A DNA stretch of 64,000 bases, from positions 1-64,000 of the forward strand of contig QPGO01000234.1 in NCBI GenBank assembly GCA_008632985.1, in the 5' to 3' direction. The notes under the pieces were generated by a model that did not search any database, was not told the DNA's origin, and was given only the letters and a program-made list of their open reading frames with translations. How positions within the stretch are numbered: position 1 is the first letter of the stretch; every line of letters begins with the position of its first letter. This DNA comes from Psammoneis japonica (Eukaryota). A program made the translations under genes and the position numbers. Positions 1 through 64,000 of the stretch are shown here, one piece after another.

Positions 1-94
1 TCAAGTGGGCTTTGATTGCTCACCCTGACGTAGTGGTCCCTATCCTGGAATGCAACTAGGTGCTAATCCTTCACACATAATTTGGATGAAGGGG

Positions 95-1090
95 TGTTGG
101 TCGTTGTTCACCGTAGTCTAGTCTATCTACTGCCCTGCCGTAGCTACTGCTGTATTAGAAGCCCACATTATTGACGCAGGTCAAGCATTCGAGTCGGCGC
201 GGTGGCGGGTCGGATGGAGGAGTCGGAGGGAAGGTTGGAGATTGGGTCGGTCGCGGTCCATCGTGTTGTTCTGTTTTGCCTTGGAGTGCCTGTGAGGCTC
301 TGTGCCTTCTTTGTCCCCATGAAAGCCTTCAGTTTGAGTTGGTGCTCAAGGTTGTTGGGTTTGTGGTTTGGTGCTCGTGTGGGGCAAGGACCATCTGTGC
401 AGGATTGAGTTTGTGATGCTTGGTTGTTTGTCAAACTCCTTGTGTCAGAGCACAAGGCCCCAAAACAAGGCCCCAGCTGGAGATGGAAACCTGGAACAGA
501 GAGAAGCCCAACATGCAAGCAGAAGCAAAGTGGAAACTGTGACCAAAAAGAATGGCATCAAAGATGAGAGCCAGCGCCAGAGTGGGAGGAACCACAACAG
601 CGTGGGCAGCCACAATGTTGGGGCGCCATTGTCCTCAGCCAAAACATCAGCGAGGTGCTGTTCATGTTGCAGGAGAAGCAATTAAAGTGAGGAGTGAGAG
701 CAGCTTGTCTGGCAAAAACCAAAATTCAAGCAAGAAATGTTGGTGCTTCAAAAAGCCAGCATTTGAGGCACCTGCAAAATTCAAAGGGCAAGATGAAGAG
801 CTTCACATGCAAAAACATGCACATGATCGAGTCAGCACCAAGTGGCAGCAAGCCCAGTGCCGAGCCAAAACAGCCAAAGAAATTGCCATCTGCATGGGCA
901 AGAACTGCCAAAGCAGCAACTGTGCATGAGCCACTGCTCAAAACCTTGAAGAGCATGACTTCATTGAAGAGGAGCCAAAGCACCACTCAACAACAAGGCA
1001 TCCACGCCAAGCATCAACAAGGCCACATGATGGTCACAGAGCAAACCAAGGACCAAGTGAGAACATCAAGCCAACATGGAAAAACATGAT
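95..1090 (+). mobile_element. Degenerate LTR retrotransposon fragment (probable Ty1/copia, CoDi-like): LTR, PBS and gag relic
   Basis: Purine tract GATGAAGGGG followed by TGTTGG at 95. TTGTGTCAGAGC at 440-451 matches the tRNA-iMet PBS TGGTATCAGAGC at 10/12. Downstream peptides KFKGQDEEL and QAQCRAKTAKEIAICMGKNC resemble diatom copia gag with Y->C changes. Confidence 0.55.
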
Positions 1091-1099
1091 TCAGAGCTT

Positions 1100-3400
1100 T
1101 TTCTGACTTGGACCAGCTCTGGGTGGGACCTTGCAGCACCAAACTGTGAGTTGTCTTGTGCCACACAAAACTCATGCAGCACACTTCTGCTGGTGCTCTT
1201 TGACAAAACAGCTTCACACATCCTGGTTTGCACAAAGGTGTTTGTTGTGCACCCTGCAGACCACATCATGTCAATGGAAAGCTGGTGAGAGTTGAGCAGG
1301 GTCAAGTGTGTGTGACATTGGCTGGAGTGTGAATGGATGAAAGTGCATGCTTGCAGTTGAAAATCAGTTGGTTCCACAAGCAAAAATGGCTGTGTTTTCA
1401 ACCTTTTCTCCCAGCTGCTGTTGAGTCCACATTTAAATGTCAACCACCCCACAAGTGTGATGTCCAAGTCAACATCACAACACCTCATGCAGGTTCAGAT
1501 GCTTTGCAGATTGTCCAGTGAACTTGGCATTTCACAGAGCTTTGACAACCAAAAAAGATCAGCTCACATTGTGCAGTTGCACAGAGTCAGTGCTGGGTGC
1601 CCACTGGGCATGCTGCAGACTGAAGCAGATGTCACACATGGCCATTGCCAGTCACAGAATTGACCATGTCATGCAGCCACACTTCCAGCCACAGAAGTTG
1701 TGGAGACACTTTCATTCACAAGAGTTGGGAGATGCTCCCTGAAACATGTGATGGAGCATGCACAACAATGGAGACAATGACAAACACCACCCATTTCATG
1801 TGTTGGCATGCCCTGCTGTCTTTTGCAGTTTTGAAATGTCAAGTGTGGACACTTGTGATCAATGCTCTTGTTGTGCACCGCCCTGAGCTTTGACAGTTGT
1901 GCAGAATTCTCTCAAAGAAAACAACCACTTGTGCAGCTGTTGTGGCTTTCAATGCACTGGACAAGAGCCCTGGCACCTCAAACAAAGCAGTTGTGTGAGC
2001 TGGATCAAGAAGCAAAAAGATGGCTCCAACAAAGAGATCACACAGACAAAGAAGTCATGAAAAGTTCTGCACCATTGGATTGTGAGACCTGACTCAGCCA
2101 AACAGTCAGCACTGACCTCATGCACAAATCCCCAGCCAATGATGTCCTGCTCCTTGGAAGAGCCCCCCATGCCAACACAGTTGCTGGGGAGCATGCAGAC
2201 AATCATGTGCACACAAGAACACATCACATGCCACCCGCAACGCCCACCTGATTCTGCACCTCCCGACCCACCCTGGATCACTGTTGAAGCACACACTTCT
2301 TGTGCTCCTGGGACCAAGCCAAAGACAAGATCAGTGATGGGCTCTCAGGACTCTGCCCTGCACACTTTGAGTTGGCCAAATTTGACAAGACATTGTCACA
2401 ACTGGGCACATCAATGGCAAACTTTCCCTTTTTGTTGCTGGCTGCTGCTCCCCAAATGTTGGTGACAGGGGGCAGATCTTCTTGCTCTAAAGAAAGGAAA
2501 GTCTTGGGAATGAAGATGGCGTGCAATGCTGCTGGGGCTCAGATTTGGATTGCAAGGGAGCAATGTGGCAGCCAGAAGGGACACTCAGCAGAAGAAAAGA
2601 CTCTCAACAAGCAAGCACCCATCTTTGACCCAATTTGAGTGGAACAGCTCTTGTCATTGGCCGATGTGGTGGACAATCTTTGCTTGTGCTGCAGCATGGT
2701 GGTCCACTCCTGTGTGTTGCCAGCCATGCAAAGAAAAAGGGCAAAGAACCACCCACAGTTTGTGAGCTCATGATGCTCCAACAAAAGGAGCACACCATTG
2801 AAGCTGCCCACAGATGGTCCAAGAAATCACTTGGGGGCAAATTGTCCAGAAACACCATCCTCTCTGATTTGCACTGCAAAAAGGGATTGATTTGGCTGCC
2901 AAAGATTGGCCACCAAAGACACATGCTCATGGTGCCCCTTGGCACACCTCAAACCAGAAAACTGCTCATGACTGAAGCACAATGCAGCCAGGCTTGGACT
3001 GCAGCAAGCACGCTGATCTTGACTCTTGCTGGAGGCAACTCAACAACCTCTCAGCTGACAAAATCTGCATCTCAGCCAAATGCAGCCATGTCCAGTCTCT
3101 TGTTGACTGCCCCTCTGAGCCACAAAATTTCAAACCTTGTTGATGCCACATGAGCGGCTTTTCCCACAACTCAAAACAAAACAATGCTCTCACAGACGAC
3201 CCCACCACAAAAAAGAGACAAAGTGCTCAAATTGAGGCAAGGCCAACATTTTTTGCACACTGCAAAAAGTGCTGGTCTCAAAACCCCCACCCTTTGCAGC
3301 ACAAGGCCACTGACAACAGCTCGATGAACAGGAGAGCCGCATTTCTGAATGTGTCAAAAATTCACAACCTTGCCACAGTGCTCCACTCAGCTCAATGTTC
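1100..3400 (+). mobile_element. Degenerate non-LTR (LINE, Ambal-like) reverse transcriptase relic
   Basis: Frame-broken motifs SGLCPAHFELAK, MANFPF, IAREQCGSQKGHSA..LNK, VVHSCVLPAMQR and AWTAASTLIL resemble the diatom LINE RT pattern (EQYGSRKG, IVHSVASLAMQR). Boundaries are approximate. Confidence 0.65.
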
Positions 3401-3866
3401 ATGAGCCAAAAGATGATGCACTTTAATTGCAATGTCGATTGATGTGATGATGTGATCATGAGATCACGTGTGATGCTGTGGAGGGTGTCAAATCCGAACC
3501 CTCATCAACATCAATCCAAACCTTCTAAATTGCTTCCTTCAATGAAAGTTGGAGCTTGTGCCGCATCATGCTGCACACCACAGCAATGATGCGCATTGCC
3601 ACCTGCCGAGCATGCACTCTCTGCACAGTGCCTGCGGTGGCCAGAGCAGCTGGTGGCAGAGAGGCCTGTGCTGCTCCACTTCTAAAAGAGCTGCAAGCTA
3701 GAGTGTGGAGCAGGTGGGTCCATCTTCTTTAGCGGAACCTGCCATCTGGCTAGAGAGATGATGAACTTCTGGCTTCTTCAATGGAGCCGCAAGGACGGAG
3801 AAGCAAGTCTGACAAGAGAAGGAAGAGCTCATTTTTTCTCGAGACGAGCGCGTTTCACCATGGCGT

Positions 3867-4619
3867 TTGCACTCCTCCCCAAGACCTCCTTCTCACTCCA
3901 TCATAAAGCTTGCCCCCTCTGCCATTTTGATGCTCCTTGTCACCCTCCCAAGCATGGCCCAGGCTTGCTTCCCGGCCATTCCCGCATGTGAATCCTGCCC
4001 GGAAGGCGTTCGATGTCCCGCCCGATGTCTGAGTCAGAGCTCCTTGGAACTGGACAAGGAGAGCATGGAATGGAAGGAGAACATGGAGCGGTGCAGTCAG
4101 GAAGACATTGACATTTCGTTGGTCATCAATCCTCATGTCATGATGCTGGTTGAGCTGTCTGATCCCGATTCGAGCTGCCTCAAGCTCCTCTTTCACAGTG
4201 CCAATGCAGGCAAGATGATCACTCCCGTGGACCACGAACTTGAACAAGACATTGCTCCCCGCTCCCTCTGCCTGGGAAAGTGCAAGTTCCAAGACTTTGT
4301 GGATGCCTTTGAGGCTGAAACCAAGGGCATTGGCTGCACCATGCCCCTTGACATTGTCGCCAAAAATTGTTCCATTCTCGTCCTGAGCGTCCTCTCGCAG
4401 CTGGAGCTTCCAGCGCGTGACAAAGTTGACCACGTTGTCAAGTTTGCCAAGGAACAGCTTGGAGGCAACCATGGCATCGTTGATTCTCTCAGTGCCAGCC
4501 CCAATCTTGGAACGTTGCTCGGTGGAATGGACAAGGGTCTCGTCGGCGATCAGGGCCTTGTCGACCTCATGGTCGATCACCACATGGCTTCCCACCACTG
4601 CGTCGAAACAAGCACTTAA
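3867..4619 (+). pseudogene. Hypermutated gene copy, secreted protein of unknown function
   Basis: 250-aa gene-like ORF with a hydrophobic N-terminus (ILMLLVTLPSMAQA) and no Tyr; lies inside TpA-depleted domain 1. Confidence 0.45.
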
Positions 4620-5505
4620 AAGGGGCAATCCACCCCAGAGAATTGCTGTGCCAAAGGGATGTGGTGGTGTCAAGTGCAGGCTTGAGGGGAGAGACATGCA
4701 CAGTTTGCATTCACAGCTGTTCCAGGCCTTCCTTTTTTTCAGTGCATTGTTTTGTCAGAACGTGTGCGTGTTCTCGGGGAGAGAGTTCATGCTCATCTGT
4801 TTCAGAAGTTTTTTCAGGCATTCCTGTTTTTGCAGTGCCACACATGTGTTTATAAAGCTTTGCCTTTTTCATGTGCAAGATTGATTCTGTGCTGGGTGAT
4901 GTCAAGTTCTGCATGCTGTGGTGTCAGTTGGACACATTCCCAAGCAATGACATGGGTGCTCGTTGCCAGTGTGATTGGATCGGATGAGAAAATGCAAGTG
5001 CACGACTGTTTCGAAAAGAGAATTCCTCGAGTGTTTGACACAAATGGTGGTGTGCATGTGCCAATGCTGAAACGGCAGCAACAGCACAGTCAGCAGCGTG
5101 AACTGACTTCTTGGGAGTCCAGAAGAGTGCACACTGCAATGTGATGAAATGATCAAACGCGATGCAATGGTGTCACGTGACAACATAAATCCAACCCACC
5201 ACGCCAACTCGTACTACTACACACTCTACCCCTGGAAGTCTCTAGAGAGCTACTTCTGGCTAGAGTGTAGTGCAACTGATTGTGTCATGGGTCTACGATG
5301 TGGTCTCCTGGAAGACACTTGTACCGTAGCTGTGGCGCGCTGCTTTGCGTTGGAGAAAGATATACTTCCGGGTTCAATTTTCGCGATTCAAAAATCAGCA
5401 TACCGGTATGAATATGATGCGATGAATGTTGAATCATCTTGGCATTGCACTGCTGATGCTCTGAGTATACTTCATAGGCTAGTAGTGTTCATGCATCTCG
5501 AAGAC

Positions 5506-6924
5506 ATGTTGAGAATAACCTTATTATGGCTGATGCTGCTGTGTGGTAGCTATGGCTTTCAAACGATACCATCACGACAGCACGCGGTCCGTCACCATCG
5601 GTCAGCTGCTGCTCTAATATCAACAGTGCCAATTCGGCAGCAGAAAGAAACAAACTTGTATTCGAGCGTCGCTACGTCAGCTGTCGAGGCTGTCACCACG
5701 GTCGCGGTGAAAACCACAAGTCACTCCTCCTTTTGGCCCCTGCTGTTTTCCTTTGTCCTTGGTGGATTGTTCTTTTCGTCTGCGTTTGCATTGGTGGCAG
5801 CCGTTTATTCGTTTGGTCGAGAGAACGTCATTCGTCTGGTATCGCTTCTGCTGACTGTGGTGAAACAAGTCTTGGTAGAAGTAAAAGAGATCCTCAAGAC
5901 TGCGGTCACAATTCTCAGGACGGGTGAGGCGAGTGGAGATATGCTGATAAAGGGAATGACTCGGTGGGCCTCAGCTTGGCAGTTCATAAAGGACGGGTGG
6001 AAACGAACCAAGCAATCTGCAGCCAAGGGAGCTCAGGCAATCAAGTTGGAAGCGCGATTCGTTGCGGGGGCAGTGGGACAGCCGGGATTGTCGCTTATCC
6101 AATATGGCTTGGATCGATTAACGCCTTTAACTCTGGCTGGAATAGCTGAAGAGGCGTTTACAGAGGCGTGCAACGATTTTCGAGACACGAGAATTAAACG
6201 CATCAGACTCGAGAACTTTGACATGGGTCGCAAGGCTCCTTTGCTTCAACAAGCACGATTCTACAATGTTGGAGATGACGACTTGGCGATGGACGTTCAA
6301 GTCAAATGGGAATCAGAAATGACGGCAGATGTGTCTGTAACTGGCAAAACCTTGGGCGTTAACATTCCCGTGTCTGTCCGAAATCTTCGTTTCGAAGGTC
6401 CGGTTCGAGTCATTGTCACGTCTCTCCGAAAACGGGCCCCCGGATACGGGGCTCTGTTGGTATCCCTTCCCGAGCCACCAAAGATTGGCTTAGATATCAA
6501 GGTACTAGGAGCTGCGCTAAAATCTGTTCCTTGGCTTAAATCCCAGCTTATTGATAACTTGAGGGAAGCCATTGGAAAAGAGGCACTATGGCCGAGGAGA
6601 CTTGTTGTTCCCGCCATGGCCGTGCCAAAACGCAAAGCAAGTCCGGTTCTTTCCTCGGCAGAGCTTGAAAAACTCAGAAAAGATGATCCAGTTCTAAAAG
6701 CTGAACGCAGTCTTCGAAGAAGGTTTGATAGCAATGTAACTCAGTTTGTGACTGGTGAGGCAAGGTTGAAAGACATGGAGCTCATTGTTGTGGATGAGGA
6801 TTTGGTGAATGGCACAAACGAAACAATGGCAGTCGACGAGCAGCAATCCGAACAAGATGCCTCGACGCCAAGAACTCTGAAAGAGAAATTGCGTTGGAAA
6901 TCTCGCAAGATAGTCAAGAGTTAA
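5506..6924 (+). CDS. SMP/TULIP (synaptotagmin-like) lipid-transfer domain membrane protein, probably plastid-targeted
   Basis: Signal peptide MLRITLLWLMLLCGSYG-F and a TM segment. SMP-like pattern RLENFDMGRKAP...VSVRNLRFEGPVRV...SLPEPPKIGLDI...WPRRLVVP. Start taken at ATG 5506. Confidence 0.75.
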   Translation: MLRITLLWLMLLCGSYGFQTIPSRQHAVRHHRSAAALISTVPIRQQKETNLYSSVATSAVEAVTTVAVKTTSHSSFWPLLFSFVLGGLFFSSAFALVAAVYSFGRENVIRLVSLLLTVVKQVLVEVKEILKTAVTILRTGEASGDMLIKGMTRWASAWQFIKDGWKRTKQSAAKGAQAIKLEARFVAGAVGQPGLSLIQYGLDRLTPLTLAGIAEEAFTEACNDFRDTRIKRIRLENFDMGRKAPLLQQARFYNVGDDDLAMDVQVKWESEMTADVSVTGKTLGVNIPVSVRNLRFEGPVRVIVTSLRKRAPGYGALLVSLPEPPKIGLDIKVLGAALKSVPWLKSQLIDNLREAIGKEALWPRRLVVPAMAVPKRKASPVLSSAELEKLRKDDPVLKAERSLRRRFDSNVTQFVTGEARLKDMELIVVDEDLVNGTNETMAVDEQQSEQDASTPRTLKEKLRWKSRKIVKS

Positions 6925-7374
6925 TGACTAGGATATATTGGGGCTTATTAATGAGAATGTAGCACGTATTAATATTTGGTGGGACAGGAGACGACGAAAA
7001 ATCAAACGGAACGGCTGTTCTTCTCGAAGAAACACTCACTCCTGGCTGAATGTTACTCTCGAACCTTTTGCCTTAGGTAAATGTCGAGAATTTGGTTTCG
7101 CACCGGTGTGCGGAGTCCCTCGTTTTCAATCAGAAGTCCAACCAAGGCATCTACGATCCGGTATATCTTGTCATAAAATCAGTGAGATTAGGATACCCAC
7201 CGTACTGTACCTATGTCATGACGGTCAAGTTGGTGCGCGTGATGTACACAGAAGAAGCTACACGTCGCTCAGAAAAAGAGCAGAAAGCGACTCTAGAAGT
7301 ATCACCACTATAATCGACGGTATCTTTACACCCACAAAGCAATAAAACGTCGCAATTCAACGATATATTCAACT

Positions 7375-8000
7375 TAGTACGACTTTGTGCTTGCATTCAT
7401 CTTTTTCAGAAGCTCTGGAATTCCTGCTCCATCCGTTGCTTCCGGTGCGCGTGCTAGGATCTCTTTAGGCTTGTTTGTGCCATAAAATGCTTCATTGACG
7501 TCAGGAACAACTTGATATCGCCTCGTTCTACCTGAGCTGTAAGCATGACTCCCTTTTCAAAAGTGTACACAAAAGAACCTGCCAACCACCACCCTTTTCT
7601 TTTCCTACATCAAGTTCCATTGCAGCAGTTGCACCCTTACCAGCTGAAAACCTAGGGAAGCGCCGAATTCAAGGTGTCCATGCTCGTTTTCTAATAATTT
7701 CTTCATGGCAAAGTGATTCAGCACGATGCAAATTTCTTTCTTGGACGTTCCAAACGTGGCACCGATTCCAAGACTTCCCAGCGTAACAGCCACGGGAGAG
7801 GACCACGTATCTCCGTTACGACTCAGCAGTAAGCCATTCCCAGACTGCATGCTGACGGCAATCCCATAGGCATTCGAAGAAATCAAAATAACACCGGCAC
7901 AACGCTTGAGAGCAAACTTTGGAACCAACTTTTCAACCGATTCGAACGCTGTGCTTGCATAGGCTACGTAGCCGTCCATTTCTTTGGGATGACTGCTCAT
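7375..8000 (-). CDS. SYLF/Ysc84-domain protein (with apparent single-base frameshifts)
   Basis: GNGLLLSRNGDTWSSPVAV..G.GATFG motif. The C-terminal part (SFVYTFEKG...NEAFYG...KEIL) continues to about 7375 across three 1-nt deletions in short base runs. Confidence 0.7.
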
Positions 8001-8399
8001 GATTCAGAGATGCAATAGCGTGTACTTTACACGATTTCAGTGGGTGATTAGGAATTGTCAACAAGTGAAAGCGGACGGCAGAATTATGCCATTGCGAATT
8101 TTTTCTTGTGGAAGTTTGACGCGTTTGACGTCGTGGATCGCAACTCCGGGTTCTTCGTATCTTATGACATGACAGTACTGAGTATTCACGTAGAACGGAC
8201 ATTTGTTCTGATGTCAAGATCACCAGCACGGCTGGCAGACAGACGCGAACATCACAAATTTTTTTTGGATCAAAATTCAACATCACGCACAAACATCATG
8301 ACACTTCAGCCGACGGCGCTAAAAGTGACCATGATTGCCCTAGATCACAACCAATGGCACCACACTACGGAATCACGTCGCTATAGACCCTCAAAAGCC

Positions 8400-10126
8400 A
8401 TGACAAGAATTAGGTTCATGTCAACCCTAGTAGTGGCCACGTTGGGCCACGTATTTTCGTCAGAGGCTCATGCCGCCGTGTCGACAGCACTCCCATCGAG
8501 TAGGTGTTCACCTCTTTCCAGATATTTGGAAGCACAGGGAGCAACTATAGATGGTATTGCGATTGAGCGATACAGTGAATCGGAGCGGACCATGGTGGCC
8601 ACAAAAGATATGGATAAAGGTCATGTTCTCTTGGTAGGTGTTTTGTGATGCTGTGAAAGAAGAAGATCTGAGTATTTTTGGAGAAATCTAACAATTTTAC
8701 GCTTTTCTTTCTATATTAGCGCATTCCGATTGAGCTGGGAGTAACAGCTCAAAGATCTGTAAAGGAATATGAGGTCGCCAGAGATGCAAATGACATGGCA
8801 GAATCCTTGGGAACTTGCGATGAAGACTTGTTGGCAATCTGGCTCTTGTGCAGGCGAGCTCAGGATCACACCAATGAAGATCCGTACATGGTGTCTCTTC
8901 CAACTTTACAAGAACTATCTCATGTGCCCGCACTATGGGATGAAAAAGATCTAGAGCTGTTAAAGGGGAGCGAGGTGTTTACTCAGCTGACGGAACGAAA
9001 GCATAGGGATGCAGAGTTTTTCCAAAAGTTTTCCAAAGAGAGCGATGCGTTTACCAACATTGCACCGACAATGGATTCGTGGTTGTGGGCAAAGTACAAT
9101 GTACAGACAAGAGCCTTTTCGATAGCCAATCCTCGCCTTGAAACACCGGTTCCAGGCACCTGTGTAGGGGAGTACGAAGAAGACGAACTGAATAAACCGA
9201 CAAGCGCAACACCACGAACGACCATTAACGACGACGAGCAACGGGAGCTTTCGCCAAAGATACCCGCCTTATTTCCGCTTGCAGATATGATAAACCATAT
9301 GCCTTTTGCTGACGGATGCACGTGTGAGTGGGGTATTGAACGAGATTCTGGTGACTTCTTGCTACGGACTATTCGAGATGTTAAAGTGGATTCGGAGCTG
9401 TCAATAGGGTACGGTACACTGTGCCCATCCGCTTCACTCTTAAACTACGGTTTTGTGCACGAGCCAAAGTCATCCGACGAAACAGAGGAAGAAGACGACT
9501 CCTCCAGATCTTCTGCTTTTGCCATCATTCGTCTCTCACCCGAAATCATCCGAAACTGCAAGACGGATGATACGGACGACGACTCTGATGGGGAAACACA
9601 AGAGCTTGTGGACCGGGTCTGGGCCCGTGATGAAGGTAGCTATCCAGATTTAGGTTGGAAACCAATGGAGCGCGCTGTTTCTATTGGAATCGGCACTGCT
9701 GCAGAGGCGAGTACAGTAATGTCACTGTTGCGGGTGGGAGTTGCAAACAAGGAGGAACTTTTGGATCTTCTTGAGGATTTAGACCCACAGGACGAAAGAA
9801 GCATAGCGGCGACAATGGCACGAAGTCCGTTGCGATGGAGAAATGAACGCGAGTCCTTATGGACCTTAGAGCAACTGATGAAGACAAGGTTGAGAGGATT
9901 TCACGCTTCAAAGCTAGGGAAAATCAATGAGTTGACGTTCAACCAAAGGAACGCACTCAAGGCGGTCCAGTCCGAGCAGTCGGTTTTGGATCACTGGCGG
10001 AGACTTGCAAGGATGGCTGGGCATGCGCTTGACAACAATCACGATTCTTTTGATTTCGGTTTACAATACAAAGACCTGTTCAGCGACCTTTTGAGCACAC
10101 ACGAGGAGATTCCAGAAGAAGCTTAA
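8400..10126 (+). CDS. SET-domain lysine methyltransferase (Rubisco LSMT/SETD3-like), 2 exons
   Basis: Exons 8400-8633 and 8720-10126 joined in frame by a GT..AG intron. Motifs RTMVATKD, PLADMINH, ELSIGYG, LLNYGF. Confidence 0.85.
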
Positions 10127-10160
10127 TTCTATTTTCCGTCTACAATGAGTGCTTCAAAAT

Positions 10161-11994
10161 TTATTGCTTAGGAAGACCTTCGCTGCTTGCTTCTGCCAGC
10201 TTTCTAAGATGCCGCCTTACAGCAAACCACCCGGTAGCAGTCAAGAGCATCCCAGCGCTTGACTGCATCGCAAAGTCAAGATTCCCTGAAAAGTCGGCCA
10301 ACGCGCCAGTTCCCGTCGCTCCAAATAGAAAACCTATATCGCCAGCAGTCCTCAGCAATGCAATAGCTTGTGCTCGCTTGGCTTCGTTAACTGCATCTGA
10401 CACATATGCTATTGGTGCAGTGGATAATATCGTACTTCCAATCGCCCAAAGCCCTAATGTTGCAGCCATCTCCGGAGTGGTTGAACAGTAAGGCAACAAT
10501 GCCATTGTACCAGACAGGAGAGAGCACCCACCCACAATTGCAGGTCCCTTTCCCACTCTATCAACGACTCTAGCTACTGATGGATTCCCCAGGACTTGAA
10601 CAAGACTCATACCCATGTACACCTTACCAACGTCCGTTGCCGACATTGCCAGTCCCGAAGAATCCGTCACATGAGTGGCAACAGCGTCATTTGCGAACCA
10701 GCGAGAGCAAACCAGTAAAAGCCATTCATAATCACGACATTGCGGACTCGCGCATCAGACATGAGTGGGGCCCATTGTCCAAGAGCATCTTTCACAGTGG
10801 TCGACCAATCTTTGGTGGCTTGCTGGGTTCCTCCTGCCTTTCTATTTGTCTGCTGTTGCCACGGGAACGTCATGGGCCGCGACTTGCTTTCGCTCAAAAG
10901 TAAATGATTTAATAGGGAGCAACCCATGTATGAAACCCCGACGAGATAAAATGTGGAGCTGATTCCAATATTGTCAGCAAGCATCCCACCCACAGCCGGT
11001 CCCAATGCCGTTCCAGCTGCAAAAGCGGACATGACAGGCGCCATGGTGACGCTCGATTGCGTGGTGTACTTAAATCGGACATTGTGATATATGCTGCTGT
11101 ACTTAACGCTGCAACACCAAAACCAGTAAACAGCCGACACAGATACAAGTGCTCAAAGGACGTTGCCAAACCAATTCCACCGGCACCAACTGCAACTACC
11201 CAAAGCGAGTACACCAGATAGGGCTTTCTTCCATGCCGCTCAACAAGTATTGCACTTGGAATATTTCCAATCATTTTCGCCAAGGCAAAGGCCGACACAA
11301 CGTGCCCGTACTGTCCCGGTGACAAGCCCAAGTCTTCCACCACAAAAGGCATGACCGGTGACGTAATCCCAACGCTGATTCCCACCATTGCAATGGAGAT
11401 TGCAATTGGCATGACCCTTTTTATATCCACCTCAGTGGATTTGGCCTTTATATATGCTGTAAATGCATTTTTATCTAGCGGTGCCTCCGAAAAAGAATTG
11501 AATGCATTCAAAAACCTCGTTGCCTCCTCTTGTGCATATTGAACTTTGATTTTGTGCAGTCTCTCGTCCTTATGGTCCTCCTCCTCAGGAAGCGTTCCGA
11601 TTGCCGCCCTTTCCTGTTCTGATTCTTCGACTCGTTTCAGTATGAATTGTCGTACATGGTTATGATCCATGACTGTGTCATCTTGATGCCGATCATTCTC
11701 GTCTTGTAGAGACGGTTTTGCGTTTACAGCGGAAGAATCGCTTACAATCTCGTCAAACACTCGATGGAGTTCACGACTTCGAAAGGTTTCGAGCTTCAAG
11801 TACTTGTAAATTCGTCGATCTTCCATCACATCATCAACATTGCTGTCGCTTTTGGTACTAAAGGCAAGGGCTTCTGGAAGACGCCAATGAGCAGTCCATT
11901 TTGTTCGCGACTGAATCAACCGCGACTTTGTAAAACGCGTAGAACCCTTCAAGTTATTATGCCTGGCACCAGCAGCTCGCACTAAACTAAACAT
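10161..11994 (-). CDS. MFS transporter with long N-terminal extension (two apparent frameshifts)
   Basis: Three consecutive ORFs (10909-11994, 10667-11045, 10161-10670) form one MFS protein: ERHGRKP and DRVGKGP loop motifs, LGPAVGGMLA. The joins need +1 nt at about 11045 and about 10670. Confidence 0.8.
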
Positions 11995-12286
11995 ATTTGC
12001 TAGAATTTACCAATAAGAGAATGACATCCAACAGTACACAGTTATCTATCTTGCTGACATATTGTCAATCATCGGCACGTTCTGACACATTGACGCGCAA
12101 GAATGATGATCAGAATGGAATTGCACACGCCGTGACGTGGTTAGGCCGATCGCCTGAAAAAGCGCGCGGAATGTTTTGGCGCAGCGTCCGCATCGCACTA
12201 TTATGTTCAGAAACCAGTTTGATGTTGAATGGAACTATTTCTACATGGAGAGTACATTGAGTAGTCATAGCTTCTCTCTAGTTCTT

Positions 12287-13321
12287 TTAAATGTAAAACT
12301 TGGTAATGGCATCGTTGAAACCCTCCAAAAGCTTTGTGACACCCAAATCCGACATTACACTGGAATAATCGGTCGGTTCAAAATCATTAGACTCTTTTCC
12401 GTATACAAAAACCTTTCCATCTTGGTCCCGTGATATGCGAATTGAATCATCCAAGTATGTCGTTGTAAAGACTGGACGGGGATTGGTGTAGCCGCTGACA
12501 TTATCTTCGAGGAAGGAACCGAGGTCTCGTGATCCCAGTTTCAATCCACCATCCAGCACTTGTCGTAGCAAAGGAATGTTGGAACCCTTGATTTCTACGG
12601 TATCCATGAATATCTCCCAGGCATCACCGTTGTCTACTGACTCGATGTCTGCAGAGCTCACAATGGCTCCTTCAATAGTGCCCGGAAGACCGCCCGAGTA
12701 TCGAAAAGGTGTATAGTCTGAAAGGAATGGAACAGCTCCGACCTTGACTTCAAATTCGGAAATCATTCTACCAGAAGGCCTAATGATTTGACGAACCGCA
12801 CCAATGTTGCTGATGGCCAATGCCGCACGATGCATATCACAGAACCAATCATATTGCTCGGCTTGTTCCTCTGTCTCACAGACAGCCCGACCAGCCATGA
12901 AAAATGGGGAAGATCGAAACAGTTGGGTTGACGAATACAGCAATTCCCAACGTCCATTGATCAATGGAGAATCGGTAGGATTGGGAGTAGGATTCATGGA
13001 TTCGAGTTGCGAAATGAGAGATGCTGCTTCCTCCTTTTGAAATTCTGTCGCAAACTCTCCACGTCCGGTGCTGGATGCGATTCGGAGCAATCCACTCAAA
13101 ATAGATGGCTTGTCTTCCACAGGCACCGTGTCGATCACTTCTTTGGAAGAATCAGCTACTGGAGAATCATCGTTGTCTTCTACCGCCGGTGCAGATTCTG
13201 CTACGTCCGCGGTGGAGGACATTGAAAGGCTGTGGCGATAGCTTCGCGGTGCATGGTGGACAAACCCAAGCACACTTGGGCTGGCGAGAAGGAATAGGAG
13301 AGACTGGAAACTGGTCTTCAT
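12287..13321 (-). CDS. PAP/fibrillin family plastid lipid-associated protein
   Basis: Signal peptide ending VLG-F. Fibrillin motifs LESMNPTPNP, LINGRWELLYSS, TTYLDDSIRISR. Confidence 0.9.
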   Translation of the reverse strand: MKTSFQSLLFLLASPSVLGFVHHAPRSYRHSLSMSSTADVAESAPAVEDNDDSPVADSSKEVIDTVPVEDKPSILSGLLRIASSTGRGEFATEFQKEEAASLISQLESMNPTPNPTDSPLINGRWELLYSSTQLFRSSPFFMAGRAVCETEEQAEQYDWFCDMHRAALAISNIGAVRQIIRPSGRMISEFEVKVGAVPFLSDYTPFRYSGGLPGTIEGAIVSSADIESVDNGDAWEIFMDTVEIKGSNIPLLRQVLDGGLKLGSRDLGSFLEDNVSGYTNPRPVFTTTYLDDSIRISRDQDGKVFVYGKESNDFEPTDYSSVMSDLGVTKLLEGFNDAITKFYI

Positions 13322-13636
13322 TGTGCTTGCGAGCGAGCGTAGTATGAAATTGTTGGAGAAGGAAAGGGATTCGATCGGAAGACGACGAACGCTTTTCGTT
13401 ATGCTTCTGCCGTTCGTTCCCAGCCGTGTGACTCAGCAAAAATGTGAGCCGCATCGCCTCACTTTCGCGGGGGGGGAGCGACCACGTCAGCACGCACGAC
13501 ACAAGCTGGAAGCGAAAATTGCACACCCATTTTTATGACAAACAGACATTGTCACTTTTCTGACTTTTTTTCTTTTTCCCGCCAGATCAGTGTGGGCGAA
13601 GTGAGAAAGTGTTTTCACCATTGTTCATAGGCGACA

Positions 13637-14407
13637 ATGATGATGCAACTGACTAATCGATTACTTCGAACTACGACCGTTCTGTCTCTTGTGGTTCCGA
13701 TTGCCTCCTTTCATGGAATGGCTTTTAGTAGGTCGCTCAAATGCAGCGGCAAAACTAGTTTCAACTTGGGAAAGCCTCGCTTCTTGTCAGCGTCGCAAGA
13801 CCAAGATATTGTTCCGACCATTGAACAACTGGAGTCCGATGGTTTTATGAAACAAGTGGGATACTCAAAGGGGATAGTTGACCTTTTGCAGCAGAGTGAA
13901 AATCAACAAGATGGTCCGGAGATGCTCTCAAAACGCCTTCGCGCTCAACTCTCACACGCGGACGGCATTCGAGGTTTCATGGTTACATACTTGACTTCCA
14001 AAGGAGAAAATGAATCATTGGAAACTCCTGCAGTTCTAGTTGACTCGATTCTACACGAAATTGATGTAAAGAATGACAGCAATGAACTGGTGGCACTCAT
14101 GTGCATGAATGTCATCATGCCGACAGCCATGGTGACCATGCACGAGAATGAGGAATTGTCCAAACAGTCTGCTTGGACGGCCTCTCGCGCTACGGCTCTT
14201 ATGAAGAACGTTCTTGACAAAGCTGATGACGATATTCGAGAGGTGGTAGCCAAAGAATGTGAATCCATATTGACTGTAACGCAAGAAGCCACGCCCGAAG
14301 GCGACGACGCGGCACTTCGATACTGGAGAGAGTTTTTTGAAAAGTGGGGATACAAGGAAACACAACGAGAAGATATTGCGAGTGCCGTGCGTTCTGTACT
14401 GAGCTAA
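13637..14407 (+). CDS. Hypothetical protein, probably plastid-targeted
   Basis: 256-aa ORF with signal-like N-terminus ending IAS-F and normal codon composition. Confidence 0.7.
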   Translation: MMMQLTNRLLRTTTVLSLVVPIASFHGMAFSRSLKCSGKTSFNLGKPRFLSASQDQDIVPTIEQLESDGFMKQVGYSKGIVDLLQQSENQQDGPEMLSKRLRAQLSHADGIRGFMVTYLTSKGENESLETPAVLVDSILHEIDVKNDSNELVALMCMNVIMPTAMVTMHENEELSKQSAWTASRATALMKNVLDKADDDIREVVAKECESILTVTQEATPEGDDAALRYWREFFEKWGYKETQREDIASAVRSVLS

Positions 14408-14598
14408 TGATTTCTATGACACCTTTAGGCACAGAGATCACACGTTCAGCGATCAATTTCAATGTTTGGTACAACACAGCACCCACCAATGCTAGAGACA
14501 TAATTTATGCAACAGATACAACAGTACTCATCCTTGTATTCTGTGATAAGGAATTAGGGAACTCCTCTGTGATCTTGTTTGTTCCATTGTGTTTCCTT

Positions 14599-16074
14599 TT
14601 ATGAACTTGTTGCAATGCCATTGTCGCTCGCGTGGCTTTTGGGTGCCTTGGCTCCGTGGAGGGATCCCGCTTTGATGTTTTGTTTCTTGTGGGTAATCTT
14701 GTCTTGCACTTCCCCCAAAATTCCACTCACCGCCACCGCGACACCGGCCCATCCCTGTGCTGGCAACACGTGTCCCTTGAGCACAATACTCAGCAATACG
14801 GAAAAGATTTTTCGCGTAGTCGTAACAGTAGAGCAAACCAGGGGATCAAAGTGTGCCACAGTGTAAAAGATAAAGGACTGTCCAATTGCACTGCAGATGC
14901 TAAACCGAATGACAAGTCCCATGACGATTGGGTTTTCGGCAAAGAATTCAAGACCCGACGAAATTTCCCCAAACAACAACGAGACAACACAGGCTACCAC
15001 CATCATGGAGAGATTTGTAAAGAGCATAAAGTCATAGGGTGTCGGATGCATGTTGCGGCTACCCAAATCCTGTTTGAGGCGTTTTTGAATCCCACCCGTC
15101 ACGCCGTCCATGGCTAAGGAAATGAGAATGCACGCAACACCCAGTGGCGTTGACTGGGAAGGACCAGATTTCTAAGAGATATACACAGAAACGAGCGTTA
15201 GAAACGCGCAAGATATTACATGATAATACAACAGACACTCTTTGTTGTCATACCTTTTTCGACATGGAAAGCATGACTGTCCCTGCAATAATGGCTGCCA
15301 CTTGAACATACTCTCGTGTCGAGTATTCCGCTCCGCCCAACACTAGTTGTCCAGCCATGACAGGAGCCATCTTTGCAGACTTGGCCAAGGTTGCCACTGG
15401 AAAGCTCAATCCCTTGGCGAGTGCTAAGGACGTGAATGCCTTGGAAGACACTTGTGTTGCTCCCGTGACAAAAAAGAGCCGCAGTGGCAGTCCTTTCTTA
15501 CCACCCGCCAGCTTTCGTCCCGCAATTCCCACCAGCACATTCGCCATGGCTTCCAAGAATTGCAAAAACCAAGCCTGTTGAAAGGAATCACCGCTGGGGG
15601 ACTTGAAACGAAACACATCTTCTTGAAGTGAACCATAATAAATAAATGCCACGTATATACCACCGGCGCCCCAGAGAAACTTGAGATAATCGCTCGTTCG
15701 CGGTCCTGCGTGTTGTTGTTGGGCGTTCGATTCTGTCGGATAGAGGTAGTTTTAAGTTCACAATTAAAAGTAAGAACAACTCAGAAATCAATAAAACGCA
15801 ACTCAGTTTCAACCTAATGCTCCATTGTAGAGAACAGGGGTTCTACAGCAACACAATTTGAAATAGTACGCATCTTCTATCACTCACCTAAATCCTCTTC
15901 CAGAGGATAAATTAGATCACTGCTATTGTTGTTATTGTTAACGTCAGCTCCATCTGTGGACAGCATCGGTTGCATTTCCTCATTATGATGCCTTCGCTTC
16001 ATATCGTCCGACGCCATTGTGCTCGTCGAGTCTACGTCACTCGAGCTCGCTGCTCCTGTCATCAAGGAGGCCAT
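14599..16074 (-). CDS. UAA-family nucleotide-sugar transporter (SLC35B1/UDP-galactose transporter-like), 3 exons
   Basis: Exons 16074-15888, 15732-15254 and 15171-14599 with GT-AG introns. Motifs YGSLQE, FPVATLAKSAKMAPVM, SAIGQSFIF, STVTTTRKIFSVLLS. Confidence 0.88.
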
Positions 16075-16425
16075 GGTGGCGGCAGTGTGCTGTGAGTTTT
16101 TCGCTGTGTGGAGAGTCATTTCAAAGGGCAATAGATAGAATTTTTGCATTTTTTAGGCTCAACGCACCGAATTTAATACGACATACACTTACAAATAATA
16201 TATTTTAAAAATATCCGTTAAACTATTAATATATAGTTATTATTAACTTAATGTATATAATAATGAATTATCTTCAAATATGTAAGAAAACATATTTTGT
16301 CTGTCTGTGTAGTACTCGTGTCTGACTGATCCTGGAGAAGGCACGCGAAGCTCATCGAAAACAGAAAATCGTCTGCTTTTGCTCTCTGCTTTCACAAAAT
16401 ATTGCGATCCAACAAAGAAGACACC

Positions 16426-17279
16426 ATGGCGCCTCTACGTGCCGCTCCCACCCGCGGTCCCTCCCTCCCGCCTCTTATTCACTCGACAGAAACCCCCATT
16501 AATCAAAAGATTACTGCTGACGCGATTGATCATGGTGTAACAGAGGCACCATACGAGCGTGGCTTTTCTCCTTACGAGTTCAATGGCGGAACGACATTGG
16601 CCATTGCTGGACCGGATTATGCCATTGTCGCGGCCGATACCAGGCTGAGCAGTGGGTATGAGATTTTGTCGAGAAAGGTCAGCAAGCTTCACGCCCTTAC
16701 GGACCATTGTATCCTTGGAAGTGCCGGTTGTAAGACCGATGTCGATCAGCTGCGATCTGTGTTGGACATCAAAATGAAGGTGAGATTGAATAAGAAAATT
16801 TGAATTTTTATTTATTTCGAATACAACATTCTCACTATTTCTTTATTCCATTTGTCCAGATCTATCAACACAACCATCGCAAGAAAATGACAACGCCCTC
16901 GGTCGCTCAAATGCTCAGCAACACTCTTTATTACAAGAGATTCTTTCCGTATTATGCATTCAATGTCTTGGCGGGAATTGACGCAGAAGGCAAGGGCGCT
17001 GTCTACTCGTACGATGCGATTGGATCCTTTGAACGGACTCCCGTCACCGCCACCGGGAGCGGTCAAGCCTATGTCATTCCACTCTTGGACAATGTCATTG
17101 CGCACAAAAACCGCAACGACGAAAAGCGGGAATTGCCAGCCGAAGAAGTGGTGGAGATTGTCAAGGATTGCTTTGTGACGGCCGGAGAGCGAGACATTTA
17201 TACAGGGGATGCTGTGGAGATTAGTGTCATTACCAAGGATGGCATTCAAACAACCACGTTCAACCTAAAGGCGGACTAG
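16426..17279 (+). CDS. PSMB1: 20S proteasome subunit beta type-1 (beta6), 2 exons
   Basis: Motifs [46 protein letters not shown]. Intron 16780-16859. Confidence 0.95.
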
Positions 17280-17606
17280 AGGAACAACACGAATGTGCAA
17301 TAGGAGATGTACGCGATGTAGTGATTAGAAAGTCTGCTATAATGTTACCTTATACTTGTACATGCCTGATTTGTTGCGTGAATCCTTGTGTTGTGAATCA
17401 GTGCGGATATTGTAAATTGAAGACGCAGTACTGCCACAAAGGGCTTCTCAAGTTAGTGCGTTTCTTCCTTTATTGCTTCTGAAGATTCTGTGATGGATCC
17501 GTCTCTCCCCTCCAGATGCGCTACAGTACGTAGAGCCCGCCGGAAACACATTCAAAACGAAAGCAAACTTGACTGCTACGTCGTACCGGACAAATCACAT
17601 ATCAGC

Positions 17607-18003
17607 TTATTTCTTGTCATCATCGGGTTGTTGTGTTTCTCCTACCTGTTGTTCATGATAATTGTTCATGGCCTTGGACATTTTCGCATCCTTGCTTCCG
17701 CTCTCAAACAACATGTAATTTGCTAGAGCTCGTACCGCGTTGGATTTCAGCGCTTCGATCTTTTCAGGATCCGTTTCTGCTTTTCCTTTTCGGAATTCAC
17801 CCCGTACCATGGTCTGCAAGGCAATTGCTTTGGGAGAATGTCCCGGTGCTACATGCTTTACCAGTCGAAGACAATCGCGATATAGCTGCGCAGTTGAGAA
17901 AACGAGAAAAAAGTGAGCGCCACGCATCCCTGTTTGAATCTGCTGCACAAAGGCCAAATCTTACCTGAAGAGCAGTACGTTGAACAGGAGCGGGACCAGA
18001 CAT
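17607..18003 (-). CDS. LYR-motif (Complex I LYR family) protein, 2 exons
   Basis: MSGPAPVQRTALQ spliced (intron 17964-17886) to LYRDCLRL...VRGEFRK..ETDPEKIE. Confidence 0.85.
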
Positions 18004-18405
18004 GTTGGTTATGCTACAGACCGATGCATCCAACGTCGATTTTGCTAATAAGAGACGCTAAAAAAGCCTCGTGGTGGAAACTTCGCTTTTTTTTTTTGCG
18101 GTTGCAACGCGCAACGCTCGGTCTGGCACTCATCCGTGTCGGCGGCAGTTTTTTCCATCCACGAGCCAGTAACAACCGCGACCACTAACCACGATTGACC
18201 ACACGTGGAGGTCGGAGGACCAACAACCGCACCACGATTAGCCATCACAACAACACACCGAACACGACACACAACCCATCAATCTTTGCGAACCCACCAA
18301 TCACTTCCAAAAACATCGTTACGAAACATCCAGAGTAGCAGTGTAAGATTGAGATTTTTGTATCTTATAAGAGAAAGTACATACACAAAAGAACTTGCAA
18401 GCACC

Positions 18406-20201
18406 ATGGAGACAAACAGAAGAAATACAAAGAAACAACAACGACGATCATTATGGCGTGAATCACTGTTTGTCATTGCTATCTGTAGTATGTTGCCACA
18501 TGCGCGGTACCGTCCATTTTCTCCAGTAAGCGCAAAATCAACACAGGAACCGAGATTGCTGACACCCGAACGACACATCGCTCCACCACTGGCTGGGAAT
18601 TTTGATTTTCGAGGAGGCGCCATTACAAAAAAGGGAAAACATTTCAAGAGTTTCGAGCGAGTCGTACATACGCCAGTAGTCAAGACAACAGCTGAGATTG
18701 AGGAAGAGGAGCAGCACAAACGGCTAATGTTGTTGATTCGAGTCTTGTTCCTCTCTTACTACGCATCACTGGGATCACTCATGCCGTATCTGCCAGTCTA
18801 CTATCATTCCTTGGGGCACGGTGGTCTCATTATTGGCATGCTGGGAGCACTTAAACCCATGACAACCTTTCTTGTGGCACCCTTTTGGGGAATCTTGTCA
18901 GACCGCATGGTGAACCAAAAGTTTTTGATTCTCAAATGTACCTTTTTGGTGTCGCTCCTTGGTCAATTGTTGGTGGCTATGCGACACGACGTTCATTTCC
19001 TGGTAGCCATGACGCTGGTGACTGCCTTTATGAATGCTCCAGTCAAGAGTTTGATCGATTCCATGGTTATGGATCATTTGAGTGAACAAGACAAGAGTCA
19101 GTATGGACGATTGCGGCTGTGGGGACAATTGGGCTTTGGACTCGGAAGCAGTGGAGTCGGAATGCTGCTTCATCGATCGTCCGGGATATCTGTGGACATG
19201 CCCTCTATGGCTCCTTCAAAAGATCGGGTCGAATATGCCATGACCTGGATTTCCACCTATGTGATGCACTTTTGGAATAATCTGACAGGGTACAAACTGC
19301 TCTTTACGACGTACGCATGTCTTTCCATCCCTACGTGGCTCTGTCTCAAGGCCTTTCAACGAATGGACGAAGAGAAAGCAACAAGGAAAAAGCTATTTGG
19401 TCATGAAGTGGCTGTCAAGACAGTCAAGAAGAAAGAGGGTGCACATATATTGGAGGGACTGTCATTGTTGTTGCACAATAGCGATGCGCTGCTTTTCTTC
19501 TTTTTGGTATTTGTTGTTGGCGTCTCGAGTGGTTGCATTGAAAACTTTGCGTATGTTCGAATGCGTGAGGTTGGAGGCTCCGGCAAAGAGATGGGCCTAT
19601 CTCGTCTTGTATCGAGTGCGGCTGGTGCTCCCATGTTTTGGTTCTCGGGTCCCCTGACGAAAAGGTTGGGAGCCGACCGCGTCTTGGTTCTCAGTCTCCT
19701 TAGCTATGTCGTTCGATTTCTAATTTATGCCTTTATGAGAAGTCCATATCAAGGCCTACCTGCTGAAGCTCTACGTGGGTTGACATTTGCAGCCTTTTGG
19801 AGTACCGGCACTATCTATGCTCATCGGATAAGTCCCGAAGGAATGGGTGCTACAATGGTGAGTGTTTTGAATATGGTGACGAAGCATTCGTACCAGTAGG
19901 TTTTGCGCATTCTTTTCTCTCTAACACTTTTGTTTACCCTGATCGTTGACGAACGCATCACCGATAGCTCATGTTCTTGAATGCCATGTATGGTGGCTTG
20001 GGCCAGTCTCTTGGCGCACTCATTGGAGGAAAGCTGCAGCATAAGTTTGGAACAGTCGCGACGTTTCTGTACGCAGCGGGATTCGATGTTAGCTTTGTTG
20101 GATTCGTTCTGTTCTACTTGCGGGTGAGAAAGACCTCTAGCTTCCGTGATCCACAACCAATTACTCACAGGCAAAACAAGGATCTTGCAAAGAGTCATTG
20201 A
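18406..20201 (+). CDS. MFS transporter (MFSD6/MFS_1-like), 2 exons
   Basis: Motifs PYLPVYY, APFWGILSDR, YGRLRLWGQLG, EALRGLTFA. Intron 19858-19967. Confidence 0.88.
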
Positions 20202-20370
20202 CGTGCTGACCTGTTACTGAAACAATGGGAGTCCTTTGTCATTTGACGCTAGACGAGTCAGCTACTTCTGCTCTTAGGGCAATGCGCTTCGAGCATTGAA
20301 AAAACAGGGCAAACCGAAAATAATGTTCATAATTAAGATCCAAAGCTAACGCAACAAGCTTGACGAATCT

Positions 20371-21906
20371 TCACATTAATGTTATCGTTCGCTCTTGCGC
20401 ACTGTCGTCATTAATGGCTTGTAACTCGGTGTAGTTCTCATCGTCTTCATTCGACGAGCTCTTTCGAGACACATATTTCCAGAAGACCGTCAATAGAACA
20501 GGAGAGCTGGCGGTTGTAAGACCAATGATGAGCCACATGGTCTTACTGCTTCTCTCGCCCTCTTCAGGGCAGTATTTCTGAAGCAGGAATCCACTCATGA
20601 AGCCGACGGGAAGTTTCGCAAGGAAAAGTGGCGCACTACTTAACGCCATATAGGTACCCTCACGTCCCTCTCTACACACAGACATTGTGTAGTCATAAAG
20701 TCGTGGGCTCCAAATAGCTTCACCGATTGACAGGAAAATCACAAACAGGACGCAGCTTGGAATGCTGGTTGACGCAGCAAGGAAAAAGACGCTTCCTGCC
20801 GAGACATAGCTTCCATGATGAATCATGACCAATGGATCAAGCTTCGATGTAGCTGCTGTAATTATTGGAACCAGAATAATAATCATGGCCGGGTTGATCG
20901 AATATATGGTACCCTTGGGCGTGTCTTCCCCGAACTCACGAACCATGTACTTCGGCAATGTCGCATCCAGGTGTCGAAAGATCATTCTGACGTTCAAAGT
21001 AATGAGGCAGACCACCAAAAACCTCCAAAAGTCGCTCGATCTCAACGTTTCCTGAAGAATCTCCTTTGCACTACCTCGAACCGGTTGAAACTCACGCGTG
21101 CCATCCGCATCTGGCAATTGATTTGTCACACCCTCCATGGCTGCTTCTTCTTGCTCTCCGATGGCCGCTGGTGGTGCTTCAGTCCCAACCACCTTGATTT
21201 CACGTACAGTTTGTGCTATTCCACATGCAGCTACATTAGAAGCAATTCCTGTGAGCACAATCAATCGGTAGCTTGAAAGAGACCACACTCCCGGCTCTGA
21301 TTCAGCACCTCCATCCTTGTATAAGATGGTGCTCATATCCACAACAGGTCCAGACAGGAGAGCGGCAACATTCATAATGACATAGAATAACCCGAATGCA
21401 AAGCCTCGGTTTGATTCTGTAGTATATCTTCTTATTCCGGTGGTTAGCACCGGGATACCAAGGCAATTTCCGAAGGAAAGGATGCACATTGAAATCAGCA
21501 GCAAAGCTTTGGACGTTGTTACAAAAATCATGCATCTCGCTAGGAGCGACAGGCCAAAGCCCAATCGGAGCGACGTTGCTACACCAAGATTGTCAATAAC
21601 AAAGCCAGTCAGCAACCCAAAAATCGTCACAAGCGCACCCCATGCACCGTATATTGTTCCCGCTTGCACGTCGCTAAACCCAAAGTCCGCACTGAGGAAC
21701 AGCGTGAAGATTAAACTGAAGCTGAAGTAGGAATAGCTATCCAGAAACTTGAGAACATACGCCTTCCAAAGCTCCACAGGACTGCCTCTCAACGCATAAA
21801 AACCATTAGTCACCTTGAAAATGAGACCTCTGATGTAACCAACGCGTATGCGATGTGAATCTTCATCGACTTCAGAAGGCGAGCCATAGAGGGGGTCGGC
21901 ATTCAT
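20371..21906 (-). CDS. MFS/POT-like (proton-dependent oligopeptide) transporter
   Basis: 511-aa multi-TM ORF with GFAFGLFYVIMNVAA, SINPAMII, SIGEAIWSPR, EGTYMAL. Confidence 0.82.
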   Translation of the reverse strand: MNADPLYGSPSEVDEDSHRIRVGYIRGLIFKVTNGFYALRGSPVELWKAYVLKFLDSYSYFSFSLIFTLFLSADFGFSDVQAGTIYGAWGALVTIFGLLTGFVIDNLGVATSLRLGFGLSLLARCMIFVTTSKALLLISMCILSFGNCLGIPVLTTGIRRYTTESNRGFAFGLFYVIMNVAALLSGPVVDMSTILYKDGGAESEPGVWSLSSYRLIVLTGIASNVAACGIAQTVREIKVVGTEAPPAAIGEQEEAAMEGVTNQLPDADGTREFQPVRGSAKEILQETLRSSDFWRFLVVCLITLNVRMIFRHLDATLPKYMVREFGEDTPKGTIYSINPAMIIILVPIITAATSKLDPLVMIHHGSYVSAGSVFFLAASTSIPSCVLFVIFLSIGEAIWSPRLYDYTMSVCREGREGTYMALSSAPLFLAKLPVGFMSGFLLQKYCPEEGERSSKTMWLIIGLTTASSPVLLTVFWKYVSRKSSSNEDDENYTELQAINDDSAQERTITLM

Positions 21907-22349
21907 GGTTTGTAAGCTCGCGGTGAGTGACGGCCCGGATCGATCACATCAGATCATCATCGTCATCGTCAATTTTTGTACAAACAACACACACAACAAA
22001 ACGGGCGGATGGACGTACGAACGTGAGAAGGGAGAAGCATACAAGCCCGAAATCAATAAAAAATGGAATGCGGCATTTTGAAGGATGCATGCTATTTCGA
22101 ATGACTCATTTCCCAGTCGCGGTGCGACCAAGCAAAGATACCCCGTACATTTCTACGTTGCTTTCTACACGTGGACCCTTCTCAGTTCAACTTGGGATTC
22201 ACTGGCATTCGTTCGCATCGTCATCCATCACGATCACGCTCACACACGAGAACACACGGGAGAACGAGAGGACCAACGACAACCGCAACTGTCGGGCATT
22301 CTTCAAATCCACACTTCTTCCGTTCGGTTCACACGTACTTAGCTGCACG

Positions 22350-23062
22350 ATGAAGCTTGCTGCGGTCTTTGTCTCCCTTTTTGCTACGGCATCTGCCTTT
22401 GCTCCTGCCAGCAATGTTGCCTCCAAGTCTGCGTTGAACGCGGTCGACCCTAAGAAGGAAGTTGGAGTGCTCCCGCCTGTTGGATTCCTCGAGTACGTGT
22501 TCTGTGCTCTAGACCTTCCGTACATCAAGCGATGATGTTGTGTTTTGATTTGAAAATGCTGATCTGATTTCGTATTTCTCTTTTTTCTAGTCCCTTGGGT
22601 CTTATCCAGAATGGACCGTACGGTAGCCCGGAAGATAACTTTTTCCATTACCGATCTGTTGAGCTCAAGCATGGACGCATCGCCATGGCTGCGACCCTAG
22701 GACAGCTTGTGCAACAGAACTATCACTTTGACGGTTACCTTTCACCTAGCGAAAACATCATGTTCGCTGACGTTCCGAATGGCCTGGGTGCTCTCTCTGC
22801 TGTCCCACTCGCTGGATGGTGCCAAATCGCTGTTTTGATTGGAGCGCACGAACTTTTCGTCAAGCAACGAGAGGGAAGGAAGCCTGGTGACTTTGGTACT
22901 GGATACTTTGGTATTGCTATGGATGATCAATCTTCCAAGCAATTGAGAGCTCTCAATGTTGAAGTACAGAACGGGCGTCTTGCCATGTTGGGTATTTTGG
23001 GAATGATGGCCTCCGAAGTTATCCACGGGGTCCCACTTTACGAAACCCAGATCTTCAGTTAA
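22350..23062 (+). CDS. Fucoxanthin-chlorophyll a/c light-harvesting protein (LHC family), 2 exons
   Basis: ASAFAP plastid motif. GFLD/PLG spans intron 22493-22590. Motifs ELKHGRIAMAA and EVQNGRLAMLG. Subfamily not assigned. Confidence 0.95.
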
Positions 23063-23378
23063 ATCAATCATAATAAAACCAGTTTGAGTGCGTGGTGCCA
23101 CCTCGTTCTCAAAATTTTGATTCTGATACTCGATTACGATTCCTAGCTAGTTAGTGTTGTTTGTGTGCTTTTAAGGAATGGCAATATATAGCGCTGTTTG
23201 GACGAATGACGATGGGAACCATAAAAAAGTTGTTTGTCGGTAACGAAGGCAATTCTTATCTTCACTTTTTTCAATTTCAACCTTTTCGACTACAATTATA
23301 CTTCCAATTCTTATCATGGCGCTTTTTGTGCTCTCTCTGCTGTTGGAATCAACGGACAACGAGCGTGCAGATCTTTGT

Positions 23379-25057
23379 CTAGTAACCGCTACCAAATGGG
23401 CGAATACACAGAAACTTCCCACCCAAGCGAGTCTTGCATGCATCATCTTTCGCAGCCTTATATGACTTCTTGAGCTCATTAGCTTTAGCTCGAGCAGCTG
23501 CAGCTTGCTTTTCAACCTCCTACAGAAACGTCAAAAACAGGGGGGAAACATTAGACAAGCTCAAAACATCGAACTAAGAAACGTCACAAACACTGCAACA
23601 TGCCTTGGCATCCGCATCTGCGCTCTTGAAAGCTTCGTTCGCTTTGCGTGCACGTTCATCTCGCACTTCCTGGGGTTCAACGTCGTCAACTGGTGATGCT
23701 TTTCCACTACTTCCGCCAACATCACCGAAATCATACTCGCTAGTCGATGAGGGTTTCGGAAGCGAAGGAATAGAGGGAGCCGCCAACTTTGGAGCATCAA
23801 ACTTTGGCGCTGAAAAGGACGGGACGTCAACCTTGGGAGCGTCAATCTTTGGCACATCAAACTTAGGCTTTTCAATCTTTGGTAAATCAAACGAAGGCTT
23901 CTCGATCTTTGGCATATCAAACGAGGGCTTTTCAATCTTCGGCAATGATGGTGCTTCAAACTTAGGCAAATCAACCTTGGGTGCATCAGATGCTTTGGGG
24001 GCTTCAGGCAAGTCAAGCTTGGGTATGGAAAAAGATGGCATCTTTGGCATGTCTGGTGCCTTGATATCAGGTGTCGAGAGTGATGGCATTTCCGGTGCCT
24101 TGGAAGGAAGCGAAGGGAGAGATGGGAAATCAAGACCGCCAGAAGACTTTTCTGCCGCCTCTTCTTTTGCCGGTGCAGGGGCCGGAGCAGGAGCCTCTTC
24201 TTTCTTTGGAGGTGGCGCCTTTGCTTGTTTGGCCCGTTCGACCGCCTCGCGCTGCTTCTCCTTTTCGGCCGCAATGCGTGCAGCCTTCTCATCCGCCTTT
24301 TGCTTAATAGCTTCTTCTCGAGCCTTGGCAGCAGCTTCCTTCTCAGCCTTTGCAGCCTCATCCCGCGCTTTTCGTTCCGCAGCCTTAGCCTCCTTTTCCG
24401 CTTTTGCTGCAGCGGCCTTCTCCGCCTTGGCAGCTGCAGCAGCAGCTCCGTCGTCTTTTTTCTCCTCTTTGGATTCGGGCATTTTCAAGTCCCCAAATGG
24501 ATTAGAGAATGCTGGAGCAGAATCCTGTTTGCTCGGCGGAAGAGTTGTAGAACCAATAGAATCCGAATAGGATGGCAGAGAAAAGTCCAAGGTTTCGATA
24601 GCGTCAGAAAGCAATAGATTGGAGCCAGAGATTGCAGAAGTTGGTGATGTGCGAGGCACTGAAGTGAGAACCGAAGATTCTAGAGAAGCAGTATATCATT
24701 TTTCGGCGAAATACCAAGTACCGGAACAACGGAAACAGTCACAAAAATGTAAGCTAGAGGTGGGAACAAGGAAGCATTTCACAACTTACAAGCTTTCCAG
24801 CAAAGATCCATCAATCGTCAGTTCTCACCTTGAACGATAGCGACCGGTTGATCAACAGGAGCTGCGACGGCCCCCTGAGACGCAGCTGTCAATCCAACCA
24901 AAGCAATAGCCGCAGGTGACAGCCACCCGGCGACACCTTCATCTTTCTCCGCTGCCAACGACGATTTAACACCACTATGACGTTGAGGGGGAACAAAGGC
25001 AGCGACTCCACTCGCAGTGGCCAACACCGCAGTAAGGGCAAGAGGATTCAGCTTCAT
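23379..25057 (-). CDS. Multi-exon plastid-targeted low-complexity Ala/Lys/Pro-rich protein
   Basis: Signal ending VAA-F and a second hydrophobic stretch ending AVAA. The large exon carries an AKAEK-rich helix and PKFD/PKIE repeats. The last exon ends ACKTRLGGKFLCIRPFGSGY* at 23379. Exon structure is partly inferred. Confidence 0.7.
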
Positions 25058-25539
25058 TATTTATCGATGCAAGATCCACTGATGGGCCTGCGGATTAACA
25101 AGAGCACTGGCCGGCACTTGTACGTGATGGAGCTGGTCTATTTCAAGCTCACTGCTTTCTCTCTTGTGGCGATGGATCAACTGACACACATACGTGTTGT
25201 TGATCCTTCACATGATTTCCCGCCACAGCGGGAGCGAGATCCCTCACAAGATTCCCTTTCAACTTGACACCGCTGATGTCACCATATGTTTCCTACAGAA
25301 ACTCTTGTATGTAGAATCCAACGTGATTTACAGTATTGATGTCTGATCTTCGTACGCGATTGATTCGGTCTGTCGTGCATACGTGATTCCATGGATCCTT
25401 GATCCCATCGTCATCAAAGCTGTCAGTCGAAACCCCTCGATTGCGATAGTTTCAATGATGCCAAACCGGTTTCTCGTATCCGGGCTATCTATTGAGCTTA
25501 ACAAGTCATCAGATCTCCCACAGCTGCACCAAGTAGAAG

Positions 25540-26301
25540 TCATCCAAAACCCTTTCCTGTGTTACGCTCCTTTCTTGATTCGCCGCATGCTTTCTTGTGA
25601 ACAAAACCATCCTGTTCTCGCCAATAGTCCGGGCCATATGTGACAAAGATTTCGTCTCCAGCCTTGATGTCAGCTGTTGCCACCGTGACCATGTGGCAAT
25701 CAGCACTGATTCCCTGATGCATGGCGTTTTGGCGCTTATTGGATTCCAAAACGTAAGATGACAATTCCTCTTCGCAAGTTGGCATTGTTCCTCCATCATT
25801 CGCATAATGGCCCATATAAGAAGGATCGTCATCATAGGTTGGCATTCCAAGTATACTATACTCCTCGTCAACGTAAAGAATGTAACCCAACAGGCTCTTG
25901 TTGTGTTGAAGATCATCGATGCAATCTTGCTCTGTAACATGGTTTCCCCACTGCACTTTCTATTCGTCGCGATTCGTCATTAGAAGAGCATCTCCGGGAT
26001 AGCATGTTAACATATCGCCTTTTTGACAGTCACGGGTTGCAAAGAGGCCTCGACCATGCTGCGATGGAGCGACTCGGACTCGGTCTAAATCAAGATCGAG
26101 ACGAGTCCGCAAAAGCACCTGACTAGCGGAATAGGGGTCTTCTTGCTCGAGTACGCGACGAGTCAAAATCTCCGAGAGGCTCTCCAGTGTTTCAGAGTAC
26201 AATTCTTTCTTTTGGAAGTTACGGCGAGACACTGGAATAAAGCCAACCGCGCACGTCGTTGTGCACGCCAACAGAAGAAGCAGCACTTTCGCCATTCTCA
26301 T
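25540..26301 (-). CDS. SET-domain protein with one in-frame TAG (pseudogene or base error)
   Basis: HGRGLFATRD...YPGD and GHYAND...VATADIKAGDEIFVTYGPDYW lie in the same frame, separated by TAG at 25962-25960. Confidence 0.7.
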
Positions 26302-26587
26302 TGACAATGGGTTGACTCAAATCACCAGAACTTTTTAACGGAAAACTCGAGCAATCATGTCCTAGAAAAGAAGGGTGGTGAAAACATCATAGCTGTAATA
26401 ACTGCCAAATGGTGTTGACTTTTGGGAGCAAAGAGCAAAGTTGAACGTGACTGCGTCTCGTTTTTGCTTGCGCCACATTCTTGTCGTCCGTCTTTAGCCC
26501 GTCACGCGCGATCTTTCCCGCCATTTTTTCGAAATCCTGTTTTCGCAGAAGTGTTGTCGCATCGGGCATGGTGAATCCATCACAACC

Positions 26588-26815
26588 ATGTACCGGTACA
26601 AGTACTTCCTACCGATAGTGCCATTGGTACTTGTTAATGCCCTGATCTCATCTCTTTTGCATCTCATGTCGGCACATGTGGCGATCTCAGCCGACCACAA
26701 GGTGGAAAAAACGGTTCTCGTGATTGGATGTGGTTTTGCAGGAATCATCTCGACAGCTTGTCGTTTGGAAAAGAAGTTTGACGTGATTTTGCTGGAGGCA
26801 CGAGATCGTGTTTGA
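26588..26815 (+). pseudogene. Truncated FAD-dependent oxidoreductase (amine oxidase-like) N-terminus
   Basis: Signal-like N-terminus, then the Rossmann motif VLVIGCGFAG...VILLEARDRV followed immediately by a stop. Confidence 0.65.
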
Positions 26816-26935
26816 GGACGAGTTTGGTCGTTTGGTGGACTTGATAATGATGACACTCGTGTTGACCTCGGAGCAGCTTTTGTTCGTGAAGAGTGTGACA
26901 AAAAAAAAACATTCAAGAGCTCATGAAACATCTCA

Positions 26936-28032
26936 ATGTCCCGTTTCATCAATCAAAGAAACAAGAACACGCCACAGATTAAATGTGACCGAGACGACAA
27001 CCCCATGAATACAATGCACACCACCTTTGACAAGGATGGCAATAGAACAAGTAAATCATTGGAACATTCTCCGAGCTTCCTCTCTTGCGTTTCTCTTCTC
27101 CAGAGCTGTCGCAATCCTTGGGGACAAATGCGATTCGGAAAAATGTTGGAGGACTTGGATGCACTCGCGGGGAATGTTACCTTTTGTCATGTAGAGGGGA
27201 ATCCGCTTGTTGTGATGGCGGCTGTTGATCGGATTAGGCTGAGGCGTCAGCCAGTGATTGGACAAGACCAACACTTGTCTGGGCGAGTCATGTGGGTGGG
27301 CAACAACAGTGCTGGCATGGAGATTCGCATGCAAGCGAAAACGTTAAAGGAGAGGAATGGCTGGAAGCCTGCTTTACTTTTGTGACGTTGGACCCTGAAA
27401 CCAAGAAACCGGTCACAATGCCTCTCCTCATTGCAACGACCCAAAAAGAACGAGCGGAGTTTGAATTGGGCGCACTCAAGGCCAAATCGAAAAAGCCCAC
27501 ACGCAAGGACAAGCTCAAGGTGGGAGAGCCATTGGCCGAGGCTGCATTGCGAACGGACCGTGGAGGCATGGTGTTTTGCATTTTTGTAGAAGCACAAACC
27601 CTTGGAATCGAGTTGGCTTTTGCCAATGCCTGCGTCTTTGGAGAAGCCAAGCCATGCTTTCTGCAGGTAGATGACATCAGCTTTGATGCACCCGTGGATG
27701 CTGGTGATTTGCTGGTTTTCAGCAGTCGTGTGCTGTGCACGAAACTGGAGGGAGGACATTTGGTAAACTGTTGCGACAACTTGAACAAAGAAGATGAAGA
27801 TGATGCAAAGCCCCACATGTCAAAAAACATGCCTCTGGTTGCCATTGAAGTGGAGGCATGGGTGACGGAACCCGAGAAGGCGAATGCTCGCGCATGCAAT
27901 CATTTTTACTTCACTGTTGCGCCCCCCGAAGGCACGCCATGTCGAAAGGTTCTACCAGGAAACATTGACGAAGCCAGAAGGCAGGCAACCCGAATGGCAG
28001 CCAACAAAGAACACGCCAGCTTGAGATCGTGA
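26936..28032 (+). pseudogene. Acyl-CoA thioesterase (ACOT9-like double hot-dog) pseudogene
   Basis: Motifs CRNPWGQMRFGKMLEDLDALAG, AAVDRI, ELAFANACVF, VDDISFDAPVDAGDLL. Frameshifted, with expected Tyr positions reading Cys. Confidence 0.8.
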
Positions 28033-28646
28033 GCACATCACGATGCGTGAAGCTGCACCATTTGTGAGTTTCCCAGGTGTTGCCAGTGCCGGATCAGATG
28101 AGATGCTGTGTCTGATCTGATCCTCCGCCTCTTCCGATCCTCGTTGATGTTGAGGGAGATCAGAGAAGTTTCGGGAGATGTGATGCAGGACGACGGATGG
28201 CGGCAAGACACAATCTTTCTAACCGTTGCGTGGAATCCAGTGCAAAACCTGCAAACGTGGCTGCACTGCCAGGTCTCCCCCACAAGTCAATGTTCCCGCC
28301 AAACCCAAAACAACCGTTTCGTTTGGGTTTCTCGCATGTTTCTCACAACTCGCACAAACGTCTCTCATCGTGACACCCAAACAAGAGTGTCAACGCTTTG
28401 TAAACAAGCCCACGCAACACAAAAACCCATTGCGGCATTCGATTGCAGCTGACGACAATCGATGCAATGAATGCAACGCCGTTAAAATCGTCGCGTTCGG
28501 CGGAGGATGCCTCCGATTCCTTCAAGATCAACAGCGATTTGAAAACAACTGGTGACGGCAAATCACAAAGTGAGTCGTCGGGAAAGGCTGCTGCGAGTTC
28601 GTGGGAAGCAGGAATGAAGCGAAAGGTCGAAGCCATGACAAAGAAT

Positions 28647-31600
28647 TGACAGGATTTGAACAGGATTTGGGTGCGCGCAAAATGTCACACACAGTTTTGT
28701 GTGCTTCAGTTTGCGAGCGTTCGCGCGCGATGCAGTTTGCTTTCGAGCCACAAGGCTCACAAGAATGACAACAGTGGCCCGATTGTGCCGACTTGCACGT
28801 CTTTCGGCTCCTGCAACGGTCTCTGAGCGGAGACTCATCTGCCATTTAGACAGCAGCAAGGAGTTGTTGTTTGAATTCTTGCCACTTGCCTTCAATTTCT
28901 GTCAGATTGACAGTCTTGCTCATTGTCAACCCATTGAGCAACCGCCATCATCGTCGTTGATTTGCCGACAATGCCACCTCAATTCTGCACGGACCTCCGC
29001 ATGTGTTCTACGTACGTCGGCAAGTCTGCGCGCATTCAACACCAGGCACCGGCAGGAAGTTAACGTTGCCGTCAAATCTCCTTGCCGCTGGACATCTGGA
29101 TTGATTGTGCTGCCTTTTGTCGCTGAAGACATGCACTCAACGGCCATGTCCAAGTCCATCCTTGATCCTCATCCCTTGACACACCCACTCAATGGTTGAC
29201 GGTCAAGAACCCCGCACATTCAAGGATCTTCGTCGCTGAAGACATGCACATGTCTGTGTCTTCACGGCCAAGAACTTGTGCCCACTCTTTGGACCGCGGC
29301 TTTGCCGCCACTCTGCAAGCACACCGAGTCCATTGCACCTGATCTGCCCCGGACTGCTGGTGCTCCACAGTTCCGCTGGGTCCACGAGGACGACTGTGAG
29401 AGCAAGCAGCCGTGATTGCAGCCTGCGTTGGGGCGAGGGTGTTTTCCCGCTTTGTTCGTTCGTCCACAGTGCCCAACGCCTGCGTCAACTGGCCAGCCTG
29501 ATCGGGAAATCCAGCCGACATAAAATGAGAACGGTTCGGCGGTCTTGTCCACCTCCAGTCAGCTCACCTGCAGGGGTTTACAACCCGCTGCTCCACTCGC
29601 AAGCAACCCAAAGCGCCGCTGGCTGTGGGTTCAGACGTGCCGGCACAACTCTACGGACCGGACAGGAGGTTTGGCACTTGACAACAAACGGGACGGCACA
29701 ACCCAGCGACTTCTGATTTTCAAGACAGTCCAAGATTTCAAGTCAAGTCTGGCTCAAGTCAAGTCTTTTTCAAGCCAAGTTCCAAGTCAAAACTCCGAGT
29801 CAAGGTCGCACTCTAGATTGGTTCCTGTCTTTTGTTTCTGCTGCACCGTCCTCCGTCATGGTTCTCACGCGACAGCAACAAACCAAAAGCTTCAAATGCA
29901 TTCCGGGCACTGTGCTCAATCAAGATGATGACAGCCCTCTTCGTTCTGCCCTGTCCATCAATGGGATTGAATCGTGTGAGGAATTGTTCATGTTCTCGCC
30001 CACCCAAATTGACGCCCTCACTTGCAGAGACGGCGCCAATGCAGTGCCTTTGCCACGGACCCACAGAAACCTCCTGGCAGCTTTGATCAGCTTCTGCTTT
30101 GTCAAAGTTTGCAACGGTGATGATGTGACCAATGAACCCCAGTTGCTCACACCCGATGAATTTCGCAACCACCGCCTTGGTCCGGACTGCTTGACCTCTC
30201 TAGCCACTGGCGCAGCACCCTCCGCACCTGTGCCGAGTCCCTTGCCATCCAAACCAGGTAAACCCAGTGCCATTTTGACACCAGCCTTGCACTGTGCCGC
30301 CACTCAGGTGTCCCCCAGAAGTGGTGTCAGTCGCGCCCCGCATGTCTTGACCAACCCGCCTGCAAGCAACCTCGGCCCAGTGCAGGATTGCAGCCCTTGC
30401 ACAGGCCCGCACTTCGAGACCAGTTGGGACACTCCACTCATGGCTTCCAAAGCTGCAGTCTTTGCACCCCGCAAACCACGTGCTGCCAACCTCCACGTGT
30501 CGACCGCTGTCACCCTTCACAGTCTTTGTTTGGGAAGTGATGGAGATGACAACTTGCTTCTCGCATCTCCTGATGGGGAGCCTCCTTTTCCCATCATTGA
30601 ATCTGTTCACAACAGTTCAACCGGTTCATCAGATGGGGAGTTCAGGACATCCAAGCAGCTTCGTTGTCTTCGGATCCTCCAAGCATTGCACCATGAGACC
30701 AGGCCTCCTGACTGGATGCTCCAAGTCTCGCACCTCGAGACTGGGCCTCCTGATTGGATGCCTCAAGTCTCGCACCTCGAGACTGGGCCTCCTGATTGGA
30801 TGCCTCAAGTCTCGTGCCTTGAGACCAGGCCTCCTGACTGGATGCTCCAAGTCTCGTACCTCGAGACCAGGCCTCCTGATTGGATGCCTCAAGTCTCGTG
30901 CCTCGAGACCAGGCCTCCTGATTGGATGCCTCAAGTCTCGTGCCTCGAGACTGGGCCTCCTGGTTGGATCCCCCAAGTCTCGTACCTCGAGACTGGGCCT
31001 CCTGATTGGATGCCTCAAGTCTCGTACATCGAGACTGGGCCTCCTGATTGGATGCCCCAAGTCTCGTGCCTTGAGACCAGGCCTCCCAACTGGACTCTCC
31101 ACGTCTCGTGCCTCGAGACCGGGCCTCCCAATTGGATCCCCCAAGTCTCGCACCTCAAGACTTGGCCTCCTGATTGGATCCCCGAAGACTCGTGTCACAA
31201 GACTGGCAAGTCCTTTTGGATCCCAGAAGTCTTGCAGCACGGGACTGGTTGCCCCAACCAGACATCTGCAGCCTTGCACCACAAGATGTCTTGCTCCAAT
31301 CCGATCCCCGAAGGCTTGCACCTTGAGACTCGTTTCTCCAATTGGATCAGTCTCTCAGGAGATGCAGCTGAGCTTGCAATCGGATTGGTGGAACACAAGA
31401 CCACCGCTTGTGCCTTTGAACTCATGCTTGCTCTGTTCCCCAAGTCGTGCAAATGCCATGTCACCCTGCACGAGCACTGCTCTGTTTTTCTAGCAGCAGC
31501 CCAGTGTGGCAACCGTCCCAAGAACCAACAGACGGCCATCAGTCTTTGTGACCTTTGCTCAGGAAGTGAAGGCGATGTCAACTTGTTTGCATTGTCCTGC

Positions 31601-32170
31601 AATGTTGCCCCGCCGTTCAACATTGTCAACCAGACCAAGCTTTGCTCCTTCCATTGCAAGTGCGGATGTGGAATCCCACAAGATCCCAAGTGTGCCTTGA
31701 GCTTTGAAAAGCACAACGGCATCTGCAATTGGGGAGACGCAGCTCATCTCAAGATGACCCACTTGGAGAATGCAACGTTGCTCTCGGATCTTGATCCTTT
31801 CTTGTCTCCTCATGTTTTGGTGCTTTGACTCCAAAGTTCTTCAGTCAATCCGAAGTCGAATCTGTTTCTGTGACTCCTCAAGCAAACTGGGGAGTGACAG
31901 GATTTGAACAGGATTCAGGTGCATGCGAAATGTCGCGTGCCGTTTAGTTCACCGTGCACAGTTTTGTGTGCTTTAGTTCCGCGCGTTCGCACGCGATGTA
32001 GTTTGCTTTCGAGCCACAAGGCTCACAAGAACAATGACAGCAGCCCGATTGTGCCGACTTGCACGTCTTTCGGCTCCTGTGACGGTCTCTGAGCGGAGAC
32101 TCATCTGCCATTTAGACAGCAGCAAGGAGTTGTTGTTTGAATTCTTGCCATTTGCCTTCAATTTCTGTCA
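28647..32170 (+). mobile_element. Non-autonomous LTR retrotransposon with both LTRs and a 5-bp TSD
   Basis: LTRs 28647-28904 and 31895-32170 (TGACAG...CTGTCA). TSD AGAAT at 28642-28646 and 32171-32175. PPT-like AACTGGGGAG before the 3' LTR. Internal gag-like ORF start at 29858; no RT or integrase recognised. Confidence 0.92.
30690..31200 (+). repeat. 42-bp tandem array (about 12 units, LETGPPDWMPQVS[Y/H/C]) inside the LTR element
   Basis: Unit GAGACTGGGCCTCCTGATTGGATGCCTCAAGTCTCG[TA/CA/TG]CCTC repeated, decaying toward about 31350. Confidence 0.95.
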
Positions 32171-33248
32171 AGAATGTCCACGCAAAGAATGTGAGTTCGT
32201 TTCTTTTTGTGATTGTCGTCAATGCATGGACAGTTTTCGAAAATCTGTGCTGACTAATTTTTTCAATTGTTTTGTCATTTTGATGCGTTTGTTCAACCGT
32301 GCTTGTCTGCAATGCAGCTGAGTCCGCCTGCAGAGAAGTCCGATGACGAATCGAACAAGGTGAGGATCGCAGATCGTTGGGGGGTAAAATCTCATCCCCA
32401 TCTAGAGCTTTCATTTCTGTCTTCCGACTTTCATGTTTAAATTTGTTTTGCAGGATCAATCGAAAGCTGTCAAGATTGAAGAATCCAATGAAGAGCGAGC
32501 GACGAGCGACGAGAGTCTCGATGCGCCGTCAACGTTGATGAACTCTTCGACAGGCACCTTCACGGCAGGCCCTTCAGTGTCGACATCCGCTCTCTCGGGC
32601 GATGTTGCACATTGTTTGTGCATCCCAGCAGATTCACACGGAATGGCAGACCCTTCAAAAGCCTTTTTCTCCATGACTTTGCCTGAGAAAGTCGAGTTTT
32701 CGGAAGAATGCAAGAAGATGGACGCGATGAGCTCGACTGAACTTGTTGGCCATCTGAATGGTCGTGCCAGCGAGGGTCATGTGGCAAATTCTGTGACACT
32801 GCAGCTGCGTCCGAGTGCCCCTGCGAGTCACCTGGCAGTCTCTGCGTCTTGGGCTTGGCTCCCCCCAGGCGCGCTGGGAATTCAAGAATGCACCATGGCA
32901 TCGTTTGCATGCAATGGTGATGCTGAGGGCCCCACGCAGCCTCACCCTAAACGCTGGCGACTGCAATTGGTGACAAAGCCAAACTTGGAACTGCTGAGAG
33001 ACCACCCAGATGTCAAACAGCGCGAGCTTGAAGAAGCCTTGAACCAGTGTAAAGAGAAGGTCGCAGAATGCACTGGGTTGGTCCAGGCGATGCCAGAAGA
33101 ACTCACCACGACGGAGATTTCCGCAGATGCGCTTGAAATGAAGCACAGTGCTGAATGGGAGCTGTCCACAGCAGGCCAAGACTGGAATGATTTTCGAACC
33201 GAAACTCTTTCCCATTGCCGAAAAAAGATTCTCGAAGAGGGCCGTTGC

Positions 33249-33638
33249 GACGCGTTCCAGGTCTAGGTGGGACCTCGTGCCACTGAGCTGTGACATCGAC
33301 AGTTTTTTGAATCACGTCACATGTCACGCACACAGATTTCTACGTGATTTTTTCAATGTTTTGTGTCATTTTACGGCACACTTGTTGAGCGATCCGTCCA
33401 ACAACTTTTTACATTTTTTGTTGCAGCGCGATTCTACAATGTCTTGAGAATCGCGCAGGGCGGGTGCATTTGCAGAAACGTCGAGTGGCAAGAGGCACAA
33501 TTGTGCCACAAACTTGGCAGTTTATTTGATGTTGAAGACAAACATGTCCATCAATTAAATTCTCGCACTGCGGAGCTCGCACGTAGAATTCTGCTGGCCC
33601 AATGTCACACGGAGTCCCACCCAGGACTGGAACCCGTC
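33249..33638. mobile_element. MITE family A, copy 1 (390 bp)
   Basis: TIRs GACGCGTTCCAGGTCTAGGTGGGAC / GTCCCACCCAGGACTGGAACCCGTC with 4-bp TSD TTGC. The empty site is visible in gene copies 2 and 3. Confidence 0.92.
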
Positions 33639-34217
33639 TTGCTGCCACAGGTGTGAGACACCCTGCGGGGAGATTGCTTTTCTCGAGTGCAGCTGTTTTG
33701 ATGCAGATGATCAAGATGCAAATGGCATCTGCAGACTTCGCTTGTGCACAAAGTGCGTGTCAGATTTGAAAGAACTCGAATCCTCGAACCTTGAAGTCTG
33801 CGAAGTTTGCAAAACACTCTCTTGCCAGATCAACCCTGAAGCTGGAAGGTGCAGGGACACCAACTGCGCAACTCACCTGTGTGGGGTGGCAGGAAACAGA
33901 ACCTGCTTGGAGCACATTAAAGGAAAAGGACCCTGAAAGAAAAAGCGCGTGTGCAAGCTGTGTGTCAATGTGTGCTCGTTGGCGAAACCGACTGTTCGGA
34001 GTGTCGTGCCGCTTGCCTGGTGCCAAAAATGCAACAATGGCATCGCAACGGTGGTGCACACAGCAACAGCCTTTGCGGTGGTCACCTCAACAGGGACATC
34101 CTGTCATCTGTCCTTGACTGTTGTGGATCTCTGGAGTTGACGCGGTTTGCTCTGGCAAGCTGCGACAACTTCCGCTTTTCCAAAGCTTGCGTCAAACGAC
34201 TTTGTCAACAGTTGAAA

Positions 34218-34613
34218 GACGCGTTCCAGACGCAGGTGGGAATCCGTGTGACATTGGGCCCGTGGACTTCTACGTGCGAGCTCCGTAGTAAAATTATTCG
34301 GTAATTAAAATGTCAATGATCGCCAACAGAAAATGAGGCAATTTTGCGAACGCACAAACTGGGCCTTGATTGAAGTACATCATTTTTTACTTAGCCGGTT
34401 ACATTCTTCAGACATTGAAGAATGTAACTGGCGCATTATTGTTTCTATAATTTCGTTATATAAAACGTCTGGGGCTTCGCAAAACAGCGAGTCTGGACAA
34501 TTTTTTTTAAATGTCACACGTAGAAATGTACGTGCGAAACATACGACGGATGACAAAAATTATTTGTGTCACACGTCAGTACTACGAGCTCCCACCTAGG
34601 GCTGGAACGCGTC
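34218..34613. mobile_element. MITE family B, copy 1 (396 bp, TpA-retaining, young)
   Basis: TIRs GACGCGTTCCAG..AGGTGGGA / TCCCACCT..CTGGAACGCGTC with 4-bp TSD GAAA. 25 TA dinucleotides counted by eye. Confidence 0.93.
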
Positions 34614-35639
34614 GAAAAGCATTTCGTGCCTCCACAATCATTTCACTTGTGGAGCATCCTTTAAAAAACTTCATTGTCTGGAGGAAGAAGCCCACAATTG
34701 GTTTGGCTTTTTCACTGTCGACGACTTTGAAGATGCCCAGCAATGCCTTCGATGGCATGACAGACTTTCCTTCACAAAGGTCGACGCACCAGAATTCCAA
34801 TCATCCAAAGGATGTGGTGTGATGCATTGTGAAGATCCATTGGGGCTGGGTGCATCGTGCTGGCGGGGCTCATTTGTGGCAACAAGATGCTTTGTTCGAA
34901 TGTGGCATCGCACTGCGCAGTTGGATGGGTGAAGTCACCCACATTTGTTGTGTCTCCCAAGATCGGGTTGGTGTCAACAGCATGTGATCCTTTGGCGCCA
35001 TGCAGAGAACCGGTTCTCACTGGGTTGCACACCATGAGTTGCCTTTGAATCTCTCAATGCCGAGGGAAGACGGCCAAGACTCAGAAGACGAGGACTGCCT
35101 CAGAGTTGTGCGAGGAGACTGAGGCACTTTTTGGACTCAAGTGTGAAGTCAGCATGAGGACTCTTTGTTGCTTTGTGTTCAGTGCCAATGATCTCCATCG
35201 CTTTTGTTGCCATGATGCATTCGAACAAGTCACAGCCACCGAGGGACAAGTCCCTGTCAATGACGAGTCAACGCCCGACGGCCCTCTGCGTTGGGCAATT
35301 ACGACAATCAAGGGTCCCAAAGATGGACCCATGTTCGGCATCCCGGACAAATTGTCTTTGTGAGATTGCACAGAACATGAACATGCGCAACTCTGTGCCC
35401 GCACCACAAGCAGGAACCGCCATCACGTCTGGTGGGTTTAGAGGCACTTCCTGTGGATCAAGATGGAAATTCTTTCTGCTGTCATTAATGTTGTGAAATA
35501 ACTGCTTGCACGTGTCAAAAACAATTTGTGCTTGCATCAGAGAGCAGAGATCATTGCGGCCACAGCTGCCACACACCATGCCGCAGCTGTCAAACAGCTG
35601 GCTTTAGAGCATGGCGTGCCAATTTGTCTGCTCTCTGCT

Positions 35640-35755
35640 CCAGCTAGAGAGTCTCTTGCAGTAGAGCTCTCTAGTAGTAGAGCTCTCTAGCTGGAGAGAG
35701 TAGCTGCTCTACTAGCTAGAGTAGCTCTAGAGAGTTGAGAGTAGAAGCAGCTACA
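35640..35755. repeat. CTAG/TAGAG/CTCTA-rich low-complexity patch
   Basis: CTAGAGAG, TAGAGCTCTCTAG twice, CTACTAGCTAGAGTAGCTCTAGAG. Similar patches occur at 5240-5270, 59865-59895 and 63131-63145. Confidence 0.75.
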
Positions 35756-36201
35756 CCGTAAAAGCTTGCTTGCTTGCTTGGTGCAGTGTGATACGCGGGA
35801 ATTCGTACGGTGCCCTTGAACTGACGTCTGCCAGACGAGCGAGCGAGAACAAAGAAAATCGTGACGTGGCAAAATTCTGCTCACATTTTTTTTGGTCGGG
35901 AGAACAGAACAAAATCCATTTGGCATCTGTCTTCCCACATCCCACATTACGTTTCGGTGTCAAAGATCGTAATACGAAAACCGAAACAAAGAGCTTCACT
36001 ACTGAAAACAGACTGATTTTATCATTCAACCATGATTGGACATACCGTGTTAAAAACCACCATGCGGAAGCATGCCGTCGTCTCGACTCGTTTCGTGAGC
36101 TACGTGCCGCACTTCTCCCCAATGTTTGACACTGCCCATCTTTCTCGTCCGAATTCTCCCCCAAGAATTTCACGCCCTCAGTCATCGGTAGCTGCGGCAG
36201 C

Positions 36202-36376
36202 AATGAAAGGAATGGACCAGGATGACTACACGAGCGTGGCTTTTTTCGGGTCGGTCCTTTTTGTTGGCTTGTACTTTGCAGGACTCGGACAGTGGACTCC
36301 TTTCTTTGTGGAACAAGCCGACCAGCTTCAAAAGAGAGCCACAGCTTCACTTGCGGTGGAGAAAACTACTCAGTGA
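36202..36376 (+). CDS. Possible small single-TM protein
   Basis: MKGMDQDDYTSVAFFGSVLFVGLYFAGLG...; no family recognised and the start is uncertain. Confidence 0.3.
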
Positions 36377-36933
36377 TCTGGTTAGTTCTGCTTCCGGACC
36401 TAGTCAGGGTTCCACATTAATGTGATGGATATTGAGTTGCGAACGAAGCGATACGGATTAAACATCGTGGAACGACGGGTCGATGCTCATATTGTCTAAC
36501 ATTGTTGGTAAGGACGTCTTGTACAGTACATATTATACACGTTTGCATGTCGATCGAAATGGATTGAATTTAGAAAACAAAAGTTAAAAATAGTAATTGT
36601 CAGAACTACCGTATGATTACTCAAAGCGTCGTTGCACATCATCACGGAGTTGCGTACCAACAGTCCCAAGGGACACGCAGTAGACCTATCTTCGCCGGAA
36701 TCGTCCACAGTTAGCTCGTAATTTTGACACAGGCGGCGAGCTAAAACGCCTTCAACATCCTCGAAGTCCAGCATTTTAGCACAAAGATCGGGTGGCAAAA
36801 GCACAACCGACCACATCTGATTTTGCACGCGGCCTCTCGCCTCACGCACCCATCAGGCACGAGATAACAAAAACATCACCACCATGGCGTCCAAATCTTC
36901 TCTTCCTGTAGCAAAACATTACAGGATTGTGTA

Positions 36934-38301
36934 GTGGGTCCATCACCCGAAGAACGACTTGACGGTTCTCCCTCGTGGTGTCCTGTATTGTCGTCATGTT
37001 GCACCGAACCTCCCTTGAAAAAGGCAAAAGAAGCCTCTCCATCAGAATCATGCACCTTTCAACATGCGGTCGATACCTTCTTGACGTCTGGTTGCTGTGT
37101 AATTCCCAATGTCCTTCCCAAAGCATTTGTGAAAGATTGTTTGTCTAAAGCGCAATCGGATTGGAACTTGTTGGATGAAACATATAAGAGACGCAAAGAA
37201 ACAGTATCCAATAACAATCATCATGAGTATGCCGCCGTTCAACGCATGGATTTTGCCGAAGTGGTTGCCCGAGATGGACAACGAATTGATGTAAGGTTTC
37301 AGTTGGATCGATTTCCTTTTGTAACGCCTGGGTTGATTTACAATCCAATTGTCTTTCCGTTGGTACAAGCCTTGTTGCAATATGGAACAGACTATTCACA
37401 GCAACCACAACAGCAACAACAACCATCGGATCAATCGGCCATTCATCTATTGTATGCGGGTATCATGTGGGCCATGCCTGGGAATAAGGACAATAATAAG
37501 GAGGAGCCGAGTACACCCCAGAAATGGCATGCCGACGGAGATCACTTGTTTTCGCACGTCCATTTGCCACCTCATTGCATCAATGTGTTTTATCCTCTCA
37601 TCGATTTGAACAAAGACAATGGTCCCACGCAAGTTCAAGCGGGGACTCATCAATTGGGAAATTTTGCAGGACACGACCATCCTACCTTTGATTTACAAGT
37701 CAATGCCGGGGGTGTCTGTTTGTTTGATTATCGATTGAAGCATCGTGGTGGTGCAAACCTTTCAAAGACGCCTCGACCCATTTTGTACTTGGCGTATGCA
37801 AAATCCTTTTATCGGGATGTAGGAAACACTCGATCGTTGAAATCGATATTTTTAGACGACTCCACCATTGATTCACCCCCATGGGTGCCACGTCTCTTGC
37901 GAGGACAAGCCATGCCGCAAATGGGGCAAGGATTTGAACACTTCCAGAATGGACCAAACAAAGACTCCTCGTGCAACACTGTTGCGAATGTGAATTCACA
38001 ACCAGATTCGACACAAACGTTAGAGAACTCATCCAACACACCTAATGGTACTATCATCCCTTCCACCACTTCCAACGTTGGTGAACAATGGGTCCTCTTT
38101 CAAATGACAGTTGAATTGGGTCAAGGTGTGGCCGCACAAACCTTGCGTGTCCATCACGGAGACATTCCCATAGAAGTCGCCACCCAGTTTTGTATAGAAC
38201 ATGGAATTGATCCAGTGGCCATTCCCGCCTTGACGGATATGATTCAACAACAAATGGATGCGGCACTACGGACTGCCGCCCAGACAAAAGAGAGCGGATA
38301 G
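36934..38301 (+). CDS. PhyH-family Fe(II)/2-oxoglutarate dioxygenase
   Basis: Motifs QKWHADG, NVFYPLIDL...GPT...GTH, FDYRLKHRGGAN...RPILY. True start uncertain. Confidence 0.85.
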   Translation: MGPSPEERLDGSPSWCPVLSSCCTEPPLKKAKEASPSESCTFQHAVDTFLTSGCCVIPNVLPKAFVKDCLSKAQSDWNLLDETYKRRKETVSNNNHHEYAAVQRMDFAEVVARDGQRIDVRFQLDRFPFVTPGLIYNPIVFPLVQALLQYGTDYSQQPQQQQQPSDQSAIHLLYAGIMWAMPGNKDNNKEEPSTPQKWHADGDHLFSHVHLPPHCINVFYPLIDLNKDNGPTQVQAGTHQLGNFAGHDHPTFDLQVNAGGVCLFDYRLKHRGGANLSKTPRPILYLAYAKSFYRDVGNTRSLKSIFLDDSTIDSPPWVPRLLRGQAMPQMGQGFEHFQNGPNKDSSCNTVANVNSQPDSTQTLENSSNTPNGTIIPSTTSNVGEQWVLFQMTVELGQGVAAQTLRVHHGDIPIEVATQFCIEHGIDPVAIPALTDMIQQQMDAALRTAAQTKESG

Positions 38302-38414
38302 TGCAAGATTACCCTATAAGAGTGGGTTGGGCCTAATCATTTAATGTTTTACTGACAACCGGTAACCTTGCAGGGAACATGTTCTTACGTCATCACTCAC
38401 ACCGGTAGATCGAA

Positions 38415-39902
38415 TCACTTGGAACGCCGCTGCACACGAAGTTTCGTGCCAACCGACTTGAGAGTCACATAGTATATTTCTTCGCCAGGATCCTCCACTG
38501 TGAATTCGTAACTTCGACAGAGACGAGCCAGAATACCATACACCTCGGCTGTAGCCAATACTTGACCTTGACAACCTCTACGTCCAAGAGAAAAGGGCAT
38601 AAAGGCTTTCAATACAGCCTCGTCCGGGTCTTCCCACCGCGACGGCACAAACGAGTCGGGGTTTTCAAACACGTCACCATCTCGGTGCATCAAATAAAAG
38701 GGAAAATCGACCCAGCTCTTTGCCGGAATCACCATATCCGAGTCGGGGACGGAAATATCACGTTGGACTTGCCGCATACTACCCAAGGCAACCGTCGGAT
38801 GGAGTCGATGCGTTTCTCGAACGACGCGTTTCAACGCGGCAGACTGTCGAGCCGCATCGTCGGTTGGACACTGACAGAGCGCCTTGTAAAGTCGCGTCTG
38901 CTCTTCCAAATGACGCGCCAGTTCCAACAAGGCCCAGGTGATTGTGTAGGAAGACGTGTCGTATCCGCCAACAAAGTAAAGTACCATATCCGCGGCACGC
39001 TCTTCATCGTTGGCATACCCGTCGTCGTTTGCAATTAGGTACAGAATCGAATTGGGGTTGGGATTAGGACATTGTCGATGAGCATCAAGAATGTCCGCAA
39101 ACTTCTTCTTGAGCTCGCGAGCACATTTGTGTGCATATCGATTGCTGGCAAACATCCACGCCGTGAAAGGAAGTGCCCGAAGAAGGCTCTGCTTGCAGGT
39201 GTCGGAAAACTCAATGTAACAAGTTTTGACCAAATATGCCAGTCGATCTACTTCCTCGGGTGTAAATTGATAGTCAAAAGCCACGCGACCAATAATACGC
39301 ATTGTGAGTCGACTCATTTCTTTGTCTACAACAATCGCCTCGTTTGACGCAATCCCTACAGGTTCGAGATGAGTCTCGATCCATTCCGAAAGCAAGTTTT
39401 CAATGATTCCCGTCATTCTCTCGACGTTCTTACTGGCAAATGCCGGATTTGTGGACTTGCGGACGTGAGAAAACCGCGCTCCTTCCGAGCAAAAAAAGGT
39501 TGAGTTCGCCGCTGCTGCCGTCTGGTCAAACATTAGGTATGCAAGAGAGGGTTTCGTTGACTTTGGGTCTTCCAGCACCGAACGGGCCACGCGATAGTCC
39601 CACGCAACACAAAAGTTGATCCATGGGGGAACATCCTTTAGGTAGAAGGCCTTTCCAGACACTGTTTTGGCCGCCTCTCGCAGCAACATGGGCCCATGCG
39701 GACTGCCGAGAGCTCTTGATGAGAAATCCACCAATGGTGGAACTTTCTTGTCGATGCTTTGACTAGAACGCTGAAACCATGACTTCACCGTCCAGAGGCC
39801 CACCACGCCTGTGAATAACCAGACGTAAACGTCCGGAATGTCTCCCACTGCTGCTGTCATGGCCTTTTTTTGTGGTATCGTGTTGTCTGAAACTGGAGCC
39901 AT
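38415..39902 (-). CDS. Cytochrome P450
   Basis: N-terminal TM anchor, I-helix GGYDTS, ExxR (ETHR), FVPSRW and the heme motif FSLGRRGCQG. Confidence 0.95.
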   Translation of the reverse strand: MAPVSDNTIPQKKAMTAAVGDIPDVYVWLFTGVVGLWTVKSWFQRSSQSIDKKVPPLVDFSSRALGSPHGPMLLREAAKTVSGKAFYLKDVPPWINFCVAWDYRVARSVLEDPKSTKPSLAYLMFDQTAAAANSTFFCSEGARFSHVRKSTNPAFASKNVERMTGIIENLLSEWIETHLEPVGIASNEAIVVDKEMSRLTMRIIGRVAFDYQFTPEEVDRLAYLVKTCYIEFSDTCKQSLLRALPFTAWMFASNRYAHKCARELKKKFADILDAHRQCPNPNPNSILYLIANDDGYANDEERAADMVLYFVGGYDTSSYTITWALLELARHLEEQTRLYKALCQCPTDDAARQSAALKRVVRETHRLHPTVALGSMRQVQRDISVPDSDMVIPAKSWVDFPFYLMHRDGDVFENPDSFVPSRWEDPDEAVLKAFMPFSLGRRGCQGQVLATAEVYGILARLCRSYEFTVEDPGEEIYYVTLKSVGTKLRVQRRSK

Positions 39903-40058
39903 TGCGGTTGATCGGAACACGTCAGTTTGAAGTGAAGAAGAGGCAGGCGGCAGGCAGTGTGATTCCGAAAATCCAAGACTCCTTTTTCGTCGTGTCCCGC
40001 CACCCCTCTGCGAACGCGCGTACGTGCACCTCGCGCGAAAGGCACAAAAAAAATACAG

Positions 40059-40644
40059 CACCAGTAAAAAACCGAATTGAGTCCTTATGACTGAACTGAG
40101 TCCTTATCCGACCCATATGTTGAATCGATCGATAAAATGATGAAAAAACCAAGTAATCAAACTGTTTTTGTTGCTGTGATAATCTTCAATTGCTGCTGCT
40201 TCTGACCATGTGTTTGGATTTGGGTGTTTCAGTTTTCTCCGGCTGCCCGTTGCCGTCGAACATGGTCGTTTGTATTTTTTGAAGCGGAAACGAGATTCAA
40301 CAATTCTCATGTAATTTTTTTATCAAGACACGCACATCATATATCCTCACTGCTCCGTGCTGCTTGCTGATTTGGAGATGTGTTGAATTTCTTCTGGTGC
40401 TTGACACGCAGAAATGTGCAGGGGGGCCGAATTGAGTCATCACGCGAAAAAGGTGCAACTTTTGCAGCTAGATTAAGCTAATCCCAAGCCCATTTCACAA
40501 CCGACCATCATCAAAGAACTCGTTAAGAGATGATGAAAAGCTGGGGAAATGCAAAGAAATGGTCAGTTTTAGGCCAATGATGGGCAAAAAATGGCCATTC
40601 AACATGTGGCAAAAATGAGGACTCAATTCGTTTTTTCACTGGTG
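40059..40644. mobile_element. Non-autonomous TIR element (CAC termini, possible 5-bp TSD)
   Basis: Left CACCAGTAAAAAACCGAATTGAGTCCTTAT versus reverse complement of right CACCAGTGAAAAAACGAATTGAGTCCTCAT. Flanks are TACAG and CGCAG. Confidence 0.75.
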
Positions 40645-41188
40645 CGCAGACTAGCTCGAAGCTAAAGGACTGAGGCGAGCGCGCGTAAATGTGAAGTGGT
40701 CAGTCCCGCCCACTCGTGACTCAGCACTTCCCCACGGTGAAAATTGCGCAGGAATCCGACGATGACAAAAACGGTCAGATGACTTCCGCTGACAACAATG
40801 TCAACTGCATGTGACTTGCATTCTGTGTTCGTGAATGCTTGGGTCAACCGCTTTGGGCATCACACACAGTTGTTTTGACGAGCTGGAAGTTGCCCGAACA
40901 AAAAACGAGTCGTGCGGAGCACCGCAGCTTTGTGCGCAATGCAGTGCTTGGCGTTGTTTTGGCAAAGTTCAGGGAAATGACTGCATGCAACACTTCAAGT
41001 GGTTAATTTGTGCATTGAGGGTGGTCGGCTGCTGCTTTTTTTGGCTTGAATTCGGCCAAACAGCTCGTGTTTTGCGCGATTTTTCCTGAATTTCACCGCA
41101 CTTCACCGTGGTGAAAACAGCAAGCCATGAGTCTGTGATGGAGGTGGCCCGTCTGACAACTCTCATTTGTTTTGTGTTTGTCATGTGT

Positions 41189-41976
41189 GATGCGTTCCAG
41201 GTCCAGGTGGGATCTCGCGCCACTGAACTGTGACATCAACAGTTTTTTGAATCGCGTCGCATGTCGCGCACGCACATTTCTACGTGATTTTGGCAAAATT
41301 TTGCATCATTTTACAGCACAATTGTCAGGCGATCCATTTGACAACTTTTAACATTTTTTCTCCTGCACCATTCTCGAGTGTCTTAAGAGTGGTGCAGGGC
41401 AGGCGCGCTGTCCAAAACTTCGAGCACGCACAGAGATGTGTGTGCTGCAAACTTGGCCGTTCATTTTGTGTCAAAGACAAACACATCCATTGACCAGAGC
41501 ACAAACTGCAGAGCTCGCACCCAGAATTCTGTGGGGCAAATGACGCGTTCCAGACGCAGGTGGGAATCCGTGTGACATTGGGCCCGTGGACTTCCACGTG
41601 CGAGCTCCGCAGCAAAATCACATGGCAATTAAAACGTCAATGATCGCCAACAGAAAATGAGGCAATTTTGCGAACGCACAAACTCGCACATGATTGAAGT
41701 GCATCATTTTTTACTTGGCCAGTTACATTCTTCAGACATTGAAGAGTGCAACTGGCGCATTGTTGTTTCTGTAAATTTGTCACATGAAACGTCTGGGGCT
41801 TCGCAAAACAGCGAGTCTGGACAATTTTTTTTAAATGTCACACATAGAAATCTATGAACGAAACATGCGACGAATGATGAAAATCATTGTTGTCACACGT
41901 CAGTGTTGCGAGCTCCCACCTGGGGCTGGAACGTGTCAAATGTCACAAAAAGTCCCGCCTGGGGCTGGAGCCCGTC
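41189..41976. mobile_element. MITE family A, copy 2, containing nested MITE B copy 2
   Basis: Colinear with 33249-33638 once 41542-41941 is removed. Flanks GTGT and GCAT read as a diverged 4-bp TSD. Confidence 0.88.
41542..41937. mobile_element. MITE family B, copy 2 (396 bp, hypermutated)
   Basis: Colinear with 34218-34613; 4-bp TSD AAAT. Confidence 0.93.
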
Positions 41977-42399
41977 GCATCAAAGATTGCGCGCACATGA
42001 AAAGTTGGCAGACGGCAAACTGCATTTGTGAGAAATGTCGACATTGCCATCATCGTCGTGCTTCGATCGCGGTGCATGATGTTCTTGTTTTCATGCGTGA
42101 TCGGGGGTGAATGCAAACAATTTTTGCGCTCAAAAACAAACACTGCAAATGTCTTCGTTCAAATGCCATGGTGACTCCAGGACAAACGCGGGGATGACCC
42201 CCCTTAAAGAACAATGAATGCACGTTGCATGCAGCAAAAATTGTCACTGGTGGAAGTCATCTGACCGTTTTAGTCATCTTCGGATTTCTGCGCAATTTTC
42301 ACTGTGGGAAAGTGCTGAGTCATGAGTGGGCGGGACTGACCACTTCCTGTGTCCGCGCGCTCAACACAGCCCTCACCTTCGGCATCTGGGGAAATTCTC

Positions 42400-42601
42400 A
42401 AGTCTCCAGCCAGCTGCTGGCTGAAGAAATTTGTGTAGAAATTGCACTGAAAGAGTCTGTCAATCTGTGCGTCAGGGGGTTTTGGTGAACGCTGGACAGA
42501 CTCGTCTTCTTTTGCGCATGTAAAAATTGTGCTGCACTTGCAAAACCGCCCAAACGCACTGACGAGCAGACTTTTTTCAGCCAGCAGCTGGCTGGAGACT
42601 T
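42400..42601. mobile_element. Small inverted-repeat element (about 200 bp)
   Basis: AAGTCTCCAGCCAGCTGCTGGCTGAA ... TTCAGCCAGCAGCTGGCTGGAGACTT. The interior resembles about 48750-48875 in inverted orientation. Confidence 0.65.
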
Positions 42602-42645
42602 CCCCCCATGTCTCCCCATTGCATCTGACACATTTCAAATGCACC

Positions 42646-44428
42646 ATGGCGTCGGCCGCAAGCATCAACGACCATGACAGTCCCACACAGCCTGCTCCGA
42701 AACGTCAGAGACTGACAGTGGAGTCAGATTTAAACTTGAAAGCACTCAGAGAGAACCTGGAGGTGAAACAGCGCGAGCTCGAAGATGCCTTGAACACGTG
42801 CAAAGAAAAGCTCGCTGCGCACCTGCATGCAAGCGACACCAGAAGAACTCATGTCGGCTGACACTCCCCCCGTCAAGTGTCTCAGTCAAAAGAGTGATGC
42901 TGAACAAAGTCTTTCTCGTGTCGGAAGAAAGTGGAATGACATTCAGACCCAAACTCTTTCCTTTTGCCGAAAAAAGCTTCTCAACGAGGGCCGTTGTTGC
43001 CACCGGTGTGAGGAGACACCCAACGGGGAGACAGCTTTGCTTGAGTGCGGCTGTTTTAATGTAGATGATCGTGACACAAGTGGCATCTGCGGACTTCGCT
43101 TGTGCACAAAATGCGCATCAGATTTGAAAGAATTCAAATCATCGGATCTGAAAGTCTGCGAAGTTTGCAAAACACTTTCTTGCCAGATCAACCCTGAAAC
43201 TGGAAGGCACAGTTCCGCCAAATGCGCAACTTGCTTGTGCAAGGTGGCAGAAAACAGCACCTGCTCGGAGCACATTGAAGGAAAAAGATCTTTGGAGAAA
43301 AAGCACGTGTGCAAGCCATGTGTCCGTGCATGCTCCGCCCCATTGCGCATTTTGACTGGGCATGTGTCGCCCGAGCCAGCACACAAAATGCAGCTGAGGA
43401 GTCAGAATGATGGCGGTTGCAGCAACACCATTTTCGGTGGTCACCTCAACAATGACATCCTGTTGATCATTCTTGACTGTTGTGGATCGAGAGAACTGAT
43501 GCGGTTTGCGCTGGCCAGTTTCGACAACTTCCATCTTGCCGAAAGTTACGCGAGTCGACTTTGTCAATGCTTGAATGGCAGCCCTGCCCCAAAAGAGTGT
43601 TGGACATCATCTTGTAGATGGATCAATCATCTTGAGTTTCAAGTGGCAGAAAGGTTTTGCTTTTTATCAATCGACGACTTTGAAGGCGCCCAGCGACACC
43701 TTCGGCGCTGCGACAACCTTTGCTTTACAAAGGTTCACCAGCCACATGACTGCGCATCAGTGGAACATAATCTGATTTTCATTGAGGAGGATTTTCTTGA
43801 GCCGGCAACGCTTGGGGCCATTTGCGGCAACAAGAGCCTTTGTTCCAATGTGGGATCGCATTTTGTCATTGGTCGTGTGCATTCATCGCAGTCTGTCGCT
43901 CCACTTTCGATCGGATTGGTTTCAACAGAATGTGATCCTTTGGCGCCATGTAACGAACCGGGTTCTTGCTGGGTTGCACACCATGAGTTGGATTTTAGCC
44001 GCTTTGTTCCGCCCATGGACGACGATGTCGACCAGGTTGATGCAATTTTCGGTGTCAAGTTTGAACCTGATGCGCGGATTCTCTCGCATTTTGATTTTTT
44101 TGCTGAAGATCTTGATGAATTTTTCCGCATTGATGGTGAGGACGAAAGGCCACTCAGTGGAGCCAGTGCGATGGAATGACAAGTCTGCATCAAAGAAGCT
44201 TCAATGCCTGCAGGTCCACTGCACTGAGCAATGACAATGGGCACAAACGAGGAACCTGCCGCTGAAAGCGAGTTTGAAATGCCGTCAGAGGTGTCGTTGC
44301 GCGATTGCACCGCAGCTGAATTTGACCAACTTTATGACCGCTCTTGCAGGCAGCACAAGAATCACGGCTTCGCATTGTGTCACAGGGTTGTTTGGCATTG
44401 CTTCCATCTGTTGACTTCATCTCATTAG
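42646..44428 (+). pseudogene. F-box-like gene family copy 2
   Basis: Frameshift near 42825 and internal TGA stops. F-box-like LNNDILLIILDCCGSRELMRFALAS; C-terminal SPRY-like pattern. Confidence 0.8.
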
Positions 44429-44699
44429 CCAAATGAGGGAAAGATGACGAGGCAGGTGCATCCAGCAGCCTGCCACCCCTCTGTTTGGTCAAAGATGGAG
44501 CGAAAAGCCTGATCGTTGCATTTTGAGCTCGCGAAGCGGCAAAGGAAGCTGCGAGTCATTTGTGTTTTCTTTCACAACAAGCCTGACCTTGTCATGGCCG
44601 CAAATCGGCTTGGAAGATCTCATCTTTCCTCGTCCCCGTGATTGGAGAAAATGGGTGCAGATTTGGCCCAAATGTGAATTGCTTCCATGAAACACATTG

Positions 44700-46350
44700 T
44701 GTGGCACCCATTGTGCAAGCTGTCAATTTTGCTCCACCCCTCGAAGAACTCAGACTTCTCCTTTAGATTTCTTCGTGCCTTTGGATTTCTTGGTGCACGA
44801 CTTCTTTCCTTTCTTTCCGAAACACAACGAATCGTCGCTGTTCTCCACACCAGATGACATGGCTGAAAACAAATCATGGTGAGTGCGGTGGCAGCATGCA
44901 TCTCGTTCATTGTGGACGTCACCGGATCCATGTCCTCCCAGCCGTCCATGCATTCGCGACCCCAGCTCGGTTCACTGTCGGTCGCGGCCGTGTAAACCGC
45001 CGTGTGGCCATGTGCATGTGGGAGCATTGGCATTTGGAAGAAACTCGCCAGAAAAACACTGATCGTGAATCACAAAGAGCCGTTGCACTGGACAGTCGGC
45101 GTTGTCAGCTTCAAGCTCAACTGGTGTGTAGATCTCACCGCCATCAGCAATCCCGTCACTGTCAAAGTCCCACAGGTTGAGACCACAGGTGTTCGTTCCA
45201 TGCATGGTGTGACGCGCAGATGAGTGGCACGTCCGTTTCAACATCAAGATGCTGACACAGCTCCCCCATCTTGGCACGAATCGTGTCTTGTTTGGTTGTG
45301 CCACTCGCAACGTCGTTTGTTGCAAAGTCATCATTGTCACCATCACCATTGTTGAGATAAAGTGGGTTGGACCCAACAGTGTGCAGGTGAAGATCAGGCT
45401 TGCCAGAAAGCCACAGCCCCAGATCTTGCTGCAGAGGCTCTTGAGGTTGGCGGCATGCCTTCTGAAAGTTGGCCCTGTCATTGATGTTGCCAGACATCAA
45501 AGCCAAATGAAGGCACTCCTTGTCTTTGGAAGTCCTCCTCCTTCTTTCCAGACAAACATCTGGAGGCTTGTGGGGAATGTCCGGACAGCTCAGCGGTGTG
45601 ACCTCTTTGCACGTGAAGCAGAGTTCACTTCCATGCCCTTGGCCTGCCCAGACGGTTGTTGAAGGAAAGTCTTTGCCAAACTCCTCAACATGGTTCACAC
45701 ACATCCACTCTGCCTCACACCCAAAGTTTGAAAATGGTGCAGGGTCAAGCATGACAACCCAGGTGAGCAGGCATGGCTGAAGCAAGTCACAAATCCCTTG
45801 GTCGTGGTCATGAGCCACAGCAGGAGTCTGCCCAGATGCTCTGTCTCCTGGCATGGCAAAGTCCGTCATTCAGATTGCCTCACTCTCAATGGCTTGGTCG
45901 CGCACCTTTCATTCAATGTGATCAACTGCATCCTCTGGAGCAAGATTTCAAACTCTTCAATGTCAGCCAATGCCGGGGGAAAGGCCGTGCTGGCAAGAAG
46001 AGCAAGTCTGCAAACCATTGGCTTGGAAAGAATCATGGGTCACAACAAAACTGGACCCAACACGTCACTTGAATTCTGGCTCAACATTGCAAAGCTGCTC
46101 AGATTGCTTCTCTTTGATCAGGAGCTGCAACAAGCAAAGATTGCAAGCATGAAAAAATCAACACCAAAGCAAATCTCATCATGGCACAGTGCACTGACCT
46201 TTCCATTGTTTGTGAGACAATCTTTGCAAGAATCAAGACAAAATGTGTGATGCTCATCATGCAATTCCTCCTCTGATGCACGTTTTTGAGTCTTGACAGA
46301 TGCAGATGGAGCCTTGAAATCTTCGGTGTTTGCTGCCATCCATGGCTCAA
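44700..46350 (-). pseudogene. Clan CD (C13/caspase-like) peptidase, copy a
   Basis: Frameshifted homolog of 51801-53381, with LFVIHDQCFSG and HTAVYTAA. Confidence 0.75.
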
Positions 46351-46799
46351 TTCATTTCATTCCCCAATTTCTGAGCGCACTTTCAATCATTGTGCCACAT
46401 GATGTGTTGGTGGCTTTGATTTCCATCTGCTTCTCTTTGTCATGTGCTCAACGTGATTTTCAGTCTCAATGCCGCACAACAGATGCTTTGTTTCCACAAC
46501 ACTTGTTGCAATCCATGGCTCAAATCATTTGAGTTCCTGGCACACTCATTGGAGACATCTGACCATGACTTTCATTTCTCCACAAGAACTGCCATCTCTC
46601 CCTCACTGTGAGACATGTTCAAAATGTCAATGGTTGCAAGATGCCATGCTTCGCCCCAAACAGATGAGTGGTTGATGGTTGCATCATTCATTGGTGATGA
46701 CAATTCCAACCCAAACTGGGAAAATGAGTGAGTGTGGGATTCCAGCCAGGAAAAAGTGAGCACGGGAGTCTGTCTGTGTCCCCCCCATCACCCCCCCCA

Positions 46800-48700
46800 A
46801 CTGTGCCAGCCATCTTGTCATCTGTGTGTGTGCTTCCTTGTGTGCAATCAATGCAACAGATGACTTGTGCACCTCTGCCACCAAAGATGATTCAAAACCA
46901 GTCCACCGTGACTGTCACCATCTGGGGCAGCAGTCTTTGCAGTGGGAGATTGAAGCTGGCAGTGGTTCGGTTTGCTCAGATGGTGGAGGCAAAGACACCA
47001 ATGAGTTGCTCATGTTGTTGATCACATGGCTCAATGCATTTGAGGAGTGGGTTGTTTCCAAGGTCAACCTTTCAAAGAAACCAGACAAACTGTCCCCAGC
47101 AGTGAGTTGCTTCTGGGAAGTGCCAGCCAGGGACTCCTTTGTGATGGGCTCTTTGAGCAGCCATGTCACAACTTGCAAGACAAACTCTGGCAGCAGCAGT
47201 GGGCACAATCAAAGCCCAGTCAGAACCTGCTGTGAAGGAATGAAATGATGAAACAATGTGATGAGTGGATGGAGGGGACAGTGTGTCCCTGGACAGCGGG
47301 GCTGCTGTGATGTTCTCCTTCTCCAAAAACCACTGGCTGTGCAGACAATGTCCCTCCTCCAAGGTGTCCATGGCCAGGGCTCTTGCAACATCAAGCTGTG
47401 TGACCATGTTGTTGTCCAAGTGGGGCTTGTGCATCTGCCCCATGACTGTTGTGCTGTTGCCCCACAGAAGGCAGCATGACTCTGCAGGGGGTTGACCACG
47501 ACACAGAGTGTCCATGACACAGGTGGTGCAGCATGCCACCAGGAACTCCAGGGTGTTGAGCACAGCACAACATCAGAGATGCGCAGGCAGCTCCCCAACT
47601 GCTGTGCCACACCTCAGGCAGTGCAGAAGCCCCCAAACCCATGTTTGCAGGCATCGGATCTGCAAATTTGATTTGGCAAGCAAAATGCCACAATGTTCTT
47701 CAGGCTGATCCCCCAACCACAAAATTGCCATCCCTGATGGCAGCCAGAGGCTCAGAAGCCTTGGGGATCATGCCCCAAATCCAAGATGGAGTTGTCTTGT
47801 CAAACTTGTTCCCAGATGATGTGTGGCCAGACACTCCACCATGTTCCTCTGCCAAGTTCTTGTGGGAGGTGAGAGACTGGCCAATTTGCAAAAAAGGAGC
47901 GGCCTCTGGTGCTGATGCTGTGCCAGATGGGGACATCATGGCGGTGCCTGCAGAGGCAGCATTGTTGCCAGAAATGGGGATGCCAGGTGGTGCGAGCCTT
48001 CCCATGGTTGCAGAGGAGCCGATGCCCAACTCTCAGCCCTGGAATGGGCGAGAGTGTCAAGTGCAGAACCTCTCATCTTGCTGGAAGAGCTGCCAACCAC
48101 GGGAAATGGACAACGGGACAAAAAACTGCACCAGTGGCAAGTTCTTGGTTGCTGCATCAAAGTTTTGAAAAAATCTCAGATGGCCAGCTTTGACGTGACA
48201 GCCCCAGCCAAAAATTGTGGGATGAGGATGATGATGCGGAGCAAGGTGCAGGCTTCAGCAGCATCCCAAGGTGCTGTCAGCAGCGCCTTTGCATCAGCTG
48301 GCGATGATCCTCCTGCTGATTGGAGTGCAGCAATCCAATCCAGAGCTGTCGTGGGTGAGTCATCAACATGCCAGAGACACAAGCTGGGTGGTGCAAGAGC
48401 CGGCATGGTGTGAGCACCATGGCCGCTCTCAGCGCCCAAATGGAGTTTTTTTGTTCGGGGTTGAGGGGGGCTTGAGGTTGACATGCAGCTGGTGGGTGAG
48501 CTTCACATTCCCCAGGGTGCCAGGGATGAGTCCCACCAACAAGTCTCTCAGCACCAACATCTCCGCATGGCACGCCTCGGCAGAGAGAGGTCGTTGTCGA
48601 AGAACGTGGCAAAGCCGCAACTCGCGTGTGCTTCGCACGAAAGGCACACACAAAATTCCAACCCTGCCCTCCATGACATTTGGGGGGCATGTCTGGACAG
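46800..48700 (-). mobile_element. DIRS/Ngaro-like tyrosine-recombinase retrotransposon relic (RNase H region)
   Basis: GISLKNIVAFCLPNQICRSDACKHGFGGF, LNTLEFL, LWGNSTTVMG, CLHSQWF...NITAAPLSRD follow the DIRS-type RNase H pattern (SDA..G.G, N.LE, DNT, N..AD.LSR). Limits approximate. Confidence 0.7.
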
Positions 48701-49015
48701 CTGCTGTTCGAACAAATTCTCTCTGTCTGTGCGTTTGGGGCACTTGTCAGTGCTGCAGGCAGAATTTCAACGCATGCACAGAAAAAGAGGCAGAGTCTGT
48801 CCTGCGTTCACCAAATTTTCCGAATGCCTCAACAGCAATGATGATTGACAGACTGTTCCAATGCAAATTCCATCCACGCAAGATTGTTCGAACAGCCGCC
48901 TCCGTCGGTCCAGACACGTCCCCCAATAAATGCGGTAACCCCCAAGTTGTCTCTGCCAAAAAGCGGCGCTCTCCATCTGCACCTCGCGCTGCGCGCTGCA
49001 CCTGCACTGTTCTAA

Positions 49016-49745
49016 GACTCTGTCCAAACACTGTCATACCGTAGGTATGATCATACCCACGTCACGCAGGCTTTTATGATGACGTCATAGGTCATACCCG
49101 TAATGTTCTGTCCAAACACATTCGTACGTACGATAGTACCTCATAGACATTAATCGAATGATTCAAACTTACAGTACGCGAAGCAACACCAGATACAACA
49201 TGAATGAACCAGCGACAACAACACGACGAGAACGACATGACCATGACGACGAGAACGCAACCATAAGGCGACAATAAGCCATACAAAGGACACCCATTGA
49301 TGAAAAAATCATGCTTATGTATAACTTATGGCTAAATCAGTTGTCTGTAAGAGTGTATGACATGAATTTATTTTAAGAAACTGTTTGGCAAAATGGTTGT
49401 GTCAGAAGAGTCCAGAATGGCACACAAAGCCCCCCAAAGACAACAAAAAGCTCATGCATGGTCTTAAGAGGTTGCCTCATATAACACACAGCCACATGCG
49501 CTTTGGCCGTATCAAAAAACGATGCATATCGGTTGTTTTCGTGTTTCGTCGGTGGGGTATGATGTTTGGGTATGATGTTTCCGAGGAAGTCTGTTCTCGC
49601 GAGAACAAACATCCTCATGAAAGTTGGTATGGCCTAAAATTACGTCATGCATAGGGCTAATAACCACTAAATTTTTCGAAGAGGCTCATTTTAGGCGCTA
49701 TGACGTCAGGTATGATCATACGCATGACAGTGTTTGGACAGGGTC
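49016..49745. mobile_element. PIF/Harbinger (Tourist-like) MITE, 730 bp, TpA-retaining
   Basis: TIR GACTCTGTCCAAACACTGTCAT / ATGACAGTGTTTGGACAGGGTC with TAA TSD on both sides. Subterminal GGTATGATCATAC palindromes. Confidence 0.9.
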
Positions 49746-49794
49746 TAATAAAAATACATCGCACAACGCTGCAATCTGAAATTTGCACTACACC

Positions 49795-51651
49795 ATGGCG
49801 TCGTCCGCAAGATACAACGACCATGACGGTCCCACACAGCCTGATCCGAAATGTCAGCGACTGACAGTGGAGTCAGATTTAAACTTGAAATCGTTGAGAG
49901 AGAACCTGGAGGTGAAACAGCGCGAGCTCGAAGATGCCTTGAACACGTGCAAAGAAAAGCTCGCTGCGCACATGCAAGCGACACCAGAAGAACTCACATC
50001 AGCTGACACTCCCCCCGTCAAGCATCGCAGTCGAAAGAATGATGATGAACAAAGTCTTTCCCGCATCGGAAGAATGTGGAATGACACTCGGACCCAAACT
50101 CTTTCCCATTGCCGAAAAAAGCTTCTCAACGAGGGCCGTTGTTGTCATCGGTGTGAGGAGACATCCAACGGGGAGATGGCTTCATTCGAGTGCGGCTGTT
50201 TTAATGTGGATGATCGAGATGCAAATGGCATCTGCGGAGTTCGCTTGTGCACAAAATGCGCAACAGATTTGAAAGAATTCAAATGGTCGGATCTGAAAGT
50301 CTGCGAAGTTTGCAAAACACTTTCTTGCCAGATCAACCCTGCAACTGCTGAGTTCAATTTCACCAAATGCGTAACTTGCTTTTGCGATGTGGCAGAAAAT
50401 CGAACTCACTTGGAGCAACATGAAGGAAAAGGATTTTTGGAGAAAAAGCATGTGTGCGAGCCATGTGTCTGGGCATGCTCCGCTGCTGCATGCCGCTGCA
50501 CCAGTGCAACTTGCCTTGTGTCGCCCGGGGTAGTGCCAAAAAAGCAGCTGAGGAGTCAGAATGATGGCGGTTGCAGCAACACTGTTTTCGGTGGTCACCT
50601 CAACAATGATGTCCTGTCGACTGTTCTTGACTGTTGTGGATCGAGAGAACTGATGCGGTTTGCGCTGGCCAGTTTCGACAACTTCCATCTTGCCGAAAGT
50701 TACGCGAGTCGACTTTGTCAACTCTTGAATGGCAGCCCTGCCCCCAAAAAGTGTTGGTCATTACATTGTAGATTGATCTATCGTCTCGAGGTTGGAGCAG
50801 CAACAAGACTTGGCTTTTTGTCAGCCGACGACTTTGAAGGCGCACAGCGACACCTTCGGCGCCGCGACAACCTTTGCTTTACAAAGGTTCACGGTCCATG
50901 TGACTTCGCATTGGTGAAACATTGCCGGCACAGGATTGAAATTGAGGACAATTTATTTGAGCCGGCAAAGCTTGGGGCCATTTGCGGCAACAAGATCCTT
51001 TGCTCCAATGTGGGATCGCATTGTGTCATTGGTCGTGTGCTCTCATCGCGGTCTGTCGCTCCACTTTCGATCGGATTGGTTTCAACAGAATGTGACCCTT
51101 TGGCGCCATGTAACGAACTGGGTTCTTGCTGGGTTGCACACCATGAGTTGGATTTAAGTCACTTTATTTGGTCCATGGGGCCAGACGATGTCGACCAGGT
51201 TGGTGCAATTTTCGGTGTCAAATTTGACCCTGGCTCGCGGACTCTGTCGTATTTTGACTTTTTTGCTGAAGATCTTGATGAATTTTTCCGCATGAATGGT
51301 GAGGACAGTGAGGATGAAAGGCTGCCCAGTGGAGCCAGTGCAATGGAACGACAAGTCTGCATCGAAGAAGCTTCAATGTCTGCCGGTCCACTGCACTGGG
51401 CAATGACAATGGGCACAAACGAAGAACCTGCCGATGGAAGCGAGTTCATTGAAATGCCGTCAAGGGTGTCGTTGCGCGATTGCACCGCAGCTGAATTTGA
51501 CCAGCTTTATGACCGTTCTTGCAGGCAGCACATGAATCATGGTCGCGTTTCATCTCACCAGGCAAATGAAGAAAAGATGACGATGCAGGTGCATCTGGCA
51601 ACCTGCAACCCTTCCGCGTGTCATTTGTGTTTTCTTCCATCACGAGCCTGA
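49795..51651 (+). pseudogene. F-box-like gene family copy 3 (open frame but hypermutated)
   Basis: Continuous ORF with coiled coil, CxxC clusters, F-box-like LNNDVLSTVLDCCGSRELMRFALAS and SPRY-like FGVKFDPGSRTLSYF...GPLHWAM. Very few Tyr. Confidence 0.7.
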
Positions 51652-51800
51652 CCTTGTCATGGCTGCAAATCAGCTTGGAAGGTTGTGCTCTCATCTGTCC
51701 TCGCCCCCATGATTGGAGAAAATGGATGCTGTGCAGACATGGCCCGAATGTGAATTACTCCATGAAACATGTTGTGTGCTCATTGTGCAAGCTGTCAATT

Positions 51801-53381
51801 TTACCACGCCCCTCGAAGAACTCGGACTTTTCCTTTGTATTTCTTCGAGCCTTTGGATTTCTTCGAGCCTTTGGATTTCTTGGCACACGACTTTTTCCCT
51901 TTCTTTCCTTTGCCGGTGGAACACGTCTCGCAGAAACACAACGAAACGTCGCCGTTCTCCACACCAGATGCCATGGCTGAGGACCCAATCATAGTGAGTG
52001 CGGCAGCAGCATGCATCTCATTCATTGTGGACGTCGCCGGATCCATGTCCTCCCACCCGTCCATGCACTCGCGACCCCAGCTCGGTTCACTGTCTGTCGC
52101 GGCCGTGCAAACCGCCGTGTGGCCATGTGTGGGAGCATTGGCGATTGGAAGAAATTTGCCAGAAAAACACTGATCGTGAATCACAAAGAGCCGACGCACC
52201 CGGCAGTCGGCAGTGTCAGCTTCAAGCTCGTCTGGTGTGTAGATCTCATCGTCATCAGCAATCCTGTCGCTGTTAAAGTCCCACAGGTTGAGGCCACTGT
52301 CGTTCGTTCCGTGGTTTGATGCACAGACAAGTGGCACATCCGTTTCAGCATCAAGAGACTGGCACAGCTCCCTGATCTTGGCACGAATCACATCTTTGTT
52401 TGTGCCACCCGCAACGTCGTTTCCAGCAAAGTCATCATCGTCACCATCGCCATTGTCGAGATCAAGTGGATCGGACCCATCGCTGCAGCAGGTGAAGATC
52501 TGGCTTGCTAGAAACCCACAGCCCCGGATCTTGCTGCAGACGCTCTTGAGGTTGGTGGCATGCCGCTGACAGTTTGCCCCGTCATTGACGCCGCCAGACA
52601 TCAACACTGCATGCAGGCACTCCTTGTCTTCGGCAGTCCTCCTCCTTCTTTCCAGATGACTGTCTGGAGGCTTGCAGGGAACGTCCGGACAGCCCAGGGG
52701 TGTGACCTCCTTGCACGAAAAGCCGCGCTCGCTTCCACGCCCTTGGTCTGCCCAGACGGCAGGAGGAAAGTCTTTGCCAAACTCCTCGACATGCTCATTC
52801 AGCATGTGGTTCACGTGTGTCCACTCTGCTTCATGCCCAAAGTTTGCAAGTGGTGTAGGATCAAGCATGGCAACCCATGTGTGCGGGCAGGGTAGAGACG
52901 AATCACAAATCCCTGGGTCATGGTCACGAGCCACGGCAGGAGTCTGCCCCGATGCTCCGTCTCCTGGTGCGGCAAAGTCCGTCATCCAGATTGTCTCGCT
53001 CTCAATGGTTCGGTCAAGCACCTTTCATTCAATGCAATCCGCCACATCCTCTGGGGTGATTTCAAATTCAATGTCAGCCAATGCCGGGAAAAATGCCACG
53101 CCGGCAAGAAGAACGAGGCTGCAAAAACCGTTGGCTTGGAAAGAATCATGGGTTGTCAAAGCTGCGTGGGCGCAATGTGTCAATGGTTTTCTGTCTTCGA
53201 CTTTCGACGTTACAAGTTGTTCAGGTTGCTGTTTTTCGAGCATCATTTGTGAGACAATCTTTTCAAGAATCCGGACAAATCCGCGACACTCGTGTGGCGA
53301 TGCACGTTTTTGAGTCTTGACAGCTCCGGATGAATTCCGCGATGCTTGTTGCCGTCCATGACTCAATTCATTTCTCACCAC
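51801..53381 (-). pseudogene. Clan CD (C13 legumain/caspase-like) cysteine peptidase, copy b
   Basis: LHAVLMSGG..NCQRH, putative catalytic SNHG and DQCFSG, and an upstream hydrophobic segment. In-frame TGA at 53027-53025. Confidence 0.78.
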
Positions 53382-53879
53382 GACAGACTTTCAATCGTTG
53401 AGCCATTTCCACAGATGGCTTTGATTCCCATTTACTTCTCTCGGTCACGTGCTGAATCTGATTTTCAGTCTCAACTGCGCTGTAAAAAAGATGATGATGC
53501 CCATTGCATTGCCATCCATGACTCCTCAAATCATTTTAGTGCCTGGAACACCAACTCGAGTTGTCTGATCATGATTTCTCCACACAATTGCGCCGTCTCT
53601 CCCTTGCTGCGAGACAAAAACGTTTGTGATTACAAGATGACACGCTTGGATAGTTTTGGTGACATGGGCCCCGCCCTCCGCATGATTTTCAGATTATTCG
53701 ATTATCGAACCGGGAAAGAGTGAGCGCGGGATGAACCGGGAAAAAGTGAGCGCGGGAAGTCCGTCCGTGTCTCCCCCGTCACCCGACCGCGCGGCGAACC
53801 CGAGACCCGAGCGCAGCGCGCGGTCGTCTTGGTCGCATACTGTATAAAGAGCCTGTGTAAAAAAAAAACGCCTGAGACA

Positions 53880-54976
53880 ATGACGACGCGTTCCGTCCCA
53901 ACCGCTGCAGCTTCTGCCAACAACACAACAATGAGTACTTCGGATGTTGCTACTAGTACTACTCATCATCATACTCAAACGAGCAGTAGTAGCGCAGCCG
54001 CTGCTACAGAAATGACTCGTCGTATGGTTTGTGGTGGACTGGCGGGTGCGATTGCCAAAACAGCCACCAATCCCCTCGAACGTATTAAAATGTTGTCCCA
54101 AACAGGAGAACACGGCTCTACCCAAAAGCAAAGCATTGTCGGACTGTACCGTTCCATTATTAAACACGAAGGCATTGTCGGTTTGTGGGCAGGCAACGGT
54201 GCCAATTTGATTCGCATCTTTCCCTCCAAGGCGGTTGTGTTTTCCTCTCAGGACTTTTACAAATCTCTTCTGACGAGAACCTTTTCAACAGATCACAAAA
54301 ATAGCGCAGTCGCATTCGTATCGGGTGGCATGGCAGGCATGACGGCATCGGCGGTGACGTATCCATTGGATTTTGCACGAGGACGCATTAGTGGCAAACT
54401 CGCCGTTTCTGGCAATCATAAGCAATACAAGGGCATTCTACATACCTGTGTCTTGACAATCAAGGATGAAGGTGTTTTGGCACTCTACAAGGGAATTACA
54501 CCAACACTCATGGGTGCCATGCCCTATGAAGGTATTAAATTTGGAACTGTCGGTGTCATGGAACAACTCTTTCCCAAACAAACAGAAAACAGTAGTAGTA
54601 ACAATGGTCCATGGCGAAAAATGGTATTTGGAGGCATGGGTGGCATCATGGCGGGACTCATCATGTATCCCAATGATACCGTACGACGATTGCTGCAGTT
54701 ACAAGGCAGTCGAGGAACTACAACCGAATTTACAGGGTATTGGTAAGTCGTAAAAGTGTGCTTGTATTTGTTGTGCTCTCATGAGTGAATCTAACCCTCT
54801 TTCCTTCTTCCATAACTTACTTATGTAGGGACTGTGTTCGAAAGACATATGCACGCCATGGCATTCAACGATTCTATCACGGTGTCACGATCAATGTGAT
54901 TCGAATGGCTCCCAACACGGCCGTACAGTTTGGATCGTATGAATTGCTCAAGCAACTGACGGCAGACATGTTTTAG
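53880..54976 (+). CDS. Mitochondrial carrier (SLC25; CoA/Graves-disease-carrier-like), 2 exons
   Basis: Three carrier signatures PLERIK, PLDFAR and PNDTVRR. Intron 54743-54828. Confidence 0.92.
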
Positions 54977-55013
54977 GAATTATGAAAAATACTATAGACC
55001 TCTAGAATTCGGT

Positions 55014-57805
55014 TTACTTTGCACAGAGCTTCTCATTGACGGCTGTGCAGGTACGTTCGAGGTAGCACCCGACATTACCAGTGCAAAAGGCCTTGTCTGC
55101 AACGGATTGAAGTTCTGCAAGAGCTTGGTCCTTGCCATCAATCACCTTGATGCATGACGGGATCAAGGACTGGGAATAAAAGAAACAAACATAGACATTG
55201 GAGGAAAAGACTACTGCCACAGCGAGGGTATTATTTTGGAACCCAACCAACACGCGACAGTCAAACCGCTCCTCGACTCGCAGCACATCCGACGTGACCA
55301 AGTCGAGCCGACCCAATAAGAGACTCAATTCAAAGACGGACGCATCTAGGTCGAAATCCGTCTGCCCCGCTAGGCCCGCATCAATCACTCTGCGCAGGAT
55401 CCAAGGAGACACTTTGTCACTATTCTTTCCCAAGAGCAGCGCTTTGTAAAAGTCACAAGCTTGTGGCTGGACAGTGGCTAACACTTGCACGTCCTCTTGT
55501 GGGTACGACCTGTAGAGAAGTCGAATCGTGGCGAAATGCTTGCTGAGGAAGGAAAATTCCATGTGGTCGTCCATATCCGGATTCAACAGCCATGACACCA
55601 TGCCTTGGGTGGCACGAAACGGGAGAAGGGCACGAGGGAGAGCGTTTTCCACCTCAAACTCGGCCCGCTGTAGCGCTTGTCGGGCATGCACCCACTCTCG
55701 ACGGTCCTTGGCCAAGGCGATTTCCTTCTCCAAGTTGGAAATGGCAGCTTGTTCTCGAGCGATGTGTTGCTTCAAGTTGCAACGGGGCGGCGGCGGTTTA
55801 GATGCAACCTCTAATTTTTCAATCTCGTTCAATTCCACATGCATCGCTTGAAGCTCGAGCTTTTGCCACTCTACAAGCGCAATCAAGTACGCGTAATCGG
55901 TAATCTGTTTCGGAGACAGAGTCTTTGGTACATTTTCCTTGTCATTCGTTTCCAGCTTGTGTTGGTCTCGCAAGACTCGCTCTCGCACACTCGCCAACAC
56001 GGGAACGCGCGTCACACAGGGTACCGGCATGTTCAAGTCGGTATATTGAATCATACCGTGCAACAACGTATTCATGTCCCAATCCGTATTTTCCTTCGAT
56101 GGATCCTGGGCAAGCGTGTCCAAGATATCGACGCAAGTTGTCTACACGAGGAAAATGTGAGAATGGCGCACACGCAAGACTCTTGCCGTTGTTGTTCCGG
56201 GTATCCCTAGTGCGACACACTCACATTGTAACTATTGTCGACACGTTCGAGAGCGCCATGAAGCTGTCTCGAGGGTAGCAATTCTTTGCATGAGGGATGT
56301 TGCTGCTGTTCGAGTGCTCCTCCACCGGTATGGACGTTTCCAAGTCGAATATTGGAGGGAGGTGTCGAGTCTTGAGTCGATGTTGTCTGCATGGTAGTAT
56401 CCATTGGATCGTCATCATGTGTATCATGATCAAGCGCTCCCCCAGATTCGTTGACGCTCCCAAGGCTGATATTGGAGGGAGGAGTCGAGTCTTGAGACGT
56501 CAATGTTTCGTCCATGGGATCCTCGACGGGCGCCTTGGCTGGAGACTCGACCGCGAGGCCAGCCATACCAACATCAATATCATCATCGTCGTCATCATCC
56601 AGCAGGCTGGTAGATCCTTCGGATGGAGAGAAAAAGGCACTGCTTCTTCGTCCGCCACGTCTGCTGCGTCTGGACGAAGGAACTTGCATGGCTTCAAGCT
56701 CGACATCCTCTTCCAATTCGTCCTCTTCATCCATGACTACATCATCCCAACAGGCCAAAATGGCAGAATTTTGCTTTGTCTCTAGTGTCATTTCCTCTTC
56801 TTCTGGAGACGGCGGCTGGTAATCAAGTGGAAAGCGCTCTTGAGCCTCCTTGTCGGGTACGGGTGTCAGCGCATTGGATGGTTTGTCCGTGTCAAACTCG
56901 ACCGCCGAGGCTGTGCCAAATTGAATACTCGTCGAGCGTTGTTGGAGCGGAGCTGTGCATTTATCCGACGTGGGAGTTGCGTATTCGTCTTGTTGTGAGG
57001 AGAAACTTGAGGCGTACGCTGTATTTTGCTTGGAGCGGTACTGGGCTTTCTCGTGCTAGATAAACTGAGAATACAAACAGGTGTGAGCAAAATGTGTGAT
57101 GCAAAGTACTAGCTAAAACAAACATAAGTATACATACCATGACTTTGCGGGCGGCTTTCGACTTGCCGACCAACTCGATTGTGGTTTCGCATTAGCATTG
57201 TTTCCATAACACCACTTCCAGTACTGCTCTGTCTGTTCTTGCGGCGACAGGTACTGAAATCCACTCGGTAAATCACTTGATGTTTCGTCACTACTCTCGT
57301 TGTCGCTGCTGCTACTAGACTTTTCCATTTGATTACGGAACAAAAGCCACTCATCGTCGTCGGGATTCGCCTTGGTGTCGGCTTGTTTGAATCGTCCTCG
57401 TCGTCGCTTGGCGGAATGATTGCGACGGACCTCGTGGGACAGACGCTTGACAGACACCATGTGCAACTCGGGACTCGCAGTCGGTGGAGTCAGCGACCCA
57501 TCCTCCGTACTAGTATCGTCTTGAGCGTTTCGTTCCAGCATGGGAACCGGTGTCGAACACGGAGTTGGTATTGTTGAAATCTGCAAGGACCGTGGTGGGG
57601 ATAGTCGAGCAGCGTTGATATTGTTGCTGATTTCCTCATGATTCATGGCTAGCAGCACGTTCGGTGGAGCGGCTTCCATGAGAGGCTGCCGTAGCGGTGG
57701 GCGTTTACGTTTGGGTACCAAGCGAGGTGCGAGCTTGGAAGGTTTCCATTTCTTGTTTTTGAACAAGCCCTTGAGCACCGGAGAAGCGTCGCTTGTTTTC
57801 GTCAT
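55014..57805 (-). CDS. Multi-exon protein, candidate KNL1/Spc105-like kinetochore scaffold (with apparent frameshifts)
   Basis: Spliced PAKSCLS then SIQFG (SILK/RVxF-like pair), a disordered acidic region with PMDETL/PMDTTM repeats, then a coiled coil and globular C-terminus. Family call is an inference. Confidence 0.5.
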
Positions 57806-58175
57806 GGTGTTTTCTTGTTGTGTTGTGTTCAGATCTTGCGCCGTCCCGTGTTTTTGCGTGAATGCCGTAGAATCCACGTGATGTGTGGTACGAAATCCGA
57901 ACGGTTCTTTGGCGCGACCGTTGGAATTTAAAATCATATCAAACGTATTCAGCATTGAATAATATTTTTCTTATTCGGTATTTCGTGTAGTGATAGACTC
58001 TGTTCGGTCAATGTATTCAGACTCTAAGGCTATCATTTCCCACCGTTGTGTCTTGTCACTTTTTCGTTTGGATTTTTTTTTTTTCGCCTCACTTTTTCCG
58101 CGCTCCAAAAGAGTATGTTCATACCGCCGGGACAAGTTCAAGGCCAATGATACGCATAATATAGACCTCTTCGTC

Positions 58176-58520
58176 ATGGGAAATACAATGTCGTCTGAAG
58201 AAAGACCATTCCTGGAAAGGGCTCTTCGATTTGTTATTGCAAAAATCGTCGAGAACATTCGTGACGAAGAGCTGCCACCCAAGAAAAAGAAAAAACGAGT
58301 GCGATTCCAAGATGATGTGGAAACGTCCGAGATTCCTCGCAATGTCAAGTCGGCAAAATTACGTAATTTTATATCCTCAATGCGAAAACGAACAAGACGA
58401 CAGCAAGAATGTCCGATTCAATCGGTACAGAGTGCTCTTGTGTTGATAGATGCCATTCAGAATACGACACACAATAGAATCTGCAGCGACTTTGATTGGG
58501 ATATTCCATCCAAGTTTTGA
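58176..58520 (+). CDS. Small basic hypothetical protein with KRVRF motif
   Basis: 114-aa ORF containing PKKKKKRVRFQD. Confidence 0.45.
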   Translation: MGNTMSSEERPFLERALRFVIAKIVENIRDEELPPKKKKKRVRFQDDVETSEIPRNVKSAKLRNFISSMRKRTRRQQECPIQSVQSALVLIDAIQNTTHNRICSDFDWDIPSKF

Positions 58521-58918
58521 TATGCGTGATTTGTGGTTTGTAGAGCAGGTATACAAAAAATGAAAACAAAAGGCGCTGAATCAATGACTGTACGGTATTC
58601 ACACACTTCGCCGACTGATACAAGTACATAAAGTAGTTTACTTCGGTCATACGCAAAAAAAGGGAAAGCGATCCAAATGACGAGACTCCTCTCGGACAAA
58701 CAATATTGGACCATAAGAAAACCCATGATCTTTTTGAAGATTGGCTGGCACAGTGAATCTGAATTGATTTCAAAGCTAGCACATACCGCGACATCTTTTC
58801 TATAAATAATTTATCAATTGAATCTTAGACTGGCAAGGACAATTGTGCCATCTCCTCGTTCACACAGAAGCAAATATTAACATCACCTTGTGTCGGCAAA
58901 TAGATTGGTTACGGCATC

Positions 58919-59566
58919 TTAATCTTCTTCGGGAAAGAGACTCTTTAGCACATTCTGCATCAAGGCTGGGAACTGAGTCTCGTCGAATTCAATCTCGTCG
59001 CGCAAGAATTCTGGAAGAACATCTGGATTTTCCAGCGGCTTGTACTTTATGGATTCTTCTTGACTACTTGAAGTGATAGACTCGAGCTGAAACTTGGTTT
59101 GGATTTTGGTTTCCTCGTTTACCACGGTGCAAGCGACCGCACCAAACTTTTCGTTGGTCCCGTCAAACTCAGAAAATGCCATGGATGTAAGCCGCTTGTA
59201 CATTTCAATCTCCTTCTCTTGTCGCTTCATTTTTGCTTCTTGCGTCTGGACATGGGCTTTGAGAGCCGTAAATTCTTGTGCTGCGTCCGTGTTCTCTGCC
59301 CGTAATGTGCCAAGCTCGTGTTCCAAATGCAGGGCGTAATTCTTGAGCGCTCGTTGATTCTTGTTGCTTTCGTGCACAAAGGCTTCTAAATGAGCCTCGG
59401 GTACAGTTACTCGTTCGTGATGTAGATTGACGTACATGCTTTTCCAATACGCCGCCTGGTCGTTATTGACCTTTTCGTTGTGCGATGTAGGCTTGTTCTT
59501 TGGTGGTTGTGACGCAACATTGGAGATATCTGCCAAAGGCATGTGCGTTTCCTGGATTATACTCAT
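58919..59566 (-). CDS. Csm1/Pcs1 monopolin-subunit-like protein
   Basis: YVNLHHERVTVPE plus coiled coil; C-terminal IKYKP...LPEFLRDEIEF...LMQNVLKSL. Start uncertain. Confidence 0.65.
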   Translation of the reverse strand: MSIIQETHMPLADISNVASQPPKNKPTSHNEKVNNDQAAYWKSMYVNLHHERVTVPEAHLEAFVHESNKNQRALKNYALHLEHELGTLRAENTDAAQEFTALKAHVQTQEAKMKRQEKEIEMYKRLTSMAFSEFDGTNEKFGAVACTVVNEETKIQTKFQLESITSSSQEESIKYKPLENPDVLPEFLRDEIEFDETQFPALMQNVLKSLFPEED

Positions 59567-60058
59567 TGCTGAAGAAATTCTTACTGGGTGGCAAGCTCTT
59601 GGATATATCTGATGGGGACAAAAGGTCGACGCCAATAAGATTTAGATTGCGAAGGTGTGTTTGCCCGTTTTGGTTTTTTGCGTTCCAATTTTTTCTTCTC
59701 GTTCAAAATTTTTGAATTTTTTGAATCGCGGCTCCAGTGTAGATGGACAGACGGTGAACGTTGATCAATTTTTCATTTACACTCCTGAAGATTTTAATTA
59801 TATTCTGTGTCGGAGGGAAGTATTCGGCAAAAATTTCGGAAGGCCCAACCCATCATCATTCGCCTCTCTACTCTCTAGCTCTAGCTAGAGTAAGAGGGCC
59901 TACGAGCACCAGATTGGAGGACACACTCCCAACTGGGAGGTCCGGGATCTGGAAGGAGCAGCTTGGAAGTCGACACGCTTTAAAAATGCACCAAGAGGAA
60001 ACAAGAGCAAAATGCAGTTTCACTACATCGGAATCATTATCTTTGAGTTAGGCGTAGT

Positions 60059-61340
60059 GTGGAAGTTGCTCCAGTGGACCAGGCACGTTTTACGAAAATC
60101 ACGTACAGCCTACAGCAACACGACAGTTTAGATTACATTGGCGTCATCCTCATATTTGGGCAGATTATTGCCCTTTTGATATATCTTTTCTCCCAACCGC
60201 TTTTGTCGACATTGTCGGCAGGACAAATAGCCCTTGAAAACGGTTCCGTTGACGAGAAACAACCCCCGGAATTGCGTGTCAAGAACCATACATCGACCAA
60301 GAACAATACACCGACAGAACAAATCTCTGTGGAGAAGTACGGCTACGTTGACGAAAAGAAAGCGATGAGAATGCATTTCAAGAATAGTACATCGAAAGGA
60401 CAAATCACTCTTGAAGACCACGGTTCCGTCTACGAAAAGCAATCCCCGGGATTGTATGCCAAGAACAATACATCGACTGAACAAATCACTCTTAGAAAGC
60501 ACGGTGTCGCTAATGAAAAGAAAGCGATGAGATTACCTGTCAAGAACAATACATCGAAAGGACAACTCACTCTTGAAAACCAGGGTTCCGCTGACGAAAA
60601 GCCAAACCTGGGCGTGTATGTCAAGAACGGCACATCGTACATGACCCCTCATTCATACTTCCGTTCCATACTTTCTAATAAAAGTGGTTCTCCCCTGCCG
60701 CTTCCCATTGTCAACCTTGGTTTCCCAAAGGCGGGGACATCATCCCTTTTCATTTTTTCAAGTGCGGTGGCCTTATTGTTAGTCATCAGTTTTGCAATGA
60801 CTTTGACGAGGCGAAACGAACAAACAAACCTCACGTTTCACGCACTTGTGGAGAATGCATAATGGATGCCGTGAAACGAGGCAACAAACGCCCATTACAA
60901 AACTGCGGCAACTATGACGCATACGTGCAAATTGATGCCTCGTTTCCGCCCAACTGCTTTTGGCCGCAAGTGGAAGCCCTGCAGCAAATCCACAAGGAAA
61001 ATCCAAATGCGACCTTATCTTGAACTTTAGGTCCTCTATACGAGAGTGGTTCATAAGTCTCGTTCGTTGGAATGCTCTGCATAGTCGCATAGGACGGTGC
61101 ATGGTACAGAAGAATTGGCCACATAATACGTCTGCACGCGTGAAATCCATAGAACAACTCGAGTCCTTCTTTCAAAATCAAGTGGAAGCTGTGCGAGACT
61201 TTGTGCTGCGCCATCGTTCGCATGCATTGGTGGAAATTGATGTTGAGAGCCCAGACACTGGCCCATACTTGTCGGATCTGTTTGGAATCAATGCTTCGTG
61301 TTGGGGAAGGGAGAATGCCAATCCGGACAGCGAGGAATGA
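60059..61340 (+). CDS. Membrane-anchored P-loop sulfotransferase-like protein (with apparent frameshifts)
   Basis: TM segment, internal KNNTS..QITLE repeats, IVNLGFPKAGTSSL, and downstream ILNFRSSIREW...VRDFV...HALVEIDVE. Confidence 0.65.
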
Positions 61341-61471
61341 AACAAAGCTATGGAATGCTACAAATTAATCAATACTTGATCGTTTCTAGCGCGAAGCACC
61401 TTTGAGAATACCAAGCTGTTGTCTCAGCATTGTACCATTTCCGATAGAGACACCGGAAGAGGACTTGTGAA

Positions 61472-62776
61472 TTAACGCGGTGACATGGTATCAGTAGGGA
61501 GCACAGATTTCCTGACAGAGCGCGTGTTGCGGATCCTGCGTCGTTCGTTGCGCATCTTTGCGTTACAGGTAAAAGTTTCGCATCCTTCCAAGAGCTCCTT
61601 TCGTATCCAAAACTTGGACTGCAGGCGCTTTGGATTAAGAATCGGCAGGTGGTTTTCATCTCGAAACTGGATAAGTTTGTCGACAATCTCCGTCACACTG
61701 TCAGAAGTGATTATCCACTCGGCAAAGGGACGACCCTGAGAAACATTGGAAAGAACCTGCGGAATCTGTGTTTTGTTCCAATACTCCGTGTCGTAAAAGA
61801 TGGTTGGCTTCTCTTTTCCCTTTGGCGCGTAATGATTTCCGCAAGCAGCCTGAAATATTTCCTGTCTTGTACCAGCCGAACCAGGAGTATAAATTATACC
61901 TGCGTTGGAGATGTCCAAGAGCCCGTCTTCACGAATTGCGTTAGAGAAGAGCTTGCATATCCAAGTGCCAAACATGTTTGTAGGTTCGTGTCCATACTTC
62001 CACGTCGGAATGGCCAGACTAGGCTGATAGTTGGGCTTTCCGTACTTGGCAATCACTGCTGCTGGGCCCTTGCGGTCCTGATATTCGTGCTCGACATTAG
62101 GGTCTTGGTTTTCAACTATTAATTCAATCGCATTGTCCAGTTCCTCCTCGCCCAACAGAAACATGTAGGCACCAAGGTTGCAGGCTTCCATGGCCCCCGG
62201 TCCGCCTCCAGATGCCACCAAAAAGCCGTTTTTCGCCAGTCGGTGAGCCATTATCGCGACCTCACGGTATGCCGAAGTAGTACGTTTGAGCTGGTGGCCT
62301 CCCATGATTGATACCACGGACTTCCCCTCGAGATAATCAAACAGAGCGTCTTGCATAAAGTGATCGTGAATCTGCATTGCCAGCTTTGCATTGAGAGATG
62401 TTTTCTCTAGATAAAACTTGTAAATATTTGCATCTGCCTCCTCCAATTCGTCTTGCGTGTACATGAAGGAGCGAAACGCCTTGAACGGAACGTAATCTGG
62501 TTGCTTGATGACACGAGCACCACGAGCCCGCATTTCGTCATCTGAGATTGGAATGTTGCATCCGTAAAAGACTGCGCCCTTGAAATTAAACTTATCCCAC
62601 ATATCCTTCACTTGCTCATCGTTAAAGTCAATATCAGTAAACGTCCAGCCATCAAAATTGATATCCGATGGACTGCCTTCGAACTGGCGAATCTCAAGCA
62701 GAAACTCCTCCAGTGTTTCAATTTCTCCCTCCCCGTTGGATCCCTGGAAAGGCACATTTAAAAACGAATCATTCAT
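61472..62776 (-). CDS. LOG-family (Rossmann-fold nucleotide-binding) protein, long type
   Basis: Motifs SIMGGH, SGGGPGAMEACNLGA, FSNAIREDGLL, PGSAGTRQEIFQ. Intronless. Confidence 0.85.
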   Translation of the reverse strand: MNDSFLNVPFQGSNGEGEIETLEEFLLEIRQFEGSPSDINFDGWTFTDIDFNDEQVKDMWDKFNFKGAVFYGCNIPISDDEMRARGARVIKQPDYVPFKAFRSFMYTQDELEEADANIYKFYLEKTSLNAKLAMQIHDHFMQDALFDYLEGKSVVSIMGGHQLKRTTSAYREVAIMAHRLAKNGFLVASGGGPGAMEACNLGAYMFLLGEEELDNAIELIVENQDPNVEHEYQDRKGPAAVIAKYGKPNYQPSLAIPTWKYGHEPTNMFGTWICKLFSNAIREDGLLDISNAGIIYTPGSAGTRQEIFQAACGNHYAPKGKEKPTIFYDTEYWNKTQIPQVLSNVSQGRPFAEWIITSDSVTEIVDKLIQFRDENHLPILNPKRLQSKFWIRKELLEGCETFTCNAKMRNERRRIRNTRSVRKSVLPTDTMSPR

Positions 62777-63149
62777 TTTGGTATAGAGGCGACGCTGCGA
62801 CCAATAATGTATGCATCAAGGACTCTTTCATAAGCTGGAGAGACGTTTATCTTGCTGTGTTGTTGTCATGTTGTGATAGTGTGTATGAAACGATTTTGGT
62901 GTTGCTGATGCGTTGCCGCGTTTTCAGTCGTGCCTATTGTTGGATGGAGTTCTCATCCGCCATTCAGCATTTCTTCAACATTCAGGTATGAATAATTGGA
63001 ATGAAAAGTGCTCACAAAATTTTCAACATCTCGCATCTCGCATCCCTCTCTTGGAAGTAACCTTACCTGGTAATATTTTCAACATCCCTTATTCTCAAAC
63101 CTGCGTTCTCGCTTCAAAGCTTTTAGTAATCCTCTCTAGAGTAGAAAGA

Positions 63150-63174
63150 AAGAGAGAGAGAGAGAGAGAGAGAG
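63150..63174. repeat. (AG)n microsatellite
   Basis: About 12 AG units. Confidence 0.9.
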
Positions 63175-63568
63175 TCTATCACAGCATCTCATGTGGTTGT
63201 CAAACTTTGTAATCCCGAAACCAAACCGCCCGGAAGGTGAAATCGCTCGTCAAAACGCGCAGCGTAGGAATGTCGCGCTCAACTACCGTATGGCAGGGTT
63301 TGCTGGCAGAGTAAGAGGTGACCTGCCATGAGGTGTGGAAAAAAAGGCAGCCACTCTCTGGAGAATGCATCTAGAGAGAAATATGGTAGTGGTTCTATGT
63401 AATGGTTGTTACTGAAATAGCGAAATAGGCAGCCATACCATAATATGTACAGGGATTTTACGCAGGAGAGATGTAGCACTTTTTCTTTGGGCATTTTCTT
63501 TTCTTTCACATGTATCGGCGGTCTGTTTGAAGGTATGAACATAGTCGTTTCTGACCCCAAACTAGCCC

Positions 63569-63907
63569 TCACTCCATGTCCCCATCTTCAAGCTCATGCA
63601 TAGCTTGCTCGACTTCTGGCTTGAATTCGTGGTGGAAAAGATGGTGATTCTCTTCCTGCTGTTCGGGTTTCTTTACCTTGCCACGAACGAATGCGGTCTT
63701 TTTTCCCTTGGCGCTAACGTTTGCTGCTTCTTTCTCGTGCTTTTCGCGCTCGTGGAACAATGTGTCGACTTCGTCGTGAACAACCTTCTCGACAGCGTGC
63801 TCTACTTCCTCGACGGCATGGAGTACTTTCTTCTCTGCGTTTTCCACGGCATTAAATAGCCTGTTCTCAGCCACTTCATAGTCGTCAGGCTCGTTCTTCT
63901 TGCTCAC
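63569..63907 (-). CDS. Hypothetical Glu/Lys/His-rich protein (5' end unresolved)
   Basis: Charged ORF with HAVEEVEHAVEK repeats; the start probably lies further upstream. Confidence 0.55.
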   Translation of the reverse strand: MSKKNEPDDYEVAENRLFNAVENAEKKVLHAVEEVEHAVEKVVHDEVDTLFHEREKHEKEAANVSAKGKKTAFVRGKVKKPEQQEENHHLFHHEFKPEVEQAMHELEDGDME

Positions 63908-64000
63908 GTTCTTTACCTTTTTGATATCATCCGATTCAGCGGCGTGCTCGTGTCTGTCTCGACAAGCGCAAAAAGTTCCACAAAATTGTGAGCGTGAGGT

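Follow-up and report, generated by a model that had tools for sequence, protein, structure and literature searches.

Local erasure of TpA from mobile and duplicated DNA in a diatom contig, consistent with TpA-specific A:T to G:C hypermutation

Several tracts of a contig of the diatom Psammoneis japonica (assembly GCA_008632985.1, contig QPGO01000234.1) are almost devoid of the dinucleotide TA and lie beside genes in which TA is normal, which raises the question of what removes this dinucleotide, in which direction and from which DNA. The window, that is the whole stretch analysed, comprised 64,000 nt (positions 1 to 64,000, forward strand). As a whole, the data are best explained, at a probability of roughly 0.8, by a localised hypermutation that acts on DNA, changes A:T to G:C at TpA only, is of the kind described for the alga Bigelowiella natans (B. 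natans), proceeds through an adenine deaminase and is aimed at silenced or foreign sequence.

TA content was determined in sliding windows, which gave observed/expected (o/e) ratios of 0.5–0.7 in the flanks and 0.00–0.17 in the depleted domains. Four blocks totalling 25,949 bp (table 1) contained 158 TA against 890 expected at flank level, and the flanks (37,100 bp) contained 1,454 TA (o/e 0.563). These counts agree with the sequence-only reading of this DNA, which had described three TA-poor domains beside TA-normal single-copy genes; the flanking genes (MFS transporters, fibrillin, a P450, a proteasome subunit, a light-harvesting protein and a mitochondrial carrier; TA o/e 0.56) were spared. 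Its third domain was indeed depleted, but the extent given for it had to be corrected, with a TA-normal island at 48900–49850 (o/e 0.79) and a start nearer 40.7 than 40.3 kb. Several block borders (about 200, 5200, 35600, 48900 and 49850) were sharp to within 100 bp. Within this one 64-kb window the blocks consisted of mobile DNA (LTR element, MITEs) and a duplicated unit of an orphan gene and a peptidase-like gene, and the remainder was ordinary. Block D2 held the LTR element, gene copy C and two MITEs; D1 was a relic that could not be recognised, none of its ORFs matching a Pfam family. The fully converted stretch in D3a had no partner within the window, even when transitions were ignored.

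Table 1. Coordinates and properties of the blocks, elements and genes in the window.
Feature	Position	Strand	Properties
Block D1	201..5199	.	14 TA, 176 expected at flank level; TA o/e 0.045; CpG o/e 0.27
Block D2	26700..35599	.	81 TA, 297 expected; TA o/e 0.154; CpG o/e 0.76
Non-autonomous LTR element	28647..32170	+	LTRs 28647-28904 and 31895-32170 (TGACAGG...CTGTCA)
Tandem array	30670..31341	+	16 units of 42 bp, inside LTR element
Copy C of orphan gene family	32886..35054	+	Three pieces, TA o/e 0.03-0.10, split by two MITE insertions
MITE R2a	33246..33653	.	Partly converted; TA o/e 0.30
MITE R1a	34203..34616	.	Unconverted; 25 TA, o/e 0.74; reference state for R1b
Block D3a	40700..48899	.	32 TA, 286 expected; TA o/e 0.063
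MITE R2b	41186..41536	.	TA o/e 0.17; adjoins R1b
MITE R1b	41537..41940	.	TA o/e 0.23
Segmental duplicate A	42640..46793	+	TA o/e 0.06
Fully converted stretch	46794..48899	.	0 TA in 2,106 bp; CpG o/e 0.27; single-copy read depth
TIR element	49003..49758	.	TA-normal, o/e 0.81; inverted repeats ~35-50 bp; ~10 copies by depth
Orphan gene P0001	49780..51651	+	Open 623-aa frame; Tyr-poor, Cys-rich
Segmental duplicate B	49789..53784	+	TA o/e 0.14
Block D3b	49851..53700	.	31 TA, 131 expected at flank level
Peptidase_C13-like frame P0002	51801..53024	-	407 aa; Pfam 19.6 bits, below the cut-off of 22.8

Pooled dinucleotide frequencies of the depleted blocks were divided by those of the flanks, giving ratios of 0.18 for TA, 0.64 for CG, 1.36 for TG and 1.28 for CA, with the other 12 dinucleotides at 0.90–1.08 (AA, AT and TT all within 0.94–1.07). 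As TA, CG, TG and CA alone deviate, general drift from AT to GC is excluded, and the specificity for TpA that had been proposed holds. TG and CA were about equal in all 500-bp bins, so that both strands are represented. Error-prone repair synthesis of the Pol eta type in heterochromatin would also give A to G changes, and had been put forward as a candidate; Pol eta makes such errors at WA motifs, of which TA is one. AA, the other WA motif, is undepleted at a ratio of 1.07, TTAA is the most resistant TA context and saturation was reached at TA alone, all of which speaks against this source and makes it very improbable. Decay of 5-methylcytosine likewise yields TpG and CpA, and CpG decay is visible in D1 and at 45–48.9 kb (CpG o/e 0.1–0.3, the ratio in D3a falling to this range beyond 45 kb). 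Such decay consumes CpG, however, whereas D2 and D3b have lost TA while CpG o/e stays at 0.76–0.84; CpG is abundant in the second domain, as had been stated. In D1 and at 45–48.9 kb, independent CpG to TpG/CpA decay, as expected from 5-methylcytosine, would be superimposed on the loss of TA.

The LTR element, bordered by a 5-bp target-site duplication (AGAAT at 28642–28646 and 32171–32175), provided an internal comparison. Over 257 aligned bases its LTRs show 5 TG/CA double differences, 2 TA/CA differences, 5 of CpG type and 4 others, with transitions accounting for 20 of 21 differences. Adjacent TG/CA doubles imply an ancestral TA that was converted independently in each LTR; five were seen, and CpG decay predicts fewer than one. 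By implication, about 85% of some 13 TA sites per LTR were converted, compared with 4 differences in 129 non-YR columns, which suggests, as an indirect estimate, a TpA conversion rate roughly 100-fold above background. In the tandem array, three sites were polymorphic among the units (CA 7/TG 6/TA 3; CA 5/TG 7; TG 10/CA 5). These data also bear on the possibility that the RNA of elements was edited from A to I in the manner of ADARs and that the edits entered the genome when this RNA was reverse-transcribed and reinserted. According to the accessible text of Mettrop et al. (bioRxiv 10.64898/2026.01.13.699255), ADARs favour sites with a 5' U, and double-stranded RNA from repeats is hyper-edited by them. 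The LTRs of a single insertion differ at converted sites, which is possible only after integration; moreover, conversion extends to MITEs, to a TIR-flanked context, to the tandem units and to a segmental duplicate carrying genes, and AA is undepleted although ADARs accept a 5' A as well. Editing at the RNA level can be given next to no weight.

Paired copies with TA opposite TG or CA, on which the sequence-only reading relied, were seen in the R1 MITE pair and in the duplicates. R1a has 25 TA sites, of which 18 are converted in R1b (9 to TG, 9 to CA), with no change in the reverse direction, and the two outcomes are interleaved along R1b, as judged by eye from the site list. Besides these 18 TA-type changes the R1 pair has 8 CpG-type transitions, against 5 isolated transversions and a few differences at two neighbouring positions, transversions among them. 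The CpG-type C to T changes in this pair form an added, separate component. The state of R1a (o/e 0.74), together with other copies in the reads that carry TA, shows that the family is not itself TA-free. The polarity is TA to TG/CA, and the change took place on DNA, in situ, after insertion or duplication, with equal use of both strands. R1a belongs to a MITE of about 500–1,100 copies, and read depth at 41186–41940 was 27,000–66,000, compared with 55–60 for single-copy DNA. Conversion forms a mosaic, with TA o/e rising from the host pieces (0.03–0.10) through R2a (0.30) to R1a (0.74) and the TIR element (0.81). The TIR element was presumably inserted after conversion, and a mosaic of ages is compatible with episodic action.

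Segmental duplicates A and B are 85% identical, or 90–94% identical when transitions are ignored. They have 275 TG/TG and 259 CA/CA sites in common and only 43 discordant sites, which places much of the conversion before the A/B duplication; action on the duplicates and duplication of a unit converted beforehand are not separable from this comparison. The converted part of duplicate B (49851–53700) ends where the mitochondrial-carrier gene starts. The 623-aa frame of the orphan gene has one weak homologue (29% identity), and a search of viral contigs with both proteins as queries found no relative; no family was found for it, and the label thioesterase given to it earlier is not upheld. In the peptidase-like frame, the polarity of Tyr sites was read against a single homologue, P0126 (41% identity, from a bacterial-looking contig), and 7 of its 11 Tyr are replaced, six by Cys (TGY) and one by His (CAT), in line with the Cys/His substitutions that had been noticed at expected Tyr sites. 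At one of these seven sites copy A retains TAC and B has TGC. Tyr makes up 0.58% of residues in relic frames and 2.92% in flank frames, and Cys 6.53% and 1.64%, respectively. In metagenome contigs, TA o/e is 0.72–0.89 for genes related to the peptidase-like one. Two further claims of mutated motifs fared less well. The sequence EQCGS, taken for a changed EQYGS of a LINE reverse transcriptase, is present at 2558(+); as Pfam gives no reverse-transcriptase match in D1 or at 46.7–48.9 kb, the LINE reverse transcriptase is not confirmed. For a mutated initiator-Met primer-binding site there is one match with 1 mismatch (440–451), where 1.39 are expected by chance, and no partner LTR was found, which makes this a weak case.

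Like RIP in Neurospora and other fungi, the process gives localised and saturating transitions in a dinucleotide context, in mobile or duplicated DNA, and spares the neighbours. RIP is premeiotic and is triggered by duplication above a threshold of length and identity. It changes C to T mainly at CpA and creates TpA and stop codons, whereas here TpA is destroyed and no stops can be created; the earlier description of a process opposite in direction to RIP, at the DNA level, specific for TpA and confined to transposon relics and duplicated genes with host neighbours spared, is sustained. Duplication itself might be the trigger, through homology sensing as in RIP with the opposite chemistry: the converted blocks comprise an LTR element, MITEs and a gene family with three copies, the end of D3b lies no more than about 100 bp from that of duplicate B, and flanking single-copy genes are untouched. 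Yet purifying selection on genes could alone give sharp edges, and the trigger known from RIP is partly contradicted by unconverted repeat copies inside the blocks, where converted duplicates also occur. The MITEs are only about 400 bp long. Copy R1a of the most repeated family (o/e 0.74; family depth 27,000–66,000 against 55–60) is unconverted, as is the ~10-copy TIR element (0.81), and in view of these two cases repeat-targeting as first proposed is not demonstrated. Furthermore, the most fully converted stretch, 46794–48899, is partnerless in the window and has single-copy depth, and the main target in B. natans is described as single-copy in the available text of the preprint (bioRxiv 10.64898/2026.01.13.699255). 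Duplication as the trigger is therefore doubtful; targeting would follow the silenced or foreign state of the DNA, not repetitiveness as such.

Residual TA was strongly context dependent, with values relative to the flanks, a coding-rich baseline, of 0.01 for ATAT, 0.03 for ATAC, 0.08 for GTAC, 0.18 for CTAG and 0.58 for TTAA, ATAT being the most sensitive context and TTAA the most resistant. Among 62 polarised events, a small number in which some changes in copy C are counted twice, through the C–A and C–B pairs, C followed the edited A 28 times and the unedited partner 7 times. A to G change, a 5' T and C favoured after the edited A are also features of TadA, ADAT2–ADAT3 and adenine base editors, and the substrate context of TadA in tRNA is U-A-C. 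Natural TadA/ADAT enzymes act on tRNA. Differences from these enzymes are the sensitivity of ATAT, with T after A, and the lack of such a gene in the window, where no deaminase domain was found among the ORFs. Amphioxus ADAT2 is reported to be active on DNA, as cited in the accessible text of the B. natans preprint (bioRxiv 10.64898/2026.01.13.699255). Chemically, an enzyme of the deaminase fold, TadA/ADAT-like or otherwise, would deaminate adenine in DNA to hypoxanthine.

The main rival to this chemistry would be thymine oxidation, in which the TpA thymines of silenced elements are oxidised by a dioxygenase of the TET/JBP type, first to 5-hydroxymethyl- and then to 5-formyluracil, and the oxidised base mispairs with G and yields T to C. 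TA being self-complementary, T to C at position 1 is indistinguishable from A to G at position 2 in all sequence tests. 5-Hydroxymethyluracil itself pairs with A, and we know of no thymine-modifying gene or modified base in diatoms, both of which count against oxidation. In dinoflagellates, a TET/JBP homologue makes 5-hydroxymethyluracil, which is enriched in repeats, and its inhibition de-represses transposons (PMC11572971), an enzymatic T:A change at the DNA level on repeats in a SAR-group alga, as would be the case here; in the available text of that paper the base serves as an epigenetic mark for which mutagenic action is not demonstrated, and erasure of a dinucleotide is unmentioned. That C tends to follow the edited A (28 against 7) is reminiscent of the UAC context of TadA substrates and favours a deaminase. 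Thymine oxidation is unlikely, and adenine deamination is the leading candidate for the chemistry.

Read contigs were used to check the TG and CA alleles, which they bear out. A contig of 4,019 nt from run X1 covers the TA-free stretch 45053–49071 with 1 difference, at a depth of 58 compared with 55 for flanking genes. X1 is the sole run that holds the stretch and may be the assembly's own sample, so that it may not be independent of the strain. Other genomic copies in the reads have TA where the window has TG or CA at 13 of 32 listed differences, including 9 of the 14 listed in 40.3–42.5 kb. One could suspect that a modified base was systematically miscalled, that the assembly is wrong or that the DNA is foreign and TA-free by nature, given the possible origin of X1 and a library type that is not on record. 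Against such causes stand the k-mer contigs, in which, at depth 55–60, 4 kb of the TA-free sequence recurs with a single difference, a pattern that tracks insertion boundaries base by base, conversion states that differ among copies within one molecule, concordant Tyr to Cys/His changes at codon level, and the TA o/e of 0.72–0.89 in metagenome relatives of the peptidase-like gene; an artefactual or non-mutational origin is extremely improbable.

The closest known system is B. natans, for which the accessible preprint text (Mettrop et al., bioRxiv 10.64898/2026.01.13.699255) reports that two viral inserts had 231 mutations, of which 230 were A to G or T to C and all 230 of these at TpA. The rate was about 6e-7 in the inserts and 3.5e-10 elsewhere, a rise of about 1000-fold that was active in some lineages only, and 124 TpA-poor, CpA+TpG-rich clusters were enriched for RT and DDE domains. 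Shared with that account are the change of A:T to G:C at TpA giving TpG or CpA by strand (here with a CpG-type component in addition), confinement to foreign or mobile blocks, the TpA-poor, CpA+TpG-rich footprint and many genes inside that cannot be annotated. The host here is a diatom (stramenopile) and B. natans a chlorarachniophyte (rhizarian). The DNA affected in the diatom comprises an LTR element, MITEs and a duplicated gene unit, compared with viral inserts in B. natans; saturation (0 TA in 2.1 kb) contrasts with an NCLDV insert at Rho 0.45; and the rate, measured directly in B. natans, is indirect here, through the LTRs. Flank preference, the LTR proof of in-place action and superimposed CpG decay are found here and not in the available preprint text. 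The process is probably of the same kind as that measured directly in the B. natans mutation-accumulation lines. Novelty is less than first assumed, as the signature has already been measured directly in B. natans. Our literature search found no report of TpA hypermutation in diatoms, and the available text of a Phaeodactylum mutation-accumulation study (PMC6604790) mentions no such signature.

In the mechanism proposed, A:T would change to G:C at TpA alone, TA becoming TG on one strand and CA on the other. The targets would be resident mobile elements, what remains of them, and duplicated genes that may be of foreign origin, and the change would go on until no TA is left. As TA to TG/CA never makes a stop codon, genes would be disabled by missense changes, Tyr to Cys/His among them, and by the destruction of signals that contain TA, while long open frames persist in relics. 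Open reading frames are inflated because TAA and TAG vanish. For annotation this is a hazard: transposons and foreign genes are hidden from family models, Cys/His-rich 'orphan genes' are created and diatom genome annotation is misled.

TpA-only hypermutation has so far rested on a single preprint on one rhizarian alga; the diatom footprint adds a second, ecologically dominant lineage and makes the process look like a widespread defence and not a curiosity. The preference for ATAT over TTAA, the equal use of strands and partly converted blocks, in which new mutations are still expected, offer handles in the hunt for the enzyme. Both genome-defence biology and base-editing technology would take an interest in a naturally occurring editor of adenine (or thymine) in DNA. 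Tentatively, and at slightly less than even odds, a dedicated editor of A:T to G:C at TpA may be an ancient defence common to distant SAR algae (diatoms, chlorarachniophytes and perhaps more), acting on silenced mobile or foreign DNA on both strands, with a preference for RTAY, up to complete erasure of TA. Such an editor would then be nature's equivalent of the adenine base editors used in the laboratory, and the mirror image of fungal RIP.

TA observed/expected ratios (o/e), calculated in 1-kb windows, were 0.5-0.7 over most of the window and 0.00-0.17 in three regions, in which TG+CA o/e rose to 1.4-2.07. Block limits were set from TA counts per 100 bp, which are sharper than 1-kb windows, giving the four TA-depleted blocks D1, D2, D3a and D3b; the remaining window, apart from the TA-normal island between D3a and D3b, is referred to as flanks. 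The four blocks (25,949 bp) held 158 TA against 890 expected at the flank ratio of 0.563 (1,454 TA over 37,100 bp), confirming the TA depletion with gain of TG and CA described in the sequence-only reading, and no TA was found along 2,106 bp (46794-48899). Block/flank ratios were 0.18 for TA, 0.64 for CG, 1.36 for TG and 1.28 for CA, and 0.90-1.08 for the remaining 12 of 16 dinucleotides. Since only 4 of 16 dinucleotides deviated, the effect was TpA-specific, with a separate CpG component, and not a general AT-to-GC drift. Strong CpG loss was limited to D1 and 45-48.9 kb (o/e 0.04-0.5, there with TG+CA o/e of 1.9-2.07), and CpG o/e was kept at 0.76-0.84 in D2 and D3b; the low CpG of 201-5199 and 45000-48899 resembles methyl-CpG decay superimposed where the sequence is oldest or most silenced. 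Positions 23501-25000 had TA o/e of 0.28-0.40, yet TG/CA was not raised (1.04-1.10); AA/TT o/e was 1.4-1.56, GC was 0.52, and long frames overlapped on both strands. This segment is a different compositional oddity, outside the hypermutation.

Coordinates of blocks, duplicated units and mobile elements in the window.
Feature	Positions	Properties
Block D1	201-5199	TA-depleted, from TA per 100 bp
Block D2	26700-35599	TA-depleted, from TA per 100 bp
Block D3a	40700-48899	TA-depleted, from TA per 100 bp
Block D3b	49851-53700	TA-depleted, from TA per 100 bp
TA-normal island, D3a/D3b gap	48900-49850	
Segmental duplication, copies A / B	42640-46793 / 49789-53784	85% identity; 90-94% with transitions ignored
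Copy C, third and broken	32886-35054	from self-comparison
LTR element	28647-32170	LTRs start TGACAGG and end CTGTCA; 5-bp duplication AGAAT on both sides
MITE-like family	41186-41940, 33246-33653, 34203-34616	~400 bp; common inverted ends of ~100 bp
TIR-bounded element	49003-49758	756 bp; inverted repeats of ~35-50 bp; ~10 copies by depth

The flanks contained host genes for MFS transporters, a plastid fibrillin, a Rubisco-LSMT-like SET protein, a UAA transporter, a proteasome subunit, a light-harvesting protein, PhyH, P450 and a mitochondrial carrier, and window genes were mostly without introns. For the fibrillin gene 589 relatives were found; among the best 120 of 589, all those with an organism in the source name were diatoms (Cylindrotheca, Nitzschia, Bacillariaceae, Pseudo-nitzschia and others), at 58-79% identity. 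Its presequence consisted of a signal peptide and then Phe, a motif of the heterokont type. The window was accordingly assigned to a diatom and not to Bigelowiella. Diverged tandem repeats (period ~81 bp) were present at 60213-60637, within an ORF (60047-60862) of a TA-normal region.

Pfam searches of 216 open frames of the blocks at E<=0.01 returned no reverse transcriptase (RT), integrase or transposase, the sole match inside the blocks being a sub-threshold Peptidase_C13 at 51801-53024 on the minus strand. The same three were absent among 67 open frames from D1 and from 46.7-48.9 kb searched at E<=1, and the LINE RT from which polarity had been read in the sequence-only reading was thus not recovered. 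Its thioesterase and primer-binding-site (PBS) anchors were not confirmed either, and D1 was rejected as an LTR element, its best LTR-like alignment scoring 41 where shuffled sequences averaged 39.5. Self-comparison of the window was run twice, plain and then with transitions collapsed (purine/pyrimidine alphabet), and gave copies A, B and C of a gene unit, an LTR pair, a tandem array and MITE-like elements in two copies. Identity was far higher with transitions ignored, so the copies differ chiefly by transitions. The TA-free 46.8-48.9 kb was ruled out as a dead mitochondrial-carrier copy, as the A/B alignment stops at 46793/53784. Duplicate B reaches ~60 bp into the carrier frame itself (53724-54746), and the first bases of the gene were therefore copied into A at 46714-46793.

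Polarity was read from four lines. The MITE copy R1a (34203-34616) has 25 TA (o/e 0.74), and at these 25 sites its partner R1b (41537-41940) has 9 TG and 9 CA, with 7 kept and 0 changes in the reverse direction. When other genomic repeat copies (read contigs) were compared with the window, TA stood opposite window TG/CA in 13 of the 32 differences listed, 157 further differences lying beyond these 32; over 40333-42473, TA was present in the other copies at 9 of the 14 differences listed, and at position 41771 the A allele had a depth of 13,142/14,553. Eleven aligned Tyr residues of P0126, a homologue of the peptidase-like frame, corresponded in the window to Cys (6, as TGT/TGC), His (1, CAT), Tyr (1), Trp (2) and Phe (1), and at one of the Tyr sites TAC was retained in copy A and TGC was found in copy B. 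Relic frames (1,900 residues) contained 0.58% Tyr, 6.53% Cys and 4.11% His, and flank frames (5,111 residues) 2.92%, 1.64% and 2.31%, respectively. All four lines agree on TA -> TG/CA. They support the core of the sequence-only reading, namely that mobile and duplicated DNA has undergone TpA -> TpG/CpA hypermutation, the opposite direction to fungal RIP. The reverse, RIP-like polarity from TG/CA to TA was rejected because it implies a nearly TA-free unmutated state, which is seen in no ordinary part of the window. Copy C is an outgroup to A and B, and three-way parsimony of C/A/B gives no polarity.

The LTR element allowed the changes to be followed in place, since its ends and target-site duplication mean that the two LTRs were identical at insertion. 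They differ at 21 of 257 aligned bases, and 20 of the 21 differences are transitions. Of the 21, 10 form 5 adjacent TG/CA doubles, 2 are TA/CA, 5 are of CpG type, and 4 fall in the 129 columns that belong to no pyrimidine-purine step. TG opposite CA means that an ancestral TA (or CG) was changed independently in each LTR. CpG o/e in the LTRs is 0.9-1.0 and CpG decay predicts well under one TG/CA double; as the cause of the signature, CpG decay fails a defining test, as does ADAR editing followed by retrotransposition. If concordant conversions were as frequent as discordant ones, there were about 13 ancestral TA (0.05 per bp, a normal density), of which ~85% were converted per LTR; compared with a background divergence of ~1.5% per LTR, this amounts to a rate excess of the order of 100-fold. 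This reasoning extends to the 16 tandem 42-bp units within the element, in which one site between G and C is CA in 7, TG in 6 and TA in 3, and two further sites are CA 5/TG 7 and TG 10/CA 5. Between copies A and B, TG/CA discordances numbered 43 in the pairwise alignment and 32 with MAFFT, and the control doubles AC/GT and AT/GC 10 and 8 (pairwise) and 7 and 3 (MAFFT). Most TG and CA were common to A and B (275 and 259, respectively, in the pairwise alignment), so a large part of the conversion predates the A/B duplication.

Both strands were used equally. TG and CA counts were even in every 500-bp block bin, with a skew no greater than in the flanks, and the two outcomes were interleaved along R1b when read by eye; strand-coordinated tracts were ruled out by the balance in all bins. 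Survival of TA relative to the flanks was 0.01 for ATAT, 0.03 for ATAC, 0.06 for ATAG, 0.08 for GTAC, 0.16 for ATAA, 0.18 for CTAC and CTAG, 0.23 for CTAA, 0.30 for GTAA and 0.58 for TTAA. When flank contributions were treated as additive (5' flank A > G > C > T) and derived from the four palindromic words, a hand calculation predicted the six mixed words closely. Among 62 polarised events, which include some copy C events counted twice, the edited A had C as its 3' neighbour in 28 and the unedited A of the opposite strand in 7; R1b kept 2/2 TTAA and 2/2 TTAC sites. Error-prone synthesis by Pol eta at its WA hotspot, one of two mechanisms put forward in the sequence-only reading, fails a defining test and is disfavoured. 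The conversion turns TAA into TGA or CAA and TAG into TGG or CAG and creates no stop codons, which accounts for the abundance of long open frames in relic DNA, among them those of 623 aa and 407 aa in copy B. Inactivation would instead proceed through missense changes and the loss of TA-containing signals.

TA content within the blocks varied as a mosaic of residence times: o/e was 0.03-0.10 in the three copy C pieces and 0.30 and 0.74 in the two MITEs inserted into and splitting copy C. Read depth of the MITE family was 27,000-66,000, compared with 55-60 in single-copy DNA, pointing to a copy number between several hundred and about a thousand, and one copy is untouched; the MITE terminal sequence had 0 matches in the metagenome contigs scanned. 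The TIR element, directly upstream of the copy-B frame start, keeps a TA o/e of 0.81 although it is enclosed by fully converted DNA; no transposase domain was found in it. Repetition alone is therefore insufficient, and the label 'repeat-targeted' was not established. Either the process was episodic and these elements arrived later, or its targets are set by another property, e.g. silencing or foreignness. Block edges often lie just outside host genes, for which precise targeting or selection on genes could each be sufficient.

The 623-aa orphan frame (P0001) had one weak homologue, P0125 (29% identity), in a search of 1.84 billion representatives, and neither had a relative in the viral contigs searched. 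The single detectable homologue of the peptidase-like frame was P0126 (41% identity), which is above the Pfam threshold for Peptidase_C13 and forms the C-terminal part of a ~1,100-aa protein with GEVED and DUF7901 domains (loci L001, L002). Relatives of P0126 in metagenome contigs, serving only as outgroup, comprised 9 loci, all with ordinary TA o/e (0.72-0.89) and bacterial-looking neighbours. As these sole outside relatives lie on bacterial-type contigs, the converted gene unit may, as a lead only, be foreign-derived through horizontal transfer.

Read support was obtained from the public sequencing run X1, which contains 90% of the words sampled from 44.5-54.5 kb. One X1 contig of 4,019 nt spans 45053-49071 with 1 difference, at a depth of 58 compared with 55 in flanking single-copy genes. 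X1 excludes an assembly slip, but it may be the sample behind the assembly of the window and is not an independent strain. In D3b, X1 contigs and the window differ at 50531, 50780 and 53133 (TA/CA, TA/TG and TG/TA) and at four CA/CG sites, which could be allelic or strain polymorphism from TpA and CpG processes and would then hint at recent activity.

Fungal RIP, in which CpA becomes TpA, is the mirror image of this process. The same signature as in the window has been described in Bigelowiella natans, and the kind is thus already known. In mutation-accumulation lines of that alga, two integrated viral regions accounted for 231/302 nuclear mutations, 230/231 of these being A->G or T->C and 230/230 on TpA, at a rate of ~6e-7 per site and generation (3.5e-10 elsewhere); its genome also has 124 TpA-poor, CpA+TpG-rich clusters, which were enriched in reverse-transcriptase and DDE domains and unannotated genes, and an ADAT2-like DNA adenine deaminase was proposed (bioRxiv 10.64898/2026.01.13.699255). 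Diatoms, stramenopiles and flanking context are not mentioned in the text of that preprint. In the literature searched, with most subscription journals outside its coverage, TpA erasure was not found described for any diatom; passages of a Phaeodactylum mutation-accumulation study give CG/CC/TG as mutagenic contexts and do not mention TpA hypermutation (PMC6604790). For the window, we infer an enzyme and a targeting rule behind the TpA hypermutation. On chemistry, a TET/JBP enzyme oxidising the thymine of TpA may be a rival to deamination of adenine; in dinoflagellates, according to one report, an enzyme of this type marks transposons with 5hmU and silences them (PMC11572971). Relative to B. 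natans, saturation, the proof of action in place, the flank preference, the strand symmetry and the age mosaic are new here, and a kind of hypermutation described in 2026 is now found in a second major algal lineage.

Follow-up and report, generated by a model that had tools for sequence, protein, structure and literature searches.

The locus described here raises the question of whether TA dinucleotides were lost from one copy of a transposon or gained by another, and whether the change belongs to the transposon or to the DNA in which it lies. The two copies of this 396-bp MITE, termed A1 (34218-34613, plus strand) and A2 (41542-41937, plus strand), are located in a 64-kb window, by which we mean the whole stretch of DNA that was analysed. 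A preliminary description had taken the pair as a direct mutation spectrum in which A2 had lost TA.

Substitutions between the two MITE copies

A1 and A2 were compared by ungapped alignment, in which 354 of the 396 positions are identical and 42 differ. There are 25 TA in A1 and 7 in A2, and all seven of the latter are at TA positions of A1. Nine of the remaining TA of A1 are CA in A2, nine are TG, and no TA is unique to A2; these counts agree exactly with those given in the preliminary description. Changes of T>C or A>G affect 18 of the 50 bases within TA, compared to 4 of the 175 remaining A/T bases (Fisher p = 4e-10), and, per base, the comparative data put the rate of change at the TA sites of A2 ~16 times above that at its remaining sites. 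The reverse direction, CA or TG in A1 to TA in A2, is represented by 0 of 52 dinucleotides, giving a split of 18 to 0 (binomial p = 8e-6). Transversions account for 10 of the remaining 24 differences; a further 10 are C>T/G>A, six of these at CpG, and the last 4 are W>S but fall outside TA. In total, 22 of the 32 transitions of the pair are in the direction W (A1) to S (A2). Most CpGs persist, as had been claimed, with 27 in A1, 23 in A2 and 21 common to both; the six CpGs of A1 that have no match in A2 are found there as four TG and two CA.

Taken by itself, the comparison of the two copies is symmetric, and would fit equally well with a RIP-like process in which CA or TG was ancestral at the 18 sites and C-to-T mutation of CpA, on both strands, gave A1 its TA. 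The four MITE copies in the window (A1, A2 and two related copies described below) leave the polarity ambiguous when taken on their own, and in a comparison of one TIR with the other, as well as in the flanks of the second related copy (GTGT, GCAT), a TA ancestor and a CG ancestor fit equally well. The wider family and the order of the insertions bear on the direction of change.

The MITE family and the direction of change

The DNA transposon family to which A1 and A2 belong is non-autonomous and very abundant; its 396-bp elements have TIRs of ~24 nt and duplicate 4 bp of target DNA. The description of the pair as MITEs was well founded. The 24-nt termini are 87.5% complementary; A1 is flanked by GAAA (34214-34217 and 34614-34617) and A2 by AAAT (41538-41541 and 41938-41941); and, like other MITEs, the elements are small and non-coding, with hundreds to thousands of copies and insertions that are both nested and polymorphic. 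In contigs of sequencing run X1, the flanks have a depth of 89, and the element exceeds this by a factor of ~100 to 4,300. Target duplications are TA in Tc1/mariner and TWA in PIF/Harbinger elements, whereas the non-specific 4-bp duplication seen here (GAAA, AAAT, TTGC) fits no common MITE source. A search of metagenome contigs for a 22-nt internal motif of the element gave no matches. The 31 metagenome and 24 prokaryote-genome loci obtained with a 17-nt motif were rejected as chance matches, the longest alignment to the element being 27 nt.

The same termini are present in a related subfamily, B, which has ~72 nt and ~98 nt of the two ends in common with A. One B copy, B1 (33249-33638, minus strand; 8 TA; duplication TTGC), is inserted, as is A1, into a duplicated sequence, paralogue P1. 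The other, B2 (41189-41976, minus strand; 4 TA in 388 bp), is split by A2 into segments 41189-41541 and 41942-41976. B2 and A2 in turn lie within an outer element (40666-42373) with ~165-nt inverted repeats (40666-40830 and 42209-42373) that are 82% alike; without B2 and A2, it amounts to 920 bp, with 4 TA. A2 therefore occupies the centre of a three-element nest, in which TA density becomes lower from inner to outer, with 17.7 TA/kb in A2, 10.3 in B2 and 4.3 in the outer element.

A1, with 63.1 TA/kb, sits within host DNA that is nearly TA-free (2.9 TA/kb). Once the inserted element and one copy of the duplication are removed, P1 is colinear with two further paralogues in the window, P2 and P3. 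In addition, one contig with a depth of 89.3 skips 34214-34613, i.e., 400 bp, corresponding to the 396-bp element plus 4 bp. Because this contig carries the clean empty site, we conclude that A1 is a young insertion that is still polymorphic.

The family sample consisted of 1,966 pieces of run X1 contigs with a likeness of at least 80% to A1 on 34150-34680. These are short contigs from one sample, their shares are depth-weighted, and variants were listed from a depth of at least 10%. At the 18 changed sites, TA is the majority state in 14, the plurality in 2 and a minority in 2, in shares that are somewhat biased towards the letters of the A1 reference and in which haplotypes (such as CG at sites with two variants) are invisible. 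A family with CA or TG at these sites had been named beforehand as the sign of a gain of TA in A1, and this is not what the family shows. Of the 37 variants listed, 28 are transitions relative to A1, and 22 of these run in the T>C or A>G direction. All but one of these 22 lie within TA of A1, and the last, at 34263, is followed by A in 95% of the family. Among the same variants, only 4 of the 52 CA/TG of A1 are polymorphic to TA. Two TA sites, 34376/7 and 34580/1, have both CA and TG variants; each is a GTAC, in which both half-sites are TAC. A CA or a TG ancestor cannot yield both variants in single steps, which favours TA as the ancestral state. A further dinucleotide, 34554/5, is CA in A1 and TG in A2, and has T at 34554 in 32% of the family depth.

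Some sites fit a gain of TA in A1 better than the rest. The family majority at 34542 and 34580 is TG, and CA or TG is also seen in the B copies at these two positions and at 34286. At these three sites the TA of A1 could be derived, or the sites could simply be hot. Yet a RIP-like origin of the pair's differences as a whole is very improbable, given that TA prevails in the family at 16 of the 18 sites, that A1 is the youngest copy, with its empty allele still around, and that the repeated and duplicated DNA of the window, including P1-P3 (2.9-8.3 TA/kb), is TA-free rather than TA-rich. The family shares, the empty A1 site and the order of the nest all support a loss of TA in A2.

A loss of TA has the same polarity if A2's source copy or subfamily had already lost it, in which case the pair would record the divergence of two lineages. 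Eleven of the 18 A2 variants are also found in 21-58% of the family depth, and are explained either by recurrent hits at hot sites or by descent from a source copy of A2 that already had them. The two copies also differ by lineage markers, since 67-99% of the family sides with A2 at five transversion sites (34361, 34363, 34366, 34451 and 34528). Part of the A1/A2 difference may accordingly be older than the insertion of A2. As an account of the whole difference, inheritance is nevertheless unlikely. The other 7 A2 variants each fall short of 10% of the family depth and are private to A2 among the variants listed, as are four CpG>TpG/CpA changes that point to CpG decay in A2 itself. Moreover, the older the element in the nest around A2, the lower its TA density, and the common variants are at hot TAC half-sites, as would be expected of recurrent hits. 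The pair is evidence for a loss of TA, but does not provide a clean in situ clock.

The hot half-sites were apparent when the family variants were sorted by the base that follows TA in A1. Variants were present at 13 of 16 TAC half-sites, 4 of 10 TAT, 1 of 8 TAG and 3 of 16 TAA, a bias that is significant (Kruskal p = 0.001), with TAC the most and TAA the least affected context. Context also matters for the few TA that survive in the TA-poor DNA of the window, among which TAA is over-represented (chi-square p = 6e-14). The two data sets disagree on the context hit most: it is TAC in the MITE family, whereas in the TA-poor DNA the rarest survivor is TAT.

TA-free islands in the surrounding DNA

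The loss of TA extends well beyond the MITEs. About 37% of the window consists of nearly TA-free islands, in which there are 103 TA in 23,585 bp (4.4 TA/kb), compared to 1,449 in 37,718 bp of normal DNA (38.4 TA/kb). Island I (170-5180) has a sharp right edge at 5186. Island II (27000-35300) contains an ORF made of 42-bp tandem repeats, together with P1 and its insertions B1 and A1. Island III (40600-48926) holds the transposon nest and P2; its left edge, at ~40686, is also sharp and coincides with the left end of the outer element, and the island contains a 3,569-bp gap (45358-48927) in which no TA begins. Island IV (49881-53400) contains P3. Between islands III and IV lies a 730-bp TIR element (49016-49745) that is flanked by TAA on both sides and has 47 TA (64/kb), and which is a second young, TA-rich insertion.

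Relative to normal DNA, the islands have 34.0 fewer TA and 14.9 fewer CG per kb, and an excess of CA plus TG (47.7/kb) that equals the deficit of the two together; their GC content is 0.511, vs. 0.472 in normal DNA. The numbers of CA (2281) and TG (2357) in the islands are close, as are the nine CA and nine TG of A2, in keeping with the earlier statement that both strands are hit equally. The spectrum derived from the MITE pair is real, but the process that produced it is not specific to MITEs and is better described as a regional hypermutation of TpA.

Decay of methylated CpG resembles this process in that a palindromic dinucleotide is converted to TG or CA, and it has left its mark on some stretches of the islands as well, with a CpG O/E of 0.04-0.08 in the CpG-poor part of island I (1-3 kb) and of 0.04-0.19 over this part and 46-48 kb taken together. 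It differs in acting on C, rather than on A or T. Since most of the TA-free DNA keeps its CpG, at an O/E of 0.8-1.0, the two processes are separable. Methyl-CpG decay was rejected as the sole cause of the pattern, on the basis of these O/E values and the fact that 21 of 27 CpGs were kept in the MITE pair when 18 of 25 TA were lost.

We also considered whether the islands might reflect no mutation bias at all, being foreign DNA, DNA selected against UA-cutting nucleases or stop codons, or a base-calling artefact, with the MITE difference unrelated to them. Some long-read methods do make systematic errors at modified motifs, and the ORFs of the islands lack homologues, as those of foreign DNA might. 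A Pfam search with 24 island ORFs gave no match for 23 and one weak match, below the cut-off, to Peptidase_C13. A 623-aa ORF had no homologue in a word-indexed search, and an exhaustive HMMER search found a single match (E = 1e-6) that has no Pfam family. Apart from transposons, which are hit, the islands contain orphan ORFs, and nothing recognisably viral. However, the differences between P2 and P3 are spread evenly over the three codon positions (61/70/69), which argues against coding selection there and indicates that the 623-aa ORF is probably no constrained gene. The loss of TA is equal across strands and reading frames, and the gain in CA plus TG balances the loss of TA plus CG. Contigs of run X1 match the window, with the same variants, in the TA-free flanks of A1. 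Finally, A2 comes from a host-wide family whose consensus is TA-rich, and lost its TA inside an island. An origin of the islands in which mutation bias plays no part is, in our view, scarcely credible.

We consider it highly probable that the window records a regionally targeted TpA to CpA/TpG hypermutation, acting on copies of a TA-rich MITE ancestor of which A2 is old and A1 recent.

Possible mechanism, comparison with known systems and significance

Under such a hypermutation, the genome would run a region-targeted process that changes TpA to CpA or TpG by A:T to G:C transitions on either strand, and which would have removed almost every TA from selected stretches that make up 37% of this window. 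A2 would be an old copy, residing in a three-deep nest within one island, that has lost 18 of its 25 TA, and A1 a recent, polymorphic insertion into another island that still keeps the TA of its family. The spectrum, its direction, its regional boundaries and its context bias are demonstrated by the data described above. As has been proposed for Bigelowiella natans, a TadA/ADAT-like deaminase that acts on adenine in 5′-TA of DNA would be the most likely agent, and the process may serve to disable mobile or foreign DNA. No deaminase gene was found within the 64-kb window.

Deaminases are known to edit dsRNA (ADAR), DNA (APOBEC) and A34 of tRNA (TadA/ADAT). Deamination of A to I reads as A>G; the edited A34 is preceded by U33, and the site of bacterial TadA is UACG. 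By analogy, U33-A34 and UACG would match the 5′-TA requirement and the TAC preference seen here, with the difference that TadA/ADAT enzymes naturally act on RNA and the change here is in DNA.

Fungal RIP converts CpA to TpA, so that repeats become TA-rich and AT-rich. The process inferred here is similar to it in making dinucleotide-specific transitions in mobile or duplicated DNA on both strands, and a logic of genome defence is plausible for both. Its polarity and product are the opposite: TpA becomes CpA or TpG, the targets become TA-free, and GC content rises (0.511 vs. 0.472). RIP of the fungal kind was rejected as a candidate, in view of the absence of any change from CA/TG to TA in the pair (0/52), the TA-free repeats and a family consensus that keeps TA.

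The closest parallel is in B. natans. In a mutation-accumulation experiment described in a preprint, two integrated viral regions gained 231 new mutations, of which 230 were A>G or T>C changes, and these all affected TpA; the de novo rate was ~1000-fold above background and episodic; 124 TpA-poor, CpA+TpG-rich clusters were found; and an ADAT2 candidate, Bn78255, was named (Mettrop et al., bioRxiv 10.64898/2026.01.13.699255). The two systems are alike in being confined, almost entirely, to A>G and T>C at TpA, in yielding CpA and TpG on the two strands, and in being regional, with clusters that are TpA-poor and CpA+TpG-rich and abound in unannotated ORFs. The low-TpA genes of B. natans are enriched in transposon-type domains, and transposons are hit here.

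There are also differences. B. natans is a chlorarachniophyte, and the host here looks like a diatom (stramenopile). The regions described in the preprint are integrated viruses, whereas the victims that could be dated here are MITEs, together with tandem paralogues that form a small family. The present case shows a much stronger depletion, with an O/E of 0.07 and 3.5 kb without TA, vs. a Rho of 0.45 given there for an NCLDV region. Rates were measured there and are inferred here from comparison. A bias by the base 3′ of A is seen here; the words "diatom," "trinucleotide" and "context" do not appear in the text of the preprint (bioRxiv 10.64898/2026.01.13.699255).

The possibility that the window comes from B. 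natans itself was rejected, since the named relatives of a light-harvesting protein encoded in it are all from diatoms or bolidophytes, at 58-78% identity; the best match, at 84%, is unnamed. For neither of the two genes compared was an identical protein on record.

In the full-text literature, we found no report of targeted A:T-to-G:C hypermutation at TpA beyond one 2026 preprint on one species. The present genome, which is diatom-like, looks like a second, unrelated lineage with TpA-specific hypermutation. A second case, in an unrelated major algal lineage, would mean that the process is no peculiarity of one strain, and that transposons are hit as well, rather than integrated viruses alone. 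The polarised natural spectrum, with its trinucleotide bias, would be directly comparable to those of candidate deaminases, and TA-free, CA/TG-rich islands adjoining normal DNA would provide a simple signature with which genomes can be screened. The islands also call for caution in annotation, since the loss of two of the three stop codons leaves long spurious ORFs in them.

More tentatively, and at somewhat less than even confidence, we suggest that diatoms, too, run a DNA-level, TpA-specific adenine-deamination defence against transposons or other marked DNA, one that drives whole kilobases to zero TA and whose 5′-TAC preference would point to a TadA/ADAT-derived enzyme. If true, this "reverse RIP" would be a widespread eukaryotic genome defence, rather than the oddity of one species, and the MITE family would serve as its built-in clock.

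Two copies of one MITE and their family

The two copies of the 396-bp MITE, A1 (34218-34613) and A2 (41542-41937), carry 24-nt terminal inverted repeats (87.5% complementary) and are flanked by 4-bp target duplications, GAAA and AAAT, respectively. They align without gaps and are identical at 354 of 396 positions, leaving 42 differences. A1 has 25 TA, which in A2 have become CA at nine sites and TG at nine, with seven retained and no TA unique to A2. These counts, an equal attack on both strands, and the persistence of most CpGs (21 of the 27 in A1 are common to A2) had all been put forward in the preliminary description, and the computed alignment confirms them exactly. Among the 50 bases within TA, 18 have undergone T>C or A>G changes, compared to 4 among the 175 A/T bases elsewhere (Fisher p = 4e-10), and none of the 52 CA/TG in A1 has turned into TA in A2.

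For the family, short contigs from sequencing runs of one sample were placed on 34150-34680 with A1 itself as the reference (at least 80% likeness); shares are depth-weighted, variants below 10% of depth count as zero, and haplotypes are not visible in such shares. The 1,966 contig pieces placed on the element add up to a depth between ~100 and 4,300 times that of the flank (89), which puts the copy number of the family in the hundreds to thousands. Scans of public collections for further copies of the element returned chance matches only. One contig at flank depth skips exactly 34214-34613, the empty site of A1, and the insertion is therefore still polymorphic. Depth at 34618-34680, the right flank of A1, was 168-303, compared to 89 on the left, which suggests extra near-identical copies elsewhere of part of P1 (the tandem paralogue that harbors A1), or that both alleles were counted.

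Among the family variants listed, at least 37 reached 10% of depth, comprising 22 T>C/A>G, 6 C>T/G>A and 9 transversions. All but one of the 22 (21/22) lie inside a TA of A1, and at the remaining one the next base is A in 95% of the family. At the 18 TA sites that differ between A1 and A2, the family has TA as the majority state at 14, as the plurality at two (34376 and 34392) and as the minority at two (34542 and 34580). CA/TG is thus not the consensus across these sites, and the direction of change proposed earlier, from an ancestral TA to CA or TG, is supported. A2 changed CpG to TpG/CpA at 34299, 34520, 34531 and 34610, none of which appears in the family variant table, making A2 the more decayed copy. 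The pair is no pure in situ clock, since 11 of the 18 A2 variants are common to 21-58% of family depth. Three clustered transversions at 34361-34366 (family G>C, G>C, T>A) set A1 apart from 93-99% of family depth; they have nothing to do with TA and are either private to A1 or mark its subfamily.

Polarity, sequence context and age

Two GTAC sites carry both products, with CA and TG variants at 24% and 34% of the family at 34376/7, and at 27% and 56% at 34580/1, which cannot be reached by single steps from a CA or TG ancestor. Position 34554/5 is CA in A1 and TG in A2, and the first base is T in 32% of family depth, consistent with an ancestral TA that was changed in a different way in each copy. 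When the two strands of each TA were scored separately as half-sites, classed by the base N that follows 5'-TA, variants were found at 13 of 16 TAC, 4 of 10 TAT, 1 of 8 TAG and 3 of 16 TAA (Kruskal p = 0.001). This bias explains why variation is one-sided at some TA and two-sided at others, and argues for recurrent, context-driven hits over subfamily markers. A1 also contains a perfect 13-bp internal palindrome (34394-34432; GTTACATTCTTCA and its complement), changed in A2 in the right arm only, at 34422 and 34425; the mirrored TA of its arms vary in the family at 23% and 33%.

A related subfamily, which shares only the two ends with the A copies, is represented by B1 (33249-33638, minus strand, duplication TTGC) and B2 (41189-41976). 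A2 is inserted in B2 and splits it, and B2 lies within an outer element (40666-42373) bounded by inverted repeats of about 165 nt. Along this order of age, TA per kb rises from 4.3 in the outer element to 10.3 in B2, 17.7 in A2 and 63.1 in A1, whose insertion is still polymorphic; the host DNA around A1 has 2.9. B2 is flanked by GTGT (41185-41188) and GCAT (41977-41980), which could derive from a single GTAT duplication by one hit on each side (TA>TG and TA>CA) or, just as readily, from GCGT by two CpG decays. Of three diverged paralogues in tandem, the first, P1 (32887-35054), has received both A1 and B1 as insertions, and P1, minus the element and one duplication, aligns colinearly with P2 (42642-46793) and P3 (49791-53784).

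TA-free islands and their content

The window is a mosaic with sharp edges, in which ordinary DNA has 38.4 TA per kb (O/E 0.55) vs. 4.4 (O/E 0.07) in four islands, at about 170-5180 (I), 27000-35300 (II), 40600-48926 (III) and 49881-53400 (IV), which total 23,585 bp once A1, A2, B1 and B2 are excluded from the counts. Relative to ordinary DNA, the islands gain 47.7 CA+TG per kb and lose 34.0 TA and 14.9 CG, so the books balance, and their equal CA and TG (2281 vs. 2357) indicate that both strands were attacked. CpG O/E is 0.8-1.0 in most TA-free kilobases, being low only at 1-3 kb and 46-48 kb, and the loss of TA is therefore distinct from methyl-CpG decay. Among the TA that survive in the islands, TAA is over-represented and TAT under-represented (chi-square p = 6e-14), with survival of 0.135 for TAA, 0.087 for TAG, 0.061 for TAC and 0.020 for TAT. 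Between 45358 and 48927, no TA starts for 3,569 bp, the chance of which at the normal rate is about e^-140. This gap is poor in CpG as well (O/E 0.1-0.19 at 46-48 kb), and its CA/TG density is very high (220 per kb). ORFs of 120-270 aa overlap in it across several frames of both strands and are probably spurious.

Several other features were observed in or beside the islands. In island I, both CpG (O/E 0.04-0.08) and TA are almost absent from 1001-3000, a stretch that resembles an old and probably methylated element, with no Pfam family found in its ORFs. In island II, a 42-bp unit is repeated 13 times in tandem (30588-31343; 62-89% alike to the reference copy) within a 703-aa open frame (29717-31828) without a Pfam family, bracketed by ~260-bp direct repeats 3.2 kb apart (28647-28904 and 31895-32170; 85% alike, 92% globally aligned; 1 and 4 TA) that are possibly the ends of another element. 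Between two islands sits a second TA-rich element (49016-49745; 730 bp), with TIR ends GACTCTGTCCAAACACTGTCAT and its complement and TAA on both sides, flanks that suggest, by the TSD rule, a PIF/Harbinger-type MITE; it looks young, given its 47 TA (64 per kb).

No recognizable content was found in the islands by comparing 24 ORFs with Pfam (23 without a family, one sub-threshold match) and searching for homologues of the longest ORF (none in one search, and a single match without a family at E = 1e-6 in an exhaustive one). Differences between P2 and P3 are spread evenly over the codon positions (61/70/69), and the long island ORFs are accordingly best read, from sequence, as a by-product of the loss of TAA and TAG stop codons. 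The ordinary parts hold normal eukaryotic genes, some with introns, encoding a proteasome subunit, UAA transporter, MFS transporter, light-harvesting protein, mitochondrial carrier, P450 and fibrillin. The named relatives of the light-harvesting protein are all diatoms or bolidophytes (58-78% identity; best unnamed match 84%), the sole named relative of the P450 is a diatom, and no protein record is identical to either, from which the host is diatom-like and not Bigelowiella natans.

Possible mechanism and a related process

Behind the spectrum, polarity, regional limits and context bias established here, we infer an enzyme that attacks the A of 5'-TA in DNA without regard to strand, the attacked A presumably being read as G at replication. 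A modified thymine mispairing with G may instead cause the changes, and its products would be identical. As to adenine attack, TadA and ADAT act on tRNA at A34, preceded by U33, the bacterial TadA site being UACG, and the need for T before A together with the TAC preference matches these sites, an analogy that offers a lead. The left flank of A1 is at single-copy depth, so high copy number is not needed for targeting, and the fact that A1 and the 730-bp element are still intact suggests that TA loss comes in episodes or proceeds slowly compared with transposition.

A full-text literature search returned one report of a TpA-erasing process, a 2026 preprint on Bigelowiella natans (10.64898/2026.01.13.699255). 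In that study, new mutations in integrated giant-virus and virophage regions were A>G or T>C in 230 of 231 cases, every one of these at TpA; 124 TpA-poor/CpA+TpG-rich clusters, mostly unannotated, occur in the genome; and the enzyme suggested is an ADAT2-like DNA adenine deaminase (10.64898/2026.01.13.699255). The signature in this window is the same. The words "diatom", "trinucleotide" and "context" are absent from its text (10.64898/2026.01.13.699255). The A1/A2 pair offers a glimpse of a wider, regional erasure of TpA, of a type reported only lately, which in this window affects transposons and belongs to a second lineage unrelated to the first.

What the first reader, a model, noticed from the sequence alone, without database searches (positions are those of the whole stretch)
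40054..40649. The mutation boundary runs through a single element, suggesting positional rather than homology-based targeting
The left TIR next to the P450 promoter keeps both TAs (CACCAGTA...CCTTAT), while the right TIR has lost both (CACCAGTG...CCTCAT). The flanks TACAG and CGCAG fit a 5-bp TSD with TA->CG. TA density falls at about 40345, inside the element. Inference: mutagenesis follows a chromatin domain that stops near active promoters.
Basis: partly seen in the sequence, partly recalled or inferred. Interest (0 to 1): 0.7.

Follow-up and report, generated by a model that had tools for sequence, protein, structure and literature searches.

The report
Mutation domain edge inside a transposon
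A small jumping element beside a diatom gene has lost its TA steps to CA or TG only on the half that faces a block of dead mobile DNA, and sister elements show the same one-sidedness, so this DNA-rewriting process goes mainly by place on the chromosome and not simply by being repeated.

Summary
The asymmetry is real; two details are wrong. The element is a 582-bp TA-flanked MITE (40061-40642) with 14 full-length copies. Against an unmutated sister, 13 of 30 TA sites became CA/TG: 2 of 14 in the left half, 11 of 16 in the right (p=0.004). The edge lies at 40343-40379, about 450 bp upstream of a P450 start codon. The flanks are not a 5-bp TSD: the duplication is TA, and its promoter-side copy is itself mutated.

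In four families, the end facing TA-normal DNA was less mutated in 10 of 12 one-sided copies. Two duplicated gene segments lost TA in one copy only (47 vs 3; 121 vs 2), and a third in neither. Position matters and homology is not sufficient. 'Stops at active promoters' is unproven: blocks end at 5' (9) and 3' (6) gene ends, there are no expression data, and many young copies inside blocks are unmutated.

The signature matches TpA hypermutation in Bigelowiella (one preprint); four searches found no diatom report. This scan has already noted the process and its positional edges on other DNA of this genome.

The parts
38415..39902 (-). Cytochrome P450 ORF, 495 aa, single copy at full length; its 5' end faces the MITE
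   Evidence: ORF; Pfam p450 E=8e-51; own-genome search (one 94% match covers residues 387-495 only); nearest Atlas cluster is a P450 with Bacillariophyta commonest
40059..40060 (+). Left target-site duplication, TA mutated to CA (isolated hit on the gene side)
   Evidence: alignment; a run contig matches 38646-40088 without difference
40061..40642 (.). Non-autonomous TIR element (MITE, family A), 582 bp, TA-flanked, 14 full-length copies
40061..40088 (+). Left TIR, both internal TA kept
40061..40343 (.). Spared part: 12 of 13 TA kept (only 40333 changed)
40343..40379 (.). Interval holding the edge of the mutated zone, 441-477 bp from the P450 ATG
   Evidence: best split
40379..40644 (.). Mutated part: 11 of 16 TA changed on both strands (10 of 10 non-YTAR, 1 of 6 YTAR)
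40615..40642 (-). Right TIR, both internal TA lost
40643..40644 (+). Right target-site duplication, TA mutated to TG
40666..42373 (.). Neighbouring decayed element with 170-bp inverted arms; first unit of the TA-poor block; holds a nested 396-bp MITE (41542-41937, 4-bp TSD)
40690..53630 (.). TA-poor block (1.7% of T followed by A at 41.0-48.5 kb vs 15.6% in the gene-rich 5-23 kb), interrupted at about 48.9-49.9 kb by a lightly mutated MITE
27076..28646 (+). Control in the window: duplicate of a thioesterase-like host gene segment; 47 TA lost here vs 3 in the parent locus
36873..38744 (.). Control in the window: 1.9-kb gene duplicate (93% to C116) with no TA bias (56 kept, 5 vs 5 lost)

Best explanation
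A TpA-specific mutator (A>G in 5'-TA, preferring TAY) works repeatedly on both strands inside silent, transposon-rich chromosomal domains of this diatom genome. The MITE landed at a TA between a P450 gene and such a block. The domain extended over its block-facing half and stopped at a stable edge about 450 bp upstream of the gene, so the edge runs through the element. Shown: direction, context, one-sidedness towards the block, and that homology is not sufficient. Inferred: that the domain is a chromatin state that spreads and is held back by neighbouring gene chromatin (about 0.7); that the barrier is specifically an active promoter (about 0.4); that the enzyme is an ADAT/TadA-type adenine deaminase (about 0.5).
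For: Window copy: 2 of 14 vs 11 of 16; five heavily mutated sisters lose the left half as readily as the right (51 of 56 vs 59 of 68), so the left half is not resistant in itself. Families A, B, E, F without the window copy, terminal 200 bp, likely inherited variants removed: flank difference vs mutation difference rho=-0.53, n=34, p=0.001; of 12 one-sided copies 10 agree, 1 disagrees, 1 ties; pooled 34 of 134 at the TA-normal end vs 73 of 137 at the TA-poor end; the other five settings gave rho -0.52 to -0.62. Of 74 copies, 19 of 22 with two TA-normal flanks have <=6% of sites changed, and 12 of 17 with two TA-poor flanks have >=67%. Duplicates: 47 vs 3, 121 vs 2 in a 5-kb, 96.5% duplicate on one contig, and 5 vs 5 with 56 kept in a gene-context duplicate. 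17 lightly mutated LTRs with a TA-poor flank carry more hits in their last 150 bp (27 of 168) than in the 600 bp before (37 of 923). Context: TAC 213/565, TAT 186/555, TAG 50/312, TAA 77/522; TadA-derived editors are most efficient at TAY (PMC10879117, passage). The hypermutated region in Bigelowiella is single-copy.
Against: The element's gene-proximal TSD is mutated. Position alone does not set the load: of 69 family C copies with both flanks TA-poor, 42 have <=5 of 31 sites changed and 23 have >=17; family C shows no flank correlation (rho -0.16, n=42). In the LTR family, edges fall near the LTR/internal junction in both directions, including LTRs spared beside TA-poor flanks. L043 has 28% of sites changed, spread evenly, with two TA-normal flanks; L012, L013, L225 and L015 (by its states) are mutated up to a TA-normal flank. 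4 MITE copies with two TA-poor flanks show no end excess (L211, L212, L213, L219), and L039 is nearly level at 3 of 27 vs 5 of 27. The flank measure is a product of the same process, so the correlation shows spatial continuity, not its cause. Some TA-normal flanks are young transposons, not genes. No chromatin, methylation or RNA data.
Confidence: 0.72

Rival explanations
1. One reading: the barrier is the active promoter itself (open or transcribed chromatin at the TSS), so loss depends on distance to an expressed TSS and not on other gene features.
For: Of one-sided copies with a long ORF on the TA-normal side, the 5' end faces the element in 13 (8 with Pfam support: L001, L004, L008, L042, L207, L233, L252, L258; 5 without: L007, L223, L228, L250, L256) and the 3' end in 2 (L015, mutated at 4 of 6 terminal sites; L041, uninformative). 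Some LTRs, which normally carry a promoter (general knowledge), are spared while their internal region is mutated.
Against: 15 HMM edges with a long ORF within 1.5 kb: 9 face 5' ends (median 771 bp, three within 40 bp of the first ATG) and 6 face 3' ends (median 495 bp). MITEs may simply prefer upstream regions. L206 is spared at its end without a recognised gene. Four LTRs are mutated while their internal region is spared. Expression of the P450 is unknown.
Confidence: 0.4
2. Homology-triggered targeting with leakage, as in fungal RIP: long repeats trigger the process, which runs some hundreds of bases into the flanks; short MITEs are below the trigger size and are hit only by leakage.
For: RIP leakage into single-copy DNA is reported (PMC9453070, passages). 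The block beside the MITE is made of high-copy repeats. The excess of hits at LTR ends beside blocks fits.
Against: Duplicates of 1.5, 1.9 and 5 kb do not show both partners mutated: 47 vs 3, 5 vs 5, 121 vs 2. 97-100% identical copies of 0.6-1.3 kb between genes are unmutated. Edges are steps from saturation to near zero in L001, L223 and L228. The Bigelowiella target is single-copy. Selection could hide hits in the functional partner's coding sites, though hardly at all sites.
Confidence: 0.13
3. Chimera: the right half came by gene conversion or recombination from an older mutated copy, or the donor was already half mutated.
For: L007 and L008 share two or three left-end changes that may be inherited; families C and E carry shared variants. 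Family C loads are bimodal (47 copies with 0-5, 4 with 7-9, 31 with 17-27 of 31).
Against: Both TSDs, which form at insertion, are mutated. Subfamily markers are of the L002 type in both halves, and no copy among 14 shares the pattern (L006 agrees in direction at 3 of 6 shared sites). Conversion would not orient towards the TA-poor flank in 10 of 12 copies.
Confidence: 0.06
4. Selection: mutation covers the whole element, but TA loss near the promoter is purged.
For: The spared part lies 160-440 bp upstream of an ATG.
Against: It would need selection on about 12 separate TA sites of a young insertion, repeated in unrelated families next to unrelated genes.
Confidence: 0.05
5. Sequence context or chance makes the asymmetry.
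For: Context matters (TAY about twice TAR), and the locus was chosen because it looked asymmetric.
Against: Context works the other way: the left half has the more mutable sites (mean weight 0.59 vs 0.50). The pattern replicates in copies not chosen by eye.
Confidence: 0.02

Closest known systems
TpA hypermutation of integrated NCLDV and virophage DNA in Bigelowiella natans (Mettrop et al., bioRxiv 10.64898/2026.01.13.699255; read parts 1-3 of 5: abstract to conclusion; methods and supplements not seen)
   Same: TpA>TpG/CpA transitions, confined to regions, targets of mobile or foreign origin; the NCLDV region is single-copy; an ADAT2-type deaminase is proposed; activity in only some lines recalls the bimodal loads here.
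   Different: There: measured de novo in a rhizarian, two viral regions, TpA only 1.8-fold depleted in the NCLDV region. Here: inferred from copies in a diatom, near saturation over many transposon classes, with edges mapped inside single elements and a TAY preference. The parts read do not map edges or relate them to genes.
Repeat-induced point mutation (RIP) of ascomycetes and its leakage (PMC9453070, passages; the pairing mechanism is recalled, not read here)
   Same: Dinucleotide-specific transitions concentrated in repeats, compartmented genome, spill into neighbouring DNA.
   Different: RIP is C>T and creates TpA; this process destroys TpA. RIP is recalled to act on both paired duplicates; here one partner is hit or neither.
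CG methylation of transposons in diatoms by DNMT5 (PMC9998398, abstract and outline) and CpG decay
   Same: Marks transposon domains; CpG is also lost in the cores of the blocks (CG o/e 0.06-0.35 at 45.5-48.5 kb).
   Different: TA loss reaches further than CpG loss: at 40.5-42 kb TA o/e is 0.15-0.21 while CG o/e is 0.89-1.02. 5mC deamination cannot give TA>CA/TG.
Tc1/mariner-type MITEs (features recalled)
   Same: Short TIRs, TA duplication, no coding capacity; TA-flanked short insertions that look like excision footprints occur in family B copies.
   Different: No partner transposase was found, so the superfamily is not fixed.

Membership tests
Bigelowiella-type TpA hypermutation | Changes are TpA>TpG/CpA transitions | tested here: met
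   13 of 15 substitutions in the window copy; 2219 CA/TG vs 19 CG states over all copies
Bigelowiella-type TpA hypermutation | Confined to regions of mobile or foreign DNA, genes spared | tested here: met
   duplicated host genes inside blocks are also hit
Bigelowiella-type TpA hypermutation | Does not need a second copy | tested here: inconclusive
   homology not sufficient; the one host segment tested proved to be duplicated, so necessity is untested
Bigelowiella-type TpA hypermutation | De novo rate about 1000-fold raised, in a subset of lines | not testable with these tools
   needs mutation-accumulation lines
Bigelowiella-type TpA hypermutation | Same enzyme (ADAT2-like, itself only proposed) | tested here: inconclusive
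   9 PF00383 matches in the genome, not classified; the family is present in 12 of 14 control genomes, so presence shows nothing
Fungal RIP | C>T transitions that raise TpA | tested here: not met
   TpA is lost
Fungal RIP | Both members of a duplication are mutated | tested here: not met
   47 vs 3, 121 vs 2, 5 vs 5
Fungal RIP | Leakage into adjacent DNA | tested here: met
   excess at LTR ends beside blocks, 27 of 168 vs 37 of 923
Tc1/mariner-type MITE | TA target-site duplication | tested here: met
   TA or its CA/TG derivative on both sides in 13 of 14 copies (L007's right end is rearranged); one diverged empty site fits a 2-bp duplication
Tc1/mariner-type MITE | TIRs and no coding capacity | tested here: met
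   28-bp TIRs; no ORF of 120 aa or more in the element
Tc1/mariner-type MITE | Autonomous partner with DD[E/D] transposase sharing the TIRs | tested here: inconclusive
   20 ORFs in loci of partial or longer relatives gave no transposase family; 27 TIR matches, none followed to a transposase
   0 of 14 with 5 of 5; best 4 of 5 in L007

The most novel reading that the evidence does not exclude
Diatoms carry a chromatin-guided DNA adenine-editing defence that needs no sequence homology. It spreads from silent transposon blocks into new insertions in episodes, and is stopped by a barrier about 0.4-1 kb upstream of active genes, so each half-mutated element is a fossil footprint of a chromatin border.
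Probability: 0.35. Interest if true: 0.82.

Novelty: new variant of a known kind. Interest (0 to 1): 0.6.

Why it matters
How the TpA mutator picks its targets is left open in the only paper found on it. Half-mutated copies of young elements give an internal control for age and sequence, and say that place on the chromosome decides. They also give exact intervals (here 40343-40379) where a chromatin mark should change, which makes the targeting question testable with one ATAC, bisulfite or ChIP track. If right, a second SAR lineage has a genome defence that runs opposite to RIP in direction and in targeting logic, with a context like that of TadA-type editors.

Tried and rejected
5-bp TSD with TA>CG: rejected. 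Context as the cause: rejected. Chimera of two subfamilies: no support. A single-copy host gene mutated beside a block at 26.4-28.7 kb: it has a parent on C33 and a partial match on C116, so it became a duplicate test. An empty allele of the insertion on C116: the colinear stretch ends at the P450 3' part, so the site is absent. Leakage into the P450 coding 5' end: TA o/e 0.33 in the first 600 nt vs 0.63, but genes not facing blocks reach 0.34 vs 0.66 and 0.35 vs 0.51 (20 ORFs); not supported. Ends-first invasion in family C: hot sites and shared variants rather than a gradient; inconclusive. Family D's left flank turned out to be the element's own internal region, so only its right end was used in the flank tests. 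Expression: no RNA holder listed. Run contigs (2 DNA runs of one sample, possibly the window's own) match 38646-40088 without difference; no contig listed shows the window's right-half alleles or an empty site, and contigs drop rare variants, so this is no test. Rfam on four flanking loci: 0 matches. One TIR pattern was mistyped and gave 0 matches; corrected. The 15 weakest listed matches each of families D and F could not be fetched, so these two sets (25 of 40 each) lean to lightly mutated copies. Literature searches for a diatom report listed nothing relevant; the library lacks most subscription journals.

Full report
Setting. The window is eukaryotic and gene-dense. The P450 beside the finding has as nearest Atlas cluster a P450 whose commonest phylum is Bacillariophyta, so I treat the genome as a diatom; this is a lead, not an identification. 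The window alternates between DNA with TA o/e about 0.5-0.7 and blocks with 0-0.2. In 5.1-23 kb 15.6% of T are followed by A, in 41.0-48.5 kb 1.7%.

The element. A search of the own genome with 40040-40660 gave 51 matches; 30 loci were fetched and 14 are full length, the window copy included. The 16 partial ones were left out of the counts. The least changed copies begin and end with TA outside 28-bp TIRs. TA>CG makes up 19 of 2238 mutated states. A diverged homologue of L006's target lacks the element and has one dinucleotide where L006 has two. No transposase partner was found.

The asymmetry. Against L002, the window copy has 13 TA>CA/TG changes at 30 sites, one CG>CA, one other substitution and one inserted base. 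The left half has 2 of 14 and the right 11 of 16 (Fisher p=0.004). Strand-resolved rates from other partly mutated copies are TAC 213/565, TAT 186/555, TAG 50/312 and TAA 77/522; weighting by them lowers p to <=0.002, because the left half holds the more mutable sites. Five heavily mutated sisters lose 51 of 56 left and 59 of 68 right sites. All five TAs kept right of 40379 are in YTAR context (the term is taken from earlier scan notes). Without the six YTAR sites the copy reads 2 of 14 then 10 of 10, split between 40343 and 40379 (permutation p=0.0002). YTAR protection is moderate overall, 181 of 275 mutated vs 1311 of 1641 in heavily mutated copies, so I give both counts. Changes go both ways (CA and TG), which implies several rounds on both strands.

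Not a chimera. Subfamily markers are of the L002 type in both halves. No sister shares the pattern; L006, also mutated on the right, agrees in direction at 3 of 6 sites. Both TSDs are changed, which must have happened in place.

Replication. I scored more families found in the window or in fetched flanks: B (10 of 12 loci with >=80% cover), C (82 of 90 loci after coverage filters), D (25 of 40 matches), E (25 loci) and F (25 of 40). For A, B, E and F without the window copy, the difference in flank TA o/e (600 bp) predicts the difference in end mutation: rho=-0.53, n=34 copies with >=3 changes, p=0.001 (terminal 200 bp, shared variants removed). Of 12 one-sided copies 10 agree, 1 disagrees (L225) and 1 ties; pooled 34 of 134 vs 73 of 137. 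All six settings tried gave rho -0.52 to -0.62. Thresholds were set after seeing some of the data. Of 74 copies, 22 have two TA-normal flanks (19 with <=6% changed, highest 28%), 17 have two TA-poor flanks (12 with >=67%, 5 with <=20%) and 35 are mixed. L223 and L228 show steps as sharp as the window copy.

Results against a simple positional rule. Family C sits almost only in blocks and shows no correlation (rho=-0.16, n=42). Of 69 copies with two TA-poor flanks, 42 have <=5 of 31 sites changed and 23 have >=17, and no copy of the 82 has 10-16. Time or episodic activity therefore matters. Family D is a retrotransposon 3' end (RNase H hit; LTR assignment inferred from TG..CA ends). In 8 copies the internal part is largely mutated and most of the LTR spared, 7 of them beside TA-poor flanks; in 4 the LTR is mutated and the internal part spared; directions at shared sites agree in about 40-70% for the larger pairs, so hits are mostly independent. 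The search favoured intact LTRs. Edges inside elements are thus common and not always next to a gene. Still, 17 lightly mutated LTRs beside TA-poor flanks have 27 of 168 changed in the last 150 bp vs 37 of 923 before, and the 4 heavily mutated ones drop to 12 of 40 from 178 of 218 at their end.

Homology. A 1.5-kb duplicate of a thioesterase-like gene segment at 27076-28646 lost 47 TA that the C33 parent keeps, against 3 the other way. A 5-kb, 96.5% duplicate on C165 with a porin gene and the same MITE insertion shows 121 vs 2; the MITE end beside the intact gene is spared (L042) and the same end in the twin is not (L045). A 1.9-kb, 93% duplicate at 36873-38744 keeps 56 TA and loses 5 each way; it could be a diverged allele. 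Being repeated is therefore not sufficient. Whether it is necessary was not tested here; the Bigelowiella NCLDV region is single-copy. A gradient alone would not exclude homology, since RIP leaks into single-copy flanks.

Promoters. Among one-sided copies with a long ORF on the TA-normal side, 13 face a 5' end and 2 a 3' end; the one informative 3' case (L015) is not spared. Spared zones end roughly 0.4-1.0 kb from the first ATG (estimated by eye from those calls). A mechanical test on the window, 30 kb of C116 and 20 loci of 8-9 kb found 15 edges with an ORF of >=170 aa within 1.5 kb: 9 at 5' ends and 6 at 3' ends, distances overlapping, three at the first ATG itself. Introns and wrong starts blur these distances. 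No RNA run was listed. The promoter claim stays open.

Mechanism. Shown: direction, both strands, TAY preference, sharp positional edges, orientation towards blocks. Inferred: a silent chromatin domain recruits or exposes DNA to the mutator and is bounded by gene chromatin. TA loss extends beyond CpG loss, so the TA process is faster than 5mC decay or covers a wider domain. Diatom transposons are CG-methylated by DNMT5 (PMC9998398, abstract), a candidate mark. The TAY preference matches TadA-derived editors (PMC10879117, passage), and Mettrop et al. propose an ADAT2 homologue; 9 deaminase-family loci exist here but were not classified.

What is known. The signature is in print for Bigelowiella natans (supplements not seen, and they may bear on edges or context). 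Searches found no diatom report. Earlier notes of this scan describe the process, the TAY rule and positional edges on other DNA of this genome; they are not independent support. This report adds the corrected element anatomy, the multi-family paired test, and a test of the promoter claim that came out undecided.

Verdict. Real feature; positional targeting likely (0.72); promoter-specific barrier about 0.4; new variant of a recently described kind; interest 0.6.

Noticed in passing
window 41542-41937 and 81 sister copies (L069-L098, L125-L184): 396-bp MITE with 4-bp TSD, found almost only in TA-poor blocks; loads are bimodal (51 copies with 0-9, 31 with 17-27 of 31 sites, none between), which suggests bursts of mutation or two insertion waves.
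   Followed up: partly
L185-L209 (family D): In a retrotransposon 3' end the mutated zone switches near the LTR/internal junction, in both directions in different copies.
   Followed up: partly
window about 49015-49745: Family B MITE deep in the TA-poor block with only 8 of 54 sites differing from L040; a young insertion not yet rewritten.
   Followed up: yes
window 500-3000 and 45500-48500 vs 40500-42000: CpG is depleted only in the cores of blocks, while TA loss reaches the edges.
   Followed up: no
family B alignment, L039, L043, L044: Short insertions at TA sites that look like Tc1/mariner excision footprints (interpretation recalled).
   Followed up: no
G000:C116:218900-228700 vs window 26.5-38.7 kb: Colinear diverged copy of this region; its P450 covers residues 387-495 only and has a stop.
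   Followed up: partly
L112 vs L116 (G000:C165): 5-kb duplicate about 20 kb apart with a porin gene; one copy intact, the other has lost 121 TA.
   Followed up: yes
window 30588-31343: 42-bp tandem array inside a 656-aa open frame in the TA-poor block; no Pfam match.
   Followed up: no
window 42827-45869 and 49795-52985, partial third copy at 32433-34800: Repeated unit with long open frames of no Pfam family and one weak Peptidase_C13 hit; frames may be open because TAA/TAG were erased.
   Followed up: no
G000:C41:505477-506590 and C317:55748-56795: Duplicated pair of adjacent PF00383 deaminase domains; not classified.
   Followed up: no
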